DNA from: Verrucomicrobiota bacterium | GTDB lineage: Bacteria; Verrucomicrobiota; Verrucomicrobiia; Opitutales; Opitutaceae | Assembly (NCBI GenBank): GCA_026398065.1 | Contig: JAPLTR010000271.1 | Coordinates: 1-57,429, forward strand | Length of the DNA stretch: 57,429 nucleotides | Direction of reading: 5' to 3' | Part shown: positions 1-57,429 of the stretch, piece by piece | How the letters are laid out: each line of letters begins with the position of its first letter | How positions within the stretch are numbered: position 1 is the first letter of the stretch | Program-made: the position numbers and the translations under genes | The notes under the pieces: model-generated | Database searches by the model: none | What the model was told of the DNA's origin: nothing | Seen by the model: the letters and a program-made list of their open reading frames with translations, nothing else

Positions 1-101
1 GATGAGCCGGTGGCGCCGGGGGTGGCCGGGGCGGTCGCGGCCCGCCCGCCGGCGAGGCCGGCCAGCGCGAGGAGCAGGGAGAGCAGGCGGCGCGTGATCA
101 T
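1..101 (-). CDS. Secreted protein, 5' end only (continues beyond window start). Occupies the PilP/PilQ position after the PilMNO-like genes.
   Basis: ATG at 101-99 overlaps the TGA of the upstream ORF (ATGA coupling). The N-terminus MITRRLLSLLLALAGLAGGRAATAP looks like a signal peptide. The fragment is too short to classify. Confidence 0.35.
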   Translation of the reverse strand, partial: MITRRLLSLLLALAGLAGGRAATAPATPGATGS

Positions 102-688
102 TTCTTGCCGAGGAATTCGAGGCTCAGGTCGAGCATGATGCCGCCGCCCGCCGTGCCGCCGCCGCCGCCGGCGCCCGGCACGCCGCTGGAGTCGCGGCGG
201 CTGAAGCCGAAGGCCGTGATGCTGGCGAGGCGCGGGCCGGTTTCGATCGCGAAGAGGAAGGCCACGACCTGCTCATAGGTGCCCGCGACGCGCAGCGTGT
301 AGGGCACCCGGCGATACAGCGCACTGGTGTCGGAGGCGGGCGACGTGAGCGGATGGAGCTCCGGCAGGCGGACCTTGGTCTGCTCCTCGAACTTGTAGAA
401 ATAGAACTGGTTCTCGGCGAGGTTGCTCTCCACCACCAGGTTTTCCTCGATGCGGCGGACGGCCTCGCGGACGGCGGCGAGCTCCTCCCGCTGGGTCGAG
501 CCGCCCACGAGCAGGGCAAACATCTCGTCGCCCTCCTTGGCGCGGGCCTCGCGGATGATCTCCAGGTCCGCGTTTTGCTGGATGAAAAACCACGTCGCCC
601 CGGCGAGCGCGAGGGTCACGACGGTGCAGACCGCGCAGTAGGGAAAGCGGCGGACAAAGGCGACGAACTGCGCGAGGCGGAAGTTCAT
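98..688 (-). CDS. pilO: PilO-like type IV pilus/T2SS inner-membrane assembly protein
   Basis: 196 aa. Short basic N-terminus, one TM helix (CAVCTVVTLALAGATWFFI), a coiled-coil, then an alpha/beta C-domain. 4-nt overlap with the PilN-like gene. The Gly-rich C-terminal tail is atypical. Confidence 0.5.
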   Translation of the reverse strand: MNFRLAQFVAFVRRFPYCAVCTVVTLALAGATWFFIQQNADLEIIREARAKEGDEMFALLVGGSTQREELAAVREAVRRIEENLVVESNLAENQFYFYKFEEQTKVRLPELHPLTSPASDTSALYRRVPYTLRVAGTYEQVVAFLFAIETGPRLASITAFGFSRRDSSGVPGAGGGGGTAGGGIMLDLSLEFLGKK

Positions 689-1296
689 GGCTTCGAGTTC
701 TTGAGACGGAAGGTCATCTCGAAATTGAACGTCTCCCCGACATTGACCCCGCTGCCGCGGTCGATGTTGGTGAGGGCGATCTCGCGGAAGAGCGGGCCGA
801 TCTTGGGGTCCGCCTTCAGCTGTTTCTCATAGTTTCGCAACAGGAGGGTGGCGCGCTGCGAATTGTCGCGGACATTGCCGCGGACGAGGATCCCGGCGTC
901 GGTCCACTCGATCATCTCGATCACGACCTGGTCGGGCCGCGTGCGGCCGAGGTCGGCGACAAAGCCGGACACGAACAGCGTGGGCTTCACGAGGGCGTAG
1001 GCCTGGTCGATCTTGGCCGCCTCGATGGCGTACTCCCGCTGCATGTGCTTGATGTCGGCCACCTCGGCGCGGTTGTCGACGATGCGCTGCTCCCAGTCGC
1101 GGATCTCGGCGCGCAGGCTCGAGTTCACGGAGAAGCGCCAGCCGGCGTACAGCAGCATGGCGAGCGTGACCGCGCTGAACACCGCGTTGATGAGGAAACG
1201 CGTGCCGACGACGTTGTCCTCGGGCAGCTCGGCCACGAGGCGGACGTCCACATGCCAGTGGGGGCTCAGGCCGATGGGATCACGTTCGCGGCTCAT
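685..1296 (-). CDS. pilN: PilN-like fimbrial assembly protein
   Basis: 203 aa. Cytoplasmic N-terminus, one TM helix (FLINAVFSAVTLAMLLYAGW), and a coiled-coil (EIRDWEQRIVDNRAEVADIKHMQREY). Overlaps the PilM-like stop by 17 nt. Gene order is M-N-O. Confidence 0.5.
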   Translation of the reverse strand: MSRERDPIGLSPHWHVDVRLVAELPEDNVVGTRFLINAVFSAVTLAMLLYAGWRFSVNSSLRAEIRDWEQRIVDNRAEVADIKHMQREYAIEAAKIDQAYALVKPTLFVSGFVADLGRTRPDQVVIEMIEWTDAGILVRGNVRDNSQRATLLLRNYEKQLKADPKIGPLFREIALTNIDRGSGVNVGETFNFEMTFRLKNSKP

Positions 1297-2338
1297 TGGT
1301 GGCGAGGGGGGCGAGCTGGGCGATCAGGCTCAGCGGTTGAAACCACGACCGGGTGGGCGCCGGCGCGCCGTCGGGGAGGCTGAGGCCGACCGAGGGCAGC
1401 CAGACCGCGTAGTCGGGCACGAGAAACTCCAGGTCGACGGCGGCGCAGAGCGCCTCCTCGAGCCAGCCGAGACGCGAGGGGAGCTGGGAGCAGTAGAGCG
1501 CCCCGATGGGCTGGCCGGTCTGCATTTCAAAGTAGTCGATCGCGGGCCGGAGGTGGCGGGTGAGCATGCGCACGAGCCGGCGGCTGTGGGTGCGCAATTC
1601 GTCGGTGGGGGCGAACAGCGCGTCGCGGGCGACCCCGATGTCGGGCGCGGCGAGCTCCTTCATGGCGGCCTCCATCACCGACAGCAGCCCATGGGGCAGC
1701 GTGGCGGGCGTGTGCACGCCGTCCTTGGCGAGAAAATAGATGCGGGTCTGGCCGAGGCCGATCTCGCACACGACGACTGCGTGCGGATACGACGTCTCCC
1801 GGATGTAGCGCGTGAGGGCGCCCAGGAGCGGCAGGCTGCCGACCTCGAGCCGGCGGGGGCGGATCGCGAGTTTCCGCAGGCGCTGCTGGAGGTCGCGGAC
1901 GCCGGACAGCGGCAGTCCGAACAGCAGCCCGGGACGGGCCGGAGTGGCGGCGGTGAACTCCTCGCCCTCGATGGGATGGATCGCGGTGACGAGCCAGTCC
2001 TTGACGCTGGGGATCTTGGCCGACTCGGCCAGGAGCGCGGGCAGAAACCCCGGTTCCGCCAGGCGGCGCGAGTTGATGATCTCCCGTTGCAGCACGCGCT
2101 CGACCGGATGGAAGCCGCAGAACCCCGTGAGGTAGCCGGGACCGCGGTTGGGAAACGCCCGGGCGATCCAGTCCGTGATCGCGGCATCGTCCGCCGTCGC
2201 CGGCAGCTCGGCAAACATATCCACCTCGAGGGGCTTTTCATGGAGCCGGGCCAGCCGCGCAAGCTGCACGCCGTGGTCGTTCTGATTGAACAGAACGCCA
2301 TTGCGCTTGTCGCGGGTGAACATCGAGAGGGCCGCCAT
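1280..2338 (-). CDS. pilM: PilM-like actin-fold pilus assembly protein
   Basis: 352 aa from ATG 2338 (the track ORF starts at TTG 2389). VVVCEIGLGQTRIYFLAKDG resembles an actin/HSP70 phosphate-binding motif. The position is directly upstream of the PilN/O-like genes. Divergent sequence. Confidence 0.45.
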   Translation of the reverse strand: MAALSMFTRDKRNGVLFNQNDHGVQLARLARLHEKPLEVDMFAELPATADDAAITDWIARAFPNRGPGYLTGFCGFHPVERVLQREIINSRRLAEPGFLPALLAESAKIPSVKDWLVTAIHPIEGEEFTAATPARPGLLFGLPLSGVRDLQQRLRKLAIRPRRLEVGSLPLLGALTRYIRETSYPHAVVVCEIGLGQTRIYFLAKDGVHTPATLPHGLLSVMEAAMKELAAPDIGVARDALFAPTDELRTHSRRLVRMLTRHLRPAIDYFEMQTGQPIGALYCSQLPSRLGWLEEALCAAVDLEFLVPDYAVWLPSVGLSLPDGAPAPTRSWFQPLSLIAQLAPLATNEPRT

Positions 2339-2435
2339 GTAGGGGGTTTGATCGGGACGACTAGGGCCAAAACACCATGGGGCTGTCAACCCGGGTGAAA
2401 CCGGACCGGCGCGGGGGCGGCGGGTTCTGCCAAAG

Positions 2436-4277
2436 CTACGGCAGGGTGACTTTCTCGGCCGGATCGGTCAGCTCGCGCAACTCGGCGATCTCGTAGGGGC
2501 TGTCGACGCCGCTGATCACGGCGGTGCGCAGGGAGGTGTCGTAGTGGAGGTTGGTCGCGTGGTTGAAGTAGACGTTCGAAGCCGAGAGCGCGCCATGCAG
2601 TTGCTCGTTGTAACCGCTATTCCACATGTGGAGGTAGGCATTGGGCATGTAGATCACTCCATGGAAGTACACGTTGCTCCAAAAATAATGATACCCGGAG
2701 GAGTTATAGGAGCTGGTGCCCAGAATGATGCAGCGCTTGGGATCCGCCGTCTGATTGTCGATGCCGCCGCCACTGTCGCTCCCGATATAAAGCCGCCCGC
2801 CAAAATGGACCTCCAGCGAAGCGATGGGGTAGGTGGCGTTGCTGGTGATGTTGATTTTTCCGGTCCCTCGGATGTAGAAATCGGCGCTAGCGCTGGGCCG
2901 GACATCGATGACGACCGGTTTGTTGATGACAAGAATGTCACCCGAGTTGAGATCGATGTCCCCGCTCGTGTAGTAATAATATTTTCCGTCCGCGGCATTC
3001 ACATTGTCACTTCCACGCGGGAGCTGGAGCGTGCCGGACCCCGGCAGAGGCGACGATAGGGAAAGCGCATTGATGGTGGTGGGAGACACGCTTTGGATGT
3101 CGAACTGCGGGATGTAGGGGCTGCGGCTGAGGCGCGTCAGGTCGATTTTGGGGGAAGGCGTCGGTGAGGTCGAGACCGAGGCCGCCGTCACCATGCCCGA
3201 GGTGCTGTTGGTATAGAGCGGGACATAGGGAGCCGACGACGCGGGCGCGGCGACGTAGCCGTTGACGCGCACATTGGTGATGGCCACCGCCGTGCCGTTC
3301 GTCTTGCCACCGGCCACGACCGCGGAGGAACCGATGTTCGGGTTGGCGGCGGTGAACGGAGCGCTGGTCTGATTGTAGGAACCGAGGAAGGAATTGTAGC
3401 TGTCCACCACTCCCGCGCTGCTTAGGTTGGTATAGGAGGCCGAGGCGACCGCATTGGGGAACAGGGAGGCGGGAGCGAGCGTGGCCCGCAACTGGGTTCG
3501 GAGCGTCGTGGAATTGCTGTCCGGCAAAGTCGCCACCCCCTCGGCATAGATGACCGGCGCACTGACCCAGTAGGTGGTGTTCGGCGGCGCATGGGCAGTG
3601 TGGGCCACGAGGCACCGGTAGGCCATGCCGCCGGTGTAAACGATATTGTCCACCGCATAGGTGGTGGCGGAACTCCAGTTCCCGGCGGTGAGCGCCGTCC
3701 AGTAAGTGGTGTTGGGCGGGACCTGGCCGATGTTGCCCGTGGTGCAGCGATAAGCGGTGCCACCGGACAGCACGATATTGTTGATCTGGTAGTTCGCCGA
3801 CGGAGTCCAGGACTCCGGGGCGCTTTTCCAGTAGGTGTTGTTGTACGGGGCTTCATTGCCCGGGGGCGCGGCGATGCAGAGATACCAGACTCCCATGTAC
3901 CACACAAAATCGCCGACCGCATAGGTGAGCGACATGCTCCACGGCGTCGCTTTCTTCGTATCCAGATAGTGGTCCACCCGGATATTCACCGAGGCGGTGA
4001 TGCCGCTGTTTCCATAGCGGCTGCTGGCGATCGAAAGGGTTCGGGTGGCGGTGACCCCGGAAAGCGACCAACTGCTGAACGTGTTGGCATTGTAGGACCG
4101 CAGGGCGCGCTCCAGCCCCATCTGCGCCAACTGCCGGCTCACGGCCTGCGCGTAGGTGCGGTTGCTCAGCTTCATCGCCTGATTGCTCAACGCGAGAAAA
4201 CTAGCCAGCGCGATGCCCAGCACCGTGACACACGACAGCGCAACCAGGACGACCGAACCTCTTTGGCGACGGTGCAT
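2436..4277 (-). CDS. PilX-like minor-pilin/tip protein carrying three CBM5/12 (chitin-binding type 3)-like repeats
   Basis: 613 aa. The N-terminus RQRGSVVLVALSCVTVLGIALASFLALSNQ is a PilX_N-type hydrophobic anchor. Residues ~110-241 hold three repeats of W-x4-Y-x2-(GD/N)-x-V-x-(Y/S/T)-x-G-x2-Y-x-C followed by PPNTTYW. The C-terminus is Ser/Thr/Asn-rich and beta-rich. ATGA overlap with the upstream prepilin gene. Confidence 0.6.
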   Translation of the reverse strand: MHRRQRGSVVLVALSCVTVLGIALASFLALSNQAMKLSNRTYAQAVSRQLAQMGLERALRSYNANTFSSWSLSGVTATRTLSIASSRYGNSGITASVNIRVDHYLDTKKATPWSMSLTYAVGDFVWYMGVWYLCIAAPPGNEAPYNNTYWKSAPESWTPSANYQINNIVLSGGTAYRCTTGNIGQVPPNTTYWTALTAGNWSSATTYAVDNIVYTGGMAYRCLVAHTAHAPPNTTYWVSAPVIYAEGVATLPDSNSTTLRTQLRATLAPASLFPNAVASASYTNLSSAGVVDSYNSFLGSYNQTSAPFTAANPNIGSSAVVAGGKTNGTAVAITNVRVNGYVAAPASSAPYVPLYTNSTSGMVTAASVSTSPTPSPKIDLTRLSRSPYIPQFDIQSVSPTTINALSLSSPLPGSGTLQLPRGSDNVNAADGKYYYYTSGDIDLNSGDILVINKPVVIDVRPSASADFYIRGTGKINITSNATYPIASLEVHFGGRLYIGSDSGGGIDNQTADPKRCIILGTSSYNSSGYHYFWSNVYFHGVIYMPNAYLHMWNSGYNEQLHGALSASNVYFNHATNLHYDTSLRTAVISGVDSPYEIAELRELTDPAEKVTLP

Positions 4278-4912
4278 CAGGGGAGAACCGTCTTGTTGCG
4301 GAGCAGCAACCGGGGCGACGCGACCTGGTAAACGCTGGTCAGGGTGCCGTTACGACTCGTGCCCGCCTGCGCGCTAAGCGTCAGCGAGACCTGCTTGATC
4401 CCCAGCAGGTAGTTGACGTAGCTCGTGTAGGGGTTCCCTGAATTATCGTAATAGCTGAAAGTGCAGCTCAGCAGGCTGCTGTGCAGCGTGAGACCGGTGC
4501 TGGTGTTCACATCGATCCGGGCGAGACACTTGGGCGGCACGGAGTAACCGCCGACCGTCTCGGCCACGGCCACCGTCGCGGGCGGAACGATCGTGCCCTT
4601 GTTGTAGTAATAGATCACGTTCTTGGTGCCGCCCGTGCTCTGGGGCACCGTGAGCGTCACCTGGGAATCGGAGGGTGAGGTGACGGCCGACGCCAGCTGC
4701 ACATCCTGCGTGAAATACGCCAGCGTGCGCCGACCCTGAGCCTCAAGCGTCGGCTGGTTGGGATCCCCAAACCCGATCGTCCGCGTATAGCTGCGCGCCA
4801 CAAAGACGTAGCTCGACAGCACCGCCGTCATCACCATCAGCGAAAGACTGACCCCGATGATAAGCTCGGCGATCGTGAAACCGCCCCGCCGGCTGGAAGG
4901 ATGCCGTCTCAC
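4277..4912 (-). CDS. Prepilin-type N-terminal cleavage/methylation domain protein (PilW-like minor pilin)
   Basis: 211 aa with a GTG start. MRRHPSSRRGG|FTIAELIIGVSLSLMVM is a class III signal peptide with the G|F..E motif. GTGA overlap with the upstream gene. Confidence 0.7.
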   Translation of the reverse strand: MRRHPSSRRGGFTIAELIIGVSLSLMVMTAVLSSYVFVARSYTRTIGFGDPNQPTLEAQGRRTLAYFTQDVQLASAVTSPSDSQVTLTVPQSTGGTKNVIYYYNKGTIVPPATVAVAETVGGYSVPPKCLARIDVNTSTGLTLHSSLLSCTFSYYDNSGNPYTSYVNYLLGIKQVSLTLSAQAGTSRNGTLTSVYQVASPRLLLRNKTVLP

Positions 4913-5418
4913 GATTGCCGGTAGCTGAGATGCAGCCCGTTTTTCCCATACCAGGCCGAGTTCGCACAGGTATGGGTGGTGGTGAGACGGGCGCCGCCGC
5001 TCGTCAGGCGGCTGGAGGTGACGACCCAGGTCACGGTGAAGTTTACCTCGCGGATGTTCGTGACGGGGTCGGGATTCGTCACCGTTCGCGTGAGCGTGAA
5101 ACGCACGACAGCATTGGCCGTGTTGTTGTCGCCCAGCGCCAGCCGCGCCGCGTCAAACTGCGAATCGATCGTGAGCGTGGTGCTGGCGGTCGGCAGGGCG
5201 CTGATGGTCGACCAGGTGGCAAGGTACAGCTCCTCGATCTCGTGATTGATGATCTGCGTCGCGAGGGTCTGCCGGCGCGCGTGGTCCATGGTGGTGGACG
5301 TCACCGTCACAGCCTCGATCAGGCCGATGAAGCCCACCATCAGGATAAGCGTCGCCATCATCACTTCGATCACAGTGAAACCGGCGGAGCGGCGGAAAAT
5401 TTGAGCGAGGTTAGTCAA
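4909..5418 (-). CDS. Prepilin-type minor pilin (PilV-like)
   Basis: An in-frame TTG at 5418 gives the leader MTNLAQIFRRSAG|FTVIEVMMATLILMVGFIGL, a 13-aa leader with the G|F..E motif. The track ORF extends to 5529, but that would give an implausibly long Arg/Pro-rich leader. Confidence 0.65.
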   Translation of the reverse strand: MTNLAQIFRRSAGFTVIEVMMATLILMVGFIGLIEAVTVTSTTMDHARRQTLATQIINHEIEELYLATWSTISALPTASTTLTIDSQFDAARLALGDNNTANAVVRFTLTRTVTNPDPVTNIREVNFTVTWVVTSSRLTSGGARLTTTHTCANSAWYGKNGLHLSYRQS

Positions 5419-5686
5419 CGCGGGTGGGACAAAATCTGTTATGCACCCGGCGACACCTCCGCAAGCCCAAGGCGGGAGCGGCGGGCGCGCCCGACCGCAC
5501 CACCTCCTCAGGGAGGGTGCGGATCGCAACGGACGAAGGGGAAATCGGCGGGGGCGGGTGCATGGCGGCGATCAGCCGGTCCAATCGCGAGGGGAAGAAT
5601 TCCGCGCCATCCGATGGCGTCAAGGGGGTCATCGCCGCAATCCCTCCGTAGTGAGTGAGTGGGGGTAAGTACGCCGATCCATTCTG

Positions 5687-5816
5687 TCCCAATCCCGGGA
5701 TCGTTTTTTCCCGCATTGCACACAACCGGGCCGGCTCCGAACCGCGCAGCTAGTTCATATTATCTTTGATAAACAATGGTTTACGAACTTCTATCCGAGC
5801 TGGCACGCGCATTGCA
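5687..5816 (+). promoter_or_regulatory. Sigma54 promoter module P1: UAS palindrome, A/T tract and -24/-12 element
   Basis: TGGCACgcgcaTTGCA at 5801-5816 has exact GG-N10-GC spacing. The palindrome TCCCAatccCGGGA at 5687-5700 lies 101 nt upstream of the GG. An A/T-rich tract sits at 5752-5790. The ATG of the next ORF is 30 nt downstream. Confidence 0.8.
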
Positions 5817-5845
5817 AAGGGAGGGCTCAACTCACTCACATCACC

Positions 5846-6124
5846 ATGAAGACTTCCTTCACCGCCTTCTCGCTCATTCTCGCCGCCGGGTTTCCCGGCT
5901 CGCTCCTCGCCGAATTCGCCGGCGTTTCCCTGCCGGCGGCGCTCGAGCCCGGCACGACCTTCGGGGTCGCCGTGGCCGTCCTGACGCTCCTCACGGCGTT
6001 CTCCGACTACACCCGGCATCCCTCCGCGCTCGTCGCGGGCGCGGCCGGCGCGACGCGCGACTCCGCCCTCGCGTCCGCCACGCGGACCGACGCCGCCACG
6101 GAAGAACGCCGCCTCGCCGCGTGA
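5846..6124 (+). CDS. Small (92 aa) secreted/membrane protein, first gene behind sigma54 promoter P1
   Basis: MKTSFTAFSLILAAGFPGSLLA|EF looks like a signal peptide, and a second hydrophobic segment follows (TTFGVAVAVLTLLTAF). Third-codon positions are G/C-rich in this frame. I recognised no similar family. Confidence 0.45.
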   Translation: MKTSFTAFSLILAAGFPGSLLAEFAGVSLPAALEPGTTFGVAVAVLTLLTAFSDYTRHPSALVAGAAGATRDSALASATRTDAATEERRLAA

Positions 6125-6192
6125 ACCTGACGGCGCAACTTCCTTCCGCCCGTCATCTTGACAGTCCCGACGCGCCCCTTGTCACTTCCCGC

Positions 6193-7560
6193 ATGTCAGA
6201 CGCGCCCCCGCATCGCATTTTGATCGCCGACGACCAGGCGGACGTGCTCGAAGCCCTCCGCCTGCTCCTCAAATGCGAGGGCTACGCCACCGAAGTCGTC
6301 AAGTCCCCGGCTGCCGTCATCAAGGCCGTCGAGGCCCGCGACTACGCGCTGGTGCTGATGGACCTCAACTACGCGCGTGACACCACGAGCGGCCAGGAAG
6401 GCCTGGAGCTGTTGCAAAAGCTCGCCGCCATCGACGCGACGCTCCCGGTCGTCGTCATGACCGCGTGGGCCAGCGTCGATGTCGCCGTCGAGGCCATGCG
6501 CCGCGGCGCGCGCGACTTCGTCACCAAGCCGTGGGACAACCCGCGTCTCCTCGCGATCGTCCGCAATCAGATCGACCTCGGCCACGCCGTCCGCGCCTAC
6601 CGCCGCCTCGAGCAGGAAAACCAACTGCTCCGCACGTCCGGCAAATCCGGCCCGACGCTCATCGCGCAGTCCGCCGCGATGCGTCCGGTCCTCGACGTGA
6701 TCGCGCGCGTCGGCCCGTCCGACGCCAATGTCCTCATCACCGGCGAAAACGGCACCGGCAAGGGCCTCGTCGCCCAGGCGCTGCACGCGGTGTCCGCGCG
6801 CGCGGGAAAACCGTTCATCTCCGTCAACATGGGCGGCCTCCCCGAAGGGGTCTTTGAGAGCGAACTCGTCGGCCACGTGCGTGGCGCGTTCACCGACGCG
6901 AAATCCGACCGCGCGGGCCGCTTCGAACTCGCCGACAGCGGCACGCTCTTCCTCGACGAGATCGGCAACATCCCGCTCTCCCAGCAGGCCAAGATTCTCC
7001 GGACGATCGAGACGGGCGAATTCGAGCGCGTCGGCTCGTCGCGGACCTTCCGCGCCAACGTCCGCCTCGTCTCCGCCACCAACTCCGACCTGCAGGCCGA
7101 GGTCGCCGCGGGGAAATTCCGCCAGGACCTCCTCTTCCGCCTCAACACGATCCAGCTCCACCTGCCGCCGCTCCGCGAGCGCCGCGAGGACATCGAGCTG
7201 CTCGCGCAGCATTTCCTGAAGGCGCACGTCGACCGCTACCGGAAACCGATCACGGGCTTCGACGCCTCCGCGCTCGACGCGCTCCGCGCCTATTCCTGGC
7301 CCGGCAATGTCCGCGAGCTCGACCACTCCGTCGAACGCGGCGTGCTCATGGCGCCCGGCAAAGTCGTGCGCGCCGCCGACCTCGGCCTCAACGCCGCGCA
7401 GGCCACGCCACGGCTCGAGGAAATGAGCATCGAGGAAGTGGAGGCGTTTCTCATCAAGAAGACCCTCGCCCGCTGCGACGGCAACGCCCGCAAGGCCGCC
7501 GAGGAGCTCGGCCTGAGCCGCAGCGCGTTTTACCGGCGGCTGGAAAAGTATGGGCTCTGA
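6193..7560 (+). CDS. NtrC-family sigma54-dependent response regulator (enhancer-binding protein)
   Basis: 455 aa from ATG 6193. Receiver domain (ILIADDQADVLE...LVLMDLNY). AAA+ sigma54-interaction domain with GENGTGKG Walker A, a GAFTDA loop and LFLDEIG Walker B. C-terminal Fis-type HTH (ARKAAEELGLSRSAFYRRLEKYGL). The upstream part of the track ORF (5776-6192) is an Arg-rich read-through and is not counted. Confidence 0.9.
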   Translation: MSDAPPHRILIADDQADVLEALRLLLKCEGYATEVVKSPAAVIKAVEARDYALVLMDLNYARDTTSGQEGLELLQKLAAIDATLPVVVMTAWASVDVAVEAMRRGARDFVTKPWDNPRLLAIVRNQIDLGHAVRAYRRLEQENQLLRTSGKSGPTLIAQSAAMRPVLDVIARVGPSDANVLITGENGTGKGLVAQALHAVSARAGKPFISVNMGGLPEGVFESELVGHVRGAFTDAKSDRAGRFELADSGTLFLDEIGNIPLSQQAKILRTIETGEFERVGSSRTFRANVRLVSATNSDLQAEVAAGKFRQDLLFRLNTIQLHLPPLRERREDIELLAQHFLKAHVDRYRKPITGFDASALDALRAYSWPGNVRELDHSVERGVLMAPGKVVRAADLGLNAAQATPRLEEMSIEEVEAFLIKKTLARCDGNARKAAEELGLSRSAFYRRLEKYGL

Positions 7561-7676
7561 GCGGCGGTGAGCTTTAGGCTGTAGGCCACCCGCCATTCCC
7601 GCTAGCGATCCGGCGCATGAAAAACTATCGCGCACTCCCTGTGGGAAAAACCTGATGGGCTGCAGACCGCCGTCTC

Positions 7677-9026
7677 ATGCCTAAATCCAACCGCAGGTTC
7701 TCCCACGATCAGGTCGTATTTTTCTACGCGCTGCTCGCCGGTCTCCCCTCGGTCGCCGTCGCCATGTATTTCCTCTGGCTGGACGATCCCGCGCCCGCGG
7801 CGAAGATCCAGTGGACGTTCACGCTGCTGATCGCGGGGTTCTGGTTCGGTTTCGCCGCCGCCACGCGCAACCGCGTCGTGCGCCCGCTGCAGACGATGGC
7901 CAACCTCCTCTCCGCGCTGCGCGAGGGCGACTTCGCCGTCCGCGCCCGCGGCGCCCGCCGGGACGAGGCGCTGGGCGACGTGATGTTCGAGATCAACACG
8001 CTCAGCCGCACGCTGCAGGACCAGCGCCTCAACGCCCTCGAGGCCACCGCCCTCCTCCGCACCGTGATGGAGGAGATCAACATCTCCATTTTTGCCTTCG
8101 ACGCCGACCGCAAGCTCCGCCTCGCCAACCAGGCCGCGCAGCTCCTGCTCAACAAGCCCGCCGAGCGCATCCTCGGCCGCGACGCCGCCGAGATCGGCCT
8201 CGCCGACTGCCTCGACGGCGAGCCGACCCGCCTCCTCCAGATCACGTTCCCCGGCGGCACCGGCCGCTGGGGCATGCGGCGCAGCCAGTTTCGCGAGGGC
8301 GGGCGGCCGCACCAGCTCGTCGTCATCGCCGATCTCAGCCGCACGTTGCGCGAGGAGGAGCTGCTCGCGTGGCAGCGCCTCGTGCGCGTCCTCGGCCACG
8401 AACTCAACAACTCGCTCGCGCCGATCAAATCCATCGCCGGCAGCCTCAGCTCGCTCCTCCGCAATCCCAAGCGCGCGCCGGACTGGGAGGACGACATGCG
8501 CAGCGGCCTCGACATCATCGCGTCGCGTTCCGAGAGCCTCGCGCGCTTCATGCAGGCCTACGCGCGCCTCGCCCGCCTCCCCCAGCCCACCGTCGCGCCC
8601 TGCGAGATCACGGACCTCGTGCACCGCGTCGTCGCGCTCGAGCGCCGCCTCCCGGTGCGCGTGCTCGGCGGGCCGAACCTCACGCTCGCCTGCGACGCCG
8701 CGCAGATCGAACAGGTCCTGATCAACCTCGTGAAAAACGCCGTCGAGGCCGCGCTCGAGCAGCGCGCCGAGGGCCAGGCCGACGCCACCGTGCGCCTCTC
8801 GTGGCGCAGGACGGGCAACGTCGCCGAACTCCTCGTCGAGGACGACGGACCGGGCATCGCGCAGACCTCGAACCTCTTCGTCCCGTTCTTCACGACGAAG
8901 CCCGAGGGCTCCGGCATCGGCCTCGTCCTCTGCCGCCAGATCGCCGAGAACCACGGCGGCTCCCTCGCCCTCGCCAACCGCCCCGGCGACACCGGCTGCC
9001 TCGCGACCCTGCGGCTGCCGGCGTAA
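7677..9026 (+). CDS. Sensor histidine kinase (2 TM, minimal external loop, HAMP, PAS-like, HisKA, HATPase)
   Basis: 449 aa. TM1 is VVFFYALLAGLPSVAVAMYFLWL, the loop is DDPAPAAKIQ, and TM2 is WTFTLLIAGFWFGFAAA. H-box LGHELNNSLAPI. ATP-lid boxes NLVKNAVEA, DDGPGI and GSGIGL. Confidence 0.9.
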   Translation: MPKSNRRFSHDQVVFFYALLAGLPSVAVAMYFLWLDDPAPAAKIQWTFTLLIAGFWFGFAAATRNRVVRPLQTMANLLSALREGDFAVRARGARRDEALGDVMFEINTLSRTLQDQRLNALEATALLRTVMEEINISIFAFDADRKLRLANQAAQLLLNKPAERILGRDAAEIGLADCLDGEPTRLLQITFPGGTGRWGMRRSQFREGGRPHQLVVIADLSRTLREEELLAWQRLVRVLGHELNNSLAPIKSIAGSLSSLLRNPKRAPDWEDDMRSGLDIIASRSESLARFMQAYARLARLPQPTVAPCEITDLVHRVVALERRLPVRVLGGPNLTLACDAAQIEQVLINLVKNAVEAALEQRAEGQADATVRLSWRRTGNVAELLVEDDGPGIAQTSNLFVPFFTTKPEGSGIGLVLCRQIAENHGGSLALANRPGDTGCLATLRLPA

Positions 9027-9041
9027 TCAAACTCAGGATAC

Positions 9042-9059
9042 GCCGCGGCCCTCCGCGGC
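9042..9059. terminator. GC hairpin in a convergent intergenic region (possible bidirectional terminator)
   Basis: GCCGCGG-ccct-CCGCGGC is a 7-bp stem with a 4-nt loop. It lies between the HK stop (9026) and the stop of the minus-strand gene (9066). There is no U-tract. Confidence 0.3.
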
Positions 9060-9065
9060 CGCGCG

Positions 9066-11729
9066 CTATCTCTCGATGAACAGCGCCCGCTGGTCGCCGA
9101 TCCCGATCCACTGTTTGGCGAACGGCAGGTAGTTGATCAGCACGCCGTTGTTGCCCTGCATCGCGTTCTTCCGGCCGTCGAACAGCATGAGCGCCCCGTG
9201 GGTGTCGTCGACCGGCACGTAGATCGCAACGAGCGTGTCGATCGTCTCCGGGATGTAGTTCGCCAGCTGCTGGCGTGCGCGCGCCTCCGCGTAGTGCAGT
9301 TGCTCGGGGGTCGGATGAAACTGCCCCTGCACGGTGATTTCAAACGGCTCCTCAATCAGCGAGCGGCGGTAGGGCCACTTGAGTTTGGCATTGCGCAGCT
9401 CCTCTGCCGTCGGCGCGTGCGGCGGACTCACGATCTGCCGCCAGGCGGTGAGATGCATCGCGAGGGACGGGGGATGCCGGATCCCCTGCCGCACGCTCCC
9501 GACCGCGAGCAGGACGCCCAGAACCCAGCCCGCGGCCACCGCGGCCCAGGTCGCCGCCTGGCGCGGGGGAAAGTTCAGCCGCACCTCGTCGGCGGGGATC
9601 GCCACCGTCTTCACCTCGGCGCAGATCCGCTTCAGTTCCGCCGTCGCGGCCGCCAGCGTCGTCGGCTGGCCGGTGGCGATGGCGAGGCGTCGGAGCTCCG
9701 TTTCACAGCGGCCGATCCCATCGCGCCAGGCCCAGGGGGTCGTCTCCGCGATCCAGCGGCCCACTGACACCGCCTGTTCACGGTTGGTCAGCAGCCGCAG
9801 GCCCAGGGCAAGCACGATGGGGGTCAGCCCCAGCAGCACGCCGGTCGGCCCCGGCACGTGGACCGCCAGCAGCAGGATGCCGCCGATGCCCGCCGCCGCA
9901 AACAGCCACCGCCGGCCAAACACCATCGGGCCCGCCTTCATCGCCAGCTCCAGCCGGCCCCAGAACACGATCTTCACCAGGGCCGCGGCCCGCTTCAGCA
10001 GCTCCGCGAGCCGCCGCTGCCGGACCTCTTCATGCGTGAGAAAACCGAACCGCGGCGCCTCCTGCTCCATCCGGGCGAGCACCAAAATCATCACGGGCGT
10101 CGGGTGCGGGACCGAGAAAACCCGCTCCACCGCGGCATCCGTCGTCATCGCATAGCGCGTTTTCATTTTCAGCCGGGTGGCCGTCAGCTCCGTTTCGCCG
10201 GTCAGCGCCAGCCGCCACAACGCCGCCGGATCGCCCAGGTCGGCCGGCTTCACGCCGACCTGTTTTTCAAAAAAGAGCTCCGCATCGAGGACCCATTTCA
10301 CCAGTTCCTCCAGCAGGTCCGCCGCGGTGTGGTCGTAGCGGCGCACCTGGGCCACCAGCGCCGGCTCGGACAGCACGATCAGCTCGGTGCGGAGGGTCGC
10401 AAACTCCTCCGGCCGATCGAGGGCCGCCCGCAGGTTTTCCGGATTCAACGCCTTTCCCTTCCACCGAAAATGCCCCTGCGCCAGGGAGTTTAGCGCGAGC
10501 GTCGCCACCACCAGGTGGCGGAGCTTGGGCTCGACCTTGGTCAGCGCGGTCGACTTCTCCAGTGCGCGCACCGACTCGATTTGCGCCCAGTCCCGGCGGT
10601 GCGTTTCCGATTCCGCCAGAAACTTGGCGAGCGTGCCGGCCTGGTTGGCGGCCAGCGCATGCTCCTCCACCCTCGCGCAATGCTCCGGGCCCAGCAGGCG
10701 GTCGGCCGCCTCCGCCGCGGAATGGCTGCGGCCGTCGATGCGAAAGAAACGTTCGAGCCGCGCGGAGTTGTAGCGTTCGACCGGCAGCTCGCCAGCCAGC
10801 CACGACCGCACGCTCTCCGCCCCCCACCGTCCGTCCATCGAGCTTGTCAGCAGGCCGCGCAACAGCCGCGCCAGCCGCGGCTCGAGCGCCCCCATCAGCT
10901 CCACCGCGCCGGCCCGCAACGTCCCGGTCGCTCGCTCAAACAGGAGCGCCTCGGCCAGCCCGCCCAGACTTTGCGGCAGACCCGCCCGCAGGTCGGGCGG
11001 CACCAGCGTCACTACGTGCCGGCCGATCATGAACTGCTGCACCACCCGGCCCACCGACCACCAGTCCCACGCGAGCAGGGCGGACCCGGGCGAATGCTTG
11101 AACAGCCCGGCCGTCTCCGGCGGCGCGTACAGCGGATCCGCCTCGATCATGATCAGGCCCTTCTGCTCGGTCTCGGTGACCCGGTCCAGTCCCCCCACGA
11201 CAAAGTGCGGGCCCGCCGGTTCCTCCCGGACGAAGATCCAGTCCGCGTTCAGTTGAAAATGCCCCAGTCCCGCGGCGTGCAGCGCCTCGACGGCCAGCGC
11301 CAGCTGCCTCACCAGTTCGGCCGTAACCTCCGCCGTCGGTTCGCTCTGATCCGCCCGCCAGCGCCGCAGCGAAACTCCCGCCACCCCCTCCCAAACCTGG
11401 ACCAGCCCGTCCGCCGTGAGGTGCGACTCGATCGGCCGCTGCCAGTGGGGACACGGGATTGCCCGCAGCCGTTCGAATCTCGCCGTCCGGCCCTTGACGT
11501 CGTCGGCCGCCGCAAACGTGCGCAACAGCACCCCTTCGCCGGTCGTGAGATCGGTCGCCTGATACCAACCGGTCGTCGCGTCCCCCCACACCCCGGACAC
11601 CTGATAGCGCCCGTTCCAACATGCTCCGACCACGACCCGCCCCGCCGCGGGCCCGGGGCGCGAAGAGGGGTCCTTCGCTTCCAGACCGACAGCCCCGGAG
11701 GCGGGGGAATCGATGGTTTCTGAGAGCAT
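9066..11729 (-). CDS. 887-aa membrane protein with an N-terminal degenerate Hanks-type kinase (pseudokinase) domain
   Basis: The kinase-fold landmarks are present but the catalytic residues are lost. VLLRTF replaces VAIK, HAAGLGHFQLNADWIFV replaces HRDLKPxN, GGLD replaces DFG, and YAPPE and WDWWSVGRVVQQFMIG are retained. A long helical middle region follows, then ~3 TM helices (aa ~608-745) and a ~140-aa C-terminal domain of unknown type. Confidence 0.6.
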   Translation of the reverse strand: MLSETIDSPASGAVGLEAKDPSSRPGPAAGRVVVGACWNGRYQVSGVWGDATTGWYQATDLTTGEGVLLRTFAAADDVKGRTARFERLRAIPCPHWQRPIESHLTADGLVQVWEGVAGVSLRRWRADQSEPTAEVTAELVRQLALAVEALHAAGLGHFQLNADWIFVREEPAGPHFVVGGLDRVTETEQKGLIMIEADPLYAPPETAGLFKHSPGSALLAWDWWSVGRVVQQFMIGRHVVTLVPPDLRAGLPQSLGGLAEALLFERATGTLRAGAVELMGALEPRLARLLRGLLTSSMDGRWGAESVRSWLAGELPVERYNSARLERFFRIDGRSHSAAEAADRLLGPEHCARVEEHALAANQAGTLAKFLAESETHRRDWAQIESVRALEKSTALTKVEPKLRHLVVATLALNSLAQGHFRWKGKALNPENLRAALDRPEEFATLRTELIVLSEPALVAQVRRYDHTAADLLEELVKWVLDAELFFEKQVGVKPADLGDPAALWRLALTGETELTATRLKMKTRYAMTTDAAVERVFSVPHPTPVMILVLARMEQEAPRFGFLTHEEVRQRRLAELLKRAAALVKIVFWGRLELAMKAGPMVFGRRWLFAAAGIGGILLLAVHVPGPTGVLLGLTPIVLALGLRLLTNREQAVSVGRWIAETTPWAWRDGIGRCETELRRLAIATGQPTTLAAATAELKRICAEVKTVAIPADEVRLNFPPRQAATWAAVAAGWVLGVLLAVGSVRQGIRHPPSLAMHLTAWRQIVSPPHAPTAEELRNAKLKWPYRRSLIEEPFEITVQGQFHPTPEQLHYAEARARQQLANYIPETIDTLVAIYVPVDDTHGALMLFDGRKNAMQGNNGVLINYLPFAKQWIGIGDQRALFIER

Positions 11730-11848
11730 GCTGCGTTAACCCCAATCGCTCGATTTCCGAACGACTTAAGGCCGATGGTATTTCTACTCTACGGCGCAGC
11801 GGGGCCTTTCCCTCTGAGTAGTCCCGCGCCGTCCGGCTTTCCGACCTG

Positions 11849-11977
11849 TCCCACTTCTGGGAAATCCACGTCCCACCAACGCGGCCTGGATCGCCGACCC
11901 GTTTTCCATCGAAAATTTCTTTCCACTCTTTTCCAACGACTTATCCACCGTCGCATCCCTTGGGCACGACCGCTGCA
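11849..11977 (+). promoter_or_regulatory. Sigma54 promoter module P2 (upstream of the MacA-like gene)
   Basis: GGGCACgaccgCTGCA at 11962-11977 has GG-N10-GC spacing. The palindrome TCCCActtcTGGGA at 11849-11862 lies 100 nt upstream of the GG. AAATTTCT at 11913-11920 sits about 50 nt upstream of the GG. Confidence 0.7.
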
Positions 11978-11998
11978 AACATCCCCGCACACACACAC

Positions 11999-13252
11999 AT
12001 GGACATCGCGCGCCCCGACCAATCCAAGCTCAAGCGGAAGAAACTCATTATCTATATCTCGGTCGCCGTCGTCATCCTCGTCGGCATCACCGTCCTCTTG
12101 GCGCGCCTCAAGCCCGCCGCCCCCACCGTCGAGCGCAACCTCGTCTGGATCGATACGGTGAAGCGCGGCCAGATGCTCCGCCAGGTCCGCGGTCTCGGCA
12201 CCCTCGTTCCCGAGGAGATCCGCTGGATCGCCGCCCGCACCCAGGGGCGCGTCGACAAGATCATCCTCCGCCCCGGCGCGATCGTCACTCCCGAGAGCGT
12301 GATCCTCATGCTCGCCAACCCCGACGTCGAGCAGGCCGCCGCCAACGCCGACTCCCAGCTCAAGGCCGCCGAGGCCGAACTCGCCAATCTCCGCGTCACC
12401 CTCCAGTCCGGCGTCCTCGCCGCCGAATCCGTCGCCGCCAGCGCCAAGGCCGACTACGAAACCTCCCGGCTCCGCTCCGAGGTCAACGAACAGCTCGCCA
12501 AGGACGGCCTCATCTCCGACCTCGACCGCCGCCTCTCCAAGGTCACCGCCGAACAGGCCGCCACCCGCAACGGCATCGAGCAAAAACGCTTCGCCTTCGC
12601 CCAGGACGCCATCGCCCCGCAGCTCGCGGTCAAACAGGCCGAGGTCGACCGCCTCCGCGCCCAGGCCCGCCTCCGCCGCGACGAACTCGAGGCCCTCACC
12701 GTCCGCTCCAGCATGAACGGCGTCCTCCAACTGCTCCCCGTCGAGGTCGGCGCGCAGGTCCAGCCCGGCTCCAACCTCGCCCGCGTCGCCGATCCCACCA
12801 GGCTCAAGGCCGAGATCCGCGTCGCCGAGACCCAGGCCAAGGACATCCTCAAGGGCCAGCTCGCCCAGGTCGACACGCGCAACGGCGTCGTCGAGGGCAC
12901 CGTCGCCCGCATCGATCCGTCCGTGCAAAACGGCACCGTCACCGTCGATGTGCTGATCACCGGCGCCCTCCCGAAGGGCGCGCGCCCCGACCTCTCCGTG
13001 GATGGCACCATCGAGCTCGAGCGCCTCACCGAGGTCGTCTACGTCGGCCGCCCCGCCTTCGGCCAGGAGAAGAGCGAGGTCGGCATCTTCAAGCTCGACG
13101 CCGAGGGCGCCTACGCCACCCGCACCCGCGTGAAGCTCGGCCGCAGCTCCGTGAACACCATCGAGATCGTCTCCGGCCTCCAGCCCGGCGACCGCGTGAT
13201 TCTCTCCGACATGTCGCCGTGGGATTCCAACGATCGCATCAAACTCAACTGA
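11999..13252 (+). CDS. MacA/HlyD-family periplasmic adaptor (membrane fusion protein)
   Basis: 417 aa from ATG 11999. Basic N-terminus plus a TM helix (KRKKLIIYISVAVVILVGITVLLA). Lipoyl/barrel-sandwich motifs (GRVDKIILRPGAIV, MNGVLQLLPVEVGAQVQPG). A long coiled-coil hairpin in between. Confidence 0.85.
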   Translation: MDIARPDQSKLKRKKLIIYISVAVVILVGITVLLARLKPAAPTVERNLVWIDTVKRGQMLRQVRGLGTLVPEEIRWIAARTQGRVDKIILRPGAIVTPESVILMLANPDVEQAAANADSQLKAAEAELANLRVTLQSGVLAAESVAASAKADYETSRLRSEVNEQLAKDGLISDLDRRLSKVTAEQAATRNGIEQKRFAFAQDAIAPQLAVKQAEVDRLRAQARLRRDELEALTVRSSMNGVLQLLPVEVGAQVQPGSNLARVADPTRLKAEIRVAETQAKDILKGQLAQVDTRNGVVEGTVARIDPSVQNGTVTVDVLITGALPKGARPDLSVDGTIELERLTEVVYVGRPAFGQEKSEVGIFKLDAEGAYATRTRVKLGRSSVNTIEIVSGLQPGDRVILSDMSPWDSNDRIKLN

Positions 13253-13321
13253 TTTCCTGAAACTTTTCACCCGGTCGGGGGCTTTACCTTCCAGCTCCTC
13301 CCTCCTCGACCCACTCCCGTC

Positions 13322-13396
13322 ATGATCGCCCTCACCATCCTCCTTGCCCTGATGATCGCCTTTGTCGCCCACGACACCGCCGACCAGCAGCGCTGA
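13322..13396 (+). CDS. Candidate 24-aa single-TM micro-protein between the adaptor and ATPase genes
   Basis: ATG...TGA encodes MIALTILLALMIAFVAHDTADQQR. Third positions are G/C-rich. It sits in an otherwise unexplained 192-nt gap. The only evidence is the ORF itself. Confidence 0.25.
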   Translation: MIALTILLALMIAFVAHDTADQQR

Positions 13397-13444
13397 GTCC
13401 TTTCCCTCCGCCTCGTCTCCACGACCAACCTACCTTCCCCCACC

Positions 13445-14146
13445 ATGTCCTCGACGAATCCCTCCCTCATCAAGCTCGACGGCGTCACCAAGGTCTTCCT
13501 CACCGACGAGGTTGAGACGCACGCCCTCTCTGGCATCCACCTCGACATCCGCCAAGGCGAGTACGTCGCCATCGCCGGCCCCTCCGGCTGCGGCAAGTCC
13601 ACCCTCCTCTCCATCCTCGGCCTCCTCGACTCCCCGAGCGACGGCACCTACACCCTCCACGGCCGCCCCGTCCAGCACCTCTCGCTCCCCGAACGCGCCC
13701 GCATCCGCAACCGCGAGATCGGCTTCATCTTTCAGTCGTTCAATCTCATCGGTGACCTCACCGTCTACGAAAACGTCGAGCTGCCCCTCACCTACCGCGG
13801 CATGCCCGCCAGCGAGCGCAAGGCCGCCGTCACCGCCGCCCTCGAGAAGGTCGGCATGGGCCACCGCGCCAAGCACCTCCCCTCCCAGCTCTCCGGCGGT
13901 CAGCAGCAGCGCGTCGCCGTCGCCCGCGCCCTCGCCGGCTCGCCCGCCGTCCTCCTCGCCGACGAGCCCACCGGCAATCTCGACTCGAAAAACGGCGACT
14001 CCGTCATGGCCCTCCTCGCCGACCTCCACAAGGGCGGCGCGACCATCGTGATGGTCACGCACGACACCCGCTTCGCCCGCCACGCCGAACGCACCATCCA
14101 CATCTTCGACGGTCGCGTCGTGCAGGAGCAGGTCGAGCAGCATTGA
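13445..14146 (+). CDS. MacB/LolD-type ABC transporter ATP-binding protein
   Basis: 233 aa. Walker A GPSGCGKST, Q-loop, signature LSGGQQQRVAVARAL, Walker B VLLADEPTGNLD, and H-loop VMVTHD. Confidence 0.92.
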   Translation: MSSTNPSLIKLDGVTKVFLTDEVETHALSGIHLDIRQGEYVAIAGPSGCGKSTLLSILGLLDSPSDGTYTLHGRPVQHLSLPERARIRNREIGFIFQSFNLIGDLTVYENVELPLTYRGMPASERKAAVTAALEKVGMGHRAKHLPSQLSGGQQQRVAVARALAGSPAVLLADEPTGNLDSKNGDSVMALLADLHKGGATIVMVTHDTRFARHAERTIHIFDGRVVQEQVEQH

Positions 14147-14214
14147 GCCGCGCGGCTCTGCGCCGCCCGGCGCCCAGGGTCTGATCAGCCCTCGCTTTCC
14201 CTCTTCCCCTTCCA

Positions 14215-16576
14215 GTGCTCTCCGACCTCCGCTTCGCTTTCCGCCAGCTCGCCAAGTCCCCCGGCTTCACCGTCGTCGCCGTCGTCGCCCTGGCCCTGGG
14301 CGTCGCCACCGCGACGACGATGTTCACGTTCTACAACGCGCTCGTCGTCCGGCCGATCCCGTTTCTCCTCCGTCCCCGATTTTAACGACATCCGGCGCAC
14401 GTCGCAGACCCTCGCCAACGCCCTCACGTCTTGGAACCGCACCTACATCCTCGGCACCGGCGAACGCCCGGAGCGCGCCCTCGGCTCCTGGATCACCGCC
14501 GATGCGTTTCAGACCCTCGGCGTCCAGCCCCACCTCGGCCGCCTCTTCCGTCCCGACGAGAGCAAACCCGGCTCCCCGCCCGTCGCGATCCTCAGCTATG
14601 CGCTCTGGAAGCGCTCGTACGGCGGATCGCCCGAGATCCTGAACCAGACCGTCACGCTCAACAACGCCCCGGTCACCGTCGTCGGCGTGATGCCCGAGGG
14701 CTTTGCCTTTCCCGAGCTTTCCCAGCTCTGGCAGCCCTTCCCCGACGACCAGCAGTCGTCCGAAAACGACCGCGGCTCCCACGGCTGGCCGATGTACGCG
14801 CGCATGAAGCCCGGCGTCACGATCGACCAGGTGCAGGCCGAGCTCGACACCCTCGCCGTCCGCCTCGAACAGGACCACCCGAAGACCAACAGCGGCCTGC
14901 GCTTCCGCGCGCTGCTCGTCCACGAGGAGGCCGTGCGCGACGAAAAGCTCGCCCTCCGGCTCATGATGGGCGCGGTCATCGCCGTCCTCCTCATCGCCTG
15001 CGGCAACGTCGCCAACCTCCTCCTCGCGCGCGCCGCCAGCCGCACGCGCGAGATCGCCATCCGCGCCGCCCTCGGCGCCGGCCGGCTCCGGCTCTTCGGC
15101 CAGCTCCTCACCGAGAGCCTCCTGCTCGGGCTGTGCGGCGGCGTCGCCGGGCTCATGCTCACGTTCTGGCAGATCGACTTCGTCCTGGGTTTCATCCCGA
15201 TCGAGATCCCGTTTTGGATCCGCTTCGACCTCGACTGGCGCGTGCTCACCTTCGCGCTCGTCGCCACCCTCGGGTCGAGCCTGCTCTTCGGCCTCGTCCC
15301 CGCGCTCCAGCTCTCCCGCCCCGACCTCGCCCATGAGCTCAAGGACGGCGCCCGCGGCGGCACCGGCTCCGGCCGCTCCCGCCGCTTCCGCAGCTACCTC
15401 GTCGTCGCCCAGCTCGCGCTCACCCTCGTCCTCCTCGTCGTCGCCGGCCTGATGACCCGCAGTTTCCTCCACCTGCAAAACACCGATCCCGGCCTCGATC
15501 CCCGCGGCGTCTTCACCTTCCGCACCGGCATCCCGCAGACCATCGAGCGGGACGAAAAGGTCTGCGCCAAATTCTTCGCGACCGCCGAACAGCGCCTGCG
15601 CGAGATCCCCGGCGTCGAGCAGGCCGGCTTCATCAGCTACCTCCCGGTCGCCAACAACTCCAACTACCACGGCTTCACCCTCGAGGGCCGCCCCGAGGCC
15701 CCGCCCGGCCAGAATCCCCACGCGCTCTTCCGCGTCGCCACACCCGGCGTCTTCCCGGCGCTGCGCATCCCCCTGCGGCGCGGCCGGCTCTTCGATGAAC
15801 GCGACCGCGCCGACAGCCCGCCCGTCGCCCTCGTCAGCGAAGCCTTCGTCCGCCAGCATTTCGCCTCCGAGGATCCCCTCGGGCGCCGCCTCTCCCTCGA
15901 GGAGCAGAAGGACGGCGAGCCGAAACGTTACGCCACCATCGTCGGCGTCCTCGGCGACATCGTCCAGCGCCCCACGGCCAAGGAACCCGAGCCATCCATC
16001 TGGATGGCGGCCGCCCAGAAACCCGAGTATTTCATGAACGCCGTCATGCGGGTGCAGGGCGATCCGGCCTCCTACCAACAGGCCGCCAAGGACGCCGTGG
16101 TCGCCGCCCGCGCCGGCATCCCCCTCTACAATCCCGCTCCGCTGACCAAGATCGCGAGCGACGCGATGTGGTCCCAGCGGTTCTTCGGCGGACTCTTCGT
16201 GGGCTTCGCCGGTGTCGCCCTCTTCCTCGCCGCCCTCGGCATCTACGGGGTCATGGCCTACTCCGTCTCCCAGCGCACCCAGGAGATCGGCGTCCGCATG
16301 GCGCTCGGCGCCGAGCCCGGGGTCGTCGTGCTCATGATCCTGAAGCAGGGACTCCTGCTCGTCGCCATCGGTCTCGCCCTTGGTTTCATCGGCGCCTGGA
16401 TCACCGCCCAGTTCCTCGCGAGCCTCCTCCACGGCATCGAACCCCACGATCCGCCCACGTTCGGCTGGGTAACTGTGATCCTGATCGGCGTGGCCTGGGT
16501 GGCCTGCTGGCTTCCGGCGCGACGGGCCGGCGCGCTGAGCAGCCGCTGGCGTTCGCGCGGCGTCAGCCGGCCATGA
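14215..16576 (+). pseudogene. ADOP-type duplicated FtsX permease, paralogue 1: 5' deletion/frameshift and non-canonical 3' end
   Basis: GTG 14215 gives the family N-terminus (M)LSDLRFAFRQLAKSPGFTVVAVVALALGVATATTMF...RPIPF, then a TAA at ~14384. The family sequence resumes in the +1 frame at ~14366 (SVPDFNDIRRTSQTL...), with roughly 20-25 residues missing. The C-terminus ends LPARRAGALSSRWRSRGVSRP instead of the family ending RRAxRVDPMxALRxE. Confidence 0.7.
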
Positions 16577-16619
16577 AAGGCAAACGCCTGCGCGCTGCCT
16601 GTGTAGGTCCACATCGCCG

Positions 16620-16832
16620 TCAGAGCCCTGCGGCCGACAACTCGCGGTCCGTGCGTTCAAAATCCGCCCGCGAAAATTTCCTCCCTGCGTCCATCTCGCG
16701 CATGAGCATGCTCACGCGTGACCGTCGCGCCGCCGCTTGCGGCTCCGCCTGCTCGCGCAAAAACTCCGCGAGCTCCAGTTTTTCAGCCGCAGTCAGTGCC
16801 TCGGCCGCTTTCTTCATTTCGGCGAGCGACAT
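16620..16832 (-). CDS. Small antitoxin-like protein (addiction-module-component-like), orphan
   Basis: 70 aa: MSLAEMKKAAEALTAAEKLELAEFLREQ...EMDAGRKFSRADFERTDRELS. It resembles the short helical 'putative addiction module component' antitoxins. It lies antisense inside the permease operon, and no intact toxin gene follows. Confidence 0.35.
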   Translation of the reverse strand: MSLAEMKKAAEALTAAEKLELAEFLREQAEPQAAARRSRVSMLMREMDAGRKFSRADFERTDRELSAAGL

Positions 16833-16912
16833 GCTGTCACCATAGCCGCCCACCCCTCTTCGTCAATCCACCACCCCCTCGCCGCGCGTTGCCCGTTGCT
16901 CGCTCCGTCCCC

Positions 16913-19266
16913 GTGCCCGACCTCCGCCACGCCTTCCGCTCCCTCGCCCGCACCCCCGGCTTCACCGTCGTGGCGGCGCTGACGCTCGCGCTCGGCATCG
17001 GGGCCTCCACCGCGATCTTCTCCGTCGTCCACGCCCTGCTCCTCTCGCCCCTCCGCTACGGCGATGCCCGCCCCCTGGTCCAGCTCCGCTCCTCGCACCC
17101 CCAGCAGGGCTTCGCCGGTCTCGCCCCCGCCACGGTCATGGAGATCGCGACCACCGCGCAATCCTTCGAGACCGTCGCGGCGCAGACTTACTACTACTAC
17201 AACCTCACCAAGATCGGCACCGCCGCCCGCATCACCGGCCTCCAGGCCACCGCCGACTATTTCAAACTCTGGCAGGTGGCCCCGCTCCTCGGCCGCACGT
17301 GGAACGCCGACGATTGCCGTGCCGCCAGCCCGCCCGTCGTCGTCCTCTCCGAACAGATCTGGCGCAAATACTACGCCGCCAACCCCGGGATCCTCGACCA
17401 GCCCATCACCATCGACGACGTCGCCGTGACCGTCATCGGCATCATGCCCGCGTCCTTCCAGGATCCATGGGGCAACGGCGGGCTCTGGCGTCCGATCGCG
17501 ACGGACGGCGACGCTCCGCGCGACCGCAGCTCCCGCTACTGGAGCCCGTTCGCGCGGCTCAGGCCCGGCGTCACCCTCGCGCAGGCCAACGCCGAGCTCG
17601 CCACCCTGGCCGCCCGTCTCAGTGAGACGTATCCGGAAAACTATCGCGGCTGGACGCTCGTCACGGGCGACCTCCAGCGCGCCGTCGTCGGCGACTACCG
17701 CACCGGCCTACTCGTCATCCTCGGCGCCGTCGGCTGCGTCATGCTCATCACCTGCACCAACGTCGCCGGCCTCAACGTCGTGCGCGCCGCGGCCCGCCGC
17801 AAGGAGCTCGCCGTGCGCATCGCCCTCGGCGCGTCCCGCGGCCAGCTCCTCGGCGAACTCCTCGCCGAGAGCCTGCTCCTCGCCCTGATCGGCGGCGTCG
17901 GCGGCGTGCTGCTCGGCAGCTGGGGCATCGACGCCCTCCTCGCCACCCTCCCCGGTGGCGGCGGCATCCCTCGCGCCGACGAGATCGCCCTCAACGGCCC
18001 CGTGCTGGCCGCCGCCCTCCTCCTCACCCTCGTCACCGGTCTCGTCTTCGGCCTCGCCCCGGGCTTCACCGCCGCGCGCGTCGACGCCAACGACGCGCTC
18101 AAGGCCACCGCCCGCTCCTCCGCCCATCCCGCCGTGCGGCGGGTCCGCTCCATCCTCGTCGTCACCGAGATCGCCCTCGACGTCTTCCGAGACGACGACA
18201 CCGGTGAGATGCCAGCCGTGTGCTTTCCCTGACCGTCTCCCTCTCCGACCAACGCTACAAGACCCCCGCGCAGCGCCTCGATTTCTACCACCGCGCCCTC
18301 ACCGAAGTGGCCGCCGTGCCCGGCGTCGCCGCCGCGGGCTTCACCAACACGTCGCCCTTCCGCTGGGGCATTCCCGTCACTCTCGTCCCGGTCGGCCGCG
18401 ACGGCACGGTCGCCGAGGCCAATGTCCCACAGACCTACTACGACTCCGTCAGCGCCGACTACTTCCGCGCGGCGGGCATTCCGCTGCTGTCCGGCCGGCT
18501 CTTCGACGCTTCGGACCGGGCCGGCGCCAAGCCCACGGTCATCCTCAGCGAGACCACCGCCCGCCGCCTTTTCGACACCGCCGATCCGGTCGGTCGCGAG
18601 GTCGCCAGCGCCGCCAACCCCGCCTCGCGTTTCGAGGTCGTCGGCGTCGTCGGCGACGTCCGTCGCCTGGGCCTCTCCAGCACGCCGCCGCCCCAGGCCT
18701 ATCGCTCGCTCGACCAGCGCCCCACCGCCTTCGCCACGCTCATGGTGCGCACCACGCTTCCGCCCAACACCCTCGCCAAGTCCGTGACCGCCGCCCTCGC
18801 CCACGTCGATCCCGACACGCCCATTTCCGAGGTGTCCGCCATGGACGCGGTGGTCAGCCGCACGGTCACCCAGCCCCGGCTCTACGTGATCCTCTTCACG
18901 GTCTTCGCCCTGCTCGCCCTGCTCCTCGCCGCCATCGGCCTGTACGGCCTGGTCGCCTACAGCATCGCGCAGCGCACGCGCGAATTCGGCATCCGCGCCG
19001 CCCTCGGCGCCAGCCCCCGCGAGGTCCGCACCCTCGTCCTGCGCGAGGGCCTCCTCCTCGTCGGCGTCGGCCTCGCCCTCGGTTTCGTCGGCGCCCTGGT
19101 CGCCACGCGCTTCCTCGCGGAAATGATCACCGACACCTCCGTGCACGACCCGGTCGTCTTCGTCGTGGTCCCGCTCGTCCTCGCCGCCACCGCCCTCGCC
19201 GCCTGCCTCATCCCCGCCCGCCGCGCGATGCGCGTCGATCCGTCCGTCGCCCTGCGGACGGAGTAG
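16913..19266 (+). pseudogene. ADOP-type permease, paralogue 2: internal deletion/frameshift removing the first TM helix of the second FtsX half
   Basis: GTG 16913 gives (M)PDLRHAFRSLARTPGFTVVAALTLALGIGASTAIFS. The frame ends at 18232 after ...ILVVTEIAL-DVFRDDDTGEMPAVCFP*. The family sequence resumes in another frame from ~18208 (DASRVLSLTVSLSDQRY...) and runs to the canonical end RRAMRVDPSVALRTE*. About 24 conserved residues (ALVLLxGAGLLxRSF..VDPGF) are absent. Confidence 0.7.
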
Positions 19267-19305
19267 CGCGCAGTCTCAAACCACCTCTCACGGCTCGCTC
19301 GCCGC

Positions 19306-19340
19306 CTACTCGCTACTCACTACCCGCTACTCGCTACTTT
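19306..19340 (+). repeat. 5 x 7-bp tandem repeat leader (CTACTCG CTACTCA CTACCCG CTACTCG CTACTTT)
   Basis: Read directly. It is followed by CTCCCC and ATG 19347. Confidence 0.9.
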
Positions 19341-19346
19341 CTCCCC

Positions 19347-21764
19347 ATGTCCGACCTCCGCTCCGCTTTCCGTACCCTGCGAAAGACCCCCGTCCTCTCG
19401 CTCGTCATCATCCTGTCGCTCGCCGCCGGCATCGGCGCCAACACCACCATCTTCAGCTGGCTCAACAGCGCCGTCTTCCACCCGCTCCCCGGCGTCACCA
19501 CCGATCTGATCGCCCTTGAGGCCCGCAACGCCGCCGGCACCTATCCCGGCACCTCGTGGCTCGAATACCGCGATCTCGTGGAACGCCTGCCCTCGTTCTC
19601 CGGCCTCGCCGCCCAGCGTCCGCGCACCTTCTACCTCGGCGACAACGAGCGCGGCGAACGCCTCTGGGGCGAATTCGTCTCCGGCAATTTCTTCGAGGTC
19701 CTCGGCGTGCATCCCGCCCGCGGCCGGTTCTTCCGCCCCGACGAGGCCACAAACCCCGGCGGCGCGCCCGTCGCCGTTATCTCCGATAATTTCTGGCGCC
19801 GTCATTTCTCCGGCTCGGCCGAGGCCATCGGCCAGACCATCAAGCTCAACAACCGTCCGCTCACCGTCATCGGCATCGCCCCGCCCGGCTTCGCGGGCGC
19901 GTTCAACGCCCTCGGCTTCGACGTGTGGATCCCGCTCACGATGTCGTCCGAGCTCATGCCCGCGAGCCGTGAGCTCACCGACCGCGACACCCGCGCCTAC
20001 ATCCTCCTCGGCACGCTCAAGCCCGGCGTCTCCCGCGCCCGGGCCGAGGGTGAGGTCGCCGCCGCCGCCCGCTCCCTCGCCGCCGAACACCCCGGCACCA
20101 ACGACGGCATCCGCTACGAACTCCTGCCGCTCTGGCGCACCCCGCGGGGCGGCGCGATCCTCAGCGGCGCGCTCGCCACCCTCCAGTTGTTCGCCGTCCT
20201 CATCCTCGTCATCGTCTGCGTCAACACCGCCAACCTCCTCCTCGCCCGCGCCTCCGTCCGTCGCCGCGAGATGGGCATTCGCCTCGCCATCGGCGCCGGT
20301 GCCGGCCGCATCATCCGGCAACTCCTCACGGAGAGCGTCCTCCTCGCCCTCCTGGGCTCCGCCCTCGGCCTGCTCCTGGCCCTCTGGGGCGTCGACGCCA
20401 TCCGCCACATCCCCGTCCCGACCAACATGCCCGTGCGTCTCGGGGCCGAACTCGACTGGCGCGGCCTGCTCTTCGCCGTCGGCACCGGAGCCGCCAGCGG
20501 CCTGCTCTTCGGTCTCGCCCCCGCCCTCCAGCTCGCGCGCTCGGATGTGCAGCACGCCCTCCGCGGCGGGCGCGGGACGCTCTCCGGCCGCAGCCGTCTC
20601 CGCGATTTCCTCGTCGGCACCGAGGTCGCCGTCGCCCTGGTCATCCTCGTGCTCGCCGGGCTCTTCCTGAAGAGCTTCCGCAACGCCCAGACCGTGGACG
20701 CCGGCTACTCGGCCGACCGCGTCCTCCTCGCGTCCGTCGATCTCGTCGGCCGAGGCTACAGCCGGGCCACAATGCGCACCTTTCTCCGCGACGCCCAGGC
20801 CCGCCTCGAACAGATTCCTGGTGTTGAGCGCGCCGCCGCCGCCAACACCCTGCCACTCGATGTCCGCGGCGCGCCGAAATCCGCGCTCACCATCGATGGC
20901 GCTCCACGCACGCCCGGCGACACCGCCCAGGTTCTCTTCTACACCGTCACCCCCGGCTACTTCGCGACCATGGGCATCCACGTGGTCAATGGCACCGACC
21001 TCGCACCCCTGGATCAGGAGAAACGCACGCCGGACGCCGTCATCAGCGAGGAAATGGCGCGCCGCTTCTGGCCCGGTGTCTCGCCCCTCGGCCATCATTT
21101 CCGCCTCAGCGAGCAGGACGACGACTACGAGGTCGTCGGAGTCGCCCGGGAGAGCAAATACGAGAGCCTCGCCGAGCGCCCGCAGGCCGCCGTGTGGCTC
21201 ACCGCCCGCACGGGCGCGATCTTCACCCCCGTACTCCACGTCCGCGCCCGCAGCGGCGACCCGCTCGCGCTGCTCACCCCGATGCGCGCCGCCCTGCGCA
21301 CCCTCGATCCCGAGCTCGCGCTCTACGATGGCCGCACGCTCGCCCAACATATCGACAACAACCTCTTCCTCCAGCGCGTCCCCGCGCAGATGCTCAGCCT
21401 CCTCGCGCCTCTCGCCCTCCTGCTCGCCGCCATCGGCCTCTACGCCGTCCTGGCCTACACGGTCGCCCAGCGCACCCAGGAGATCGGCGTCCGCCTCACG
21501 CTCGGCGCCACACCCGCCTCCGTCGTCGGCCTGATCGTGCGCGAGGGCATGCAGGTCGTCCTGTTCGGCGCCGCCGCCGGCTGGCTCGTCGCACTCGCCC
21601 TCGGCTACACCTTCTCCACCCGGTTCGTCGGCGTCTCTCTCGGCGACCCGGTCATCTACGGCGGCATCCCCCTCCTCCTCCTCGCCGTCGCCGCCCTCGC
21701 CTGCTGGTTCCCCGCCCGCCGCGCCGCCCGCGTCGACCCGATGATCGCGCTGCGTGCAGAGTAG
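19347..21764 (+). CDS. ADOP-type duplicated FtsX/MacB permease, paralogue 3 (intact)
   Basis: 805 aa from ATG 19347. MSDLRSAFRTLRKTPVLSLVIILSLAAGIGANTTIFS... Two FtsX-type 4-TM modules, each with a large periplasmic domain. Ends RRAARVDPMIALRAE*. Confidence 0.88.
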   Translation: MSDLRSAFRTLRKTPVLSLVIILSLAAGIGANTTIFSWLNSAVFHPLPGVTTDLIALEARNAAGTYPGTSWLEYRDLVERLPSFSGLAAQRPRTFYLGDNERGERLWGEFVSGNFFEVLGVHPARGRFFRPDEATNPGGAPVAVISDNFWRRHFSGSAEAIGQTIKLNNRPLTVIGIAPPGFAGAFNALGFDVWIPLTMSSELMPASRELTDRDTRAYILLGTLKPGVSRARAEGEVAAAARSLAAEHPGTNDGIRYELLPLWRTPRGGAILSGALATLQLFAVLILVIVCVNTANLLLARASVRRREMGIRLAIGAGAGRIIRQLLTESVLLALLGSALGLLLALWGVDAIRHIPVPTNMPVRLGAELDWRGLLFAVGTGAASGLLFGLAPALQLARSDVQHALRGGRGTLSGRSRLRDFLVGTEVAVALVILVLAGLFLKSFRNAQTVDAGYSADRVLLASVDLVGRGYSRATMRTFLRDAQARLEQIPGVERAAAANTLPLDVRGAPKSALTIDGAPRTPGDTAQVLFYTVTPGYFATMGIHVVNGTDLAPLDQEKRTPDAVISEEMARRFWPGVSPLGHHFRLSEQDDDYEVVGVARESKYESLAERPQAAVWLTARTGAIFTPVLHVRARSGDPLALLTPMRAALRTLDPELALYDGRTLAQHIDNNLFLQRVPAQMLSLLAPLALLLAAIGLYAVLAYTVAQRTQEIGVRLTLGATPASVVGLIVREGMQVVLFGAAAGWLVALALGYTFSTRFVGVSLGDPVIYGGIPLLLLAVAALACWFPARRAARVDPMIALRAE

Positions 21765-21860
21765 TTTTTGCCACGGATTGCACGCCCTAAGGGACTTCCT
21801 CGCTCCGCTCGATCTCCACTGTGCCGCGAAGATTTGCTCATCTGATGGGCGCAGCTCAGA

Positions 21861-22193
21861 TTGGCCGCCTTGAAATCCAGCCTGTCCCGCCCCGACCCCG
21901 ACTTCCCCGCCTTTGTCAGCGAGCAGCTCGCCGCGATCCCCGCGCTCAAGAGCCGCCCGATGTTCGGCGCGCACGGCCTCTATTCCGGCGACACTTTCTT
22001 CGGGATCGTCTGGCGCGGCTCGCTCTATTTCCGGACCTCTCCCTCCACCGTCGCCGACTACGATGCCGCGAATGCCAGCTGGTTTCAGCCCAACCCCCAG
22101 CAGGCCCTGAAAACCTACCGCGAAGTCCCCGCCTCCGTCCTCGCCCGTCCGGCCTCGCTCCTCGCGTGGGCCCAACGCGCCATCGCCTGCTGA
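21861..22193 (+). CDS. TfoX N-terminal-domain protein
   Basis: 110 aa with a TTG start. RPMFGAHGLYSGDTFFGIVWRGSLYFRTS... matches the TfoX_N pattern (MFGG.GLY..G..F......LY.K). Confidence 0.6.
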   Translation: MAALKSSLSRPDPDFPAFVSEQLAAIPALKSRPMFGAHGLYSGDTFFGIVWRGSLYFRTSPSTVADYDAANASWFQPNPQQALKTYREVPASVLARPASLLAWAQRAIAC

Positions 22194-22250
22194 CGTCGCC
22201 CGCGCGCTTTGACGCCTTCGCGGCCCCCAAACCGGTTCACCCCGCAGTCG

Positions 22251-22379
22251 TCCCATTTCTGGGATGACGACGTTCCATCGTCGGACGCGCCGGCGCGCCC
22301 GTCCCGGCTTGGCTAAATTTTTAAGCGTTGCCCCGCCGGGCTTTGCCGCGCGACCCCGCCCCCGGGCACGCCCTCTGCA
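22251..22379 (+). promoter_or_regulatory. Sigma54 promoter module P3 (upstream of permease paralogue 4)
   Basis: GGGCACgccctCTGCA at 22364-22379 has GG-N10-GC spacing. The palindrome TCCCAtttcTGGGA at 22251-22264 lies 100 nt upstream of the GG. AAATTTTT at 22315-22322 sits about 50 nt upstream of the GG. Confidence 0.7.
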
Positions 22380-22489
22380 AACTCCCCCGCGCCGACTCCG
22401 CGCTTACCCAATTTCGCGGATTCCGGTTTTCGTTTTACCACCATTCCGTCCCTCGCCGCTCGCACCGCCACGCCCTCCCGCTCCCTCCG

Positions 22490-25012
22490 ATGCTCCTCGA
22501 AACCTTCCTCCAAGACCTCCGCCTCGGCGTCCGCGTGCTCATCAAGGAAAAGAGCTTCTGCGCCCTCGCCGTCGCCGTCCTCGCCCTCGGCATCTGCGCG
22601 GTCACCACCCAGTTCAGCGTCGTCAACGGCGTCATGCTCCGCGGCTTCTCGTTTCCCAACGCCGACCGCCTGATGAGTGTGCAGTTCATCGATCCCGCGC
22701 CCGCCCAGCCAAACCAGTTCGGCAACAACACCCAGGTCTTCGCCCTCGACTACCAGGAGATCGCCGCCAGCCAGAAATCCTTCGACCTCGTGGCCGCCTA
22801 CATCAACGGCTCCACCGTCAACCTCACCTACGAGGGCAAGCCCGAGCGCTACACCGGCGCCTACGTCACGGAAAACTTCTTCAAGATTCTCGGCGTCACC
22901 CCGGCCCGCGGCCGCGACTTCACCGCCGCCGACAACCGGCCCGGCGCCGAGAAGACCGCCCTCATCTCCCACGAGCTCTGGCAGGCCAATTTCGGCGGCG
23001 CCCCCGACATCGTCGGCAAATCTGTCCGCCTCAACGGCCGCGCCGCCGTGATCATCGGCGTGATGCCCCCGGGCTTCGCGTTCCCCGTCAACGAGCAGCT
23101 CTGGATCCCTCTCTTCACCGAGTTCCCGCCCAAGCCCCGCAACGAGCGTAATGCCCAGGGCAATACCCCCGCCGTCATCGGCCTGCTCCGCCCCGGCGTC
23201 AGCGTCGAACAGGCCAACAGCGAGATCTCCACGTTCGCCACGCGCCTCGCGCAGGACTTCCCCGACAGCAACAAGCAGTTCAGCGTCGGCCTCGTCCAGC
23301 CGCTCATCCGCACCTTCACCCCCGTCCAGATCCGGGGCCTCCTGCTCTCGATGCTCGGGGTCTGCGTCGCCGTCCTCTTCCTCGCCTGCTCGAACGTCAT
23401 GAACATGCAGTTCGCGCGCGCCACCCTCCGGGCCAAGGAGCTCGCCATCCGCTCCTCCCTCGGCGCGACCCGCTGGCGCCTCGTCCGCCAGATGCTCACC
23501 GAGAGCCTCCTCCTCGCCACCATCGGCGGCGTGGTCGGCGTCATCCTGGCCTACAAGGCCACCGACTTCCTCCAGGCCACCGTCAAGAACCTCCCCAACC
23601 CCATCCCGTCCTACATCACCTTCGACATCGATGGCCGCGTCCTCGCGCTCATCGTCGCCATCACGATGCTCGCCGCCATCGTCTCCGGCGTCGTCCCCGC
23701 CTGGCTGGCCTCGCACGCCAACCCCAACGACGCCCTCAAGGAGGGCGGCCGCGGCAACACCTCCCGCGCCATCAACTTCATCACGCGCGGCCTCGTCGTG
23801 TTCCAGATTTTCCTCACCTGCATCATCCTCATCGCCTCGTTCCTCCAGTTTCAGTCCATCCTCCGCCAGCAGAAGCTCGAGTACGGCTACAACACCACCG
23901 CCCTCGTCTCCGCCCGCATGGGGCTCATGGACGGCGACTACCCGACCGGCGACGCCCGCCGCCTCTTCTACGACCGCCTGCTCCGCGAGCTCCGCGCCTC
24001 CCCCGAGGTCGAGGCCGCCGCCCTCACCAGCCGCTTCCGCATGACCTTCGCCGGCAACGGCCCGATCGAGATCGAGGGCCGCGAGTACAAGGAGAACCGC
24101 GACCGCCCCAACGCCAACTTCGAGAACGTCACCGACGGCTACTTCGCCACGCTCGGTCAGAAGCTCCTCGAGGGCCGCGATTTCACGGCCGACGACACCG
24201 ACCTCCGGCAGCCCGTCGCCGTCGTGAATGCCTTCTTCGCCAAGAAATATTTTGGCACCGGGAGCGCCCTCGGCCGCCGCTTCCGCACCGTCGGCAACAA
24301 CGGCCAGCTCTTCGGAGCGTGGCGCACTATCGTCGGCGTCGTCTCCGATGTTCGGATGCTCGGCCCGTTCAACAATCCCAATGTCGACGCCGCCGGCTTC
24401 TACGTGCCGCTGTACTCGACCGTCTTCGGCCCCGCCGCCGCCCCCGTCGGCCAGCAGTTCACCACTGTCCTCGTCAAACCCCGTGGCGTCCCCGCCGCCA
24501 CCTTCGCCAACAACCTCCGCCGCCTCACCCAGCGCGCCGACGCCAATCTCCCGCTCTACTTCGTCGGCACCCCCGCCGAGAACATCGACAGCTTCCTCGG
24601 CCAGAACCGCGTGCTCGCCGCGATGTTCAGCACCTTCGGCGTCGTCGCGATGATTCTCGCCGCCGTCGGCCTCTACGGCGTCACCAGCTTCTCCGTCAAT
24701 CAGCGCACGTCGGAATTCGGCATCCGCATGGCCCTCGGCGCCGACCAGACCAACATCCTCGTCATGGTCCTCCGTCAGGGCTCCGTGCAGCTTGCCCTCG
24801 GCCTTGTCTTCGGCCTCGGCCTCGCCCTGCTCATCGCGATCCTCGGCGCCGAGGCCATCGGCAATGCCCTTTCCAACATGATCAGCCCGAGCGACCCGCT
24901 CACGTACCTCGCCGTCGCCGTCCTCCTCTCGGTCGTCTCCTTCGTCGCCACGCTCATCCCCGCCCGCCGCGCCACCCGCGTCGACCCCATGATCGCGCTC
25001 CGGGCGGAGTAG
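22490..25012 (+). CDS. ADOP-type permease, paralogue 4 (intact)
   Basis: 840 aa from ATG 22490. MLLETFLQDLRLGVRVLIKEKSFCALAVAVLALGICAVTTQFS... Ends RRATRVDPMIALRAE*. Confidence 0.88.
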   Translation: MLLETFLQDLRLGVRVLIKEKSFCALAVAVLALGICAVTTQFSVVNGVMLRGFSFPNADRLMSVQFIDPAPAQPNQFGNNTQVFALDYQEIAASQKSFDLVAAYINGSTVNLTYEGKPERYTGAYVTENFFKILGVTPARGRDFTAADNRPGAEKTALISHELWQANFGGAPDIVGKSVRLNGRAAVIIGVMPPGFAFPVNEQLWIPLFTEFPPKPRNERNAQGNTPAVIGLLRPGVSVEQANSEISTFATRLAQDFPDSNKQFSVGLVQPLIRTFTPVQIRGLLLSMLGVCVAVLFLACSNVMNMQFARATLRAKELAIRSSLGATRWRLVRQMLTESLLLATIGGVVGVILAYKATDFLQATVKNLPNPIPSYITFDIDGRVLALIVAITMLAAIVSGVVPAWLASHANPNDALKEGGRGNTSRAINFITRGLVVFQIFLTCIILIASFLQFQSILRQQKLEYGYNTTALVSARMGLMDGDYPTGDARRLFYDRLLRELRASPEVEAAALTSRFRMTFAGNGPIEIEGREYKENRDRPNANFENVTDGYFATLGQKLLEGRDFTADDTDLRQPVAVVNAFFAKKYFGTGSALGRRFRTVGNNGQLFGAWRTIVGVVSDVRMLGPFNNPNVDAAGFYVPLYSTVFGPAAAPVGQQFTTVLVKPRGVPAATFANNLRRLTQRADANLPLYFVGTPAENIDSFLGQNRVLAAMFSTFGVVAMILAAVGLYGVTSFSVNQRTSEFGIRMALGADQTNILVMVLRQGSVQLALGLVFGLGLALLIAILGAEAIGNALSNMISPSDPLTYLAVAVLLSVVSFVATLIPARRATRVDPMIALRAE

Positions 25013-25072
25013 CCTCCGAAATCGTTCTCTTTCCTCGTTCTCTTAATCTTTCTCCTCCCCCTTTTCCCGCGC

Positions 25073-25128
25073 CACCATTCGTCATTCCCCTCCAATCGAA
25101 AATCGAGAATCCAAAATCGAAAATTCCC
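25073..25128 (+). repeat. 8 x 7-bp phased leader: CACCATT CGTCATT CCCCTCC AATCGAA AATCGAG AATCCAA AATCGAA AATTCCC
   Basis: Read directly. The A/T-rich 35-bp part (25094-25128) recurs at 27647-27680 with one mismatch. Confidence 0.9.
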
Positions 25129-25141
25129 CCCGCCGGCCCTC

Positions 25142-27568
25142 ATGTTTCACGCCCTCAAAACCGCCGTCCGCCAGCTCACCAAGACCCCCGGCTTCACCGC
25201 CATCGCCGTCCTCACGATGGCCGTCGCCATCGGCGCGTGCACCGCCCTCTTCAGCGTTCTCCAAGCCGTCGTCCTCCGCCCGCTGCCGTATCCGAATCCC
25301 GATACGCTCGTCAGCCTCTGGGCCATCAACCCCGAACGCAGCCTTCAGGCCCCCGCTCTGTCCTGGGCGAAGTTTGAGGCCTATCGCACCCGCACCGATG
25401 TCTTCGCCGACATCAGCATGTCCGCCGGCAACGGCTTCACTCTCACCGAGGGCAAGGGCGATCCCGAACAAGTCTTCGGCACCCATGCCTCCGCCAACTT
25501 CCTGCCCATCCTCGGGCTCCAGCCGCTGCGCGGCCGCCAGTTCACCGCCGAGGAGGACAAAGAGGGCGGCCCCTCGGTCGTGATGATCAGCGCGCGCCTC
25601 TGGAAGACCCGCTTCGGCTCCGACCCCGCCATCGTCGGCCGCGTGCTCCAGATTGACGGCGTCGCCCGTGAAGTCGTGGCCGTCCTGCCCGAAAAGATCC
25701 CCGTCCCGTTCAACAACGTCGACATCCTCGTTCCCCGGCCGCTCGAGCTTCCCTACCTCACCCCCCAGCAGCGCGCCAACGCCATCGTTCATCAGGCCAT
25801 CGCCCGTCTCGCCCCCGGCGTCACCCTCGAGCAGGCCAATCTCCGCATCAGGGAGATGGCCGCGCAGTTCAAGGCCGCCAACGCCAACACCCTCGACGCC
25901 GCCAACGCCAACGAGGTCCGCACCATCTCCCAGCAGGTCCTCGGCAACCTCACCCGCACCTTCTGGACACTCGCCGGCGCCGTCGCCGCCGTCCTCCTGA
26001 TCGCCTGCGCCAACATCGCCAATCTCTTCCTTGCCCGCGTCAGCGCCCGGCAGAAGGAAATCGCCGTGCGCCTGTCGCTCGGCGCGCAGCGCGGCGCCGT
26101 GATCCGCCAGTTTCTCGCCGAGAGCACCGTCTTCTCCGTCGTCGCCGGCGGCCTCGGCGTGATGCTCGCCTGGTGGAGCCTCCGCGGCATCCAGCTCCTC
26201 GCCGGCCAGCAGATCCCCCGCGCCGAGGAGATCGGCCTCGACCCCGTCGTCCTCGCGTTTTCCCTCGTGGTCGCCCTCCTCTCCGGACTCCTCATCGGCC
26301 TCTACCCCGCGTTGCAGGCCTCGCGCACCGATGTGCAGACCGTCCTCAAGGACTCCTCCCGCGGGGCCGGCGGCGGCACGGCCGCCAAGGCGTTCCGCCA
26401 CACGCTCGTCGTCCTCCAGGTCGCCGTGTCGCTCGTCCTCCTCATCTCCGCCGGCCTGCTCGTGCGCAGCTTCCACAAGCTGCAGACCGCGGAGCTGGGC
26501 TTCGCCGCCGCCGGTCGCGCCTACGGCATCGTCAACCTCCCGAGCACGCGCTACGCGAAACCCGAGGCCTCCCGCGAATTCTTCCGCCGGCTGCAGGAGC
26601 GCCTCTCCGCCGCCCCGGAGCTCGCCTCCGGCGCCGCCATCAACGGCCTCCCCCTCACCGGCCAGGGCTTCCTCTCGCCCTACGGCGTGCAGGGCCGAGC
26701 GCTCCCGCCCATCCATGAGCGCCCGCTCGCCAATATCCGCACGCTCACCCCCGCGTACTTCGCCACCCTCGACATCAAGCTGCTCTCCGGCCGCTTCTTC
26801 ACCGAGCAGGACCGCTTCGGTGGCGAGAGTGTCGCCATCATCAACGAGACCCTCGCGAAAAAACTGTTCCCCAACGACTCGCCCCTCGACCACGCCTTCG
26901 TCACCGGCCCCAACAGCGACCTCATCACCCGCATCGTCGGCGTCATCCGCGACGTGAAGTCCGCCGGCCTCGCCGTCCCGCCGCCCGACGAGATCTACTA
27001 CCCGCGCGACCAGCGGGGCGGCGCCTTCATGTGTGTCGTCGCGCAGGCCCGGCCCGGCCTCGCCGCCAGCGCCGTCATCCCCGTGCTCCGCCGCCTCCTC
27101 GCCGAGCTCGATCCCACCGTCGCCCTCGCCCTTCCGCAGACGATGGAACAGCTCGTGAGCCAGTCCATCGGCGTGCAGCGCGTCACCATGGCCCTCCTCA
27201 TCTGCTTCGCCGCCATCGCCGCGCTCCTCGCCGCCGTGGGCGTGTATTCGGTGATGGCCTACAGCGTCGCCCAGCGCACCGGCGAGATAGGCGTGCGCAT
27301 GGCCCTCGGCGCAAGCCATGCCGACATCCTCCGTCTCGTCCTCCGCAGCGGCGCCACCCAGGTCGGCCTCGGTCTGGCCCTCGGCCTCGGCGGCGCCCTT
27401 GCCGCGAGCCAGCTCCTCGCCCAGTTCCTCTACGAGGTCAGGCCCTTCGACCCGCTCGTCTTCGCCTCCCTTGCCGCCGCCTTCGCCCTCATCGCCACCC
27501 TCGCCTGCCTCATCCCCGCGAGACGCGCCACCCGCGTCGACCCCATGGTCGCCCTGCGGACGGAGTGA
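25142..27568 (+). CDS. ADOP-type permease, paralogue 5 (intact)
   Basis: 808 aa. MFHALKTAVRQLTKTPGFTAIAVLTMAVAIGACTALFS...RPLPYPNPDTLV... Ends RRATRVDPMVALRTE*. Confidence 0.9.
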   Translation: MFHALKTAVRQLTKTPGFTAIAVLTMAVAIGACTALFSVLQAVVLRPLPYPNPDTLVSLWAINPERSLQAPALSWAKFEAYRTRTDVFADISMSAGNGFTLTEGKGDPEQVFGTHASANFLPILGLQPLRGRQFTAEEDKEGGPSVVMISARLWKTRFGSDPAIVGRVLQIDGVAREVVAVLPEKIPVPFNNVDILVPRPLELPYLTPQQRANAIVHQAIARLAPGVTLEQANLRIREMAAQFKAANANTLDAANANEVRTISQQVLGNLTRTFWTLAGAVAAVLLIACANIANLFLARVSARQKEIAVRLSLGAQRGAVIRQFLAESTVFSVVAGGLGVMLAWWSLRGIQLLAGQQIPRAEEIGLDPVVLAFSLVVALLSGLLIGLYPALQASRTDVQTVLKDSSRGAGGGTAAKAFRHTLVVLQVAVSLVLLISAGLLVRSFHKLQTAELGFAAAGRAYGIVNLPSTRYAKPEASREFFRRLQERLSAAPELASGAAINGLPLTGQGFLSPYGVQGRALPPIHERPLANIRTLTPAYFATLDIKLLSGRFFTEQDRFGGESVAIINETLAKKLFPNDSPLDHAFVTGPNSDLITRIVGVIRDVKSAGLAVPPPDEIYYPRDQRGGAFMCVVAQARPGLAASAVIPVLRRLLAELDPTVALALPQTMEQLVSQSIGVQRVTMALLICFAAIAALLAAVGVYSVMAYSVAQRTGEIGVRMALGASHADILRLVLRSGATQVGLGLALGLGGALAASQLLAQFLYEVRPFDPLVFASLAAAFALIATLACLIPARRATRVDPMVALRTE

Positions 27569-27586
27569 CGATCACCAACCAGCCGT

Positions 27587-27614
27587 CTGCATTCGACCTT
27601 CGTCATTGGTCATT
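27587..27614 (+). repeat. 4 x 7-bp tandem repeat (CTGCATT CGACCTT CGTCATT GGTCATT)
   Basis: Read directly. Same NNNCATT family as 25073, 30145, 35070 and 40634. Confidence 0.85.
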
Positions 27615-27646
27615 TCCCCTCCCGCAACCACCCCGCGGCCCCGCCG

Positions 27647-27680
27647 AATCGAAAATCGAGAATCCCAAATCGAAAATTCC
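27647..27680 (+). repeat. A/T-rich heptad element AATCGAA AATCGAG AATCCCA AATCGAA AATTCC abutting the ATG
   Basis: 33/34 identical to 25094-25127. Directly precedes ATG 27681. Confidence 0.9.
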
Positions 27681-30095
27681 ATGTCTCTCCTCCGCCACGG
27701 CCTCACCTCCCTCCGCCGCGCCCCGCTCCTTGCGCTCACCATCGTCGCGACCCTGGGCGTCGCCCTCGCCGCGACCGTCATCGTCTTTTCGTTTCTCAAC
27801 TCCTTCCTCCTTCGACCCCTCCCCTACGGCGACGGCTCGCGTCTCGTGGTCGTGTATGAGCACTCCCTCGTCGGCGGACGCGACAACTCCACCCGCGTCA
27901 CCTACGGCAATGTCGTGGCCCTCCACGAACGCGCCACCGCCTTCTCGCGCAGCGGCATCTTCCGCAACGAGTCCGCCACCTTCCGCGGCGCCGATTCCAG
28001 CGAGACCGCCTTCGTCCAGCGCGTCACCGCCGAGATCTTTCCGATGATGGGCGCGCGCGCCGCCCTCGGCTCCGTGATCACGCCCGCGAACATCCAGACC
28101 GGCGGCCTCCGCGCCCTCGTGCTGTCCGATTCGCTCTGGCGCCGCCGCTTCGGCGCCGATCCCACCATCGTCGGTCGCACCATCCAGCTCGACCAAACCT
28201 CGTTCCAAGTCGTCGGCGTCATGCCGGCCGACTTCGTCGTGCCCACCGGCGACGACAGCCCCCAGGCCTGGGCCGCCCTCCTCCGCTCCGACTACGATCC
28301 CGCCGAGCGCACCCAGCGCCGCCACCACTTCTGGGGCGAACTCGCCCCCGGACGCAGCCTCGTCTCCGCCGAGGCCGAACTCGCCACCCTCGCCGCCCAG
28401 CTCCGCCGCGAGTTCCCCCGGGAAAACGCCGACCGCGGCCTCCGCGTCGTCTCGCTCCGCGACGACCTGCTCGGCAACTTCGGCCGCCAGTTGTTCCTCC
28501 TGCAGGGCGCCGTGCTGCTCGTGCTGACCGTCGCCTGTTTCAACTGCCTCTGCCTGCTGATCGCCCGCGCGATTCAACGCCGCCGGGAGTTCGCCGTGCG
28601 CCTCGCCCTCGGCGCCTCGGTGCGCCACCTCCTCGCGCAGCTCTTCGCCGAGTCGCTCTGGCTCGCCGTCCCCGCCGCGGCCCTCGCGTGCGGGCTCGCC
28701 GCGCTCGCCCTGCCCTTCGGCGTCTCCCTCCTCCCGCCGCTCGGCCCGCTGCCGGCCCCGCAGGTCGATGCCACCGTGATCGCCGCCGTATCGCTGGCCG
28801 CGGTCGGCCTCGCCGCCATCTTCAGCGCCGTCCCGCTGCTGCAGGCCCGCCGCCTCAATCTCGAGGCCACGCTCCGCGAGGGCGGCCGCACCGCCGGCTC
28901 GCGCGGCTCCGCCCGCGCCGCCCGCTTCCTCGCCGCCGGCCAGATCGCCGTCGCCCTCGCCCTCCTCATCTGCGGCGCGCTCCTGGTCCGCAGCCAGGAC
29001 GCGCTCCAGCGCGTGGATGTCGGCCTGCCCATTGCCGAGTTCGACCAGTTCCGCATCGGTCTCCGCGGCGACGCCTACACGGCCAGTCCCGCCCGCCGCG
29101 TCCAGTTCTTCGAGCGCCTCCGCGAAAACCTCCTCACGATTCCTGGTGTCCGCGACGTCGGGGTGGCGAGCTTCCTCTTCTCCCGCCCACCCGGCGGCTA
29201 CACCGGCTTCGTGCAGGAGGGCGACGGTCTCCAACTCTCCGATACGCCCAAGCGCGCCCTCCCCAACTACGTCCTCCCCTCCACGCTCAACGCCCTCGGC
29301 TTCCGCCTGCTCGATGGCCGCCTCCTCGCCGACACCGACGACGCCAGCCATCCGCCGGTCGCCGTGATCAGCGCCTCTGTCGCCGCCAAATACTGGCCCG
29401 GCCAGTCGCCGCTGGGGAAACGCGTCCGGCTCGACGTCCCCCGCGTCACCGCCTGGGCCGAGGTCGTCGGCGTCGTCTCCGATGTGATCGGCACCGGCGC
29501 CGAGCCGCGCGTGGTCGACACGTTTTATCTCACCATCGCGCAATGGACCCCGCCCGGCCTCGGCATGGGCTTCATCGTCCGCCACAGTGGCACCGCGCCC
29601 GACGAGCGCCAGCTGCAGCGCGCCGTCGCACAGATCGATCCCGCCATGCAGCTCTTCGCCCATCTCTCGCCCTCGGCGATCTATGCCCGCAGTCTCTGGC
29701 AGGTGGGCTTTGTCACGAAACTCGTCGGCGCCTTCGCCCTCATCGCCGTCGCTCTCTCGCTCGCCGGCATCTACGCCGTCAACTCCTTCTTCGTCGCCCG
29801 CCGCATCAACGAATTCGGCATCCGCGCCGCCCTCGGCGCCACGCGCCTTGACCTCCTCCAGCTCGTCCTCCGCGACAGCCTGCGCCTCACCGTCGCCGGC
29901 CTCGCCGCCGGCGCGCTCCTGGCCTTCGCCGCCAGCCGCGGTCTCACCAACCTCCTCTACAACGTCCCCGCCCTCGACCTCCTCGTTTACACGGCCGCCG
30001 CCCTCGCCATGACCCTCGCCTGCGCCGGCGCCACCCTCCTCCCCGCCCGCCGCGCCGCGAAAGCCGACCCCCTCACCGCCCTCCGCGCGGAATGA
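27681..30095 (+). CDS. ADOP-type permease, paralogue 6 (intact)
   Basis: 804 aa from ATG 27681. MSLLRHGLTSLRRAPLLALTIVATLGVALAATVIVFS...RPLPYGDGSRLV... Ends RRAAKADPLTALRAE*. Confidence 0.88.
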   Translation: MSLLRHGLTSLRRAPLLALTIVATLGVALAATVIVFSFLNSFLLRPLPYGDGSRLVVVYEHSLVGGRDNSTRVTYGNVVALHERATAFSRSGIFRNESATFRGADSSETAFVQRVTAEIFPMMGARAALGSVITPANIQTGGLRALVLSDSLWRRRFGADPTIVGRTIQLDQTSFQVVGVMPADFVVPTGDDSPQAWAALLRSDYDPAERTQRRHHFWGELAPGRSLVSAEAELATLAAQLRREFPRENADRGLRVVSLRDDLLGNFGRQLFLLQGAVLLVLTVACFNCLCLLIARAIQRRREFAVRLALGASVRHLLAQLFAESLWLAVPAAALACGLAALALPFGVSLLPPLGPLPAPQVDATVIAAVSLAAVGLAAIFSAVPLLQARRLNLEATLREGGRTAGSRGSARAARFLAAGQIAVALALLICGALLVRSQDALQRVDVGLPIAEFDQFRIGLRGDAYTASPARRVQFFERLRENLLTIPGVRDVGVASFLFSRPPGGYTGFVQEGDGLQLSDTPKRALPNYVLPSTLNALGFRLLDGRLLADTDDASHPPVAVISASVAAKYWPGQSPLGKRVRLDVPRVTAWAEVVGVVSDVIGTGAEPRVVDTFYLTIAQWTPPGLGMGFIVRHSGTAPDERQLQRAVAQIDPAMQLFAHLSPSAIYARSLWQVGFVTKLVGAFALIAVALSLAGIYAVNSFFVARRINEFGIRAALGATRLDLLQLVLRDSLRLTVAGLAAGALLAFAASRGLTNLLYNVPALDLLVYTAAALAMTLACAGATLLPARRAAKADPLTALRAE

Positions 30096-30144
30096 CGAAT
30101 ACCGGATGACGGAGGCCCCCCGCACCGGTCGCCCCCTCGCAATC

Positions 30145-30186
30145 CGTCCTTCGTCACTAGCCATTAGGCATTGGTCATTCGTCATT
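30145..30186 (+). repeat. 6 x 7-bp tandem repeat (CGTCCTT CGTCACT AGCCATT AGGCATT GGTCATT CGTCATT)
   Basis: Read directly. Followed by CCCC, 42 nt before ATG 30229. Confidence 0.9.
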
Positions 30187-30228
30187 CCCCGGTAACCTTT
30201 CCCTTCCCGGCGAGTTTTCGGTTGCGCC

Positions 30229-32641
30229 ATGCTTGCCGATCTCAAGTTCGCCCTCCGCCAGCTCGCGAAATCCCCCGGCTTCACCGCCGTCGCCGTCCTC
30301 TCCCTCGCCCTCGGCATCGGGGCCAACACCGCCGTCTTCAGCCTGATGAAGGCCGTCCTGCTCGAAATGCTGCCAGTCAGGGCCCCGCAGGAACTCGTCA
30401 TCTTCAACTGGCTCGCCGAGGAAAACGTCGGCCCTCAGTCCTCCAGCGGCTGGAGCACCACGGAGCCCGGTTCCAACCAGCGCACCAGCACGTCGTTTTC
30501 CCTCGCCACCTTCGAGGCGTTTCAAAAACAGCCCGGTCCCCTCTCCGCCGTCTTCGCTTTCGCCCCCACCGGTGGATTCAACGTGATCGTCGATGGTACC
30601 GCCGAGATCGCGGGCGGCTGTCAGGTTGCTTCCGGCGGCTATCATCTCGGACTCGGCGTCACGGCCGCCGCCGGCCGCCTTTTCACCCCCGCCGACGACC
30701 TTCCTTCGGCCGAGCCCGTCGCCGTGATTTCGTACCGCTACTGGCAGCGCCGTTTCGGTGGCGACCCGGCCGCCATCGGAAAATCCATCACGGTCAACGG
30801 CGTCCCCACCATCCTGATCGGCGTCACCTCTCCCTCGTTCAACGGCACGATGCAGGTCGGCGAAGTCACCGACATCACGATCCCCCTCGCCCACGAGACC
30901 CGCCTCAGCCGTTCTCCCTACGACAACCGCAAGCCCGGCTATTGGTGGGTCCGCATCATGGGCCGGATGTCCCCCGGCGCCACGCTCGCCCAGGCCCGCG
31001 GCGCCCTGGAGGGCGTCTTTCACGAAACCGCGCGCGGCAACGTCAGCGCGAGCACCTGCCCGGCGCGCCCGCCGTCGACCCCGCCACGATTCCCCTGCCT
31101 CAGCTCCGCGCCGAGCCCGGCGGCCAGGGTCTCTACGAGGCGCGGCGCAACTACGAGCAGTCGCTGCGGCTCCTCCAGGGCGTCGTCGCCCTCGTCCTGC
31201 TCGTCGCCTGCGCCAACGTCGCCAATCTGGCCTCGTGTTCTCCCTCTGGGGGGCGCGGGCCCTCCTTGCCCTGAAGCCGTTTGGCTCCGGCACGCTCGAT
31301 CTCGACACCTCCCTCGACTGGCGCGTGCTGGGCTTCACCTCCGCCATCGCGCTCGCGACCGGCATTGTCTTCGGCCTCGCCCCCGCCCTCCGCGCCACGC
31401 GCCTGAACCTCACCGCCGAGTTCCAGGGCGGCGCGCGCACCCTCGGCGCCGGCTCGCGCTCCGCCCTCGCGAAATCCCTGATGGTCGTCCAGGTCGCCCT
31501 CTCCCTCGTGCTGCTCGTCGGCGCCGGGCTGTTCGTCCGCACGCTGCGCAACCTCCAAAACGTCGATGTCGGTTTCAACCGAGAGCAGTTGCTGCTGTTT
31601 CAGATCAACGCCGCCGCCAACGGCGCCACCGGCCCGCAGTCCCTCGCCCTTTACGAGCGCATGCGCACCCGCTTCACCACCCTGCCGGGCGTCAACCGCG
31701 TCTCGTTCGGCCGCATGCCGACGCTCAGCCAGAACAACTGGACCTCCGGCGTCATGGTGCCCGGCTACGTCCAGACCGAACGCTACGACAGCATCCGCCT
31801 GAACGGCGCCGGCCCCGACTACCTCGCCACCCTCGGAATCCCGCTGCTGCGCGGTCGCGATTTCACCGACCGCGATGTCCACGGCGCGCCCAAGGTCGCG
31901 ATCGTCAACCAGGCCTTCGCCAAAAAATACCTGGGCTCGGAGGAGGAGGTCATCGGCCGCCGCTTCTCCACCGACCGCAAGGCCACGACGCCCGACATCG
32001 AGATCGTCGGCCTGATGCGTGACGCGCAGTATTCCCATGTGAAGACGCCCCCGCCGGCCGTCGCGTTCTTTCCCTACGCCCAGCTCAATCCGGACAACGC
32101 CGGCATGGGTCATTTCATCCTGCGCTATCAGGGTGGCGAGGCCGCGCTCATCACCGCCCTCCGCGCCGCCGCGCGCGAGATCGACGCCACGCTCCCCATC
32201 ACCAACATCCGCACCCAGCAGGAACAGCTCGACCGGCTCTTCACCCAAGAGCGGCTTTTCGCGACCCTGTGCAGCCTCTTCGGCGGCCTGGCCCTCGTCC
32301 TCTCCGCCATCGGTCTGTACGGCCTCATGTCCTACGCCGTCCACCGCCGCACCGGTGAAATCGGCCTGCGCATGGCGCTCGGCGCGCTCCCACAAAACGT
32401 GCTCTCCATGGTCGTCCGCGAATCCCTCGTCCTCGTGCTCGTCGGCGTGGCGGTCGGCGTCGCCGCCTCGCTGGGTGCAACGCGCACCATCGCCAGCCTC
32501 CTCTTCGGCCTCTCCGGCACCGACCCGCTCACCTACGGTCTCGTCGCCCTCGGCCTGATCGCCGTCGCGCTCTTCGCCGCCCTGCTCCCGGCCCGCCGCG
32601 CCAGCCGCATCGATCCGATGCAGGCGCTGCGCACCGAGTAG
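30229..32641 (+). pseudogene. ADOP-type permease, paralogue 7: one frameshift plus an internal deletion
   Basis: ATG 30229 gives MLADLKFALRQLAKSPGFTAVAVLSLALGIGANTAVFS. The family sequence shifts frame at ~31040-31052 (..GVFHETARGN / ..EHLPGAPAVDPATIPLPQLRAEPGGQGLYEARRNYEQSLRLL..ACANVANL). It shifts again at ~31229-31240, resuming at VFSLWGARALLALKPFG. About 45 conserved residues (LLARA..REIAVRLALGA..TESLLLA..) are absent. The canonical end RRASRIDPMQALRTE* is present. Confidence 0.7.
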
Positions 32642-32721
32642 CCATCGGTCCCTCGCCGCGGACCTCGCGTCCTTTTACCTTCGATTTCTCCGCCGTTCTC
32701 CGCACGTTGGCCGGCAGCCCC

Positions 32722-35019
32722 ATGCCCGCCTTCGCCCTGACCATCTTTACCGGTGCGTTCCTGCTTTTCCAAATCCAGCCCCTCGTCGGCAAATACATCC
32801 TGCCGTGGTTTGGCGGCGGGCCGGGCGTGTGGACGACCTGCATGTTGTTTTTCCAGCTGGTGCTGCTCGGGGGCTATGCCTACGCCCACACCGTCAGCCG
32901 CCACCTGAAACCGCGCTCGCAGGCGGTCCTTCACACCGTCCTGCTCCTCGCCGCGCTCGCTTCGCTCCCGATCACGCCGGGGGACGCTTGGAAGCCCGCC
33001 GCCGGCAGCGACCCGGCATGGCGCATCCTGGCCCTGCTCACTGTCAGCCTCGGGCTCCCGTACTTCGTGCTCTCCGCCACCGGTCCGCTCATGCAGGAGT
33101 GGTTTCGCCGCACGGTGCCCGGAGCCTCGCCCTACCGGCTCTACGCCCTCTCCAACGTCGGCTCGCTTCTCGCCCTGATCAGCTACCCGTTCTACTTCGA
33201 GACGAATTTCACCCGCCTCGCCCAGGCGCGCTTCTGGTCGTGGGGCCTCGTCTTCTATGCCACATGCTGCGGCTGGTGCGCCTGGCGCCTCTGGCGGACC
33301 CCGCCCGTGGCGGAACCCGCCGCGGCTCCCGGCACCACCGGGGACATCGCCCGCCCGACGGCCTCTCAACGCGCGCTCTGGGTGTGCCTGCCCGCGGTCG
33401 CCTCAGTACTCCTCCTCGCCGTCACCAACAAGATGTGCCAGGACGTGGCCGTCATCCCGTTCCTCTGGGTCCTGCCGCTCGCGCTCTACCTCCTCTCGTT
33501 CATCATCAGCTTCGACAGCCCGCGCTGGTATTCGCGGTTTTACTACACGGTGATGCTGGCCGTGGCGCTCGTGGCGGTGTGTCTCGCCCTGTTTGCCGGC
33601 GCCGACATGCCGATTGTCCAGCAGGTCGTGATCTACTCGGCCACGATGGCCGTCGGCTGCATGATCTGCCACGGCGAGTTGTACCGCCTCCGGCCGGATC
33701 CCGCCCACCTGACGTCGTTCTACCTCCTGATTTCCGCGGGCGGCGCGCTTGGCGGCCTGTTCGTGGCGCTCGTCGCCCCCGCCGTCTTCAATAATTTCTA
33801 CGAGATCCACCTCGCCCTCGCCCTGGTGGTGGTGCTGCTGCTCGCCGTCTGCTTCACGGACCGCGCAGCGCTGACTCCCCTCCGCTGGCGCGTGCTCGCC
33901 GGCCTCCTCGGCCTCGCCTCGGTCTACGGCCTCGACCGCGCGCTCACTTTCGGTGCGACCTGGGCCCGGTACCGCAGCGACCCCGGTTTCTCCAGGGTCG
34001 CGGATTTTTGGTCCGCGTCCCAAGTCGCCGGCCTGCACTGGCCGCTCTGGGTGCTCGCCGGACTCCTGTTCGGACTGGGCTTCGTCCTTCTCCGTCGACG
34101 CCCCGCCGCCCTTGACGGCCATCGCGCCACCTGCGCCTTGCTCGGCGCGGGACTGTGCGCCCTCGTGGTCGTCCTCGGCGTGCAGATCAAGAACTCCTCC
34201 GCCGGCGCACTCGTGAGCACGCGCAATTTCTACGGCGTCCTCTCCGTTTACGAGTACGACAAGGACCGGCCCGACTCCCACTACTACCTGCTCCAGCACG
34301 GTCGGATCACGCATGGCATCCAGTTCGCCGCGCCCGATCGCGAACGGATGATCACCTCGTACTTCGGGTCGCGCACCGGCCTGGGCCTCGCCTTGCGCCA
34401 GTTCCCGCGGCAGCAAAACCAGCGGATCGGCCTCCTCGGCCTCGGTGTCGGCACGATCACCGCCTACGGCAAACCGGGCGACTACATCCGCGTCTACGAG
34501 ATCGACCCGGAGGTGAAACGCGTCGCCGAGAAACCCTTCACCTACCTCGCCCGGAGCTCCGCTCAGATCGAACTCGTCATGGGCGACGGCCGTCTCTCCC
34601 TCGAAAACGAGCCGCCGCAGAATTTCGATTTCCTCATCATGGACGCCTTCAGCAGCGATGCCGTGCCCGTTCACCTGCTCACCAAAGAGGCTTTCGAAAT
34701 CTACACCCGCCACCTCAAGCCGGACGGCGTCATCCTCGTCAACATCTCCAACCGCTACCTCAACCTGCGTCCCGTCGTCGAAAACGCCGCGCGGGAATTT
34801 CACTTCGAGTCCCACCACATCGAGTGCGAGGACGGCAGCGACGACGAGGACGAGGGCGCCTGGTGGCTCTACGGCTCGACGTGGATGGTGCTCAGCAAAA
34901 ACCGGGAGTTCATGCTGAACCCCGCCCTCCGCACGGCCGCGAGCCCCGGCTCGCCGGGTCCCAACGGCATCCCCCTCTGGACCGATGACTACACCAGCAT
35001 GTTTCGCGTGCTCCAATAA
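32722..35019 (+). CDS. Polytopic membrane protein fused to a spermidine synthase-like (class I SAM-fold aminopropyl/methyltransferase) domain
   Basis: ~765 aa from ATG 32722 (an alternative TTG lies at 32707). Many TM helices in the N-terminal ~480 aa. The C-terminal part reads ...IGLLGLGVGTITAYGKPGDYIRVYEIDPEV...MGDGRLSL...FDFLIMDAFSSDAVPVHLLTKEAF...LKPDGVILVNIS, typical of spermidine-synthase-like proteins. Confidence 0.65.
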   Translation: MPAFALTIFTGAFLLFQIQPLVGKYILPWFGGGPGVWTTCMLFFQLVLLGGYAYAHTVSRHLKPRSQAVLHTVLLLAALASLPITPGDAWKPAAGSDPAWRILALLTVSLGLPYFVLSATGPLMQEWFRRTVPGASPYRLYALSNVGSLLALISYPFYFETNFTRLAQARFWSWGLVFYATCCGWCAWRLWRTPPVAEPAAAPGTTGDIARPTASQRALWVCLPAVASVLLLAVTNKMCQDVAVIPFLWVLPLALYLLSFIISFDSPRWYSRFYYTVMLAVALVAVCLALFAGADMPIVQQVVIYSATMAVGCMICHGELYRLRPDPAHLTSFYLLISAGGALGGLFVALVAPAVFNNFYEIHLALALVVVLLLAVCFTDRAALTPLRWRVLAGLLGLASVYGLDRALTFGATWARYRSDPGFSRVADFWSASQVAGLHWPLWVLAGLLFGLGFVLLRRRPAALDGHRATCALLGAGLCALVVVLGVQIKNSSAGALVSTRNFYGVLSVYEYDKDRPDSHYYLLQHGRITHGIQFAAPDRERMITSYFGSRTGLGLALRQFPRQQNQRIGLLGLGVGTITAYGKPGDYIRVYEIDPEVKRVAEKPFTYLARSSAQIELVMGDGRLSLENEPPQNFDFLIMDAFSSDAVPVHLLTKEAFEIYTRHLKPDGVILVNISNRYLNLRPVVENAAREFHFESHHIECEDGSDDEDEGAWWLYGSTWMVLSKNREFMLNPALRTAASPGSPGPNGIPLWTDDYTSMFRVLQ

Positions 35020-35069
35020 CGCCACGACCTCCTCCGTAGGCCGCCCGCTCGCGGGCGCTTTCATCCCCT

Positions 35070-35090
35070 AGCCATTCGACATTCGTCACT
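35070..35090 (+). repeat. Heptad array AGCCATT CGACATT CGTCACT interrupted by the IS630 insertion (continues at 36337-36357 as AGTCCTT CGACACT CCTCTGG)
   Basis: Read directly. Removing the IS and one TA restores a phased 6 x 7-bp array that ends at ATG 36358. Confidence 0.8.
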
Positions 35091-36337
35091 AGTGTAGTGT
35101 CCCGCAATTGACTCGGCATAACGGCGGCCGGCCGGCCGGGCCCGACTTCAAGAGCGGTTGCTCGCGGTGGAGGAGCGGGGTTTGGGTTGCGTGGAGCCCG
35201 GCTCGATCTGGTCGAGCCGTTGGCGGGCGCGAGCGATTTTTTCGAGGATGGACTCGATGCTGGCAGTCCACACGAAAGGCGCAGGAGCGGCGTTCCAAGC
35301 GGTGAGAAACTCGGTGATGGCGCGTTGCAGTTCGCACACGCTGTGAAAGACACCGCGCCGCACGGCCTTTTGGCTGAGTTCGGCGAACCACCGTTCGATC
35401 AGATTGAGCCAACTCGAACTGGTCGGGATGAAGTGCAGCACAAACCGGGGATGCCGGGCCAGCCAGCGCCGGACGCGCACGTGGCCGTGCGTGCCATAGT
35501 TGTCGAGGATCAGGTGCAGGGCTTTCCCGCTAGGGAACTCGGCATCGAGTCGTTGGAGAAACTTCAAAAACTCCTGGTGCCGGTGCCGAGGATAGCATTG
35601 GCCGATCACCCGGCCCTCGACGACTTGCAGGGCGGCAAACAACGTCGTGGTGCCGTGGCGGTGGTAGTCGTGCGTGTAGGTCCCACAGCGACCGGGCTTG
35701 AGCGGCAGGCCGGGCTGCGTGCGATCCAACGCTTGAATCTGGCTCTTCTCATCGACGCACAGCACGACCGCGTTCTGCGGCGGCGTCAGGTAGACGCCGA
35801 CCACGTCGGTGAGCTTCTCCAAGAACTTCGGGTCACGGGAGAGTTTGAAGCTTTTGGTCAGATGCGGTTTGAGCCCGTGATCCTGCCAGGCCCGTTGAAT
35901 CGTGTTTTTGCTGACCCCTTGCGCGCGGGCCATCTGGCGCGTGCTCCAGTGGGTCGCGCCAGCCGGCTTGGTTTGGAGCGTGGCATCGATCCACTGCCCG
36001 ACGCGCGCAGCGGTGTAGGAGCGTTTGCGCCCACGCCCGGCGGCAATCTCCCACACACAGCCGATGCCTTGCTCGCGCACCCGCCGTCGCCACAGCGCGG
36101 CGGTCTCACGCCGAATCCCCAGTGCGCTCGCGGTCGCCTTGTCGGACTGCCCTTGCGCAGCCCCGCGAATAATCCGGGCACGAAGCACCACCTGCTGCGG
36201 CGTCGATCCCGCACGGATCCATTGCTCAAGGCGGATCTGCTCCGCGTCCGACAAAACCACCGGCAAACTTGTTCGCGACATCCGGCCATCCTACCGGCCG
36301 AACGCTTATGCCGACTCAATTGCGGGACACTACACTA
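35090..36337 (-). mobile_element. IS630-family insertion sequence (1244 bp) with 30-bp terminal inverted repeats and a TA target duplication
   Basis: Left IR GTGTAGTGTCCCGCAATTGACTCGGCATAA (35092-35121) matches the reverse complement of 36306-36335 at 29/30 positions. TA flanks both ends (35090-91 and 36336-37). Single transposase ORF. Confidence 0.92.
35148..36281 (-). CDS. IS630-family DDE transposase
   Basis: 377 aa. N-terminal HTH domains. Catalytic region ...VLCVDEKSQIQALDR...LHLILDNYGTHG...SSWLNLIERWFAEL, the typical IS630/Tc1-like DD(35)E pattern. Confidence 0.9.
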   Translation of the reverse strand: MSRTSLPVVLSDAEQIRLEQWIRAGSTPQQVVLRARIIRGAAQGQSDKATASALGIRRETAALWRRRVREQGIGCVWEIAAGRGRKRSYTAARVGQWIDATLQTKPAGATHWSTRQMARAQGVSKNTIQRAWQDHGLKPHLTKSFKLSRDPKFLEKLTDVVGVYLTPPQNAVVLCVDEKSQIQALDRTQPGLPLKPGRCGTYTHDYHRHGTTTLFAALQVVEGRVIGQCYPRHRHQEFLKFLQRLDAEFPSGKALHLILDNYGTHGHVRVRRWLARHPRFVLHFIPTSSSWLNLIERWFAELSQKAVRRGVFHSVCELQRAITEFLTAWNAAPAPFVWTASIESILEKIARARQRLDQIEPGSTQPKPRSSTASNRS

Positions 36338-36357
36338 GTCCTTCGACACTCCTCTGG

Positions 36358-36783
36358 ATGAAACCCACCCGCGCCGCCGCCGTCCGGCCTCGCGCCGTCA
36401 AACCCGAGCACCCGCTCCAGTGGCTCGCCGAGCCCCTGCTGGATGAACCGTCCTTCGTCCTCAAGTCGTGGTTCGGCGGCCGCACGATCATGTTGCACGG
36501 CCACCACCACCTTTTCCTGACCACGCAGGGTGAGCCGTGGCAGGGCGTGCTGGTCTGCACCTTTAAAGGGCACCACGACAGCCTGCGCGCCGACTTCCCG
36601 TCGCTCGCGCCGCACCCCGTGCTGGGCAAATGGCTCTACCTGCCGGAAACCTCCGAGACCTTCGAGGCCGACGCCCGCCGTCTTGTCCAACTCGTCCGCG
36701 CCCGCGACCCCCGCCTCGGCATCCCGCCCTCCCCGAAAAAGAAACGCGCTAAAAAGCACGTCCGCTTCGGCGACAAATTGTAG
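36358..36783 (+). CDS. Hypothetical 141-aa protein (weak TfoX_N-like pattern) with a Lys-rich tail
   Basis: ATG 36358. ...LKSWFGGRTIMLHGHHHLFLTTQGEPWQGVLVCT... The C-terminus is PPSPKKKRAKKHVRFGDKL. The IS630 copy sits 20 nt upstream of the ATG. Confidence 0.4.
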   Translation: MKPTRAAAVRPRAVKPEHPLQWLAEPLLDEPSFVLKSWFGGRTIMLHGHHHLFLTTQGEPWQGVLVCTFKGHHDSLRADFPSLAPHPVLGKWLYLPETSETFEADARRLVQLVRARDPRLGIPPSPKKKRAKKHVRFGDKL

Positions 36784-36816
36784 GGGCCCAACTCGCCCGC
36801 GCCCCCATCCGCCCCC

Positions 36817-37902
36817 TCACCGCGCTGCCACAAACGGCTCGATCGCCCGCAGCCCCGCGCCCGCACACGCCGCGTCACGCTGTGCCGGCTCCGCAAACAG
36901 ATACACCGCGTAGCCGCCAAAGCCGCCGCCGCAGTACTTCCACGCGAGCGCCCCCGGCAGATCCGCCCGCAACTCCGCCATGCCTTCGGCCCGCTGCACC
37001 GCATACGACTGCCGCACTGCGTCGGCGAGACCCGCCAGACTGCTTTGCCAGACCGCGTCGCGCGCCGTCGCGCCCGCCCGTGCGATCGCATCGTAGTTCC
37101 GCGCCCCGCCGACCATCGCCGGGGTGTCGTGCTCGCTGCCCGTCCAGAGCAGCGCCATGCGCCCGCGCAGGAACTCCCCGCCCGTCTTCACGTCGAGCAC
37201 CGGGCGCGGACCGCTGCGCCACGCGCACAGTCCCGTCTCGGCGATCACCGCCGGATCCTGCCAGCCCACGCCGAGGTCGAGTTCCGACCCGATGCCATCC
37301 TTGCCGTTGAGCAGCGCCCACGCTCCCGAGCCGCCCAGGCCCGCATTGCGCTCGTAGGACCACTCGCGCAACGACACCGTCGGCGAGATCGCACAGTTCA
37401 CGATGTACGCCCCCGCCCGCGCGAGCCGCGGCACGTCGAGCCAGCCGCCGCCGAAATCCACCCGCAGCGGCGCGACCTCGGGCGCCCGGATGAACTTCAC
37501 GATCTGCGTCGTCGAGATCGGGGTGAACTTCGGCGGCGTCTTCGGCATCACCACATAGCTAGCCCCCACCTCCGCGCACAGCGCGCGCTTCAGCGGCCCG
37601 TACTTGTCGTCGTCCGTCACCGCGAGGATGTTCGGCCGCAGGCGCAAAAAGTGGTCCTTGAAATCGACGCCCTCCTCCTTCCCTTCGCCCACGACGACCT
37701 CGTCCACCATCTCCAGGGCCGCAATGAGCGCGCGCTTGTGCTCGTCGGGCAGGGAACTCCGCCGCTGCTTGTGGTGCCAGAGCACGTCGTTCGACGCGAA
37801 ACACACCGTCAGGTGGTCGCCCAGCGCCCGCGCCTCGCGGAAAAACTGCACGTGGCCCGCATGGAGGATGTCGTAGCAGCCGGAGACAAAGACGCGGATC
37901 AT
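36817..37902 (-). CDS. Fusion of a cytidylyltransferase-like nucleotidyltransferase and a GHMP-type kinase
   Basis: 361 aa from ATG 37902. MIRVFVSGCYDILHAGHVQFFREAR carries the (H/T)xGH motif of the cytidylyltransferase family. The C-terminal part has the GHMP-like motifs NAGLGGSGAWALL and YCGGGFGGYAVYLF. Confidence 0.6.
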   Translation of the reverse strand: MIRVFVSGCYDILHAGHVQFFREARALGDHLTVCFASNDVLWHHKQRRSSLPDEHKRALIAALEMVDEVVVGEGKEEGVDFKDHFLRLRPNILAVTDDDKYGPLKRALCAEVGASYVVMPKTPPKFTPISTTQIVKFIRAPEVAPLRVDFGGGWLDVPRLARAGAYIVNCAISPTVSLREWSYERNAGLGGSGAWALLNGKDGIGSELDLGVGWQDPAVIAETGLCAWRSGPRPVLDVKTGGEFLRGRMALLWTGSEHDTPAMVGGARNYDAIARAGATARDAVWQSSLAGLADAVRQSYAVQRAEGMAELRADLPGALAWKYCGGGFGGYAVYLFAEPAQRDAACAGAGLRAIEPFVAAR

Positions 37903-38075
37903 GGTGGGTTCGGATCGAAAGGGAGGATCGTCACGCTCTCCGCCCCACCCGCACCCCGTCAACCTGCGATTTCCTCCAAAAATCGTTCTCGTTCCTCGTC
38001 ATCGTTCTCTTTCGTCAGGCACCCGGGGTCGGCGGAAAACCGAGAACCATCGAAAGCAAGCTGACCGAGGAGCTC

Positions 38076-38924
38076 CTACCGCGCCCCACCCCGCTCCCGG
38101 TACTCCGTCGGCGTCATGCCGGTGCACCGCACAAACGCCCGCGAAAACACCACCGCGCTGCGATACCCCACGCGCGGCGCGATCGCATCGAGCTTGTCCC
38201 CCGTGGTCGCGAGCAGCTCCTGCGCCCGCTGTATCCGCATATAGGTGACGTGCTCCATCGGCGTGCGGCCCAGCTCGCGCCGGCACAGCCGCCGCAGGTG
38301 TTCCGCGCTCAGCGAACACTCCTTCGCCAGCGTCCCGAGCTTCCACTCCGCCGTCAGGTCGCGCGCCACCGTTTCCCAGAGGGCGCCCACCCGCGACCCG
38401 CTCCGCCACGGCCGCGCCCGGCGCCAGGCGAGCCCGTGCGCCAGCGACACCCAATGGCGCACCATGTCCGCCTCACGGTCGCCCTCCCACTCCGCCCGCA
38501 GCCCCGCGATCACGCGCCCAAACTCCTCCGCCCCCTGCGCCTGCCGCAGGGGCGAACCCGCCCCGACGAGCGGCTTCGTCCACGGCGCCTCGTCGTACCG
38601 CACCCACGCAAACACCCAGCGCTTCCCCGGCACCGCGTGAAACGCATTGAGCACCCGCGGCGGCGCGAGGCACAGCGAGCCCGCCGCCACCCGCTGCCAG
38701 CGCCCCTCCAGCCACACGCGTCCCTCGCCTTCGAGGCACGCGAGGAAAAAGCTCCCGGACGGCGCCAGCCGCACGCGGCTGTAGGGCGCATGCACCGTGT
38801 CGATCCCCAGCCACGCGATGTGCTGCGTCTTCAGCTCGGGGCACTGTTTCGCGTCCAGCGACCACCGTCGCGTGCGCGCGCCATCGACGGTCGTTTCTTT
38901 CCAGATGTGGGGGGGCGTCGGCAT
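38076..38924 (-). CDS. AraC-family transcriptional regulator
   Basis: 282 aa from ATG 38924. Cupin-like N-terminal domain. C-terminal double HTH ...LAKECSLSAEHLRRLCRRELGRTPMEHVTYMRIQRAQELLATTGDKLDAIAPRVGYRSAVVFSRAFVRCTGMTPTEYR. Confidence 0.85.
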   Translation of the reverse strand: MPTPPHIWKETTVDGARTRRWSLDAKQCPELKTQHIAWLGIDTVHAPYSRVRLAPSGSFFLACLEGEGRVWLEGRWQRVAAGSLCLAPPRVLNAFHAVPGKRWVFAWVRYDEAPWTKPLVGAGSPLRQAQGAEEFGRVIAGLRAEWEGDREADMVRHWVSLAHGLAWRRARPWRSGSRVGALWETVARDLTAEWKLGTLAKECSLSAEHLRRLCRRELGRTPMEHVTYMRIQRAQELLATTGDKLDAIAPRVGYRSAVVFSRAFVRCTGMTPTEYRERGGAR

Positions 38925-38973
38925 GGGCTGAACCGCCCCCAGCACCTGCGCCAACTCCCCCGCCCCCGCAAGC

Positions 38974-39001
38974 GAATGTGCAAAATCGTCAGTTGAATGT
39001 G
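38974..39001. promoter_or_regulatory. Direct repeat GAATGTG-N14-GAATGTG in the divergent AraC/sulfatase intergenic region (candidate AraC-type operator)
   Basis: GAATGTG occurs at 38974-38980 and 38995-39001, 21 bp start to start (two helical turns). This spacing is typical of AraC-family direct-repeat half-sites. Confidence 0.4.
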
Positions 39002-39068
39002 TGCGATCCGGCCTTGTTCCGCCCCGTGATCGGCCCAAGGGTTCCCTTCCCCGTTCGCGGTTCGCCGA

Positions 39069-40601
39069 ATGCCCACCCCTCGCCTACGCCCGCTTCTCCT
39101 CGTCGTCCTCGCGGCGCTCTCCGGTCTCCGCGCCGCCGATACCCCTGCACGGCCCAACGTCCTGTTCATCGCCGTCGACGACCTGAAGCCCATGATCGGC
39201 GCCTACGGCGACCGCCTCGCCCGCACGCCGAACCTCGACCGCCTGGCCGCCCGCGGGCTCCTCTTCGAAAACGCCTACTGCAACCAGGCCGTCTGCGCCG
39301 CCTCGCGCAACAATCTCCTCGTCGGCTCCCGCTCCACCACCCTCGGCATCTACGGCCTCGCCCTGAATTTCCGCCGCTCCGTCCCCGACGCCGTCACACT
39401 CCCGCAGTATTTCATGCGGCAGGGCTACCGGACCGAGGGCATGGGAAAGATTTTCCACGTCGGCCACGGCAACACCGACGATCCCGCCTCCTGGAGCGTC
39501 CCGTTCAAAAAGGACAACGTCGTCGACTACGCTCTCCCCGAGAGCACCGACGGCGGCAAGCTCACCCGCGAGGCCGCCCTCTTCAGCAACGCCCAGCCCG
39601 GCGTCCCCCTCGGGCAGCTCCCCCGCGGCGCCGGCTGGGAAAACGCCGACCTCCCCGACACCGCCTACGCCGACAGCCGCATCGCCGATCACGCCATCGC
39701 GAGCCTGCGCGGCGCGAAGGAAAAGCCCGCCGAGCCCCTCTTCCTCGCCGTCGGCTTCGTCCGCCCCCACCTCCCGTTTTCCGTGCCGAAAAAATACTGG
39801 GACCTCTACGACCGCGCCACGCTTCCGCTCGCCGTCCGCCGCACTCCGCCCGACGGCGCCCCCGCGTACGCCGGCAAAACTCTCGGCGAACTCAACCAGT
39901 ACAAGCCCTTCCCCGAAAATCCCCCACTCTCCGAGGAACTCGAGCGGACCGCGATTCACGGTTACTATGCGAGCGTCTCCTACATGGACGCCCAACTCGG
40001 CCGCGTCCTCGACGAACTCGACCGCCTCAACCTCGCCGCCAACACCATCATCGTCCTCTGGAGCGACCACGGCTGGCACCTCGGCGACCACGGCATGTGG
40101 ACGAAGCACACCAACTACGAGCAGGCTACTCACATTCCCCTCCTGATCGTGGCCCCCGGCGTCACGCGTCCCGGCACCCGCACCACCGCCCTCGTCGAGA
40201 CCGTCGATCTCTATCCCACTCTCCGTGACCTCGCGCACCTTCCCACCGTCGCCGTCCCGCAGACGCTCGACGGCCTTAGCCTCGTCGCGATTCTCCGCGA
40301 CCCCGCGACCGCCACGATCCGCGACCACGCCACGCACGCGTACCCGCGCAACGTCCCCGGCCGCGGCGAACTCCTCGGCCGCGCCATCCGCACCGCCCGC
40401 TACCGCCTCGTCGAATGGAAAAAGATCGGCGCCCCCGCCGACACCGCCGATCTTGAGCTCTACGACTACGAGACCGACCCCCTCGAAACCAAAAACCTCG
40501 CCGCCTCCCAGCCCAAGGTCGTCACCGAACTCCGCGCCATCCTCGCCCGCCAGCCCGAGGCGAAACCCCGCCCCGGTGCCGCCGCCACCCAGCCCAAATA
40601 A
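39069..40601 (+). CDS. Secreted sulfatase (iduronate-2-sulfatase-like, formylglycine-dependent)
   Basis: 510 aa. Signal peptide. NVLFIAVDDLKP metal-site motif. Active-site box QAVCAASRNNLLVG (C-x-A-x-R at 39294-39308). Later motifs LWSDHGWHLGDHGMWTKH. Confidence 0.88.
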   Translation: MPTPRLRPLLLVVLAALSGLRAADTPARPNVLFIAVDDLKPMIGAYGDRLARTPNLDRLAARGLLFENAYCNQAVCAASRNNLLVGSRSTTLGIYGLALNFRRSVPDAVTLPQYFMRQGYRTEGMGKIFHVGHGNTDDPASWSVPFKKDNVVDYALPESTDGGKLTREAALFSNAQPGVPLGQLPRGAGWENADLPDTAYADSRIADHAIASLRGAKEKPAEPLFLAVGFVRPHLPFSVPKKYWDLYDRATLPLAVRRTPPDGAPAYAGKTLGELNQYKPFPENPPLSEELERTAIHGYYASVSYMDAQLGRVLDELDRLNLAANTIIVLWSDHGWHLGDHGMWTKHTNYEQATHIPLLIVAPGVTRPGTRTTALVETVDLYPTLRDLAHLPTVAVPQTLDGLSLVAILRDPATATIRDHATHAYPRNVPGRGELLGRAIRTARYRLVEWKKIGAPADTADLELYDYETDPLETKNLAASQPKVVTELRAILARQPEAKPRPGAAATQPK

Positions 40602-40633
40602 CTCCCCTGCACCCCTCGTCACGTTTCACCCTC

Positions 40634-40668
40634 CGTCAATAGACATTAGACATTCGTCATTAGTCATT
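40634..40668 (+). repeat. 5 x 7-bp tandem repeat (CGTCAAT AGACATT AGACATT CGTCATT AGTCATT)
   Basis: Read directly, 16 nt before ATG 40685. Confidence 0.9.
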
Positions 40669-40684
40669 CCATCCCCCTCTCACC

Positions 40685-41560
40685 ATGCCCAACCCTTGGA
40701 CCGGAAAAGGAAACCCTTACACGCGCGAGGAAGTGCGCGCCCGCCTGCAGGCGACGCTCAACAAGGGCGACGCCATCATTGCCGCCGGTGCCGGTACCGG
40801 CATCAGCGCCAAGTTCATCGAGAAGGGCGGCGCGGACCTCATCATCATCTACAATAGCGGCCGCTTCCGCATGATGGGCCACGGCTCCACCGCCGGCATG
40901 ATGGCCTACGGCGACGCCAACGCCATCGCCATGGAGATCGGCGAGTATGAGGTGCTCCCCGTCGTCGAGGAAGTCCCCGTCATCTGCGGCGTCCACGCCA
41001 CCGACCCGCGCCGCCGCATGTGGCACTGGCTCGGCCAGGTGAAGGAGATGGGCTTCTCCGGCGTGAACAATTTCCCCACCCACACCATCGTCGACGGTCA
41101 TTTCCGCGGCGTCCTCGAGGAGACCGGCATGTCCGTGAAAAAGGAATACGAGATGATCGCCCTCGCGCGCCGCATGGACCTCTTCTCCATCGTCTATGTC
41201 GGCAGCCCCGAGGAGGCCATCGAGATGGCCAAGGCCGGCGCCGACGCCATCATCGCCCACGTCGGCACCACCGTCGGCGGCAGCATCGGCGTGACGAGCG
41301 CCGTCGTCAGCTGGGATCACACCATCAAGCGCACGCAGGACATCATCGACGCCGCCTCGACCATTCGGAAGGACATTTTCTTCCTTTGCCACGGCGGCCC
41401 CATCAACACCCCCGACGACGCCCACCGCGTCATCTCCGCCACCACCTGCGACGGCTTCGTCGGTGCCAGCAGCCTCGAACGCATGGGCGTCGAGGAATCC
41501 CTCACCAACCTCACCCGCAAATTCAAATCCCTGAAGCGCAAACCCGCCGCGAAATCCTGA
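40685..41560 (+). CDS. TIM-barrel protein of the PEP-hydrolase-like / 'TIM-barrel signal transduction' family (C-terminal half of plant Tm-1-like proteins)
   Basis: 291 aa. ...IIAAGAGTGISAKFIEKGGADLIIIYNSGRFRM...GVNNFPT...ADAIIAHVGTTVGGSIG...FFLCHGGPI... The family was recognised by eye. It usually occurs next to a UPF0261 gene. Confidence 0.6.
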   Translation: MPNPWTGKGNPYTREEVRARLQATLNKGDAIIAAGAGTGISAKFIEKGGADLIIIYNSGRFRMMGHGSTAGMMAYGDANAIAMEIGEYEVLPVVEEVPVICGVHATDPRRRMWHWLGQVKEMGFSGVNNFPTHTIVDGHFRGVLEETGMSVKKEYEMIALARRMDLFSIVYVGSPEEAIEMAKAGADAIIAHVGTTVGGSIGVTSAVVSWDHTIKRTQDIIDAASTIRKDIFFLCHGGPINTPDDAHRVISATTCDGFVGASSLERMGVEESLTNLTRKFKSLKRKPAAKS

Positions 41561-41621
41561 GTTCCCTTGGGTCGCAGAGAACACAGAGAAGGCACCGAGC
41601 CCACCGAGAATTCGTGTGTCT

Positions 41622-41657
41622 CTCCGTGATCTCCGTGCCTCCTCCGTGATCTCCGTG
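41622..41657 (+). repeat. Direct repeat of CTCCGTGATCTCCGTG (2 copies, 20-bp period) in the intergenic region
   Basis: Copies at 41622-41637 and 41642-41657. A related GTGCCTCCGTGTCTCTGTGG occurs at 46651-46670. Confidence 0.8.
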
Positions 41658-41676
41658 TCGAAAACATAAATTCCCC

Positions 41677-42129
41677 ATGTCGTCCCCCGCCGACCGCCGC
41701 TTCGTCCAGATCGCCGACGCCCTCCGCGAGCCCAACGCCTGGACCAACAACGAGTGGCTTTGCCGTCCCGACCTCGTGTCCGCCGAGAAGCTCCTCCTCG
41801 TCCGCGCCAATATGGACCCGATGCACTGCCATCCTTTCCACTATCACCCGCACCGTGAGGAGATCATCTATGTGGTCTACGGTCGCGCCGAGCAGTGGGT
41901 CGGTCAGGACTACCGCATCCTCGGTCCCGGCGAGATGGCCCACATCCCCGCTGGCACGATCCACGCCACCTACAACCCCCACGCCGAGCCGCTCGTCTTT
42001 CTCGCGATGCTCTCCCCGGCCAAGCTCCCCGATCCCCTCGCCGCCGCCCCCGACCCCTGCGACGTTTCCTCTCAGGAACCCTGGGCCAGCCTCCGCCGCG
42101 GCCTGAAGCCCTGCGTCACCCGTTTCTGA
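41677..42129 (+). CDS. Cupin-domain protein
   Basis: 150 aa. HCHPFHYHPHREEIIYVVYGRAE...GEMAHIPAGTIHATYN carries the two cupin metal-binding motifs. Confidence 0.75.
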   Translation: MSSPADRRFVQIADALREPNAWTNNEWLCRPDLVSAEKLLLVRANMDPMHCHPFHYHPHREEIIYVVYGRAEQWVGQDYRILGPGEMAHIPAGTIHATYNPHAEPLVFLAMLSPAKLPDPLAAAPDPCDVSSQEPWASLRRGLKPCVTRF

Positions 42130-42189
42130 CCCTCTTCCCAGTCCCCTCCGTCTCTCCGTCTCTCCTGCGCGCCTCGCGCACCCCACCCC

Positions 42190-45100
42190 ATGAAACGCCT
42201 CCTCGCCCTCGCCACCGTCTGCGTCCTCGCGCTCGCGTCCGCCCTCTCCGCCGCCGACGCCCCGCTCCGCGTCTTCATCCGCTCCGGTCCCAAGTCCCAC
42301 GGCCCCGGCCAGCACGACCACCCCCGCTTCCTCGCCGACTGGGTCCCGCTGCTCAATTCCCGCGGAGCCGTCGCCAGCGGTGGCAACACGTTTCCCTCGG
42401 CCGCGCAACTCGCCGAGACTGACGTCCTCGTCATCCACGCCCAGGAGGGCGGCAACATCACCGGCGACGACCGCACGAACCTCGAGGCCTACCTCAAGCG
42501 CGGCGGCGGCCTCGTCGTGATCCACGCCGGCGCCGTCTCCCGCGACCCCGACTGGTACAAATCCATCCTCGGCGGTTCGTGGCGCTTCGGCACCACCAAG
42601 TGGCTCGAGGCCCCGATGCACCTCTATTTCATCGACCGCGCCCACCCCATCACCCGCGACGCGTCTAACTGGCAGATGGACGACGAGATCTACTATGACA
42701 TGGACCTCTCGCCCGACGCCCACGTCCTCGCCACCGCCTACACGCCCAAAGCCATCGACACCGGCGGCCGCGGCAACAAGGAGGCCCAGGCCCGCGCCGC
42801 CGAAGCCGTCGCGAAAAACAAGGCCGTCAACATCTACGACATCCAGCCGCAGCTCTGGACCTACGAGCGCACGATCGACGGCGGCACGCGCCCCTACCGC
42901 GCCTTCGTCTCCCTCCCCGGTCACCTCTATGTGAATTTCAACCGCCCCAACTACCGCGCCATCCTCCTCCGTGGCATCGCGTGGGCCGGGCAGCGCAAAA
43001 ACGCCGACGAACTCTGCCGCGGCGACGAACTCGGCGAAGCCCTGCGCTACCCCGAAGGCGGCCCCACCGCGCCGTCGAAGGCCGCCGCCAAGATCGAGGT
43101 TCACCCCGACTTCAAGCTCTCCCTCGTCGCCTCCGAGCCCCTCATCAACAAGGTCATGAACATCGATTGGGATGAAAAAGGCCGCCTCTGGGTCTGCGAG
43201 ACCCCCGAGTATCCCAACGGCCGCCGCAAGCCCAACACCGCCATCTGGAAGGACAGTGGCACGCTCAAGCCCTTCGTCCCCGAGCGCGACCCCGAGGACA
43301 GCATCTCCATCCTCACCGACACCAACGGTGATGGCATCATGGATACGAAGAAGGTCTTCGCCGACAAACTCGAGCTCGTCACCAGTTTCGTCCTCTACAA
43401 GACCGGCGTCATCGCCGCCACCTCGCCCGACATCTGGCTGCTGGAGGACACCAACGGCGACGGCGTGTGCGACAAGCGCACCAAGCTCTACACCGGCCTC
43501 GGCATCAACGACACCCACGCCGTCATCAACAATCTCCGCTGGGGCCACGACGGCTGGATCTACGCCACGCACGGCTACAGCCGCGGCGATGTGAAGTCCG
43601 GCGACGGTACCAAGTCCTTCGGCCCCGATGGCAGCGGGGTCGTGCGCTTCAAGCCCGACGGCTCGGCCTTCGAGCAATACTCCAGCCGCAATGGCAACAC
43701 CTGGGGCCTCGACATCACGTGGGACGGCCAGGTCTTCTGGACGCAGCCCACCAGCGGCACGGTGTTCTTCCACACCGTCCTCCCCGAGAGCGTCCTCGCC
43801 AAGGGCAAGCTCCCCGGCGTCACCTCGTGGAAGGGCATGATCACCAATCAGCGCACCTATCCGAAGATGGAGTGGCCCGAGCAGGCCTATGTGCAGATCG
43901 ACCAGGTCGGCCGCTTCACCGCCGCCGCCGGTTGCGCGATCTACGAGGGCGGCGCGTGGCCCGACAAGTGGAACTACAGCTACTTCACCACCGAACCCAC
44001 ACTCAACATCGTCCACCACGAGTTCGTCCGCCGCGACGGCGTCAGCTATTCCGTCGAAAAGGAAAAGGGCCGCGAGGAGACCGAGTTCATGCGCAGCACC
44101 GATCTCTGGTTCCGCCCGATCGAAAACCGGGTCGGCCCGGACGGCGCGCTCTACGTTGTCGATTTCTATAACCAGGCCGTGATCCACAACGACACGCGCG
44201 GACCGCAGCACAGCCCCGCCAACGCCGCCGTCCGCCCCGACCGCGACCACTACTTCTCCCGCATCTGGCGCGTGCAGCACAAGGACGCGAAGACCCTCCC
44301 CGCCGTCGCCCTCGACCGCACCAACCTCGCCAGCCTCATCCAGACCATCGAGACGAGCCCCAATACGCCCACGAAAAAACTCGCCCTCCGCCTCGGGCAT
44401 GAGAACTTCCCCGGCGACGCCCGTCTCAATGCCGTCACCCCCAAGATGGGCAGCCCCGCTTTCGCGCGCTACTATGCCGCCAGCGTCGCCTCGACCCCCG
44501 CGCAGCGCGCCGCGATCCTCGCCGAGTTCGCCGCCGCCTCCGATGACTGGACGAAGTCCGCCCTCATCGCCGGCGCGACCGAGCACGCCACCGACTTCGT
44601 CACCGACGCTCTCGCGAGCAAAGCCGACGCCGCCGCGCTGAGCGCTTTTGTCACCGCGCTCGCTCCGGCCATCCCGCCCACCGACGCCGGCCGCCTCGTT
44701 CAAGCCGCCTCCGCGCAGCCCGGCCCGCTCGGTGCCAGCCTCCTCCGTGGCCTCGCCCAATCCGGCACCGCCCTCCCTGCACTCGATGCCCCCACCACCG
44801 CGGCGCTGAAGACGCTCCTCGCCGCCCCCGAAACCGCCGCCAGCGCCCTGCTCCTCACCGCCAGGTGGGACAAGGCAGGCACTCTCGCCGACACCATCAC
44901 GCAAACCGCGCGCCGCCTCCTCACCGACATCGCCGACGCCAAGGCCTCCGATGCCCGCCGCGCCGAGATCGCCACCGCCCTCGTCGCGCTCCCCATCTAT
45001 CGCGCCGAAGCCCTCGCCAAGATCGGCGCGCTCCTCAGCGACCCCGCCGCTTCCGACGCGACCAAGGCTCCGCTCCTCGCCACTGTTGGCGAACTCGCCG

Positions 45101-46566
45101 GTCGCGAGGCCGCCGACGTGCTCATCACCGCCTATGTCCAGACGAAGTCCCCCGCGATCTTCGAGCAGTTGCTAAAGCGTCAGGAGACCGCCCTCGCCGT
45201 GCTCGCCGCGCTCAAGTCCAACCGCCTCACCCCCGCCGCCATCGGTCCCGCCAACATCGCCCGCCTCCGGACCCATCCCAACAACCGCGTGGCCAGCGAG
45301 GCCGCCGCCGTCCTCGGCGCCGCCAACGCTGGCTCCAAGGAAAAGGACGCCCTGATCGCCAAGCTCCTCCCCGAAATCCAAAAGCCCGGCGATGTCGCCA
45401 ACGGCCGCGAGCTCTTCGCCACCGCCTGCGCCATCTGCCACAAGTTCGGCGATGTCGGCCTGCGCGACGTCGGTCCCCCGCTCGCGGGCATCGGGGCACG
45501 CAGTGCCACCGAGTTGCTCACCTCCATCGTCGACCCCAACCGCCAGGTCGAACCCAACTTCTGGCAGTGGAACATCACGACGAAGAAGGGCGAGACCTTC
45601 GCCGGCGTGATCATCTCCGAGACCACCGCCAGCCTCACCGTGCGTAACCAGGGAGGTGATACAGAAATCAAGACCGCCGACATCGCCACGCGCGAAAACA
45701 CCCGCCGCTCCCTCATGCCCGAGGGCTTCGAAGGCCTCGGCGCCCCCGTGCTCCGCGACCTCATCGCCTACCTCGCCGCCAGTTCGACCGCTCCGCTCGC
45801 AGCCACCGCTTCGCCCGGCGCCGTTTCGACCCCCGACCTCACCCCCAAGGCCGGCGGCCGCGGCGACGCCCCGCTCCCCGAGCCCACCCCGATCGTCTGG
45901 GAGCCCCGCAAGACCCGCGTCCTCCTCATCGGCGGCGGCAGCTCGCACAAGTTCGGCGAATTCTTCGGCAAGGCCGACAGCGCCACCCTCCGCGCCGCCG
46001 GGTACACCGTGAACTACACCGAGGACCGCGATCAGGCCACCACCAACCTACCTCAGGCCGATGTCGCCGTGATCAGCGTGAACCGGAAATTCTTCGACAC
46101 GCCCGCGTACCGCAAAGCCCTCTTCGCCTTCGCCGCCGCCGGCAAGGGCATCGTCATGCACCATCCCGGCACCTGGTACGGTTTTGCCGAATGGCCAGAG
46201 CTCAACGCCCAGATCGTCGGCGGCGGCGCCCGCGGACACGACCGCATCGCGAAATACTCCGTCAACGCCCTCAAACCCGCCCACCCGATCCTGCAGGGCG
46301 TGCCCGCCACCTTCGAGGTCGAGGACGAGCTCTACTACATCAACGCCGAGCCCGACAAGATCCCCGCCGGCACCTCTCCCATCGAGGTCCTCGCCGAGAC
46401 CTCGCCCTCCGTGAAATACAAAGCCCCGCACCCCGTCGTGTGGGTCACGAAGCACCCCACCGCCCGCATCGTTGGTCTCACCATCGGCCACGACGAGCGC
46501 GTCCACGGCCTCGATCCCTTCAAGACCCTCCTCGTCAATTCCGTGAAGTGGGCGAGCGGAAAATAA
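42190..46566 (+). CDS. 1458-aa secreted multidomain protein: ThuA-like, beta-propeller 'membrane-bound dehydrogenase' domain, HEAT-like repeats, c-type cytochrome, second ThuA-like
   Basis: Signal peptide. N-terminal ThuA-like region (LRVFIRSGPKSHGPGQHDHP...VVIHAG...). FKLSLVASEPLINKVMNIDWDEKGRLWVCETPEYPNG plus TDTNGDG repeats. CAICH at 45427-45441. C-terminal ThuA-like region (RVLLIGGGSSHKF...GIVMHHPG...HPVVWV...). Confidence 0.75.
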   Translation: MKRLLALATVCVLALASALSAADAPLRVFIRSGPKSHGPGQHDHPRFLADWVPLLNSRGAVASGGNTFPSAAQLAETDVLVIHAQEGGNITGDDRTNLEAYLKRGGGLVVIHAGAVSRDPDWYKSILGGSWRFGTTKWLEAPMHLYFIDRAHPITRDASNWQMDDEIYYDMDLSPDAHVLATAYTPKAIDTGGRGNKEAQARAAEAVAKNKAVNIYDIQPQLWTYERTIDGGTRPYRAFVSLPGHLYVNFNRPNYRAILLRGIAWAGQRKNADELCRGDELGEALRYPEGGPTAPSKAAAKIEVHPDFKLSLVASEPLINKVMNIDWDEKGRLWVCETPEYPNGRRKPNTAIWKDSGTLKPFVPERDPEDSISILTDTNGDGIMDTKKVFADKLELVTSFVLYKTGVIAATSPDIWLLEDTNGDGVCDKRTKLYTGLGINDTHAVINNLRWGHDGWIYATHGYSRGDVKSGDGTKSFGPDGSGVVRFKPDGSAFEQYSSRNGNTWGLDITWDGQVFWTQPTSGTVFFHTVLPESVLAKGKLPGVTSWKGMITNQRTYPKMEWPEQAYVQIDQVGRFTAAAGCAIYEGGAWPDKWNYSYFTTEPTLNIVHHEFVRRDGVSYSVEKEKGREETEFMRSTDLWFRPIENRVGPDGALYVVDFYNQAVIHNDTRGPQHSPANAAVRPDRDHYFSRIWRVQHKDAKTLPAVALDRTNLASLIQTIETSPNTPTKKLALRLGHENFPGDARLNAVTPKMGSPAFARYYAASVASTPAQRAAILAEFAAASDDWTKSALIAGATEHATDFVTDALASKADAAALSAFVTALAPAIPPTDAGRLVQAASAQPGPLGASLLRGLAQSGTALPALDAPTTAALKTLLAAPETAASALLLTARWDKAGTLADTITQTARRLLTDIADAKASDARRAEIATALVALPIYRAEALAKIGALLSDPAASDATKAPLLATVGELAGREAADVLITAYVQTKSPAIFEQLLKRQETALAVLAALKSNRLTPAAIGPANIARLRTHPNNRVASEAAAVLGAANAGSKEKDALIAKLLPEIQKPGDVANGRELFATACAICHKFGDVGLRDVGPPLAGIGARSATELLTSIVDPNRQVEPNFWQWNITTKKGETFAGVIISETTASLTVRNQGGDTEIKTADIATRENTRRSLMPEGFEGLGAPVLRDLIAYLAASSTAPLAATASPGAVSTPDLTPKAGGRGDAPLPEPTPIVWEPRKTRVLLIGGGSSHKFGEFFGKADSATLRAAGYTVNYTEDRDQATTNLPQADVAVISVNRKFFDTPAYRKALFAFAAAGKGIVMHHPGTWYGFAEWPELNAQIVGGGARGHDRIAKYSVNALKPAHPILQGVPATFEVEDELYYINAEPDKIPAGTSPIEVLAETSPSVKYKAPHPVVWVTKHPTARIVGLTIGHDERVHGLDPFKTLLVNSVKWASGK

Positions 46567-46613
46567 TCCGGCCGGTTCCCCTCGGTATCAGACTTCACCA
46601 CCGAGGCCCGGAG

Positions 46614-46649
46614 CCGCAGGAATGATCGTCGACCCTGCGGTCTTTTCGC
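46614..46649 (+). terminator. Hairpin plus T-tract (candidate intrinsic terminator), preceded by a second hairpin at 46580-46606
   Basis: CCGCAGG-N13-CCTGCGG is followed by TCTTTTCGC. Upstream lies CCTCGGT-N13-ACCGAGG. Both lie after the stop at 46566. Confidence 0.4.
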
Positions 46650-46686
46650 TGTGCCTCCGTGTCTCTGTGGTTCAGCTTAATCGACC

Positions 46687-47940
46687 ATGCCTACCATCGC
46701 CGTCCTCGGCACGTTTGACTCCAAAGGACCCGAACATGCGTTCATTGCCGAAGCTCTGCGCCGCGGCGGGTTTGGGACGCTTCTGATCGACGTCGGCAGC
46801 CTCGACGCCCCCACGCTCACGCCCGACATCCCGCGCGCCGAGATCCTCGCCGCGCTCAACGCGCCCGACACCGCCGCCATCCTCGCCCGCCGTGACCGCG
46901 GCGAATGCGTCACTCTCATGGCCCGCGCCGCCGCCGCGTGCGTCAAGGCCCTCCACCTTGCCGACCGGATCCACGGAATCATTTCCCTGGGCGGCGGCGG
47001 CGGCACGGCCATCGCCACCGCCGCGATGCGCGCGCTTCCCATCGGGTTTCCGAAGCTCATGGTCTCCACGCTCGCGAGCGGCCAGACCGCCCCCTACGTC
47101 GGCACCACCGACATCACGATGATGCCCGCCATCGTCGACGTCTCCGGCCTCAACCGCGTCTCGCGCGCCATCTTCACCAACGCCGCCGGCGCCATCGCCG
47201 GGATGGTCACCGCCCACACCGCCTTTCTCTCCGCATCTTCCGATCACTCCCCGGGCGCCCATTCCTCGCCCGACCGTCCCCTGATCGTCGCCAGCATGTT
47301 CGGCAACACCACCGCCTGCGTCACCGAGGCCAAGCGTCTCGTCGAGGCCGCCGGCTACGAAGTGCTCGTCTTCGCCGCCACCGGCAACGGCGGCCGCGCG
47401 ATGGAGTCGCTCATCTTGAGCGGCCTCGTCGCCGGCGTCCTCGATATCACGACCACCGAGTGGGCCGACGAACTCGTCGGCGGCGTCCTCACCGCCGGCC
47501 CCACCCGCCTCGACGCCACCGCGCAGGCCAAAATCCCCGCGATCGTCGCCCCTGGCTGCCTCGACATGGTCAACTTCGGCGTCCCCGCCAGCGTCCCCGC
47601 CCAGTTCGCCGGCCGCACCTTTTACCCGCACAACCCGCAGGTGACGCTCATGCGCACCACCCCCGCCGAATGCACCGAGCTCGGCCGCATCCTCGCGGAA
47701 AAGATCAACCGCTACACCGCCCCCGTCACCGTGCTCATCCCGCGCCGCGCGCTCAGCCTGATCAGCGCACCCGGCCAGCCCTTCCACTCCCCCGCCGCTG
47801 ACGACGCCCTCTTCACGTCGCTCCGCACCCATCTCCGCCCCGACATTCCCGTCATCGAGCACGACGTCGAGATCAACGACCCCGTCTTCGCCCGCGCCTG
47901 CGCCGCGGCGCTCCTCGCCCACCTCACCCCTCCGCCCTGA
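46687..47940 (+). CDS. UPF0261 / Tm-1-like ATP-binding domain protein
   Basis: 417 aa. MPTIAVLGTFDSKGPEHAFIAEALRRGG...ISLGGGGGTAIATAAMRALPIGFPKLMVSTLASG...ASMFGNTT... matches the N-terminal half of Tm-1-like proteins by eye. Confidence 0.6.
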   Translation: MPTIAVLGTFDSKGPEHAFIAEALRRGGFGTLLIDVGSLDAPTLTPDIPRAEILAALNAPDTAAILARRDRGECVTLMARAAAACVKALHLADRIHGIISLGGGGGTAIATAAMRALPIGFPKLMVSTLASGQTAPYVGTTDITMMPAIVDVSGLNRVSRAIFTNAAGAIAGMVTAHTAFLSASSDHSPGAHSSPDRPLIVASMFGNTTACVTEAKRLVEAAGYEVLVFAATGNGGRAMESLILSGLVAGVLDITTTEWADELVGGVLTAGPTRLDATAQAKIPAIVAPGCLDMVNFGVPASVPAQFAGRTFYPHNPQVTLMRTTPAECTELGRILAEKINRYTAPVTVLIPRRALSLISAPGQPFHSPAADDALFTSLRTHLRPDIPVIEHDVEINDPVFARACAAALLAHLTPPP

Positions 47941-47949
47941 TTCGCCGCC

Positions 47950-50900
47950 ATGCGCCTACCCCTCTACCCCGTCGTCCTGCTTGCCTTCCTTTCCCTGGTC
48001 CCCGCGCTCCGCGCCGAACCCAAAACCCTCTTCGACGGCCGCACCCTCGCCGGCTGGGAGGGCGACTCCAAATGGTGGCGGGTCCAGGACGGCCTCCTCA
48101 CCGGCGGTTCCACCACGAAGAAGATTCCACGCAATTTCTTCCTCGCGACCGTCGCCTCGTACCAAAACTTCGACCTTCGCCTGAAGCTCAAACTCACCGG
48201 CGATCCCAAGACCGGCATGATCAACAGCGGCGTGCAGATCCGCAGCCTGCGCGTCCCCGACAACACCGAGATGTCCGGCTACCAGGTCGACGCCGGCGCC
48301 GGCTACTGGGGCACCCTCTACGACGAATCGCGCCGCAACAAGGGCATCGCCGCCTCCGCCAACCCCGGCGCCGTAAACGCTGCCGTGCGCCCCGACGATT
48401 GGAACGACTACCGCATCCTCGCTGAGGGCCCGCGCATCCGTTCGTGGATCAACGGCGTCGCCGCCCTCGACTACACCGAGGCCGACCCCGCCATCGCGCT
48501 CGATGGCCACCTCGCGATCCAGATCCACAGCGGCGGCATCGCCCTCGTCCAGGTGCGCGACATCGTGATCGAGGAGCTTCCGCCCACGCCCGACGCGCCG
48601 ACATGGGACAAGGTCGGCCATCCCAAGCCGCGTCCGCCCGTCGCCCCAAAGTCCGCCGCCCCCGCTCCCTCGTCCCCGGCCACCACCCCGGCTCTGCCCG
48701 GCCGCGACCTCACCTACAACGCCATCACCACCGGCCCGCGTTCGCCCGAGGAGGAGCGTCTCTCCTTCACGCTCCCGCCCGGTTTCGAGATCGAGCTCGT
48801 CGCCGCCGAATCCGAGGGCCTCGGCAAATTCGTCAACGTCACTTGGGACGCCCGCATGCGCCTCTGGTCGATGACGGCCCTCGAATACCCCGTCGACGGC
48901 AACGAGCAAAAGGCCGCCTCCGACGCCCTCTTCGCCGCCGGGGGCCGCGACAAGGTCGTGGTCTTCGACGCGCCCTACGCCACCCCCGCACCCGGCCGCG
49001 CCGCCGTCACCACCCCGCCGCGCATTTTTGCCCAGGGTCTCGTGATGCCCCTCGGCGTCCAGCCCTATCAAGACGGCGCCCTGGTCCAGTACGGCACCGA
49101 CATCCGCTTCTACCGCGACACCGACGCCGACGGCCGCGCCGACCGCCATGAGGTCATCCTCACCGGCTTCGGTACCCAGGACTCGCACCTGTTTCCCCAC
49201 CAGTTTCTCCGCCAGCCCGGCAGCCAGATTTTCGTCGCCCAGGGACTCTTCAACTACTCGAAGGTCCGCCGGCCCGACGGCCGCCCGTTCGCCGACGGCT
49301 CCACAGAAATCGCGTTCAACCAGTGCAAGCTCGGTCGCTTCACGCCCGACGGCGCCCAGTTCGAGAGCCTCACCGCCGGCCCCAACAACATCTGGGGCCT
49401 CGTCACCTCGCGCGAGGGCGAGACGTTTTTTCAGGAGGCCAACGACCAGGGCTACCCCGTCATGCCCTACGAGCCCGGCGTCTGGGTCACCACCGGCTCG
49501 AAAGACCGCCTCCGCCCCTACCAGCCCCTCATGCCCCCGCCGCTCGCCCCCGCGCAGATGGGCGGCACCGGCCTCAGCGGCCTCGCCCTCGCCGAGGACC
49601 GCGACGGGCTCTTTCGCCGTATCGGAGCACCCGATACCGACCGCTCGGCAAAGGTCTTCTTCCTCGCCAATCCCATCACCAACATCGTCAACGCCGTCCG
49701 CGCGATCGCCGAGGATGGCCGCTACCGGTTCGAAAAGCTCCCCGACTTCCTCACGACCACCGACAAATGGTTCCGCCCTGTCGCGATCCACTTCGGCCCC
49801 GACGGCGCGCTCTATCTCGTCGACTGGTACAACAAGATCATCTCGCACAACGAGGTCCCGCGCACCCACCCCGACCGCGACAAAACCCGCGGCCGCATCT
49901 GGCGCATCCGCCACCGCGACCAGCCGCGCACCACCCCGCCCGATCTCACCCGTCTCGATGACCGCGCGTTGGTCGCCCAGCTCGGCGGACCCAATGCCCT
50001 CGTGTCCCGGCTTGCCTGGCTTGAGCTCACCGACCGCCGTGCCACCGCCATCGCGCCCGACCTCGCCCAACTCGCGGCCGACCGCTCCGCGCCCACCGAC
50101 CGCCGCCTCGCCGCCCTCTGGGCGCTCGAAAGTCTCCAGCCCATTTCGACTTCGCTTCTCCTCACGCTCGCCGCCGATCCCGCGCCCGCCCTCCGCCACG
50201 AGGCCGCCCGCCTCGCCGCCGCGCACCCACGGCCCGAGTCGGAATTTGTCTCGATCGCCACCCCGCTCGTCGCCGATGCCAGCCCTGCCGTGCGCGGCGC
50301 CCTCGGCGACGCCCTTCGTCGCGTGCCGCACGCCGGCGCGCCCGTCATGCTGCTCGCGGCCCAGCTCGGCCGCGAAGCCCTCCCCACCGCCTTGCCCTGG
50401 CCGCGCTACGAACGCGAATTCGAGCGCTACCTCGCCCGCTGGGCCATGGAGCTGAATCCCGCCTCCACGCAGGCGCTGCTGCAGTCGCCCGCCGGTCGCG
50501 CCCTGCCCCTCGAAAACCGCGTCCTCGCCACCCTCGCCCTCGGGGGCAAGGACGCCGCCACCGGTCTCGCCCGCCTCACGCCCGAGCTCGCGCGGCCCCT
50601 CGGCGACGAGGAGGTCCGGACCCTCGCCGCCCACTTCGCCGAGCCCGCCGTCCGCGACGCCCTTTCCCAATCCCTCGCCTCGCCCGCCACCCGCTCATCC
50701 GTCCTCCGCGCCCTGCTCTCGCTCCGCACCAGCCTCGATCCGACTCCTCTCACCGCGGCCCTCACGTCCGCCGCCCGCGCCCTTCTCACGGGCCCCACTC
50801 CCGCCGATGCCACGCTCGGCGCCCAGGTCGCCGGGGCGTTCAAGCTCGCCGCCGCCGAACCCGAACTCACCGCCCTCCTCACCTCGCTTGAAGATCCGAA

Positions 50901-52341
50901 ATCTAAAGCCGAAAATTCCCCCGCCCTCGCCGCCCTCCGGGCCCTCCGCGAAAACGGCCTCGGCCCGGTCGCCACGTTCGAACGCCTCGCACGCACCGCC
51001 GACGCCATCACCCGCGACGAGGCGCTTGCTGCGCTCGCCGCCTCCCGCGCTCCGGATGCGCCCGCGCGCCTCGTCCAACTCCTCCCGGCGCTCACCACCT
51101 CCCAACGCGGCACCGCGCTCGACCGCCTCGCCGGCACCGCCACCGGTGCCGCCGCCATTGTCGCCGGTCTCCGCGCCCAGACCGTCGCCAAAGCCGACGT
51201 CGGGGTGAGCACCGCCGACAAGCTCCGCACCCTTCTCCCCACCGACCCCACGGTCGCCGCCCTCTGGCAGGAACTCGGGGGCGACGCCCAGCGCGCCCTC
51301 CGGCTCGACGGCGCCAATGGCGACTTCTCCGCCACGCAACTCACACTCGCCGGTCCGTTCACCGTCGAATGCTGGGCCAAGCTCGACCCCGGCATCAACA
51401 ACCTCGACTCACTCCTCAGTGCGCCCGGTCACGTCTCGGTCAATTTCCACGCCGCCCAGTTCCGCGTCTGGATCGGCGACGGCACCAATGACATCGTCGT
51501 GGCCAGGAAGAAAACCGTCCCCCACGTCTGGACCCACTACGCCGTGACGCGCGACGCCCAGGGCCTTTTCCGCCTCTATCTCAACGGCGAACTCGACGCC
51601 ACCAGCACCGCCGCCAATCCGGCGACGCTCGACCACCTCGACCTCGGCCGCACCAATCCGAAAAACGGCGGCACCGCCGGCTGGCTCGCCGAGTTCCGCG
51701 TCTGGAACGTCGCGCGTTCCCCCACCCAGATCCGCGAGACCTTCGACCGCAGCTTCGCCGACCCCGCCGCCCGGCCCGCCGGTCTCACCCACGTCTTCAC
51801 CGGCGCCAGCTGGGGGCCCCTGAACGGCCACGCCCGCGTCGATTTCACCGACGACGCCCCGGCGCTGCTCACGGCGGCCGAGGCCGCCGTGCAGGAGCAA
51901 AAATTTGCCCGCTTCCGCGCGCTGGCCAACACCCGCGGCAACCCCGATCAGGGCAAAGTCCTCTTCACCACGATCTGCCTCGCCTGTCACCAGCACGCCG
52001 GCAAGGGCGGCCAGATCGCGCCCGCGCTCGACGGCGTCGGCAACACCGGCGTCGAAGCCCTCCTCCGCAACATTCTCACCCCGAGCGCCGCGATGGAAAG
52101 CGCCTACCGCACTTTCCGCGTGGTGCTGAAAGATGGCAGCGTCCGCGACGGCTTCCTCGCCGAGGAGTCCCCCGAGGCCCTCGTCCTCCGCACCCCCGGC
52201 GCCGAGGACCGCCGCATCGCCCGCGCCGACATCCGCCAGACCGGCTACCTCCGCCGCTCCCTCATGCCCGAGGGCCTCCTCGAAAGCCTCCCGCCCGAAC
52301 AAGTGAGCGACCTCTTCGCGCACCTGAAGTCGCTCCGGTAA
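47950..52341 (+). CDS. 1463-aa secreted multidomain protein: DUF1080-like (3-keto-disaccharide hydrolase fold), beta-propeller dehydrogenase-like domain, HEAT-like repeats, LamG/ConA-like, c-type cytochrome
   Basis: Signal peptide. LFDGRTLAGWEG...WRVQDGLL...NSGVQIRS...YRILAEGPRIRSWINGV...LAIQIHSGG. FEIELVAAESEGLGKFVNVTWDARMRLW. LRLDGANGDF...FTVECWAKLD...WTHYAVTRDAQGLFRLYLNGEL. CLACH at 51976-51990. The start lies 10 nt after the UPF0261 stop. Confidence 0.75.
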   Translation: MRLPLYPVVLLAFLSLVPALRAEPKTLFDGRTLAGWEGDSKWWRVQDGLLTGGSTTKKIPRNFFLATVASYQNFDLRLKLKLTGDPKTGMINSGVQIRSLRVPDNTEMSGYQVDAGAGYWGTLYDESRRNKGIAASANPGAVNAAVRPDDWNDYRILAEGPRIRSWINGVAALDYTEADPAIALDGHLAIQIHSGGIALVQVRDIVIEELPPTPDAPTWDKVGHPKPRPPVAPKSAAPAPSSPATTPALPGRDLTYNAITTGPRSPEEERLSFTLPPGFEIELVAAESEGLGKFVNVTWDARMRLWSMTALEYPVDGNEQKAASDALFAAGGRDKVVVFDAPYATPAPGRAAVTTPPRIFAQGLVMPLGVQPYQDGALVQYGTDIRFYRDTDADGRADRHEVILTGFGTQDSHLFPHQFLRQPGSQIFVAQGLFNYSKVRRPDGRPFADGSTEIAFNQCKLGRFTPDGAQFESLTAGPNNIWGLVTSREGETFFQEANDQGYPVMPYEPGVWVTTGSKDRLRPYQPLMPPPLAPAQMGGTGLSGLALAEDRDGLFRRIGAPDTDRSAKVFFLANPITNIVNAVRAIAEDGRYRFEKLPDFLTTTDKWFRPVAIHFGPDGALYLVDWYNKIISHNEVPRTHPDRDKTRGRIWRIRHRDQPRTTPPDLTRLDDRALVAQLGGPNALVSRLAWLELTDRRATAIAPDLAQLAADRSAPTDRRLAALWALESLQPISTSLLLTLAADPAPALRHEAARLAAAHPRPESEFVSIATPLVADASPAVRGALGDALRRVPHAGAPVMLLAAQLGREALPTALPWPRYEREFERYLARWAMELNPASTQALLQSPAGRALPLENRVLATLALGGKDAATGLARLTPELARPLGDEEVRTLAAHFAEPAVRDALSQSLASPATRSSVLRALLSLRTSLDPTPLTAALTSAARALLTGPTPADATLGAQVAGAFKLAAAEPELTALLTSLEDPKSKAENSPALAALRALRENGLGPVATFERLARTADAITRDEALAALAASRAPDAPARLVQLLPALTTSQRGTALDRLAGTATGAAAIVAGLRAQTVAKADVGVSTADKLRTLLPTDPTVAALWQELGGDAQRALRLDGANGDFSATQLTLAGPFTVECWAKLDPGINNLDSLLSAPGHVSVNFHAAQFRVWIGDGTNDIVVARKKTVPHVWTHYAVTRDAQGLFRLYLNGELDATSTAANPATLDHLDLGRTNPKNGGTAGWLAEFRVWNVARSPTQIRETFDRSFADPAARPAGLTHVFTGASWGPLNGHARVDFTDDAPALLTAAEAAVQEQKFARFRALANTRGNPDQGKVLFTTICLACHQHAGKGGQIAPALDGVGNTGVEALLRNILTPSAAMESAYRTFRVVLKDGSVRDGFLAEESPEALVLRTPGAEDRRIARADIRQTGYLRRSLMPEGLLESLPPEQVSDLFAHLKSLR

Positions 52342-52394
52342 CGACCGGCGGCCCGCGCTTGCCTCGCCGCGTCGCAACGGCCCGAATCCTCCCC

Positions 52395-54080
52395 ATGAGC
52401 GAACCCGCCGCGGCCCCCTTTTCCGCGCCTGCCTTTCTCCCTTGGTGGCGCCGCCCCGGCCTCCTGATCGCCGCGGTTGCCCTCGTTGCTTCCGCCCTGG
52501 CCTTTGGAACGACGCTCGGCGGCTATTTCCTCGGCGACGACTTCGGTTATGCCTCCCGTTTCTTCAATCTGCCCTTCTCGGCCTGGCCGCGGCTCTTCGT
52601 CAACGAATGGTCCGAGGGCATCTGGGGCCTCCAGTTGCGCGAACTCCGTCCGTTGACCGCGCTCAGCCTGATGATCGACGCCCATCTCTGGGGCGGCAAT
52701 GCCGTCGGTTTCCGCGTATCGAATCTCCTGATTCATTCCCTCAGCGCCGCCCTCGTCGGTCTGATCGCCTGGCGCGCCTCGGGCCGAGCCCTCGCCGTCG
52801 GCCTTGCCGGTGCGCTGCTCTTCGCCGTGCATCCGGCGCATGCCGAGCCCGTCCTGTGGATCACCGGTCGCGTGGACATGGTCGCGACGCTGTTCTACCT
52901 CGCGGGCTGCTACGCCTTTCTACGCTACCGCGAGACCGCCCTCGCCCGCTGGTCCGTCGCCCTCGCTGCCGCGTACGCCGCCGCCGCCTTCTCCAAGGAG
53001 TTCGGCCTCACCCTCCCGATCATGCTCCTGGTCGCCGACCTCGTCTGGCGTCCGGGCCGGGCCCCGTCGTCGGCTCGCCCGTGGAAGAATCTCCTCGTTC
53101 CCTACGGCGCCTGCGCTGCGGTGTTTGTCATCTACTATTTCTGCCGGCGCGCTGCGTTCGGCCCGGGTGGCACGGGCGCCGCGCTCCCTGATTTCGCCAG
53201 CACCGCGTTTCACGAACAGTTCGCCCAGCGCCAGCTCACGTATCTCGGCCATCTGTTTCCGCCGCTCGGCACCTGGTTCGCCGAGGGCACGCCCCTGCTC
53301 GCCCAGCATGCCGTGCGCACGCTCCTGATCGTTGTCGCAGTCGTGACGCTCGCGCTCATCACCTATCTCTGGTCACGACGACGTCGTCGCCACGCTTCCG
53401 CCCCCTCCGCCCCGCCCACCTCTGGCGGCGTGTTCTTCGGTCTCGGCTGGTACCTCGTCGCCACGCTGCCGCTTGTCATCACCTACGTCTCCGCGCGGCA
53501 CCTCTATCTCGCCTCCGCCGGTGTCTGCGTCGCCTTCGCCCTCCTGCTCCACACGCTCTTTCGCGTCCGCACGGTCTTTGCCCTCGCGACCGTCGCCCTC
53601 GCCGCCCTGTTCAGCCACCGCCTGACCCAGACCAGCGACCCATGGCGCGACGCCGGCCGCCGCTCCCACGAGGTCGCCCGCGAACTCGCCTGGGTCGCCG
53701 CGCACGCCAAGCCCGGCGCCGCCGTGTTCATCGACCTCCCGCCCAGCATCCGGGGTGCCTTCTTCTGGGAATGGGCCACCCCCTTCGCCCTGCGCCCGCC
53801 CTTCACCTCCGAGCCGCTCGACGCCCGGTTCGTCATCCTCGAGGACATGGCGACCCATTTCGACTGGGAGCGCTGGCACCAGCGCCCGGTTTTCGCCAAG
53901 CTCGCCACCATCACCGAGGAGAGCTGGCTCATCCAGTCGTTCGACGCCGAACCGACCCGCCGCCTCGCCCTGCCCGCGGCCAGGATCCGCGCCGCCGCGC
54001 CGCCGTTCATCGCCGCCCCCACCACGCCGCACCAGCACGTCGCGTGGCGCAAATTCCTCGAGCGCGCCACCGCGCCCTGA
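52395..54080 (+). CDS. Polytopic membrane protein, GT-C (ArnT/PMT-like) glycosyltransferase-like
   Basis: 561 aa from ATG 52395. About 10 TM helices. The first loop carries an acidic motif (YFLGDDFGY). ...AVHPAHAEPVLWITGR... resembles the TMTC/PMT-like bacterial family. Weak call made by eye. Confidence 0.4.
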   Translation: MSEPAAAPFSAPAFLPWWRRPGLLIAAVALVASALAFGTTLGGYFLGDDFGYASRFFNLPFSAWPRLFVNEWSEGIWGLQLRELRPLTALSLMIDAHLWGGNAVGFRVSNLLIHSLSAALVGLIAWRASGRALAVGLAGALLFAVHPAHAEPVLWITGRVDMVATLFYLAGCYAFLRYRETALARWSVALAAAYAAAAFSKEFGLTLPIMLLVADLVWRPGRAPSSARPWKNLLVPYGACAAVFVIYYFCRRAAFGPGGTGAALPDFASTAFHEQFAQRQLTYLGHLFPPLGTWFAEGTPLLAQHAVRTLLIVVAVVTLALITYLWSRRRRRHASAPSAPPTSGGVFFGLGWYLVATLPLVITYVSARHLYLASAGVCVAFALLLHTLFRVRTVFALATVALAALFSHRLTQTSDPWRDAGRRSHEVARELAWVAAHAKPGAAVFIDLPPSIRGAFFWEWATPFALRPPFTSEPLDARFVILEDMATHFDWERWHQRPVFAKLATITEESWLIQSFDAEPTRRLALPAARIRAAAPPFIAAPTTPHQHVAWRKFLERATAP

Positions 54081-54199
54081 TCACGCCCCCCCTCGCGCTC
54101 CCCTCCGGCTCCGCCGCCAGCCGCACCGTATTCAAAAATCAAACACACCCTGTTCGCCGGGGCTTCACCCTCCTGATCGCGCGCGAGGCGCCTCCGCCC

Positions 54200-55003
54200 T
54201 CAGTGCGCCGCCAGCCAGTCGCGCACGCGCGGGTTGAAATCCCCGATCCGCTCCCAGTGAAACGCATGGCCCGCGCCCGCGTACAGGTGCAGCTCCGCGC
54301 CCGGGATGCCGCCCGCGACTTCCTCCGCCATCCAGCGCGGCGTGAAGATGTCCGCCTCGCCGCCGATCACGAGCGCCGGCACCCGGATCTTGCCGAGCTC
54401 GCGCACGGTGTCGTGCCCCAGGCACGCCGCCGCCTGGGCCTCGAGTGCGTGGAGCGGCTGCGGCGCCGCGCCCTCGGCCGCCTGCTTGCGCCCGTCCATC
54501 AGACCCGCGAGCCCCGCCGCGTCGTCCCACGTCGGCTTCGAGAAGATCAGGAGCTGGATGTACGTCATGAACTCCTCCGGCCGCAGCCGCGCCTTGATCG
54601 CCATCATATGCTCGAACACCCCGCGCGCGTACGCGTCGCACCGCGCCCACGGGCACATCAGCACCAGCGAGCGCACGCGCCCCGGATGCCGCAGCGCGAG
54701 CTGCTGTGCGATGATGCTGCCCATCGAACAGCCCACCACGCGCACCTGCTCCAACCCGAGCGCATCGAGCAACCCGACGAAGTCGTCCGCCATCATCGCG
54801 CTCGTGTACGGCCCCGCCGGCTTGTCCGTCAGGCCCACGCCGCGGTTGTCGGGCAGGATGCACCGGAAACTTTTCGCCCAGAACTCCGCGTGCTTCTCCC
54901 ACACCCCGCCGGGCGCGGTGATGCCCATGATGAGCAGCACCGGCTCGCCGGCGCCGCGCTCCTCATAGTACAGCCGGATTCCGTTGGTCGTGACGTGGGG
55001 CAT
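54200..55003 (-). CDS. Alpha/beta-fold hydrolase
   Basis: 267 aa. Oxyanion region PVLLIMGI, nucleophile elbow GCSMG, and a C-terminal GAGHAFHWE histidine motif. Confidence 0.8.
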   Translation of the reverse strand: MPHVTTNGIRLYYEERGAGEPVLLIMGITAPGGVWEKHAEFWAKSFRCILPDNRGVGLTDKPAGPYTSAMMADDFVGLLDALGLEQVRVVGCSMGSIIAQQLALRHPGRVRSLVLMCPWARCDAYARGVFEHMMAIKARLRPEEFMTYIQLLIFSKPTWDDAAGLAGLMDGRKQAAEGAAPQPLHALEAQAAACLGHDTVRELGKIRVPALVIGGEADIFTPRWMAEEVAGGIPGAELHLYAGAGHAFHWERIGDFNPRVRDWLAAH

Positions 55004-55066
55004 GGCAAAAAATCGTATCCAGTTTAATATTACAATCGGGGTGTCACATTCCGCCTTCCGCCACCC

Positions 55067-55894
55067 TCACCGCTTCAGCGCCGGGATCAGTGTTTCGCGG
55101 ATCCACTTCCCGTCGTGCGTGGTCACGCCGTCCGGGTCCTCGACGGCCTGCGCCGCCTCGTCCTCGCAGACGATCCAGCCCGCGTACTTCCGGTCGAGCA
55201 GCCACTGCGTGATGCCCACGAGGTCGACCTTGCCCTCGCCCATCAGCGCAAACTCCGGCTGTCCGTCCCAGTCCTTGAAGTGCACCAGGTTGATCATCTC
55301 GGCGTACTCGCGCATCTTCGCGAGCGGGTTCATGCCGCCGTTCGCCATGTGGCCCACGTCCGGCGTCCAGCCCGTGACCGAGCGGTCGAGCCGCTCCAGG
55401 ATCGCGCGGTAGTCCGACTCCGTGCGGTTCGTCGAGTGGTGCGGCGAGTTCGGATGGAAACTCGCCGGCACGCCCGCCTTCGCCGCGCGCCGCGACACCG
55501 TGTTGAGGTTCGCGACGAGGTTCTTCTGGCGCTGCTCCAGGTCGTGCCGCCCCTCGGGCATCTGCACCGTGCACAGCGTCGCGCCCGGGAAACGCTTCAG
55601 CAGCGCGATCGTCGCGTCCGCCTGCTCGCGCTCACTGGCCGTTTCCTCCGGTCCGTTCCACGACAGCACGAGCGCGATCGCGGCGAGGTCCAGCCCCGCG
55701 TCCTTCAGCGCCCGCTCCAGTTTGTCCGCGTTGAAATACTCGCCCATCCACCCGTGGCTCGGTGAGAAGCCCTGGAAGCCCGCCTTCGCGGTGACTTCGA
55801 TCATGTGCCCGATCCGCCCCGCATGGGCGCGACCCGAGTCTTTCATGAACCACGTGTAAGTTTCAGCGCCGAAGCGGAAGGGGAGGGGTGACAT
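55067..55894 (-). CDS. Xylose-isomerase-like TIM-barrel protein (sugar phosphate isomerase/epimerase family)
   Basis: 275 aa from ATG 55894 (the track ORF is extended upstream). ...FGAETYTWF...FHPNSPHHS...DVGHMANGG...VHFKDWDG... is the typical metal-ligand pattern. Confidence 0.7.
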   Translation of the reverse strand: MSPLPFRFGAETYTWFMKDSGRAHAGRIGHMIEVTAKAGFQGFSPSHGWMGEYFNADKLERALKDAGLDLAAIALVLSWNGPEETASEREQADATIALLKRFPGATLCTVQMPEGRHDLEQRQKNLVANLNTVSRRAAKAGVPASFHPNSPHHSTNRTESDYRAILERLDRSVTGWTPDVGHMANGGMNPLAKMREYAEMINLVHFKDWDGQPEFALMGEGKVDLVGITQWLLDRKYAGWIVCEDEAAQAVEDPDGVTTHDGKWIRETLIPALKR

Positions 55895-56071
55895 AAGAAA
55901 AAGCTCCGCCGATTCAGCGCGCGATCCGCCGCGATTCAACCCGGATGTGGCCTCGCCCCGCACAATCCTCCGCCGCCTGCCCTCTGCCCCCGCCCATCCC
56001 ACCGCCTTCACGTCGGCTCCCTCCGCCCCGTCCCGCCTCCCCTCGCACGTATGACATGCTCCCGCCGCGTT

Positions 56072-56199
56072 TCCCAAAAGTGGGAAATCCGCATTCCACA
56101 AACGAACCCCCAGCCGCCATCCGCTCCTTTCATGTAAATTTCTAGTCATTGCTAATCATCCCCTTAAACAGAATCGCCCGCTACGGCACAGCCGTTGCT
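56072..56199 (+). promoter_or_regulatory. Sigma54 promoter module P4
   Basis: CGGCACagccgTTGCT at 56184-56199 has GG-N10-GC spacing. The palindrome TCCCAaaagTGGGA at 56072-56085 lies 99 nt upstream of the GG. AAATTTCT at 56136-56143 sits about 49 nt upstream of the GG. ATG 56228 is 29 nt downstream. Confidence 0.75.
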
Positions 56200-56227
56200 A
56201 AACATCTGGCGCGCATCCGCTCCCGCC

Positions 56228-56494
56228 ATGAAAACCTTCCCGCTGACTTCCGTGTTTTTCGCCGCCTCACTGCTCCTGCCCCTCCTCGGTGGCGATACGT
56301 CCGATTGCTCGGCGGCCGTGTCCGCGCTGAAATCCGTCGCGGCCCGCGCCGGAATGGCCCGCGCCGAGTCCGCGCCCGCCAAGGCCCCTCCGGCCCTCGC
56401 GCCCGAGACTGCCCGGCCGCCGGCCGCCGCCGCGCCACGCGCCGAGGCCCCGCGCCCCGCCCGCCGCGACCGCCCCGCCCACCGCTTCATGTAA
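56228..56494 (+). CDS. Small (88 aa) secreted Ala/Pro/Arg-rich protein, first gene behind P4
   Basis: MKTFPLTSVFFAASLLLPLLGG... looks like a signal peptide. Third positions are G/C-rich. Its position matches that of ORF 5846 behind P1. I recognised no family. Confidence 0.4.
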   Translation: MKTFPLTSVFFAASLLLPLLGGDTSDCSAAVSALKSVAARAGMARAESAPAKAPPALAPETARPPAAAAPRAEAPRPARRDRPAHRFM

Positions 56495-56577
56495 GGCCCA
56501 CGCACGCTCCCCGGCTTCTTCCCGCGTATTCTCGTCATCACCTTTCCCGCCCGCTGCTCCCGTCCGCCGTCCGCCCC

Positions 56578-57240
<663 letters not shown>

Positions 57241-57271
57241 GCTTCCGACGTCCACCCACCACCCCCACCCC

Positions 57272-57429
57272 ATGAACCGTAGCTTTCCCCGCCTATTCTC
57301 CTGGTTATTCCTCGCTAGCATATGCCCCTTGGTTTCCCCCGGAGCCGAGGCTTCGGCTCCGACCAAGTCGCAGTTTATTTATATCCTGCGCCTCGTGCCC
57401 CGACTGCATGCAGATGCCGCGTGGACGCC
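57272..57429 (+). CDS. Secreted protein, 5' end only (runs off the window)
   Basis: ATG 57272. MNRSFPRLFSWLFLASICPLVSPGAEA is a signal peptide, followed by SAPTKSQFIYILRLVPRLHADAAWT. Open to the end of the window. Confidence 0.4.
   Translation, partial: MNRSFPRLFSWLFLASICPLVSPGAEASAPTKSQFIYILRLVPRLHADAAWT

What the first reader, a model, noticed from the sequence alone, without database searches (positions are those of the whole stretch)
3555..3950. A PilX-like pilus protein carries three tandem CBM5/12-like (chitin/cellulose-binding) repeats
Residues ~110-241 read:
- TPWSMSLTYAVGDFVWYMGVWYLCIAAPPGNEAPYNNTYW
- ESWTPSANYQINNIVLSGGTAYRCTTGNIGQVPPNTTYW
- GNWSSATTYAVDNIVYTGGMAYRCLVAHTAHAPPNTTYW

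These are three copies of the aromatic W..Y..GD.V.Y.G..Y pattern typical of chitin-binding type-3/CBM5-12 modules. They are placed right after a PilX_N anchor, in an operon with two prepilin-type minor pilins and pilMNO-like genes. This would put a polysaccharide-binding module on a type IV pilus or pseudopilus tip.
Basis: partly seen in the sequence, partly recalled or inferred. Interest (0 to 1): 0.6.

Follow-up and report, generated by a model that had tools for sequence, protein, structure and literature searches.

The report
Pilus-tip protein with CBM5/12-like repeats
A soil/freshwater-type Verrucomicrobia (Opitutaceae) bacterium encodes a large pilin-like "cap" protein with three small chitin-binding-type modules inserted in it, probably to make a pilus-like filament sticky or longer at its tip; the modules are real, but they lack the residues known to bind chitin, and the design is a variation on the known "modular pilin" theme.

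Summary
Residues 110-241 of a 613-aa minus-strand protein (window 2436-4277) are three tandem ~44-aa repeats. They match Pfam CBM_5_12 above its cut-off, and in a confident AlphaFold model they superpose on solved CBM12/CBM5 chitin-binding domains.

- **For:** the gene follows two prepilin genes that have G|F...E5 sites, and it precedes genes for a PilM-fold protein plus PilN- and PilO-like proteins. Its N-terminus is a 56-residue pilin-type helix with a GspK-like "RG|S" site and no Glu5.
- **Against:** Pfam PilX_N does not match it. The repeats carry a family-wide 3-residue deletion that removes the Trp needed for chitin binding in the CBM12 archetype (Trp687 of ChiA1). GH18 chitinases do not co-occur with the protein across Opitutaceae.

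In relatives the same scaffold carries 0 to 11 such repeats at the same insertion point, and similar arrays occur in phage tail fibres.

Best reading: a GspK/PilX-class modular tip pilin that displays a CBM5/12-fold array as an adhesive and/or extension module, with an unknown ligand. It is a new variant of a known kind (modular pilins), of moderate interest.

The parts
2436..4277 (-). Whole gene: 613-aa modular GspK/PilX-class (cap-type) minor pilin candidate. Its ATG overlaps the stop codon of the upstream pilin gene by 1 nt.
   Evidence: ORF. More than 240 homologues at up to 88% identity, nearly all with CBM_5_12 plus DUF7305. AF2 model has pLDDT 87.2 and pTM 0.84.
4086..4277 (-). N-terminal residues 1-64. 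Basic leader MHRRQRG, a conserved [G/A]|S putative prepilin-peptidase site, no Glu5, and a long alpha1 helix (residues 9-64).
   Evidence: AF2 secondary structure. Family alignment. hhalign aligns this segment to the N-terminus of E. coli GspK, but with only 13% probability. No PilX_N hit.
3951..4085 (-). Residues 65-109: a small beta/alpha head segment that precedes the insertion point.
   Evidence: AF2 strands 71-73, 76-83 and 94-102. Paralogues without repeats align to residues 2-112 and then jump to residue 249.
3828..3950 (-). CBM5/12-like repeat 1 (residues 110-150).
   Evidence: CBM_5_12 at 21.1 bits on its own. Family repeat HMM at 69 bits.
3690..3821 (-). CBM5/12-like repeat 2 (residues 153-196).
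   Evidence: CBM_5_12 at 19.0 bits on its own. Family repeat HMM at 69 bits.
3555..3686 (-). CBM5/12-like repeat 3 (residues 198-241).
   Evidence: CBM_5_12 at 32.5 bits on its own, above the gathering cut-off. phmmer hit to the 4ILV CBM.
2439..3554 (-). C-terminal beta-rich domain (residues 242-613). The Pfam DUF7305 match covers residues 427-585 (nt 2523-2999).
   Evidence: DUF7305 at 43.8 bits against a cut-off of 27. No convincing solved-structure relative. Only a weak profile hit to a phage baseplate spike beta-helix, E 0.0027. Only 270 cluster representatives among 1.84 billion proteins.
4277..4912 (-). Minor prepilin B, 211 aa (RRGG|FTIAE, Glu5 present); GspJ/PilW position.
   Evidence: N_methyl weak hit. 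52% identical orthologue in the GAS368 cassette.
4909..5415 (-). Minor prepilin A, about 168 aa, from a TTG start (MTNLAQIFRRSAG|FTVIE, Glu5 present); GspI/PilV position.
   Evidence: N_methyl weak hit. Weak NCBIfam hits to GspJ, PilV, GspI and ComGE N-termini. Start inferred from the sequence.
1280..2338 (-). PilM-fold protein (actin-like ATPase fold), about 352 aa. It has no Pfam match.
   Evidence: AF2 pLDDT 88.7. Foldseek top hits are PilM 2YCH (TM 0.68/0.71), P. aeruginosa PilM and M. xanthus PilM, followed by FtsA and EpsL/GspL.
685..1296 (-). PilN-like bitopic protein, 203 aa. In Opitutus sp. GAS368 it is fused to the PilM-like gene, giving a GspL-like architecture.
   Evidence: PilN weak hit, E 0.037. 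BLAST shows the fusion.
98..688 (-). PilO/GspM-like protein, 196 aa.
   Evidence: PilO at 20.1 bits (cut-off 22) and GspM_XpsM at E 0.0014. The GAS368 orthologue passes the PilO cut-off at 26.9 bits.
1..103 (-). Start of a seventh gene (MITRRLLSLLLALAGLAGG..., signal peptide) that runs off the contig end. It sits where GAS368 and G043 have a ~186-aa gene; equivalence is inferred from position only. 'PilP-like' is a judgement by eye.
   Evidence: Translation of the 34 codons in the window. The GAS368 186-aa gene has a 61% identical orthologue at this position in G043. No Pfam hit for the GAS368 protein.

Best explanation
The protein is the large, cap-type (GspK/PilX-class) subunit of a three-gene minor-pilin tip set (I-J-K order). 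The set belongs to a type IV filament (type IV pilus or T2SS-like pseudopilus) in an Opitutaceae bacterium.

**Proposed mechanism**
1. The N-terminal hydrophobic alpha1 helix would insert into the top of the filament core. It has no Glu5, as in K subunits that cap the tip.
2. The two small Glu5-bearing pilins encoded just upstream would lie beneath it.
3. Three CBM5/12-fold modules are inserted as a cassette between the pilin-like N-domain and a ~370-aa DUF7305 beta domain, so they would be displayed at the filament tip.
4. There they most likely act as a multivalent array that binds an insoluble glycan or surface, and they also set how far the distal domain projects.
5. The motor ATPase, platform, major pilin, prepilin peptidase and secretin are encoded elsewhere in the genome.

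**Shown:** the repeat homology and fold, the clean-insertion architecture, the gene order, the PilM fold of the neighbouring gene, and the absence of the canonical chitin-binding residues.

**Inferred:** processing by prepilin peptidase, incorporation at the tip, surface exposure, any ligand binding, and the identity of the ligand. The ligand is probably not chitin bound in the canonical way.
For: **The repeats are CBM5/12 homologues**
- CBM_5_12 scores above its cut-off in the target and in all 45 homologues.
- The fold matches the Vibrio COD tandem CBM12 (probability 1.0), S. griseus ChiC ChBD 2D49 (TMt 0.72) and ChiA1 ChBD 1ED7 (TMt 0.65).
- The core residues W, Y, Y and W are 96-99% conserved in 157 family repeats.

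**The repeats are an insertion**
- The CBM-less paralogue in GAS368 aligns to target residues 2-112 and 249-602.
- Family members carry 0, 1 or 3-11 repeats (plus two apparently truncated proteins with 2), nearly always between the N-terminal and C-terminal domains.

**Pilin-like context**
- AF2 predicts a helix at residues 9-64 followed by a beta head.
- A [G/A]|S site is conserved and there is no Glu5. K subunits lack Glu5 and cap the tip (PMC9934059).
- The upstream genes have G|F...E5 sites.
- The I-J-K set followed by an M/N-type (GspL-like) and an O-type (GspM-like) gene parallels gspI-J-K-L-M in E. coli.
- The neighbouring gene has a PilM fold. PilO passes its cut-off in the orthologue.

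**The machinery exists elsewhere in the genome**
- 10 T2SSE ATPase loci, 4 secretin loci and 1 prepilin peptidase.

**Precedent**
- Modular pilins are a described class, and some carry lectin modules.
- The pilin plus IPR003610 (CBM5/12) architecture is listed once in the Raynaud et al. census.
Against: - No PilX_N, T2SSK or N_methyl HMM hit for the target.
- hhalign against E. coli GspK gives only 13% probability.
- Foldseek found no solved pilin or GspK for the N-domain.
- The Trp687 equivalent is deleted, the Gln679 equivalent is not conserved, and there is no CBM5 W-W pair.
- The Pfam matches stop at model position 31 of 44.
- There is no co-distribution with GH18.
- The cassette has no major pilin, ATPase or secretin next to it. 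In G028 the I-J-K set stands alone.
- There are no expression or localisation data.
Confidence: 0.5

Rival explanations
1. Structural stalk. The CBM5/12-fold beads are a length-setting spacer, as in phage tail fibres, with no carbohydrate binding of their own. They project the DUF7305 domain, which would be the real effector or adhesin, away from the filament tip.
For: - Repeat number varies from 0 to 11 at one insertion point.
- The canonical binding Trp is deleted in 97-99% of repeats.
- The same fold in tandem is common in phage tail fibres and baseplates: 9RKV, 8FQC, 25VF and a Pelagibacter phage tail fibre.
- The DUF7305 domain is the constant part of the family, present in all members.
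- One member carries an NHL propeller inserted in the DUF7305 domain instead.
Against: - The repeats keep a family-specific conserved surface-type motif, P-P-N-x-T-[Y/F]-W, with 91% aromatic at the residue before the core Trp. That is more conservation than a pure spacer needs.
- Multi-CBM arrays that bind through avidity are also variable in number.
Confidence: 0.25
2. One reading: canonical chitin/cellulose-binding CBM5/12 modules on a pilus tip, mediating attachment to chitin or cellulose particles.
For: - Significant CBM_5_12 hits and fold matches to proven chitin binders.
- The genome has one GH18.
- NCBI names an orthologue 'carbohydrate-binding protein'.
Against: - The Trp687 equivalent is deleted and the Gln679 equivalent is A/S/T. 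There is no Y-W/W-W pair (with PMC8449059).
- 6 of 7 clearly CBM-bearing Opitutaceae genomes lack GH18, against 13 of 114 of the others having one, so there is no association.
- This is the only CBM_5_12 locus in the genome, and it is attached to no enzyme.
Confidence: 0.12
3. Periplasmic T2SS-type pseudopilus tip. The K-like subunit never leaves the periplasm, and its modules contact secreted cargo, peptidoglycan or the secretin rather than an external surface.
For: - The gene order parallels gspI-J-K-L-M, and in GAS368 the PilM-like and PilN-like genes are fused as in GspL.
- Weak GspM, GspI and GspJ hits.
Against: - Family members reach 1087 aa with 10-11 repeats, which is hard to fit in a periplasmic piston tip.
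- The M protein is closer in fold to PilM than to EpsL/GspL.
- The protein is S/T/N-rich and low in charge, like surface adhesins.
Confidence: 0.08
4. Not a filament subunit at all: a type II (signal-anchor) membrane protein that happens to lie in a pilin gene cluster.
For: No pilin-family HMM hit and no N_methyl motif.
Against: - The predicted helix is 56 residues long, far longer than a membrane anchor.
- The [G/A]|S site after a basic leader is conserved.
- The gene is translationally coupled to two true prepilin genes, and the I-J-K trio is conserved even where M/N/O are absent.
Confidence: 0.05

Closest known systems
Modular type IV pilins (Streptococcus sanguinis PilB with a vWA module and PilC with a ConA-like lectin module; Raynaud et al. 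2021, Shahin et al. 2023)
   Same: A pilin moiety carries grafted adhesive modules and is predicted to sit at the filament tip together with small minor pilins. Carbohydrate-binding modules on pilins are documented. The census lists IPR012902-IPR003610 (pilin plus CBM5/12) once.
   Different: Here the carrier is K-like: no Glu5 and no detectable IPR012902/N_methyl motif. The modules are inserted between two domains rather than appended at the C-terminus. They form a tandem array of variable number (0-11). The host is a diderm verrucomicrobium. Binding has not been tested.
GspK-GspI-GspJ pseudopilus tip complex of type II secretion (ETEC, PDB 3CI0) and its T4aP equivalents PilX-PilV-PilW
   Same: Two small Glu5-bearing minor pilins are followed by one large Glu5-less subunit with an extra domain inserted in the pilin head. 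Assembly-platform genes come next (gspL/M, comparable to pilM-N/O).
   Different: No T2SSK or PilX_N HMM match. hhalign probability is only 13%. GspK's insertion is an alpha-helical domain, whereas here it is CBM5/12 beads plus a DUF7305 beta domain. No H-type pilin, ATPase or secretin lies in the cassette.
CBM12/CBM5 chitin-binding domains (B. circulans ChiA1 ChBD 1ED7; Vibrio COD tandem CBM12 4NY2; S. griseus ChiC 2D49; S. marcescens ChiB)
   Same: Same small beta fold, same core aromatic residues and the same Y-x-C/H-T motif. The tandem arrangement resembles Vibrio COD.
   Different: A three-residue deletion removes the Trp687 loop. Gln679 is not conserved and there is no W-W pair. The repeats have gained a P-P-N-x-T-Y-W tail. 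They are not attached to any carbohydrate-active enzyme.
CBM5/12-like repeats in phage tail fibres and pyocin fibres (Agrobacterium phage 7-7-1 fibres 9RKV, Milano baseplate 8FQC, F2 pyocin fibre 25VF, Pelagibacter phage Mosig tail fibre)
   Same: Tandem arrays of the same fold at the distal end of a filamentous, receptor-seeking appendage.
   Different: The carriers are trimeric viral fibres rather than a pilin. Sequence identity is only about 25-35%.
Verru_Chthon cassettes (NCBIfam TIGR02596-TIGR02600): multi-copy prepilin-like gene cassettes of Verrucomicrobia (description from my own knowledge of TIGRFAMs)
   Same: Multi-copy cassettes of prepilin-type proteins plus one large protein, in the same phylum.
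   Different: Only a 14-bit sub-threshold hit of pilin A to cassette protein B. There is no hit of the target to protein D.

Membership tests
CBM5/12 (Pfam PF02839; CAZy CBM5 and CBM12) | Significant match to the family HMM | tested here: met
   42.2 bits against a gathering cut-off of 26.2, in three stretches. Repeat 3 alone scores 32.5 bits. 45 of 45 homologues match.
CBM5/12 (Pfam PF02839; CAZy CBM5 and CBM12) | Small (~40-60 aa) beta fold with conserved core Tyr and Trp (Y265/W299 of CjCBM5) | tested here: met
   The AF2 model matches 1ED7, 2D49 and 4NZ4. Core Y is 99% and core W is 99% conserved across 157 repeats. The core role of these residues is taken from PMC8449059.
CBM5/12 (Pfam PF02839; CAZy CBM5 and CBM12) | Surface aromatic binding residues: the Y-W/W-W pair (CBM5), or Trp687 plus Gln679 (CBM12 ChiA1) | tested here: not met
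   The Trp687 column is a gap in 97% of repeats. The Gln679 column is A/S/T. The target repeats have no aromatic pair at the CBM5 position.
CBM5/12 (Pfam PF02839; CAZy CBM5 and CBM12) | Part of a carbohydrate-active enzyme, or demonstrated carbohydrate binding (the CAZy definition, from my own knowledge) | tested here: not met
   No catalytic domain was detected in the protein. Binding itself cannot be tested with these tools.
PilX_N (Pfam PF14341) | Match to the PilX N-terminal HMM | tested here: not met
   No hit at E<=10 for the N-terminal 109 aa. None in the 45 homologues. The best hit in the whole genome is 12.7 bits, elsewhere, against a cut-off of 25.5.
GspK / K-type cap minor pilin | Sequence or profile similarity to GspK (T2SSK) | tested here: inconclusive
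   No Pfam or NCBIfam hit. hhalign against E. coli GspK aligns only the N-terminal 50 columns, with probability 13%.
GspK / K-type cap minor pilin | Class III-like leader ending in G/A, a hydrophobic alpha1 without Glu5, and a large domain inserted in the pilin head | tested here: met
   MHRRQRG|SVVLV, with Val at position 5. [G/A]|S is conserved in the family. AF2 predicts a helix at residues 9-64. The insertion is shown by the paralogue alignment. The lack of Glu5 as a K-subunit trait is taken from PMC9934059.
GspK / K-type cap minor pilin | Encoded directly after I- and J-type minor pilins | tested here: met
   Two Glu5-bearing prepilin genes lie immediately upstream and overlap. The trio is conserved in GAS368, G043 and G028.
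Modular pilins (as defined by Raynaud et al. 2021) | N-terminal IPR012902 / N_methyl motif plus an extra non-pilin domain | tested here: inconclusive
   The extra domains are present (CBM_5_12 and DUF7305). The N_methyl motif is not detected in the target.
DUF7305 (Pfam PF23981) | Match to the family HMM above its cut-off | tested here: met
   43.8 bits against a cut-off of 27, residues 427-585.
PilM (the neighbouring gene at 1280-2338) | Actin-like ATPase fold closest to PilM | tested here: met
   Foldseek top 10 hits are all PilM (2YCH TM 0.68/0.71, E 6e-14). There is no Pfam hit.

The most novel reading that the evidence does not exclude
Opitutaceae carry interchangeable tip cassettes: an I-J-K set, often with its own PilM-N-O-(P) alignment set. 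The K cap subunit is a scaffold into which a bead-like array of 0-11 CBM5/12-fold modules is inserted. These modules have lost the canonical chitin-binding Trp and gained a conserved PPNxTYW face. This would be a new ligand-binding subclass of CBM5/12, or a tail-fibre-like adjustable stalk, displayed on a type IV filament. One shared motor could then build filaments with different tips.
Probability: 0.25. Interest if true: 0.6.

Novelty: new variant of a known kind. Interest (0 to 1): 0.38.

Why it matters
Verrucomicrobia of the family Opitutaceae are abundant polysaccharide degraders in soil, freshwater and guts. How they attach to particles is essentially unstudied.

If this family is confirmed as a tip-capping pilin with a variable array of CBM5/12-fold modules, it would give three things:
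- a concrete adhesin candidate for these bacteria;
- a natural series (0-11 modules) for testing how tip length and valency affect pilus function;
- a CBM5/12 subclass with a different binding face.

It also shows that Pfam-invisible PilM and K-type pilin clades exist in this phylum. The concept itself, adhesive modules grafted on pilins, is already established, so the advance would be incremental.

Tried and rejected
- **Pilin-family HMMs on the target.** Pfam and NCBIfam searches for PilX_N, T2SSK and N_methyl found nothing.
- **hhalign of the CBM-less family profile against E. coli GspK.** Only 13% probability, so it was not used as support.
- **Foldseek of the full model against PDB and BFVD.** Only the CBM modules find relatives. 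The N-domain and the DUF7305 domain find nothing convincing.
- **Profile of the CBM-less family against PDB sequences.** Only a weak hit to a phage spike beta-helix, E 0.0027.
- **A sigma54 promoter for the cassette.** The perfect TGGCACGCGCATTGC at 5801-5815 is on the opposite strand and serves the regulator operon, not the pilin genes. No sigma70-like site lies in 5350-5850.
- **A chitin link through GH18 co-occurrence.** No association was found.
- **A lipoprotein reading of the N-terminus (LSC).** Rejected because the -3 to -1 positions do not fit a lipobox across the family, and AF2 predicts one continuous helix.
- **A secretin downstream of the cassette.** None within 11.7 kb in G043 and none in GAS368. 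In this window the contig ends, so the question stays open here.
- **Literature search for DUF7305.** No papers.
Full report
**Observation**

The finding lies in a minus-strand ORF at window 2436-4277, encoding 613 aa. They align as three ~44-residue repeats with an invariant W...Y...V..G..Y.C...P.N.TYW skeleton.

Pfam CBM_5_12 matches the protein at 42.2 bits (gathering cut-off 26.2, E 8.4e-11, three stretches). Scanned one at a time the repeats give 21.1, 19.0 and 32.5 bits. phmmer against PDB sequences finds the tandem CBM12 pair of Vibrio cholerae chitin deacetylase and the CBM of 4ILV. A profile built from 35 family repeats hits the Vibrio deacetylases at 2.6e-8, the Bacillus circulans ChiA1 chitin-binding domain (1ED7) at 3e-6 and an F2-pyocin tail fibre at 1.6e-5.

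**Structure**

An AlphaFold2 model built on 45 homologues is confident (mean pLDDT 87.2, pTM 0.84). It shows:
- a 56-residue N-terminal helix (residues 9-64);
- a small beta head (71-102);
- three small beta modules (110-241);
- a beta-rich C-terminal domain (242-602).

Foldseek against the PDB matches only the repeat region. The hits are the Vibrio COD CBM12 tandem (probability 1.0), S. griseus ChiC ChBD 2D49 (TMt 0.72), ChiA1 ChBD 1ED7 (TMt 0.65, rmsd 2.2 Å over 41 columns), S. marcescens ChiB CBM5, and phage tail-fibre and baseplate proteins (9RKV, 8FQC). BFVD gives the same picture: CBM5/12, ChiC_BD and ChiA1_BD repeats in phage proteins. The fold assignment is therefore sound.

The C-terminal domain matches Pfam DUF7305 (43.8 bits) but has no convincing solved relative. 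The only signal is a weak profile hit to a phage spike beta-helix, E 0.0027. No paper mentions DUF7305.

**Are the repeats likely to bind chitin?**

I aligned all 157 repeats from 45 homologues with four reference CBM12 sequences. My typed 1ED7 sequence was verified as identical to the PDB chain.
- The core residues are kept: W 97%, Y 99%, Y 96%, W 99%, plus G, C and P.
- A three-residue deletion removes the A-G-W687 segment of ChiA1 (Q-D-W in COD) in 97-99% of the repeats.
- The Gln679 position is A/S/T.

Gln679 and Trp687 are the residues reported as involved in chitin binding by ChiA1 ChBD. CBM5s depend on a Y-W or W-W pair. Both points come from PMC8449059 and its reference to Hara et al. 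2013. The target's three repeats have no such pair.

In its place the repeats have a family-specific tail, P-P-N-x-T-[Y/F]-W, with 91% aromatic at the residue before the core Trp. N-x-[S/T]-aromatic-W occurs in 92 of 157 repeats.

This explains why the Pfam matches stop at model position 31 of 44. The modules are CBM5/12 by descent and fold, but they form a divergent subclass whose ligand cannot be inferred.

Genomic context does not point to chitin either:
- This is the only CBM_5_12 locus in the 7.2-Mb assembly.
- GH18 occurs in only 14 of 121 sampled Opitutaceae genomes.
- Of the seven genomes with a clearly CBM-bearing orthologue, only the window's own has a GH18.

**The family**

The protein has more than 240 close relatives, all from Opitutaceae/Verrucomicrobia sources. 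Almost all carry CBM_5_12 plus DUF7305. NCBI names them 'carbohydrate-binding protein' or 'hypothetical protein'.

An exhaustive HMMER search with the C-terminal domain finds only 270 cluster representatives among 1.84 billion proteins. In these, my repeat HMM counts 0, 1 or 3-11 repeats (two apparently truncated proteins show 2). The array nearly always lies between the ~110-aa N-domain and the ~370-aa C-domain, with an occasional extra repeat inside the C-terminal domain. Pfam confirms the long members as CBM_5_12-rich, up to 141 bits. One member instead carries NHL repeats inside the DUF7305 domain.

A CBM-less paralogue in Opitutus sp. GAS368 aligns to target residues 2-112 and 249-602. 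The repeat array is therefore a clean insertion. In 121 Opitutaceae genomes, 41 have a K-like protein, often several. Only about 7 have the CBM-bearing form.

**Gene context**

Upstream, and overlapping the target's ATG by one base, are two small genes with classical prepilin sites. These are RRGG|FTIAE at 4277-4912 and SAG|FTVIE at 4909-5415 from a TTG start. Both have Glu5 and weak N_methyl, PilV, GspI and GspJ hits.

Downstream lie four genes:
- A 352-aa protein with no Pfam or PDB sequence hit. Its AF2 model (pLDDT 88.7) finds PilM as its ten best Foldseek hits (2YCH TM 0.68/0.71), ahead of FtsA and EpsL/GspL.
- A PilN-like gene (weak hit).
- A PilO/GspM-like gene. Its GAS368 orthologue passes the PilO cut-off.
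- The first 34 codons of a seventh, signal-peptide-bearing gene, cut by the contig end.

In GAS368 the PilM-like and PilN-like genes are fused, as in GspL, and two such cassettes lie in tandem. G043 has the full I-J-K-M-N-O-P set and no secretin within 11.7 kb. G028 has only the I-J-K trio. The order parallels E. coli gspI-J-K-L-M.

The window's genome encodes 10 T2SSE ATPase loci, 4 secretin loci and one prepilin peptidase on other contigs. It also has paralogous sets on contigs C850 and C170.

**Is it PilX-like?**

Pfam PilX_N does not match the target, any of 45 homologues, or anything else in the genome. T2SSK does not match either. hhalign against E. coli GspK gives only 13% probability, and it aligns just the RG|hydrophobic...LAE N-terminus. 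Family membership is therefore not established.

Functionally, however, the features fit a K-type cap subunit:
- a basic leader ending in a conserved G/A;
- a 56-residue alpha1 helix without Glu5;
- a bulky insertion in the head;
- a gene position right after I- and J-type pilins.

K subunits lack Glu5 and cap the tip complex (PMC9934059).

**Mechanism proposed**

The three gene products would form a tip complex that primes a type IV filament built by machinery encoded elsewhere. The large subunit would cap it and expose the CBM5/12-fold array and the DUF7305 domain at the distal end. I put about 0.5 on this, with the array acting as a multivalent glycan or surface binder of unknown specificity.

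The main rival (0.25) is that the beads are a tail-fibre-like spacer whose number sets the reach of the DUF7305 domain. The literal chitin/cellulose reading gets about 0.12. A periplasmic T2SS-tip reading gets about 0.08, and a non-pilin membrane protein about 0.05.

Processing, incorporation into a filament, exposure and binding are all inferred. None is shown.

**Comparison with what is known, and novelty**

[quoted passage not shown] They include carbohydrate-binding modules, and S. sanguinis PilC is a proven lectin pilin. The supplement of that census lists pilin plus IPR003610 (CBM5/12) once, without study. Lectin-like PilX minor pilins are reported in Nanosynbacter.

What is new here:
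- the K-type carrier, invisible to pilin HMMs;
- the internal insertion of the modules;
- the variable number of repeats (0-11);
- the loss of the canonical Trp;
- the link to multi-copy I-J-K(-M-N-O-P) cassettes in Opitutaceae.

An earlier agent of this scan reached a similar reading for a relative in another genome. That is a lead, not independent evidence.

**Verdict**

This is a real feature and a new variant of a known kind. Interest is moderate (0.38).

Noticed in passing
window 5801-5815 (+): A perfect sigma54 -24/-12 consensus, TGGCACGCGCATTGC, faces away from the pilin cassette. It lies ahead of a 92-aa ORF (5846-6124), an NtrC-type regulator (to 7560) and a histidine kinase (7677-9026). 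It does not serve the pilin genes.
   Followed up: partly
window 5846-6124 (+): A small ORF with a signal peptide and a second hydrophobic helix preceded by A-L-E-P-G, faintly like a PEP-CTERM sorting signal.
   Followed up: no
window 1280-2338 (-): A highly conserved protein family (65-93% identity across more than 300 metagenomic relatives), about 350 aa, with no Pfam domain at all. Its predicted fold is clearly PilM. This is a PilM clade that current HMM libraries do not detect. In Opitutus sp. GAS368 it is fused to the PilN-like gene, giving a GspL-like architecture.
   Followed up: yes
G000 contigs C850 (~4355-6718, -) and C170 (11599-16319, +): The same genome holds further paralogous sets. 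C850 has two prepilins plus a CBM-less DUF7305 K-like gene. C170 has a PilM/PilN-like pair followed within ~1 kb by a secretin gene.
   Followed up: partly
L001 (Opitutus sp. GAS368, LT629735.1) 8869-14626 and 16149-21695: Two six-gene cassettes (I-J-K-[M+N fusion]-O-P-like) lie in tandem, separated by an HD-domain gene. The first K protein has three CBM repeats and the second has none.
   Followed up: yes
protein P0233 (649 aa; metagenomic relative): A family member with no CBM repeats carries NHL beta-propeller repeats inserted inside the DUF7305 domain. This is a second insertion site and a second kind of module in the same scaffold.
   Followed up: partly
window 3555-3950 (-) and family repeats: Each repeat ends in P-P-N-x-[T/S]-[Y/F]-W, and 92 of 157 family repeats have N-x-S/T directly before the aromatic-Trp pair. 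This could be a binding face, a structural turn or a glycosylation sequon. It is unexplained.
   Followed up: partly
L014 (G028:C80) 1-9400: In a same-genus genome the I-J-K(CBM) trio is followed not by pilM/N/O but by unrelated genes, including a Tat-signal protein and a sulfatase-like protein. The trio is therefore the conserved unit and the alignment genes are optional neighbours.
   Followed up: partly
L012 (E. coli K-12 NC_000913.3) 3455578-3469853: The control locus shows that the cryptic gspC-O operon of E. coli K-12 lies about 1.6 kb from chiA (endochitinase). This is a reminder that type IV filament systems and chitin use are linked in other bacteria.
   Followed up: no

Follow-up and report, generated by a model that had tools for sequence, protein, structure and literature searches.

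A predicted sigma-54-dependent regulon of MacAB-TolC-type exporter genes under a Vfm-related two-component system in an Opitutaceae bacterium

Could a single two-component system control a whole family of MacB-type export genes? The question is raised by 57,429 nt of DNA (the window, i.e., the whole stretch that was analysed) from a bacterium described as a soil or freshwater member of the Opitutaceae. The initial annotation had recognised four sites of identical build, P1 to P4, each combining a palindrome, an A/T tract and a -24/-12 element, and had read them as the promoters of one local sigma-54 regulon.

A motif scan of the whole 57-kb window finds the palindrome TCCCA-N4-YGGGA at 5687, 11849, 22251 and 56072 only (7 strand matches for 0.28 expected, a number reached in none of 100 shuffles). 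In the same way, GGCAC-N5-YTGC occurs on the plus strand at 5802, 11963, 22365 and 56185, with no other match in the window. The four palindromes and the four -24/-12 elements form one-to-one pairs on the coding strand, with gaps to the GG of 101, 100, 100 and 99 nt from P1 to P4. When one mismatch per half-element was tolerated, the window yielded no additional credible pair. As originally described, each of the four sites lies between genes; this includes P4, since the neighbouring minus-strand gene really begins at the ATG at 55894 and not at 56149. The A/T tract is likewise present, some 50 nt ahead of the GG, and a second degenerate site, T[CT]CC[AG]-N4-CG, lies exactly 22 bp from the palindrome start at all four sites. 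The four-site pattern is real and far exceeds chance. The predicted elements are as follows.

5687-5722, plus strand: P1 enhancer, palindrome TCCCAATCCCGGGA (5687-5700) and second site TCCCGCATTGCACA (5709-5722), 22 bp start to start; orthologous sites in relatives L001, L002 and L004
5755-5785, plus strand: P1 A/T-rich tract with IHF-like sequence AAACAATGGTTTA (from sequence, the family-wide AT-rich zone and IHF-like clustering)
5801-5816, plus strand: P1 -24/-12 element TGGCACGCGCATTGCA (motif scan)
11849-11884, plus strand: P2 enhancer, TCCCACTTCTGGGA (11849-11862) and TCCCACCAACGCGG (11871-11884) (motif scan)
11912-11922, plus strand: P2 A/T tract AAAATTTCTTT (sequence)
11962-11977, plus strand: P2 -24/-12 element GGGCACGACCGCTGCA (motif scan)
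22251-22286, plus strand: P3 enhancer, TCCCATTTCTGGGA (22251-22264) and TTCCATCGTCGGAC (22273-22286) (motif scan)
22314-22324, plus strand: P3 A/T tract TAAATTTTTAA (sequence)
22364-22379, plus strand: P3 -24/-12 element GGGCACGCCCTCTGCA (motif scan)
56072-56107, plus strand: P4 enhancer, TCCCAAAAGTGGGA (56072-56085) and TTCCACAAACGAAC (56094-56107) (motif scan)
56135-56167, plus strand: P4 A/T tract TAAATTTCTA and IHF-like sequence AATCATCCCCTTA (sequence)
56184-56199, plus strand: P4 -24/-12 element CGGCACAGCCGTTGCT (motif scan)

Pfam and NCBIfam searches bear out the genes that had been assigned to each promoter, and the targets are indeed MacA, ABC ATPase and ADOP exporter genes.

Behind P1:
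5846-6124, plus strand: small protein of 92 aa, first gene of the autoregulated operon (GC3 0.89)
6193-7560, plus strand: NtrC-family enhancer-binding response regulator, REC-Sigma54_activat-HTH_8, VfmH homolog (Pfam, NCBIfam)
7677-9026, plus strand: histidine kinase, VfmI homolog (Pfam, topology)
Behind P2:
11999-13252, plus strand: MacA/HlyD-type periplasmic adaptor (Pfam, NCBIfam)
13445-14146, plus strand: ABC ATPase 1, MacB/LolD/DarD-like, 66% identical to Dickeya VfmF (Pfam, NCBIfam)
14215-16576, plus strand: ADOP permease 1, GTG start, frame change near 14365 (Pfam, NCBIfam)
16913-19266, plus strand: ADOP permease 2, frame change near 18200-18232 (Pfam)
19347-21764, plus strand: ADOP permease 3, intact (TIGR03434, 822 bits)
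21861-22193, plus strand: TfoX_N-domain protein, final gene of the P2 unit (Pfam)
Behind P3:
22490-25012, plus strand: ADOP permease 4, intact (761 bits)
25142-27568, plus strand: ADOP permease 5, intact (852 bits)
27681-30095, plus strand: ADOP permease 6, intact (Pfam)
30229-32641, plus strand: ADOP permease 7, a probable pseudogene that changes frame twice between 30996 and 31304 and has lost about 130 nt
Behind P4:
56228-56494, plus strand: small signal-peptide protein of 88 aa, conserved C-terminus PAHRFM, first gene
56578-57240, plus strand: ABC ATPase 2 (Pfam, NCBIfam)

The regulator, the only enhancer-binding protein that Pfam detects in the window, consists of a REC domain, an AAA+ sigma-54 interaction domain, whose residues 231-236 read GAFTDA, and a Fis-type HTH. 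The P1 motif pair stands directly ahead of its operon, as the proposed autoregulation implies. The kinase has no periplasmic domain, in agreement with the first reading: two membrane helices with some 10 loop residues between them are followed by HAMP, PAS and HATPase_c domains, the PAS match being weak and under the Pfam cut-offs. The 92-aa protein, to which a Pfam search assigned no family, has a signal-peptide-like N-terminus, a second hydrophobic segment and the conserved C-terminus ATEERRLAA; it is conserved in L001, L002 and L004, with tblastn matches in L021, L061 and L100. Between the histidine kinase and P2, the minus strand carries an 887-aa kinase-like gene. Frame changes disrupt three of the seven ADOP genes, so not every target is functional. 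The permeases had been called orphan, a term that does not really apply: an adaptor and two ATPases share their regulation, as does a TolC-like protein in relatives.

The window probably carries a sigma-54-dependent MacAB-TolC-type export regulon under one NtrC-family two-component system related to VfmH/VfmI. The phosphorylated regulator would bind a tandem enhancer, GTCCCA-N4-YGGGAC followed two helical turns (22 bp) downstream by TYCCR-N4-CG, while the A/T-rich, IHF-like stretch would bend the promoter DNA. Its AAA+ domain, through the GAFTDA contact loop, would then open a -24/-12 promoter located at a fixed distance of about 100 nt from the first site, or, in some relatives, 100 nt plus one helical turn. 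P1 would thereby switch on the small membrane protein, the regulator and the kinase, creating a positive feedback; P2 the adaptor, the ATPase and three ADOP permeases; P3 four further ADOP permeases; and P4 the second ATPase. In relatives, TolC-like and TonB_C genes would be driven by the identical promoter type. From sequence we infer that the regulator binds the palindrome, that the promoters depend on sigma-54 and how far the operons extend. Among the observations that count against this model, the contact motif is GAFTDA and not GAFTGA, the P2 leader has only some 12 nt and lacks a Shine-Dalgarno sequence, and the two-component system of Opitutus sp. ER46 is not beside exporter genes. GAFTDA is among the functional variants of the motif (PMC4641369). 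RpoN was not among the proteins pulled down with VfmH, and the authors did not decide whether replacing G by D abolishes the contact (PMC10714721).

Conservation in relatives, a check proposed with the initial annotation, speaks for one regulon of sigma-54-type promoters with upstream enhancers, as do the motif statistics. A scan of reference genomes with the exact pattern derived from this window, whose tallies are lower bounds from a sample of sites, gave at least 123 matches, nearly all in Verrucomicrobiota (Opitutaceae and Chthoniobacterales); the motif recurs in more than 100 verrucomicrobial genomes with matching spacing and gene classes. Among the matches listed, the gap is 97-102 nt in 96 of 123 and 108-110 nt in 15 of 123, the remaining values having about one match each; orthologous loci show gaps of 100 or 109 nt. 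The first downstream gene of the 111 verrucomicrobial matches listed encodes MacA (49), ADOP (16), a TolC-like protein (14), ATPase 2 (7) or TonB_C (5), or opens the regulator operon (9), with 6 too short to assess and 5 other genes. About 100 of the 105 assessable sites among the matches listed precede exporter-type, TonB_C or regulator-kinase genes; these include MacA-ATPase-ADOP operons, ADOP arrays and the second ATPase gene, behind which relatives have a gene for a TolC-like outer-membrane protein.

Several features absent from the search pattern are also conserved: the +22 site, the flanking G and C, TT at -21/-20 and the AT-rich zone. Of 114 verrucomicrobial matches, 74 have the second site at +22, as against 0 of 7 chance matches, and AT content is 0.65-0.68 at -50 to -41 versus about 0.36 further upstream (114 sites), both among the matches listed; IHF-like sequences cluster in this zone across the promoter family. 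One contig with a MacA promoter match, in the Opitutaceae genome L082, carries an rpoN-like gene. Proteobacteria have compact single-operon versions, in which the motif precedes MacA, ATPase, ADOP, regulator and kinase genes (L117, L041, L123, L022, L019, L124). The half-site by itself is unspecific, since a Firmicute acetoin operon has similar half-sites with a different regulator.

The module is, judging from sequence comparison, homologous to VfmF/G/H/I of Vfm, the quorum-sensing system of the plant pathogen Dickeya, whose sensor is still poorly understood. The regulator shares 48% identity with VfmH, with GAFTDA at matching residues, and the kinase 36% with VfmI, while VfmG belongs to the ADOP permease family (626 bits, Dickeya zeae vfm locus). 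The window regulator and VfmH have the same DNA-binding helix, and the recognition helix LGLSRSAFYRRL is conserved among the window, Pseudoalteromonas, Rahnella and Dickeya. Furthermore, the exact palindrome occurs once in 21 kb of the D. zeae vfm locus, inside the vfmE-vfmF spacer; a further half-site follows at +22, and a consensus sigma-54 promoter TGGCACACAATTTGCC is directed at vfmE. The latter is a known VfmH target and needs VfmH. The assignment of the regulator to the palindrome is much strengthened by comparative data, because the motif recurs in more than 100 verrucomicrobial genomes, at regulator-encoding proteobacterial operons and ahead of vfmE; the regulon as a whole is well supported. 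Expression of vfmE requires IHF, which binds the promoter of this gene (PMC9452768). The IHF site predicted in the literature for Dickeya is placed on the downstream side of the -24/-12 element identified here, which is at odds with simple looping and counts against the model.

How the kinase is stimulated can be read in several ways. Sensing through an ADOP permease is plausible by analogy with Bce systems: a loop-less kinase without a ligand site of its own might, at a tentative estimate, follow the permease through its conformational cycle or register its ligand occupancy, so that each ADOP paralog would be both exporter and ligand-specific sensor and pump substrates would induce the regulon. 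The TM1/6-12 aa loop/TM2 topology is kept from Verrucomicrobiota to Gammaproteobacteria and VfmI, and in Proteobacteria, Udaeobacter and Dickeya the operon of regulator and kinase includes just one ADOP permease gene. VfmG was proposed as Bce-like co-sensor of the loop-less VfmI because Dickeya signal variants track VfmG and not VfmI polymorphism (PMC9306890); with VfmF/G/H/I already known genetically, the claim that a sigma-54-coupled analogue is undescribed was only partly right. However, the window kinase is not purely Bce-type, since Bce kinases lack its cytoplasmic HAMP and PAS domains, and one kinase (75-91% identity across the family) would have to read at least seven permeases sharing only about 30% identity. 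Moreover, in Opitutaceae it is co-transcribed with the conserved small membrane protein instead of a permease. The HAMP and PAS domains favour another possible but doubtful reading, in which the exporters are outputs only and the input is envelope perturbation felt by the kinase helices, the small membrane protein or a cytoplasmic cue via PAS. LiaF for LiaS and QseG for QseE are precedents for small-protein input, the two-segment protein is the conserved first gene of the autoregulated operon, and ER46 separates the system from the exporters. Nevertheless, the Udaeobacter, proteobacterial and Dickeya versions have no small protein, an ADOP permease preceding the regulator, and the PAS match is weak.

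Homology to the Vfm sensor module, the positive autoregulatory design of P1 and the conserved C-termini of the small secreted ORFs would suit cell-cell signalling rather than detoxification, with pumps exporting a sensed signal, possibly derived from the small proteins first behind P1 and P4. This is rather unlikely: no adenylation-enzyme, ACP or KAS genes lie near the verrucomicrobial module, unlike in Dickeya and Rahnella, the P4 small ORF was not found in relatives L071 and L119, and large divergent permease arrays suit many substrates better than one signal. That the palindromes are hairpin terminators or sites of another protein, with fortuitous GG-N10-GC matches, is highly improbable. 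A scan for terminator-like hairpins does detect the P1 palindrome with a T run behind it, but the stem has just 5 bp, the T run exists at P1 only and terminator-like matches are rarer than in shuffles. The fixed spacing with helical periodicity, the cross-phylum conservation, the link to the regulator gene and the known VfmH target also strongly disfavour it.

Under the sigma-54 regulon, one two-component regulator acting at four identically built promoters would switch on a whole MacB-type pump family. Since the exporter parts would be co-regulated, the so-called orphan ADOPs may represent alternative membrane subunits sharing ATPase, adaptor and outer-membrane parts.

In the 57,429-base window, the palindrome TCCCA-N4-YGGGA occurs only at 5687, 11849, 22251 and 56072, and the promoter element GGCAC-N5-YTGC only at 5802, 11963, 22365 and 56185, always on the plus strand. 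The window scan gave seven strand matches of the palindrome for 0.28 expected, a number that was reached in none of 100 shuffles. At each of the four sites (P1 to P4), the gap between the end of the palindrome and the GG of the -24 element is 99-101 nt, and the match to TGGCAC-N5-TTGCW includes the exact 10-nt spacing of GG and GC. The four palindrome/promoter pairs with a near-constant gap, proposed by an initial annotation from the sequence alone, are thus confirmed, with counts far above those of shuffles. Their intergenic placement also holds for P4, because the adjoining minus-strand gene starts at 55894 and not at 56149. A second site, T[CT]CC[AG]-N4-CG, starts 22 bp after the palindrome start (+22) in all four promoters. 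A relaxed motif scan of the window for a hidden fifth site returned only poor intragenic matches and no credible pair. Sigma-70 promoters and terminators were not above shuffles in a scan of 5500-25400, and the reading of the palindrome as a terminator was rejected. The Rfam scan of the window gave no match.

Since the window DNA is about 69% G+C, genes were called from codon-position G+C and then checked with Pfam and NCBIfam. ADOP denotes a duplicated MacB_PCD-FtsX permease.

Genes located behind the four plus-strand promoters
5846-6124, P1 unit: 92-aa ORF, first gene of the autoregulated operon, no Pfam family
6193-7560, P1 unit: regulator with REC, Sigma54_activat and HTH_8 domains
7677-9026, P1 unit: histidine kinase
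11999-13252, P2 unit: HlyD-type adaptor
13445-14146, P2 unit: ABC ATPase (ATPase1)
after ATPase1, P2 unit: three ADOP permeases (ADOP1-3), then a TfoX_N gene
P3 unit: four ADOP permeases (ADOP4-7)
56228-56494, P4 unit: 88-aa ORF
56578-57240, P4 unit: second ATPase (ATPase2)

These gene calls and family matches bear out the genes initially assigned to each promoter. They also agree with the claim that the regulator at 6193 is the sole enhancer-binding protein of the window, no other having been turned up by Pfam or NCBIfam. This regulator combines a receiver, an AAA+ and a Fis-type HTH domain (Response_reg, 3e-22; Sigma54_activat, 5e-62; HTH_8, 5e-13). Its sigma-54 contact loop is GAFTDA, not GAFTGA; GAFTDA is kept throughout the subfamily, including VfmH from Dickeya, and is counted among the functional contact-loop variants by Kazakov et al. 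(PMC4641369). None of the named equivalogs (AtoC, NtrC, ZraR, GlrR, NtrX, PrsR) was reached, the best being AtoC with 393 bits for a cut-off of 714. In the same way, the NtrX/NtrY identity suggested by a JGI label on kinase homologs reached no equivalog cut-off. The kinase consists of TM1 (residues 13-35 approximately), a 10-residue loop (DDPAPAAKIQ), TM2, HAMP, a weak PAS match and the catalytic domain; as initially described, it is essentially devoid of an extracytoplasmic domain, the two helices and the loop being read from the sequence.

The window permeases tested score 761-852 bits on the ADOP model TIGR03434 (cut-off 622.3) and show the domain order MacB_PCD-FtsX-MacB_PCD-FtsX. The start of ADOP1 follows the ATPase1 stop by 69 nt, whereas ADOP4-7 have no adjoining ATPase. 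Frame changes disrupt three of the seven ADOP genes: ADOP1 (14215-16576) near 14365, ADOP2 (16913-19266) near 18200-18232 and ADOP7 (30229-32641) between 30996 and 31304, with about 130 nt missing. Unlike these, other long genes of the window (1458 and 1463 aa) run uninterrupted. The frame changes could reflect either the decay of redundant array copies or assembly errors in paralogous DNA. Adaptor, ATPase and permeases of a MacAB-TolC-type pump are present in the window, and no TolC-like gene was found within it; the gene following ATPase2 (57274-57429, MNRSFPRLF...FIYILRLVPRLHADAAWT) is not TolC-like as far as the window end. No rpoN gene was found in the window either; in a related Opitutaceae genome, an rpoN-like gene shares contig L082 with a MacA promoter match.

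Several neighbouring genes were characterized. Between the kinase and P2, the minus strand (9066-11729) encodes a protein of 887 aa that weakly matches Kdo/protein-kinase families; the content of this slot varies in relatives, L004 having a TonB_C protein there and L001 other genes. A cluster of small proteins (98-5529, minus strand) is divergent from P1, with DUF7305 and CBM_5_12 in the window; it is syntenic in L001 (3528-7582) and L004 (3835-7819), where faint PilO and N_methyl matches are seen. Past the second ADOP array and a 770-aa membrane protein (32707-35019) lies an IS630-type transposase (DDE_3 and HTH; 35148-36281, minus strand). Two proteins of about 1460 aa (42190-46566 and 47950-52341) carry DUF7133, associated with ThuA and cytochrome c in one and with 3-keto-disaccharide hydrolase and Laminin_G_3 in the other. 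These two proteins and the sulfatase, AraC regulator and PEP-hydrolase-like genes near them are unrelated to the sigma-54 finding.

The two-component system is widely conserved among relatives. More than 100 cluster representatives of the kinase share 75-91% identity, all from Opitutaceae or unnamed Verrucomicrobiota. Two long relative contigs display the gene order small ORF, regulator, kinase, variable gene, adaptor, ATPase and ADOP array, and the two-component operon is found alone in Opitutus sp. ER46. Conservation of the promoters, which the initial annotation had put forward as a check, is found as well: the P1 and P2 equivalents are kept in relatives, the gap being 100 nt except in ER46, where it is 109 nt. 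The 92-aa ORF and its counterparts (L001 8017-8274, L002 7660-7974, L004 8134-8385) encode conserved proteins, about 85-104 aa long, that share two hydrophobic segments and the C-terminal sequence ATEERRLAA; this small protein may be a kinase accessory protein. The 88-aa ORF before ATPase2 encodes a low-complexity protein with a signal peptide and a conserved PAH(R/L)FM end (compared with L027 and L102); no such small ORF is present in L071 and L119.

A pattern derived from the window (TCCCA-N4-YGGGA, gap of 88-114 nt, GGCAC-N5-YTGCWA) was used to scan reference genomes, one per species. At least 119 stretches holding at least 123 matches were retrieved, nearly all of those listed being from Opitutaceae and Chthoniobacterales/Udaeobacter. 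Among the 123 matches listed, 96 have a gap of 97-102 nt and 15 a gap of 108-110 nt, with about one match for each other value; some Udaeobacter regulator operons have a gap of 90-92 nt. The spacing of the motif pairs is therefore sharply constrained and not spread over gap values, in line with the fixed spacing initially proposed, and the gap steps correspond to about one helical turn, which is what face-of-helix looping predicts. The first downstream genes point to export functions.

First gene downstream of the 111 verrucomicrobial matches listed
MacA-type adaptor, usually followed by ATPase and ADOP: 49
ADOP permease: 16
TolC-like outer-membrane protein (Pfam OEP, 6e-44): 14
regulator operon: 9
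ATPase2 type: 7
TonB_C-domain protein: 5
too near the contig end: 6
no class given: 5

In relatives, the P4-type unit consists of a small ORF, ATPase2 and a TolC-like gene, the latter following ATPase2 in five cases. Small secreted TonB_C-domain proteins are encoded directly behind this type of enhancer-promoter in the Opitutaceae loci L017, L023, L036, L058 and L088. The TonB_C genes hint that energy-transducing or outer-membrane functions are part of the regulon.

A position profile was built over 114 verrucomicrobial sites from the matches listed. It extends the palindrome to G-TCCCA-N4-YGGGA-C and gives TGGCACGggC.TTGCAAA as the -24/-12 consensus. It also reveals elements outside the search pattern: the second site at +22 (74 of the 114 sites, versus none of seven chance matches), an A/T-rich zone at -50 to -41 relative to the GG and a conserved TT at -21/-20. 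The rest of the spacer is devoid of conservation, so that the retention of these extra elements is independent evidence of selection. Weak matches to the IHF consensus cluster at -32 to -30 in 29 of the 114 sites, which is suggestive only. From sequence, this gives what would be the classical layout, i.e., tandem activator sites, a bend and a -24/-12 promoter.

The same association is found outside Verrucomicrobiota. Five proteobacterial matches are among those listed, each located before adaptor-ATPase-ADOP genes; in the gammaproteobacterial contig L117, regulator and kinase continue this operon. The Pseudoalteromonas permease is an ADOP (644 bits), and the Pseudoalteromonas regulator, 48% identical to that of the window, has GAFTDA and the same recognition helix. 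In P. xiamenensis, two perfect palindromes lie 23 bp apart. The co-occurrence of regulator, motif and exporter across phyla is the main argument that the window regulator would bind the TCCCA-N4-YGGGA palindrome. Seven matches from unrelated taxa (L015, L033, L059, L068, L072, L078 and L108) have no related genes nearby and were set aside; they are compatible with chance, since a rough estimate that assumes uniform base composition would put such matches at about 60 in the entire collection. One of them, L108 from Gudongella sp. (Firmicutes), is a real sigma-54 promoter with two inverted TTCCCACAATCGGGAA palindromes 22 bp apart. It precedes an acetoin-dehydrogenase-type operon, which implies that a different activator system uses very similar half-sites and spacing.

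The closest characterized relatives are VfmF, VfmG, VfmH and VfmI, the sensor module of the Dickeya Vfm quorum-sensing cluster (Nasser 2013; Lv 2019; PMC9306890; PMC10714721). The NCBI-named VfmH of D. zeae and its locus were used for comparison. VfmH and the window regulator share 48% identity over 462 aa (E 1e-158), GAFTDA at 231-236 and an identical recognition helix, LGLSRSAFYRRLEKY. VfmI is 36% identical to the window kinase (E 2e-85) and likewise has two helices and a very short loop, a topology already described (PMC9306890). VfmF is 66% identical to ATPase1. VfmG is a duplicated MacB_PCD-FtsX permease of the ADOP family (626 bits on the ADOP model) that shares 26-31% identity with ADOP3-6. 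The 565-nt vfmE|vfmF spacer of D. zeae holds the sole exact palindrome in 21 kb, TCCCATTAATGGGA, and a second half-site (14-mer start at +22), together with consensus -24/-12 elements directed at vfmE (TGGCACACAATTTGCC) and at vfmF (TGGTATGATTTGTGCT).

The two systems also differ. The distance between enhancer and promoter is 100 nt in the window versus 52 and 199 nt in Dickeya, which has one divergent spacer whereas the window has four dispersed promoters. Unlike the Dickeya module, the window encodes seven ADOP paralogs in two arrays and a second ATPase. NRPS-like biosynthetic genes and the AraC relay VfmE, present in Dickeya and Rahnella, were not found near the module in the window, and the HlyD adaptor is found in the window and in Rahnella but not in the Dickeya cluster. 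The c-di-GMP-binding residues R195, R279 and R344 of VfmH correspond to Q195, R279 and A344 in the window regulator.

A complete vfm-like cluster of about 27 genes is carried by the 617-kb plasmid pRAHAQ01 of Rahnella aceris (L126; NC_015062, 236000-274000). There, HlyD, ATPase, ADOP (685 bits), regulator, kinase and phosphopantetheinyl transferase genes adjoin an AraC gene, and a single palindrome lies between two divergent -24/-12 elements, as in Dickeya. The Rahnella regulator has GAFTDA at 231-236 and Arg 195/279/344, exactly the residues reported for VfmH; all three arginines are thus kept in Rahnella and D. zeae. Published genetics fit with the palindrome and sigma-54 promoter before vfmE: vfmE transcription requires VfmH (PMC10714721), and IHF binds the vfmE promoter and is required for vfmE expression and signal production (PMC9452768). 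As a caution, the IHF site predicted in the latter study is downstream of the -24/-12 element identified here. Furthermore, the VfmH pull-down did not contain RpoN, and its authors leave open whether GAFTDA contacts sigma-54 (PMC10714721).

The architecture recalls that of NtrC/NifA-type promoters: tandem sites that face one side of the helix, about 100-135 nt ahead of the start site, are separated from TGGCAC-N5-TTGCW by a stretch that is A/T-rich and IHF-like, and the spacing changes by whole helical turns. It differs from them by its recognition sequence, by the GAFTDA loop and by targets that are exporters rather than nitrogen metabolism. Adaptor, MacB-type ATPase and a permease with MacB periplasmic core and FtsX are shared with MacAB-TolC from E. 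coli and DarBCD/DevBCA-type systems, and TolC-like partners are seen in relatives, behind this type of promoter in 14 loci among the matches listed. However, in the window the ATPase is encoded on its own, the permease is a single duplicated chain and not a MacB homodimer, alternative permeases are many and control would be by sigma-54. As for the ADOP family ("Acidobacterial duplicated orphan permease"), large paralogous arrays also occur in the window, whose host is not acidobacterial. The regulators described beside acidobacterial ADOP genes are of PadR type and are not sigma-54 activators. The term "orphan", kept in the initial annotation, does not suit the window permeases, because ADOP1-3 directly follow the ATPase1 gene and all seven are probably co-regulated with two ATPases.

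The best supported interpretation is thus a predicted sigma-54 regulon of adaptor, ATPases and ADOP permeases under the window regulator. The phosphorylated regulator would bind the tandem site and activate the sigma-54 holoenzyme at P1-P4. Its own level would thereby rise, as would those of the adaptor, both ATPases and several ADOP permeases that are alternatives to one another. In relatives, genes for TolC-like and TonB_C proteins lie behind the same type of promoter. What such a system might sense through can be discussed by comparison with BceRS-BceAB from Firmicutes, where an ABC transporter of the FtsX/MacB superfamily is genetically coupled to a two-component system, the kinase has two membrane helices with almost no extracellular loop, and the transporter genes are the regulated target. 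Several features depart from Bce: a regulator of NtrC type with -24/-12 promoters rather than of OmpR type with a sigma-70 target promoter, autoregulation of the two-component system, tripartite machinery (adaptor and TolC), and an 8-helix duplicated MacB_PCD-FtsX permease where BceB has 10 helices and one large extracellular domain.

The Bce-like explanation, by which the loop-less kinase would sense through an ADOP permease, has real support and also faces difficulties. The kinase keeps its loop-less topology among relatives, regulator and kinase genes share an operon with a single ADOP permease gene in Proteobacteria, Udaeobacter and Dickeya, and the polymorphism of VfmG follows signal variants (PMC9306890). 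However, the kinase carries HAMP and weak PAS matches, whereas the Bce type has no other input domain; the Opitutaceae kinase operon contains a conserved small membrane protein instead of a permease; and one highly conserved kinase would have to deal with many permeases that share only about 30% identity. A bolder reading, which we hold to be rather improbable, makes the VfmFGHI-type unit an ancient device shared across phyla: an ADOP permease would act as ligand-binding receptor for a sensor-less kinase signalling via sigma-54, and Opitutaceae would have expanded the unit to a combinatorial array.

The canonical promoter architecture, the protein families and the genetics of the Vfm module are already known, and the hypothesis of the permease as co-sensor has already been published. 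Within the literature that could be searched, four points are new: a candidate DNA motif and sigma-54 promoter for the regulator subfamily, the association of this subfamily with ADOP-type exporters in several phyla, its expansion in Verrucomicrobiota to a multi-promoter regulon covering a complete tripartite pump, and the recognition of VfmG as an ADOP permease. Nothing relevant was found in this literature on a link of sigma-54 to MacB, ADOP, FtsX or HlyD, and the main text of Francke 2011 and of Kazakov 2015 makes no mention of sigma-54-controlled exporters of MacB/ADOP/FtsX/HlyD type.

The sigma-54 regulon would provide a first regulatory handle on ADOP permeases, a very large "orphan" family whose members appear here as parts of a co-regulated tripartite export system. 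It would also give a cis-regulatory code for a subfamily of enhancer-binding proteins from Verrucomicrobiota to Enterobacterales: tandem TCCCA-N4-TGGGA, an A/T-rich bend and phased -24/-12 elements. Two questions on Vfm become testable, i.e., whether VfmH acts via sigma-54 and which DNA it binds, the predicted site lying in the vfmE|vfmF spacer, and the proposed co-sensor VfmG is placed in the ADOP family. If permease-mediated sensing is true, transport-coupled signalling of Bce-like type would extend beyond Firmicutes and OmpR-type regulators. If the ADOP proteins form a receptor array, at least seven divergent permeases, each for a different periplasmic peptide or small molecule, would share one set of ATPase, adaptor and TolC and report to one kinase. 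The same proteins would then serve both to detect and to expel foreign compounds, or signals, over a broad range, which would give a role to the large ADOP family and identify the missing Vfm receptor.

Follow-up and report, generated by a model that had tools for sequence, protein, structure and literature searches.

A sigma54 promoter with a tandem enhancer as the probable autoregulatory arm of an ABC exporter regulon in Opitutaceae

A stretch of 57,429 bp, referred to here as the window, was analysed around a -24/-12 element, P1, which precedes the genes for a small membrane protein, an NtrC-type regulator and a histidine kinase. We conclude, with a probability of a little under 80%, that P1 is a classical three-part sigma54 promoter, that it is activated by its own regulator, and that it forms the autoregulatory arm of an exporter regulon. 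It is very probable that P1 is a functional sigma54 promoter equipped with an enhancer. That the neighbouring regulator acts on P1, and thereby raises its own expression, is likely on the evidence of sequence and gene arrangement.

The P1 promoter, its enhancer and the A/T-rich spacer

The elements recognised at P1 are as follows.

5801-5816, plus strand: sigma54 -24/-12 promoter P1, TGGCACGCGCATTGCA, scoring 27.0 bits with a matrix trained on loci outside the window
5687-5700, plus strand: enhancer site 1, the dyad TCCCA-N4-CGGGA, TCCCAATCCCGGGA, centred about -133 from the predicted start and present at 64 of 80 loci
5709-5713, plus strand: enhancer site 2, the left half-site TCCCG, located two helical turns (22 bp) past site 1
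5752-5800, plus strand: A/T-rich spacer (32% G+C) that separates the enhancer from the promoter and is probably a site of DNA bending
5771-5783, plus strand: IHF-like core AAACAATGGTTTA, which agrees at 8 of 9 specified positions with WATCAANNNNTTR, a consensus from E. coli that may not be that of the host phylum

P1 is composed of TGGCAC (5801-5806), the five-nucleotide spacer GCGCA (5807-5811) and TTGCA (5812-5816). The initial annotation had singled out this element as a sigma54 consensus, and its coordinates proved to be exact: every specified consensus position is matched, and the GG and GC dinucleotides are exactly 10 nt apart. The pattern TGGCAC-N5-TTGCW has a single match on the two strands of the 57,429 bp, where dinucleotide shuffles lead one to expect 0.01. 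When two mismatches are allowed there are 15 matches, against 16.1 by chance; the sequence by itself therefore singles out the perfect P1 site only. P1 is non-coding, being located inside a gap of 427 bp that separates the small ORF from a pilin-like gene, the start of which is probably near 5418, and it is oriented toward the small ORF. Transcription is predicted to start near 5827, 12 nt past the C of the GC dinucleotide, so placing the ATG of the small ORF (5846) 19 nt beyond the predicted start.

The inverted repeat upstream of P1 had been described as a palindrome. Its position and sequence, TCCCAATCCCGGGA, are as described, whereas the repeat itself is imperfect: arms of TCCC and GGGA are separated by 6 nt, and the fifth pair is a mismatch of A with C. 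Site 1 scores 26.6 bits with a position weight matrix that was trained on loci outside the window only, and its first T lies 114 bp upstream of the first T of TGGCAC. A perfect 8-mer, TCCCGGGA, is embedded in site 1 and is incidental. Site 2 of P1, centred at about -111, is a half-site only, its right half being degenerate in the window.

The organisation of the enhancer is clearer from the whole family of 118 distinct modules, in which the dyad has the consensus TCCCR-N4-YGGGA, with a purine always at +4 and a pyrimidine always at +9. TCCC is found at +22 to +25 in 97–100% of the modules, even though the search imposed no such requirement, and a purine at +26 and CG at +31/+32 are kept in 83–87%. 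The enhancer can thus be read as two dyads spaced by two helical turns, the first of them strong and the second with a degenerate right half.

The A/T-richness ahead of P1, also remarked on earlier, is confirmed by a G+C content of 0.32 for positions 5750-5799, compared with a window mean of 0.68. Relative to TGGCAC, the module family conserves an A/T tract at -49 to -40, T at -35/-34, A at -26, and TTA at -20 to -18 (87%, 68% and 59% for the three positions). The IHF-like core coincides with a family-conserved cAA-N4-TTA, and the A/T tract precedes it. Searching the spacer for the IHF core with no more than two mismatches gave matches in 76 of the 118 modules; the A/T tract and the TTA are clear, and the ATCAA part is weak. 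It is likely that the spacer is bound by a bending protein of the IHF/HU type, as judged from a consensus that comes from another phylum.

Conservation and helical phasing of the module

A scan based on the regulator, with one genome per species, gave 80 loci, the nearest of which belong to Opitutaceae MAGs. Loci L001-L072, with identities of 77–97%, come mostly from Opitutaceae or from unclassified Verrucomicrobiota; at L073-L080 the identity is about 70%, and the labels there are Chthoniobacterales, Udaeobacter, Bryobacterales or Limnocylindrales. Of the 80 loci, 64, mostly Opitutaceae, have the palindrome together with a -24/-12 promoter ahead of the orthologous regulator, when one mismatch is allowed in the palindrome core and the module has to lie within 900 nt upstream of the regulator. 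The 16 loci without the module at this position include three whose contigs are too short to tell. Most loci have a TGGCA-type -24/-12 element upstream of the regulator, and those missed by the stricter pattern carry variant promoters of the form TGGCAC-N5-(T/G/C)AGCA, such as TGGCAC-N5-TAGCA, in which GG and GC are retained. The intergenic sequence that flanks the enhancer and promoter cannot be aligned even between close relatives, and the conserved elements are therefore phylogenetic footprints.

In total, the window and the 80 loci contain 124 palindrome-promoter pairs as against 3.7 by chance, with 118 of them on the strand of the regulator; many loci are related, and these counts are therefore not independent events. 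Measured between the initial T of the palindrome and that of TGGCAC, the spacing is 111–114 bp in 77 pairs, 120–125 bp in 37 and 133–134 bp in 5; across the family the third class extends to 136 bp. Steps of about 10–11 bp are what is predicted if the activator bound at the enhancer and the polymerase bound at the promoter are constrained to particular faces of the helix.

The window itself contains four such modules.

Enhancer start 5687, promoter start 5801, plus strand: P1 module, promoter TGGCACGCGCATTGCA; downstream are the small ORF, the regulator and the kinase
11849-11977, plus strand: P2 module, enhancer TCCCACTTCTGGGA-N8-TCCC and promoter GGGCACGACCGCTGCA (11962-11977), 113 bp apart; downstream are HlyD (11999-13252), ABC (13445-14146) and then ADOP/FtsX permeases
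22251-22379, plus strand: P3 module, enhancer TCCCATTTCTGGGA-N8-TTCC and promoter GGGCACGCCCTCTGCA (22364-22379), 113 bp apart; downstream are ADOP duplicated permeases (22490-25012, 25142-27568 and 27318-30095)
56072-56199, plus strand: P4 module, enhancer TCCCAAAAGTGGGA-N8-TTCC and a weaker promoter CGGCACAGCCGTTGCT (56184-56199), 112 bp apart; downstream are an 88-aa secreted-type ORF (56228-56494) and then an ABC ATPase gene

With one mismatch allowed, TCCC-N6-GGGA-N8-TCCC occurs four times in the window against 0.77 expected, always on the plus strand, and each time the enhancer is located 112–114 bp ahead of a GG-N10-GC element. Matrices derived from loci outside the window identify exactly these four enhancers, with scores of 25–33 bits. 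The corresponding promoter scores are 27.0 bits for P1, 19.2 for P2, 16.0 for P3 and only 7.6 for P4, and the minus strand of the window has no match to these enhancer and promoter matrices. The genes behind P3 encode full-length ADOP duplicated permeases, at least three in number, with TIGR03434 scores above cutoff. The order regulator, kinase, module, HlyD, ABC, permease is found in most loci, including those from Opitutaceae and the Chthoniobacterales-like ones, and most loci have an equivalent of the P2 module ahead of HlyD. Since three ABC exporter operons have the same enhancer-promoter design, we take P1 to be the autoregulatory arm of one regulon. In L073-L080 the module is kept before HlyD and is mostly absent before the regulator, indicating that autoregulation is not universal in the family.

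These comparisons also bear on whether the palindrome has another origin altogether. A simple scan flags GTCCCAATCCCGGGAT followed by CGTTTTTTCC (5686-5701 plus a T-run) as terminator-like, which would suit an intrinsic terminator formed by palindrome and T-run; alternatively, the whole match could be due to chance. Both explanations are very improbable. The single terminator-like match in the window is equal to the shuffle mean of 1.0, and no plus-strand gene ends upstream of the palindrome. The T-run is missing at P2–P4 and in the orthologues, the stem would be only 4–5 bp long, and the half-sites are invariant rather than covarying. Chance is excluded by the conservation and the phasing.

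The module sits, as had been noted, between a divergent pilus-like operon and the genes for the small ORF, regulator and kinase, and the gene context agrees with that description. The operon to the left, on the minus strand and divergent from P1, is pseudopilin-like and encodes N_methyl motifs, DUF7305 and a PilO-like protein; its first pilin-like gene most likely starts at a TTG near 5418, giving a 13-residue leader before G|FTVIEV. PilS-PilR is a known two-component system that controls a sigma54-dependent pilin gene, and this arrangement, together with the adjacency of a divergent operon of this kind, might suggest that the regulator is PilR-like and that the module controls the pilus-like genes. 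We consider this very improbable. The best leftward sigma54-like site in 5419-5830 scores -7.8 bits, compared with +27 for P1, which upholds the earlier statement that no sigma54 element points toward the pilus genes, and the matrices have no minus-strand match anywhere in the window. The asymmetric second site of the enhancer always faces the rightward promoter. Furthermore, the pilus-like operon is the left neighbour of the regulator in only about a dozen of the 80 loci, all among the closest; in the others an ABC/permease pair or some other gene takes that place. The P1 system does not include the pilus-like operon, whose adjacency is incidental and lineage-specific.

The regulator operon and autoregulation

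The genes and the additional candidate promoter to the right of P1 are as follows.

5846-6124, plus strand: gene for a 92-aa membrane protein, first in the predicted P1 transcript, with 60 orthologues in the same position
6158-6186, plus strand: TTGACA (6158-6163)-N17-GTCACT (6181-6186)-N6-ATG, a candidate basal promoter for the regulator
6193-7560, plus strand: NtrC-family sigma54 activator with Response_reg (REC), AAA+ Sigma54_activat, AAA_lid_14 and HTH_8 domains
7677-9026, plus strand: histidine kinase with two TM helices, an outer loop of roughly 10 aa, HAMP, PAS and HATPase

The Sigma54_activat domain of the regulator was identified with E = 5e-62, and the protein, with its complete set of activator domains, is the sole sigma54 activator encoded in the window. 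No rpoN gene was found among the scanned genes of the 57-kb window; support for sigma54 at the level of the class comes only from a promoter survey of Opitutia (PMC12316311). Neither the regulator nor the kinase reaches the cutoff of any NCBIfam equivalog. AtoC, PrsR, NtrC and ZraR were all rejected as names for the regulator, their scores being far below the NCBIfam cutoffs. An identity with the PEP-CTERM pair PrsR/PrsK was dropped as well, as the scores do not reach the cutoff and the kinase is built differently.

In all 80 of 80 orthologues the regulator has GAFTDA in place of the GAFTGA loop. GAFTDA is counted among the loop variants expected to leave transcriptional activation intact (PMC4641369), and the same change is present in VfmH of Dickeya, where its effect was left open (PMC10714721). 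The tight association of the regulator with conserved -24/-12 promoters argues that GAFTDA works with sigma54. The HTH region of the regulator is nearly invariant among the orthologues, as is the enhancer site.

This last observation is relevant to the possibility that the TCCC-N6-GGGA enhancer is bound by a different sigma54 activator encoded elsewhere, and that the neighbouring regulator has other targets. The group may encode several NtrC-type activators, and the window presents 57 kb of the genome. We nevertheless regard a different activator as improbable: modules flank the regulator-kinase pair on both sides in nearly every locus and in several families, the window has no other activator gene, and the HTH region and the site are both nearly invariant. 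The neighbouring regulator is accordingly the protein that we place at the enhancer in what follows, as a prediction.

The 92-aa protein has two hydrophobic segments, a DY(S/T/A)R motif and a C-terminal ...RLAA. A homology search with it gave only 9 matches, all of them unannotated or hypothetical proteins. In most of the 60 loci that have the small ORF, its ATG follows the T of TGGCAC at a distance of 39–48 nt. The region 6095-6200, which spans the gap from the small ORF to the regulator, contains no terminator-like site or stable hairpin (z = -0.42), and read-through from P1 into the regulator and kinase genes is therefore expected. In six loci (L002, L003, L059, L062, L066 and L068) there is no small ORF, and the module is located 39–186 nt before the regulator gene, which argues that the regulator itself is a target.

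The TTGACA element complicates this picture. It is found in 65 of the 81 loci compared, at a fixed distance of 35 nt from TTGACA to the regulator ATG, and it probably gives basal expression of the regulator, its geometry being that of a promoter for a leaderless or nearly leaderless mRNA. A simple sigma70 scan of 5300-6400 called no promoter; TTGACA-N17-GTCACT was not called because its -10 is atypical, and for the same reason its role as a basal promoter is put forward as a hypothesis. The element could mean that the regulator is made mainly from its own promoter. Taken further, P1 would serve the small ORF only, and the regulator and kinase would be transcribed solely from 6158-6186, with no strict autoregulation. 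The fixed distance of 35 nt suits an independent and possibly leaderless transcript, and L073-L080 keep the regulator while mostly having no P1. We consider such a division of labour rather unlikely, given the terminator-free gap in 6095-6200 and the six loci in which the module stands directly before the regulator. In addition, E. coli glnALG combines just such an internal basal promoter with sigma54 read-through.

Positive autoregulation is thus what we infer from the lack of a terminator on the way from the small ORF to the regulator and kinase genes, and it is well supported. The initial annotation had proposed a sigma54 promoter, an upstream activator site and autoregulation; all of these fit the comparative evidence, namely the module at 64 of 80 loci and its phased spacing, with autoregulation as the deduced element.

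We propose the following mechanism. Sigma54-RNA polymerase would form a closed complex at TGGCAC-N5-TTGCA (5801-5816). The NtrC-type regulator, whose gene lies 390 bp downstream of P1, would be phosphorylated by the adjacent kinase, which has almost no external sensing domain, and would then assemble on the tandem enhancer formed by the dyad at 5687-5700 and the half-site at 5709-5713. Bending of the A/T-rich, IHF-like stretch (5752-5800) would allow the activator to contact the polymerase, and ATP hydrolysis would open P1, with transcription beginning near 5827. The transcript is expected to cover the 92-aa membrane protein and then the regulator and kinase, creating a positive feedback loop, and TTGACA-N17-GTCACT probably supplies the basal level of regulator that such a loop needs. 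Modules of the same type would drive the three ABC exporter operons, which comprise a HlyD adaptor, an ABC ATPase and ADOP/MacB-type permeases.

Rfam and tRNA scans of the window gave no match. A repeated 16-mer, TGGTAGCGCGCTTGCA, occurs near the regulator in some loci; it looks like part of a tRNA gene and was set aside as a promoter.

The exporter regulon and related systems

The design of P1, with an enhancer, a bend, a -24/-12 element and the activator encoded within the operon, is of a known kind, represented by glnAp2/glnALG and zraP/zraSR, and is met here in a bacterial group that has received little study. In E. coli, glnAp2 of the glnALG operon (glnA-ntrB-ntrC) is a sigma54 promoter at which an NtrC-type activator binds tandem dyads more than 100 bp upstream. 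Transcription that continues into the genes for kinase and regulator creates positive feedback, and an internal promoter after the first gene, glnLp, provides basal expression of the regulatory genes. The P1 operon resembles glnALG in its -24/-12 promoter, its tandem upstream sites, a first gene that is not a regulator, and a candidate for an internal basal promoter. It differs in that the regulator gene comes before the kinase gene, and in that the first gene codes for a 92-aa membrane protein, whereas that of glnALG codes for an enzyme. The enhancers are also distinct (TCCCR-N4-YGGGA here, TGCACC-N5-GGTGCA in glnALG), and so are the regulons, which consist of ABC exporters with a GAFTDA-loop activator here and of nitrogen assimilation genes in glnALG.

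A second parallel is ZraS-ZraR, a sigma54-dependent system of envelope stress in enterobacteria, which activates its own operon and zraP by means of a shared enhancer; the small protein ZraP is thought to feed back on the kinase. Both, on the present reading, are two-component sigma54 systems that activate their own operon and a gene for a small envelope protein by means of a shared enhancer. ZraR is among the best-scoring named families for the regulator, at 355.8 bits against a cutoff of 760; a score so far below the equivalog cutoff means that the regulator is not a ZraR orthologue. Moreover, the Zra promoters are divergent and their small protein is periplasmic, while the small protein described here is predicted to be membrane-embedded and co-transcribed.

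The GAFTDA loop is shared with OrpR (DVU2106) of D. vulgaris, a single-component protein with a predicted sigma54 regulon of DVU2105-2103 and DVU2107-2109 (PMC4641369). A further report describes OrpR as a sigma54-dependent activator acting with IHF (PMC8359166). OrpR differs from the present regulator in being single-component and not a response regulator, and its targets are described as related to cell division rather than as exporters.

The gene classes found behind P2–P4 have been noted in a 2025 PSSM survey, whose relevant passages describe sigma54 promoters in Opitutia as enriched ahead of genes for COG0577 permeases and COG1136 ATPases (PMC12316311). Those passages give no activator, enhancer sequence, spacing rule or autoregulatory promoter, and relative to them the present analysis adds an activator, an enhancer sequence, a phasing rule and an autoregulatory promoter. 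Francke et al. 2011 (PMC3162934) contains nothing on Verrucomicrobia or on ADOP/ABC transporters, and a search of the literature on ADOP regulation found nothing relevant.

Because the architecture of P1 is that of a standard sigma54 promoter, no concept is changed and the value of the result is practical. What is gained is an enhancer consensus, TCCCR-N4-YGGGA-N8-TCCCR, with helically phased spacing and a likely activator, for a regulon that is conserved across Opitutaceae and related Verrucomicrobiota and that includes ADOP/MacB-type ABC exporters, a large and functionally uncharacterised family. The motif allows the full regulon to be predicted in any genome of the group, and P1 could be used as a reporter for the presumed inducing signal.

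A functional analogy may be drawn with BceRS-BceAB of Firmicutes, which detoxifies peptide antibiotics by means of an OmpR-type regulator and sigma-A promoters. There too, the kinase has two TM helices with next to no loop outside, and it is genetically coupled to ABC transporters of the FtsX/MacB fold; in Bce the kinase induces the transporter genes, as is predicted here. The present system differs in having an NtrC-type sigma54 activator, a kinase with HAMP and PAS domains, ADOP duplicated permeases with a HlyD adaptor, and the extra small membrane protein. We suggest, tentatively and with the odds against it, that the regulon may be a sigma54-wired counterpart of Bce-type detoxification modules, in which the kinase would have no real external domain and the exporters would serve as both output and sensor. 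If so, P1 would offer a first point of entry, for regulation as well as for experiment, to the ADOP permeases, an 'orphan' family that abounds in Verrucomicrobiota and Acidobacteriota. The C-terminus of the small ORF ends in AA in 47 of the 60 orthologues and in LAA in 30; under the Bce-like reading, the ...LAA of this P1-induced two-TM mini-protein is a possible proteolytic tag that would time the feedback.

Four promoters in one window

P1, the sigma54 promoter in front of the small ORF, regulator and kinase genes, is accompanied in the window by three further copies of its enhancer and promoter, named by order:

11849-11977, + strand: P1-like enhancer and sigma54-type promoter copy (P2)
22251-22379, + strand: P1-like enhancer and sigma54-type promoter copy (P3)
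56072-56199, + strand: P1-like enhancer and sigma54-type promoter copy (P4)

Within P2, P3 and P4 the enhancer-to-promoter distance is 112-113 bp. Since each of these copies precedes an HlyD/ABC/ADOP-permease operon, P1 and the three copies would form a regulon of four promoters within the window.

The histidine kinase gene and P2 are separated by a gene (9066-11729, - strand) whose 887-aa product gives weak Ser/Thr-kinase/Kdo-kinase-like matches. The HlyD module is much nearer the kinase gene in most related loci than in the window, and the 887-aa protein gene therefore looks like a lineage-specific insertion. We also note a gene for a 110-aa TfoX_N-domain protein (21861-22193, + strand), whose 3' end is 58 bp upstream of the P3 enhancer; one related locus, L049, also has a TfoX homologue, located after the ABC gene.

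Regulator, kinase and small protein

The sigma54-contact loop of the regulator (6193-7560; loop residues about 231-236) reads GAFTDA instead of GAFTGA, as it does in all 80 orthologues. Verrucomicrobiota-labelled loci share 70% regulator identity with Bryobacterales- or Limnocylindrales-labelled ones, an unusually high conservation. The two TM helices of the kinase (7677-9026) are only ~10 residues apart and are followed by HAMP and PAS domains; by its predicted architecture the kinase is of the intramembrane-sensing type. Such kinases of other phyla receive their signal via partner membrane proteins or transporters.

The predicted P1 transcript begins with a small ORF as its first gene:

5846-6124, + strand: small ORF, 60 orthologues in L001-L072 (related loci, mostly Opitutaceae or unclassified Verrucomicrobiota)

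Its product has a DY(S/T/A)R motif and two hydrophobic segments. The orthologues end in AA in 47 of 60 cases and in LAA in 30, resembling an ssrA-type C-terminal degradation signal, and for this reason the protein may be a short-lived modulator of the kinase in the membrane.

An element before the regulator gene and a promoter lookalike

Directly 5' of the regulator gene is a further element:

6158-6193: TTGACA-N17-GTCACT-N6-ATG

Its geometry is fixed and it is kept in 65 of 81 loci; the -10, GT[C/G]ACT, differs from TATAAT. It looks like a candidate promoter of a leaderless regulator mRNA.

In L014, L028, L034, L048 and L071 the enhancer of the regulator has the identical 16-mer TGGTAGCGCGCTTGCA about 100-780 nt away, and this 16-mer resembles a -24/-12 site. 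It was set aside as a promoter: it contains an anticodon-loop-like CTTGCAT and looks like a piece of a tRNA gene, and is thus apparently a false positive in promoter scans.

Apparently split permease genes

Three ADOP/MacB-type permease genes are apparently frame-split:

about 14190-16576: split permease gene
about 16718-19266: split permease gene
about 30229-32641: split permease gene

In one of them, the frame that encodes the N-terminus (LSDLRFAFRQLAKSPGFT...) runs to about 14380, and the remainder is in the next frame. Either these genes are pseudogenes with frameshifts, or the assembly is in error there. Just past the permease gene cluster lies an IS element (35148-36281, - strand), encoding a DDE_3 transposase with HTH_23/HTH_32 domains.

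What the first reader, a model, noticed from the sequence alone, without database searches (positions are those of the whole stretch)
9066..11729. Membrane-anchored bacterial pseudokinase next to the two-component system and divergent from P2
The N-terminal ~240 aa keep the Hanks-kinase scaffold (G-loop-like region, YAPPE, WDWWSVG..F..G) but lack every catalytic residue. The beta3 Lys is replaced by Arg in VLLRTF. The HRD...N motif is replaced by GHFQLNADW. DFG is replaced by GLD. The rest is a long helical region, ~3 TM helices and an unknown ~140-aa C-terminal domain.

The gene is convergent with the kinase gene, and its start lies 120 nt from the P2 enhancer palindrome. Bacterial transmembrane pseudokinases are poorly characterised, so this could be a scaffold or sensor connected to the regulon.
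Basis: partly seen in the sequence, partly recalled or inferred. Interest (0 to 1): 0.6.

Follow-up and report, generated by a model that had tools for sequence, protein, structure and literature searches.

The report
Membrane-anchored dead kinase, Opitutaceae family
This gene encodes a membrane protein whose kinase-shaped domain has lost every catalytic residue; it belongs to an undescribed family confined to Opitutaceae bacteria, and it sits beside the two-component system only because it was inserted there in this one genome.

Summary
The 887-aa ORF at 9066-11729(-) is real and intact. Residues 31-320 form a confident protein-kinase fold: AF2 pLDDT is 91, at least 2000 PDB kinase chains match, and the family profile hits StkP at 1e-12.

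The loss is family-wide. 146 relatives, essentially all Opitutaceae, lack these residues and form one clade. About 22 more distant cousins share the same unusual C-lobe motifs, the helical domain and membrane anchoring, yet keep K/HRD/N/DYG. No Lys is conserved anywhere in the domain, so there is no WNK-like rescue.

After the kinase domain come a 280-aa helical domain, three TM helices with a conserved cytoplasmic loop, and a roughly 100-aa alpha/beta domain predicted to lie outside the cell. None of these matches Pfam or PDB.

The proposed link to the TCS/ADOP regulon is not supported. In 64 named loci the gene normally sits upstream of prfB, never next to such a system. Same-genus genomes have the HK gene abutting the MacA promoter or carry unrelated inserts there.

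Most likely it is a non-catalytic receptor or scaffold. This is a new family of a known kind and of moderate interest.

The parts
9066..11729 (-). Complete CDS of the 887-aa transmembrane pseudokinase (stop codon 9066-9068)
   Evidence: ORF list. GC3 0.87. Full-length homologues at 44-61% identity with the same start. It keeps 59 of the 62 family columns that are >=90% conserved.
11640..11729 (-). N-terminal tail (aa 1-30), disordered and poorly conserved
   Evidence: pLDDT below 50 for aa 1-25. Mean column conservation 0.26.
10770..11639 (-). Hanks-type pseudokinase domain (aa 31-320). R70 replaces the beta3 Lys, H157-F-Q159 replaces HRD, W164 replaces the catalytic Asn, and G180-L-D182 replaces DFG. 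APPE, WDWWSVGR, RAGAVE and LLRGLLT..RW are conserved.
   Evidence: Pfam Kdo E 1.8e-5 and Pkinase E 1.5e-4. AF2 pLDDT above 90. Foldseek finds at least 2000 kinase chains, TMt up to 0.79. Profile versus PDB: StkP 1e-12. Motif statistics.
9918..10769 (-). Post-kinase all-helical domain (aa 321-604), shared with the catalytically intact cousins; no known family
   Evidence: Helices in the AF2 model at pLDDT ~96. The representative search shows cousins matching profile positions ~17-600. No Pfam or PDB sequence match.
9780..9917 (-). TM1-TM2 helical hairpin (aa 605-650; hydrophobic cores 608-625 and 629-648, PGPTG turn)
   Evidence: Hydropathy. Model helices 607-624 and 628-659. Family-wide positive flanks before TM1 (+2.1) and after TM2 (+2.5).
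9555..9779 (-). Cytoplasmic loop (aa 651-725) with the conserved PW.WRDG..RC..E motif
   Evidence: W666, R674 and E678 are nearly invariant in 79 sequences. Two helices in the model.
9480..9554 (-). TM3 (aa 726-750)
   Evidence: Hydropathy peak at 728-746. Model helix 725-751.
9069..9479 (-). Linker plus C-terminal alpha/beta domain (aa 751-887; folded core ~aa 785-887, order beta-alpha-beta5). Predicted extracytoplasmic, with no known fold match.
   Evidence: Stand-alone AF2 model, pLDDT 90.5. Foldseek against PDB: best E 0.15, probability <=0.28. No PDB sequence-profile hit. Topology inferred from three TM helices after a cytoplasmic N-terminus.
9027..11840 (.). Lineage-specific inserted segment between the HK gene and the P2/MacA promoter region; it contains only this gene plus ~40 nt of 3' flank and ~110 nt of 5' flank
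   Evidence: blastn of window 8701-12200 against the orthologous loci of four same-genus genomes. Homology ends at window ~9021-9026 and resumes at ~11840-11848. G003 has only ~150 nt between HK and MacA.

Best explanation
The gene encodes a catalytically dead, membrane-embedded Hanks-type pseudokinase. It belongs to a previously unnamed family confined to Opitutaceae (Verrucomicrobiota).

Shown:
- The N-terminal 290 aa adopt a protein-kinase fold.
- The beta3 Lys, HRD Asp, catalytic-loop Asn and DFG Asp are all replaced, in this protein and in every one of ~146 relatives. Those relatives form one clade, derived from an active kinase lineage with the same C-lobe signature, helical domain and membrane anchoring.
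- No compensating Lys, Asp or Asn is conserved.
- The most conserved surface is the C-lobe: the activation-segment end and P+1 region DP.YAPPEAAGL.H.PG, alphaF WDWWSLGR..QE, RAGAVE, and LLRGLLT..RW.

Inferred:
- The protein sits in the inner membrane with the pseudokinase and helical domains in the cytoplasm and the small C-terminal alpha/beta domain outside.
- It acts without phosphotransfer, as a receptor-like scaffold or allosteric partner. The outside domain and the three-helix membrane module set the conformation or oligomeric state. The conserved C-lobe face binds a cytoplasmic partner, possibly one of the genome's roughly nine other Hanks-kinase-like genes or one of their substrates.

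Its position beside the NtrC-type two-component system and the ADOP pump operon is an accident of a single-gene insertion at a variable junction, not a functional linkage.

Sub-confidences: real gene and kinase fold ~0.97; no protein-kinase activity ~0.85; non-catalytic scaffold or receptor mode ~0.5; not part of the sigma54 regulon ~0.9.
For: Fold:
- Full-length AF2 model with mean pLDDT 91 and pTM 0.68.
- Foldseek against PDB returns only kinase domains: PAK1, TRIB2 pseudokinase, DCLK1, CaMKII and ULK1, with TMt up to 0.79.
- The family profile hits 532 PDB kinase chains; the best are the bacterial StkP at 1e-12 and PknA.

Dead site, in 79 family sequences:
- Position 70 is R 57 / S 6 / A 4, never among the top residues as K.
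- Position 159 is N 39 / G 24 / A 6.
- Position 164 is T 31 / S 13 / N 8.
- G179/G180 replace the DFG Asp.
- Of 168 sequences classified, 146 lack the set and 22 cousins have K-HRD-K-N-D[YF]G.
- The pseudokinases are monophyletic (support 0.86).
- No column in aa 30-316 reaches 40% Lys.

The active cousins share YAPPE, WDWW.GR, RAGMVE, LLRGLLT..RW and the helical domain.

Selection: the window protein keeps 59 of 62 highly conserved columns, and the C-lobe is the most conserved part (0.60).

Topology.

Insertion and lack of linkage. The ancestral slot upstream of prfB is empty in the window's own genome.
Against:
- Lys->Arg pseudokinases such as KSR1 and EphB6, and by prediction ActPs2, can still bind nucleotide (PMC12599244). 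'Dead' therefore means no phosphotransfer, not necessarily no ligand.
- No partner is identified. The conserved neighbours (prfB, TatC, GDP-mannose dehydratase, ValRS) are core genes of one bacterial family and say little about function.
- The flanks of TM3 carry no clear charge bias, so the outside location of the C-terminal domain rests on counting helices.
- The model's coordinates and PAE were not available, so pocket occlusion and domain packing could not be inspected.
- The insertion could in principle have brought the gene under local regulation that sequence alone would not reveal.
Confidence: 0.6

Rival explanations
1. Nucleotide-binding switch. The pocket, now lined by Arg70 (beta3), Arg81 (alphaC, 97% conserved) and Arg at the catalytic-loop Lys position (58% of the family; Asn161 in this protein), still binds ATP, GTP or another anionic ligand without turnover. 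Occupancy toggles the conformation of the scaffold. This refines the best explanation rather than opposing it.
For: R70 is conserved at 72%, R81 at 97% and R161 at 58%. The HRD His and D/E163 are retained. In the actinobacterial ActPs2 family the same K->R and D->N pattern is predicted to bind ATP through two arginines, and KSR1 and EphB6 bind nucleotide with a beta3 Arg (PMC12599244, read).
Against: The Gly-rich loop is not conserved in the family. The DFG Asp that holds Mg2+ is Gly. 28% of members have S, A, T or H instead of R70. The window protein itself has N161 and a bulky W164 in the catalytic loop.
Confidence: 0.25
2. Regulon accessory. The protein senses or scaffolds for the adjacent NtrC-type two-component system or the sigma54-driven MacA/ABC/ADOP operons. 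For example, it could serve as the partner of the histidine kinase, which has almost no periplasmic loop.
For: Physical adjacency in this genome: convergent with the HK gene and 120 nt from the P2 enhancer region.
Against: - No co-location in 64 family loci or in 5 close homologues.
- Four same-genus genomes keep the TCS (95-97% and 84-87% identity), and the three whose contigs extend far enough also keep the pump genes. None has this gene; G003 has HK directly next to MacA.
- Other genomes carry unrelated cargo at the same junction.
- No sigma54-type promoter lies on its strand.
- Eleven of 12 same-genus genomes lack the family entirely.
Confidence: 0.06
3. Repurposed enzyme. The kinase fold now catalyses a different reaction, such as AMPylation (as in SelO) or glutamylation (as in SidJ), using non-canonical residues.
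For: Precedents exist for bacterial 'pseudokinases' with new chemistry (PMC12599244). Several polar residues are invariant in the domain: E205, D222, R228, Q231, E265, E277 and R301.
Against: SelO and SidJ keep the ATP-binding Lys and the metal-binding Asp (Table 1 of PMC12599244); this family has neither. The invariant polar residues are the standard structural ones of the C-lobe (APE Glu, alphaF Asp, subdomain XI Arg) or are shared with the active cousins (RAGMVE), so they do not form a new site.
Confidence: 0.05
4. A decaying passenger gene with no function in this genome, carried in with the insertion.
For: The genus otherwise lacks the family. One same-genus genome (G008) holds only fragments, with an internal stop. 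GC3 is slightly lower than in the neighbouring genes, 0.87 versus 0.90-0.95.
Against: The frame is uninterrupted over 887 codons. 59 of 62 highly conserved columns are retained, including every invariant residue. The conserved start is kept.
Confidence: 0.04

Closest known systems
ActPs2 bacterial pseudokinases (Actinobacteria; O'Boyle et al. 2025, PMC12599244)
   Same: Hanks-type fold. The beta3 Lys is replaced by a conserved Arg, the HRD Asp by Asn (Asn in 49% of this family, Gln in the window protein), and DFG is lost. Transmembrane segments lie C-terminal to the pseudokinase domain.
   Different: ActPs2 is defined by a ~32-aa insertion between beta3 and alphaC and a ~250-aa insertion in the activation loop, and it descends from the actinobacterial Act2 kinases. 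This family has a 4-5-aa deletion at the first site and a short activation segment. It descends from DYG-type kinases with a WDWW/RAGMVE C-lobe, is confined to Opitutaceae, and carries a helical domain, three TM helices and an extra C-terminal domain. The resemblance in substitutions is convergent.
MviN/MurJ pseudokinase domain of Mycobacterium tuberculosis (ActPs3; PDB 3UQC)
   Same: A fully degraded Hanks-type domain fused to an integral membrane protein with an additional extracytoplasmic domain. It works as a non-catalytic docking platform: phosphorylated by PknB, it recruits FhaA (PMC12599244). This is the best functional analogy for the proposed scaffold role.
   Different: In MviN the pseudokinase follows a 14-TM flippase and lacks most of the activation loop; its motifs are VALT / Lsidhpsr. 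Here the pseudokinase is N-terminal, keeps the HRD His and a complete APPE segment, and is followed by a helical domain and only three TM helices. No flippase or peptidoglycan genes are nearby.
EssB/YukC of the type VIIb secretion system (Firmicutes; PDB 6Z0F)
   Same: A membrane-anchored protein with a cytoplasmic N-terminal pseudokinase degraded in all three motifs and an extracellular C-terminal domain. It acts as a dimeric scaffold (PMC12599244).
   Different: EssB is single-pass, about 440 aa, and always encoded inside T7SSb clusters. This protein has three TM helices and a 280-aa helical domain, and no secretion genes were seen among its annotated neighbours.
Unnamed catalytically intact cousins (e.g. 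P0109, P0111 from a Verrucomicrobiae MAG, and a Bryobacterales locus)
   Same: They share the unusual C-lobe signature (Y[AS]PPE, WDWW.[LV]GR..QE, RAGMVE, LLRGLLT..RW), the post-kinase helical domain and C-terminal membrane anchoring. They are the evolutionary source of the family.
   Different: The cousins keep VFIK, HRD[LIV]KPxN, DYG and GT..Y. Many have N-terminal D-A-T-[QE]-F repeat arrays or Sel1 repeats. P0111 lies directly after a PP2C phosphatase gene. They lack the C-terminal alpha/beta domain of the Opitutaceae family.

Membership tests
Hanks-type (eukaryotic-like) protein kinase superfamily | Bilobal protein-kinase fold | tested here: met
   AF2 pLDDT above 90 over aa 31-320. Foldseek against PDB gives at least 2000 kinase chains, TMt up to 0.79 over ~280 columns.
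Hanks-type (eukaryotic-like) protein kinase superfamily | Significant sequence-profile similarity to known kinase domains | tested here: met
   Family profile versus PDB: StkP 1e-12, PknA, CaMKII and ULK among 532 chains. The single sequence alone is weak: Pkinase 21.7 bits is below the 31.7 cut-off, and Kdo 24.7 bits is above its 21.3 cut-off.
Catalytically competent protein kinase | beta3 Lys, HRD Asp, catalytic-loop Asn and DFG Asp present | tested here: not met
   The window protein has R70, Q159, W164 and G180. The same four positions are lost in 146 of 146 family members, whereas 22 cousins keep them.
Pseudokinase (sequence definition: at least one of VAIK-Lys, HRD-Asp, DFG-Asp missing) | [quoted passage not shown] | tested here: met
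   All three are missing and the fold is retained.
WNK-like active kinase with relocated Lys | A conserved Lys elsewhere in the N-lobe (beta2/Gly loop) that substitutes for the beta3 Lys | tested here: not met
   No alignment column between aa 30 and 316 has Lys in 40% or more of 79 sequences, and the Gly-loop region is not conserved.
ActPs2 pseudokinases | ~32-aa beta3-alphaC insertion and ~250-aa activation-loop insertion; descent from actinobacterial Act2 kinases | tested here: not met
   There is a 4-5-aa deletion at beta3-alphaC relative to the active cousins, and only ~20 aa lie between GLD and APPE. The family is confined to Opitutaceae. Features as defined in PMC12599244. No ActPs2 sequence was available for a direct tree.
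GLW pseudokinases | A GLW motif replacing HRD and LLLL/W replacing VAIK | tested here: not met
   The family has H-[LF]-[NG] with His 97% conserved, and V-x-L-R at beta3. Definition from PMC12599244.
EssB/YukC (T7SSb) | Single-pass membrane protein encoded within a type VIIb secretion cluster | tested here: not met
   Three TM helices. The neighbours annotated with Pfam are housekeeping or variable genes with no secretion components, and tblastn finds prfB downstream in 31 of 64 loci. T7SS genes were not searched for explicitly.
SelO / SidJ-type repurposed kinase-fold enzymes | Retained nucleotide-binding Lys and metal-binding Asp used for new chemistry | tested here: not met
   Neither residue is present or relocated. 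Definition from Table 1 of PMC12599244. Enzymatic activity itself cannot be tested here.
Member of the local NtrC/sigma54 ADOP regulon | Conserved co-location with the TCS/pump genes, or a sigma54 promoter of its own | tested here: not met
   MacA in 0 of 64 loci, ADOP in 1, and an NtrC-like gene within 10 kb in 4, none adjacent. The gene is absent from the orthologous locus in four same-genus genomes. No TGGCAC-N5-TTGCW-like site (2 or fewer mismatches) lies on the minus strand at 11730-11860.

The most novel reading that the evidence does not exclude
The Opitutaceae family may be a ligand-gated transmembrane pseudokinase switch. The unmatched extracytoplasmic alpha/beta domain would bind an envelope or environmental ligand. 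The Arg-lined former ATP pocket would bind a nucleotide or another anionic metabolite. Together they would control, without any phosphotransfer, the activity of a partner Hanks kinase or another cytoplasmic target. This would be a bacterial counterpart of receptor pseudokinases such as HER3 or EphB6, evolved independently from an active receptor-kinase lineage that still exists in other bacteria.
Probability: 0.12. Interest if true: 0.7.

Novelty: new variant of a known kind. Interest (0 to 1): 0.4.

Why it matters
Bacterial Hanks-type pseudokinases are catalogued but almost none has a known function. The recent atlas and review list seven families (ActPs1-3, GLW, CP1, DYD, DLHK), and neither text mentions Verrucomicrobiota.

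This work defines an additional, clean family of about 146 sequence clusters, all degenerate, from a single origin. Catalytically intact cousins with the same architecture are still extant. That gives a natural active/dead pair for asking what a kinase fold is kept for once catalysis is lost. The family also adds two confidently modelled domains with no Pfam or PDB match.

At least two cultured strains carry members, Opitutus terrae (P0209) and Oleiharenicola sp. Vm1 (L102), so genetics is feasible.

For annotating this window, the practical result is negative: the gene should not be counted as part of the sigma54/ADOP regulon.

Tried and rejected
- Pfam and NCBIfam on the whole protein gave only weak Kdo, Pkinase and MAD6-kinase hits, and nothing for the other domains.
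- Profile searches of the helical region and the C-terminal domain against PDB sequences and Pfam found nothing credible.
- Foldseek of the isolated C-terminal domain against PDB gave no significant match. The weak stefin/cystatin and YeaZ hits (probability <=0.28) were rejected as evidence of homology.
- Conserved neighbours as functional clues were rejected. TatC, prfB, ValRS, the GDP-mannose genes and PyrB/C are core-genome synteny within one bacterial family.
- The gene after prfB ('unk470') was considered as a partner. It is soluble, has no Pfam hit and gives no evident link.
- No active member of the extended family exists in the window's own genome. Other Hanks-kinase-like genes match only over the kinase domain.
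- The active cousin was searched in 301 Verrucomicrobiota genomes; only the pseudokinases themselves matched.
- Foreign origin by base composition is inconclusive: GC is equal to the flanks and GC3 only slightly lower.
- No sigma70-like or sigma54-like promoter was found upstream of the gene, and no credible terminator. The GC-rich hairpin between the convergent stops is not better than shuffles.
- A third homologous-protein search with cousin P0109 returned only four proteins and no names.
- Earlier scan notes by sequence: none.
Full report
THE OBJECT. The ORF at 9066-11729 on the minus strand is the only long frame there with coding-type composition: 887 aa, GC3 0.87, GC2 0.49. It converges on the histidine-kinase gene (7677-9026, +) and diverges from the MacA-like adaptor gene. 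The organism is an Opitutaceae bacterium (Verrucomicrobiota), according to earlier notes and the names attached to homologues.

IS IT A KINASE FOLD? The single sequence gives only weak family hits. Pfam Kdo scores E 1.8e-5, just above its threshold. Pkinase scores E 1.5e-4, below its threshold. PDB phmmer E-values are about 0.04-0.1.

With homologues the signal becomes unambiguous. A 79-sequence alignment gave a full-length AlphaFold2 model with mean pLDDT 91 and pTM 0.68. Foldseek against the PDB returned at least 2000 hits, all protein-kinase domains, with target TM-scores up to 0.79 over about 280 columns; PAK1, the TRIB2 pseudokinase, DCLK1, CaMKII and ULK1 are among them. The family profile hits 532 PDB kinase chains, led by the bacterial Hanks kinases StkP (1e-12) and PknA. 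The domain spans about aa 31-320.

IS IT DEAD? The loss is family-wide rather than private to this protein. In 79 sequences:
- position 70 is Arg 57 / Ser 6 / Ala 4;
- position 159 is Asn 39 / Gly 24 / Ala 6;
- position 164 is Thr 31 / Ser 13 / Asn 8;
- positions 179-180 are Gly.

An exhaustive profile search of 1.84 billion representatives found 120 clusters at E<1e-30, mostly full-length at 870-950 aa. I classified 168 sequences from that search and the homologue searches. 146 lack the catalytic set. 22 lower-scoring relatives carry K, HRD, K, N and D[YF]G intact.

Those cousins share the family's peculiar C-lobe motifs (Y[AS]PPE, WDWW.GR..QE, RAGMVE, LLRGLLT..RW), the post-kinase helical domain and C-terminal membrane segments. 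On a tree of the kinase domain the 146 degenerate sequences form one clade, with support 0.86. This is consistent with a single loss of catalysis in an ancestor that already had this architecture.

The pseudokinases also differ from the cousins by a 4-5-residue deletion between beta3 and alphaC, and by DP.Y in place of GT..Y before APPE. No column between aa 30 and 316 has Lys in even 40% of sequences, and the Gly-rich loop is unconserved, so there is no WNK-type relocation. The invariant polar residues (E205, D222, R228, R301 and others) are the usual structural ones of the C-lobe.

THE REST OF THE PROTEIN. The model shows the following:
- aa 321-604, an all-helical domain at pLDDT ~96;
- a TM1/TM2 hairpin (608-625 and 629-648);
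- a 75-aa loop with two helices and the conserved PW.WRDG..RC..E motif;
- TM3 (727-747);
- a short low-confidence linker;
- an alpha/beta domain with order beta-alpha-beta5.

Family-wide, the segments before TM1 and after TM2 are strongly positive (net +2.1 and +2.5). That places the N-terminal domains and the loop in the cytoplasm and, by helix count, the C-terminal domain outside; the flanks of TM3 are themselves uninformative.

The C-terminal domain modelled alone reaches pLDDT 90.5 but has no significant Foldseek match in the PDB (best E 0.15) and no sequence-profile match. The helical domain likewise has no Pfam or PDB match. The cousins do not share the C-terminal domain.

Conservation is highest in the kinase C-lobe (mean 0.60, against 0.41 for the N-lobe and 0.33-0.46 elsewhere). 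The window protein keeps 59 of the 62 columns that are at least 90% conserved, so it is an intact family member under constraint.

DISTRIBUTION AND CONTEXT. Among 61 relatives' genomes, 14 have a match. All the full-length ones are in the same taxonomic family, at 27-35% identity. Of 12 same-genus genomes only one has anything, and that is fragments with a stop codon.

A scan of one genome per GTDB species returned 64 loci. Sixty-two are Opitutaceae or Opitutales and related MAGs: Opitutus, Nibricoccus, Oleiharenicola, Rariglobus, Didemnitutus and Lacunisphaera. The other two are active cousins, in a Bryobacterales MAG and a Verrucomicrobiae MAG. Sources annotate members only as 'hypothetical' or 'protein kinase family protein', for example in Opitutus terrae.

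Within 10 kb of the gene in those 64 loci:
- RF2 (prfB) lies just downstream in 31;
- an unknown 470-aa gene follows prfB in 26;
- GDP-mannose dehydratase lies upstream in 30;
- TatC is present in 13 and ValRS in 16;
- a second paralogue sits between ThiL and PyrC/PyrB in 5;
- MacA is found in 0 and an ADOP permease in 1;
- an NtrC-like regulator is found in 4, at 37-39% identity and several kb away.

Five close homologues (44-61% identity) have unrelated neighbours. One keeps the TatC position, and one lies in tandem with a 947-aa paralogue before prfB.

HOW DID IT GET HERE? Four same-genus genomes contain the orthologous locus: pilus gene, NtrC regulator (95-97% identity) and HK (84-87%). 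In the three whose contigs extend far enough, MacA, the ABC ATPase and the ADOP genes follow.
- In G003 the HK gene ends about 150 nt before MacA.
- In G006 a 2.1-kb insert with a GT87-like gene lies between them.
- In G011 an 8.3-kb insert carries HDOD, malic-enzyme, SPFH and IS200-like transposase genes.

Nucleotide homology to the window stops at ~9021-9026, the end of the HK gene, and resumes at ~11840, the start of the P2 region. The pseudokinase gene is therefore a single-gene insert at a junction that is variable within the genus.

In the window's own genome the family's usual slot is empty: the epimerase gene is followed by prfB after about 200 nt. The copy in the window is the only one in this genome. 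Base composition does not distinguish the insert from its flanks. No sigma54-like or sigma70-like promoter was detected on its strand.

INTERPRETATION. The suggestion of a link to the two-component/ADOP regulon fails the comparative test.

The most likely mode of action is non-catalytic: a receptor-like membrane scaffold whose conserved C-lobe face engages a cytoplasmic partner. This is inference from anatomy, from the conservation pattern, and from the precedents of MviN-FhaA and EssB/YukC (PMC12599244).

Whether the Arg-lined pocket still binds a nucleotide is open. That has been proposed for ActPs2, which shows the same K->R and D->N pattern convergently.

COMPARISON WITH WHAT IS KNOWN. The bacterial STK atlas describes 42 families, 7 of them pseudokinase families (bioRxiv 10.1101/2025.01.12.632604). 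Neither it nor the 2025 review (PMC12599244) mentions Verrucomicrobiota. The defining features of ActPs2, ActPs3/MviN, GLW and EssB are not met here (see the membership table).

The family is therefore a new, lineage-restricted variant of a known kind: the membrane-anchored Hanks-type pseudokinase. Its architecture is novel, and its active sister lineage is unusually clear.

LIMITS. I had no access to model coordinates or PAE, and no AFDB fold library. No partner was identified. Function remains inferred.

Noticed in passing
L112 5524-7480; L115 5741-13975; L113 5657-5793 (same-genus orthologous loci): The junction between the HK gene and the sigma54-driven MacA operon varies within the genus. 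It is empty in G003, carries a GT87-like membrane glycosyltransferase gene in G006, and carries HDOD, malic enzyme, an SPFH/Band-7 protein and an IS200-like Y1 transposase in G011. In the window it carries the pseudokinase. This looks like an insertion hot spot.
   Followed up: partly
L036 6502-7281 and 7274-10144 (Verrucomicrobiae MAG); proteins P0109, P0111: The catalytically intact cousins carry N-terminal arrays of D-(D)-A-T-[QE]-F repeats. P0111's gene overlaps the end of a PP2C phosphatase gene by 8 nt. Together this looks like a kinase/phosphatase pair with multiple Thr docking motifs, possibly binding FHA domains. The pseudokinase family has lost both features.
   Followed up: no
proteins P0115, P0124, P0102: Some relatives replace the membrane and C-terminal part with long runs of Sel1-like repeats (AAEQGH..AQ.NLG.MY..G.GV). 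P0102 combines this with a degenerate site (HLRISPASL, AGLED), which suggests catalysis may have been lost in more than one lineage.
   Followed up: no
L028 10001-12640 and 12802-15645: There are tandem paralogues of the family (879 aa and 947 aa) directly upstream of prfB in one metagenomic Opitutaceae contig. Several genomes (G015, G028) also hold two copies at separate sites.
   Followed up: partly
G008:C63:23059-24217 (L023): The only other same-genus genome with any trace of the family has just fragments, matching aa 23-115, 666-710 and 686-887 with an in-frame TGA. This is a decayed remnant and suggests the genus is losing the gene.
   Followed up: no
L012 5266-6699 and its counterparts in 26 of 64 loci: A conserved soluble ~470-aa protein with no Pfam match always follows prfB in Opitutaceae.
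   Followed up: partly
G000 contigs C848 (end) and C738 (start): The window genome's prfB gene is split across two contig ends, with aa 1-203 on C848 and aa 178-345 on C738. This is an assembly break, possibly at the programmed frameshift region. The upstream order ValRS-GMD-epimerase-prfB lacks both TatC and the pseudokinase.
   Followed up: partly
window 9042-9059: A GC-rich hairpin (GCCGCGG-CCCT-CCGCGGC, about -18 kcal/mol) lies in the 39-nt gap between the convergent stop codons, inside the inserted segment. It has no U-tract and is not clearly better than shuffled sequence (z -1.9 and -0.9).
   Followed up: yes
L027 6377-8092: A 571-aa gene hitting Pfam eCIS_core lies between the GDP-sugar genes and TatC, just upstream of the pseudokinase orthologue P0007.
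   Followed up: no
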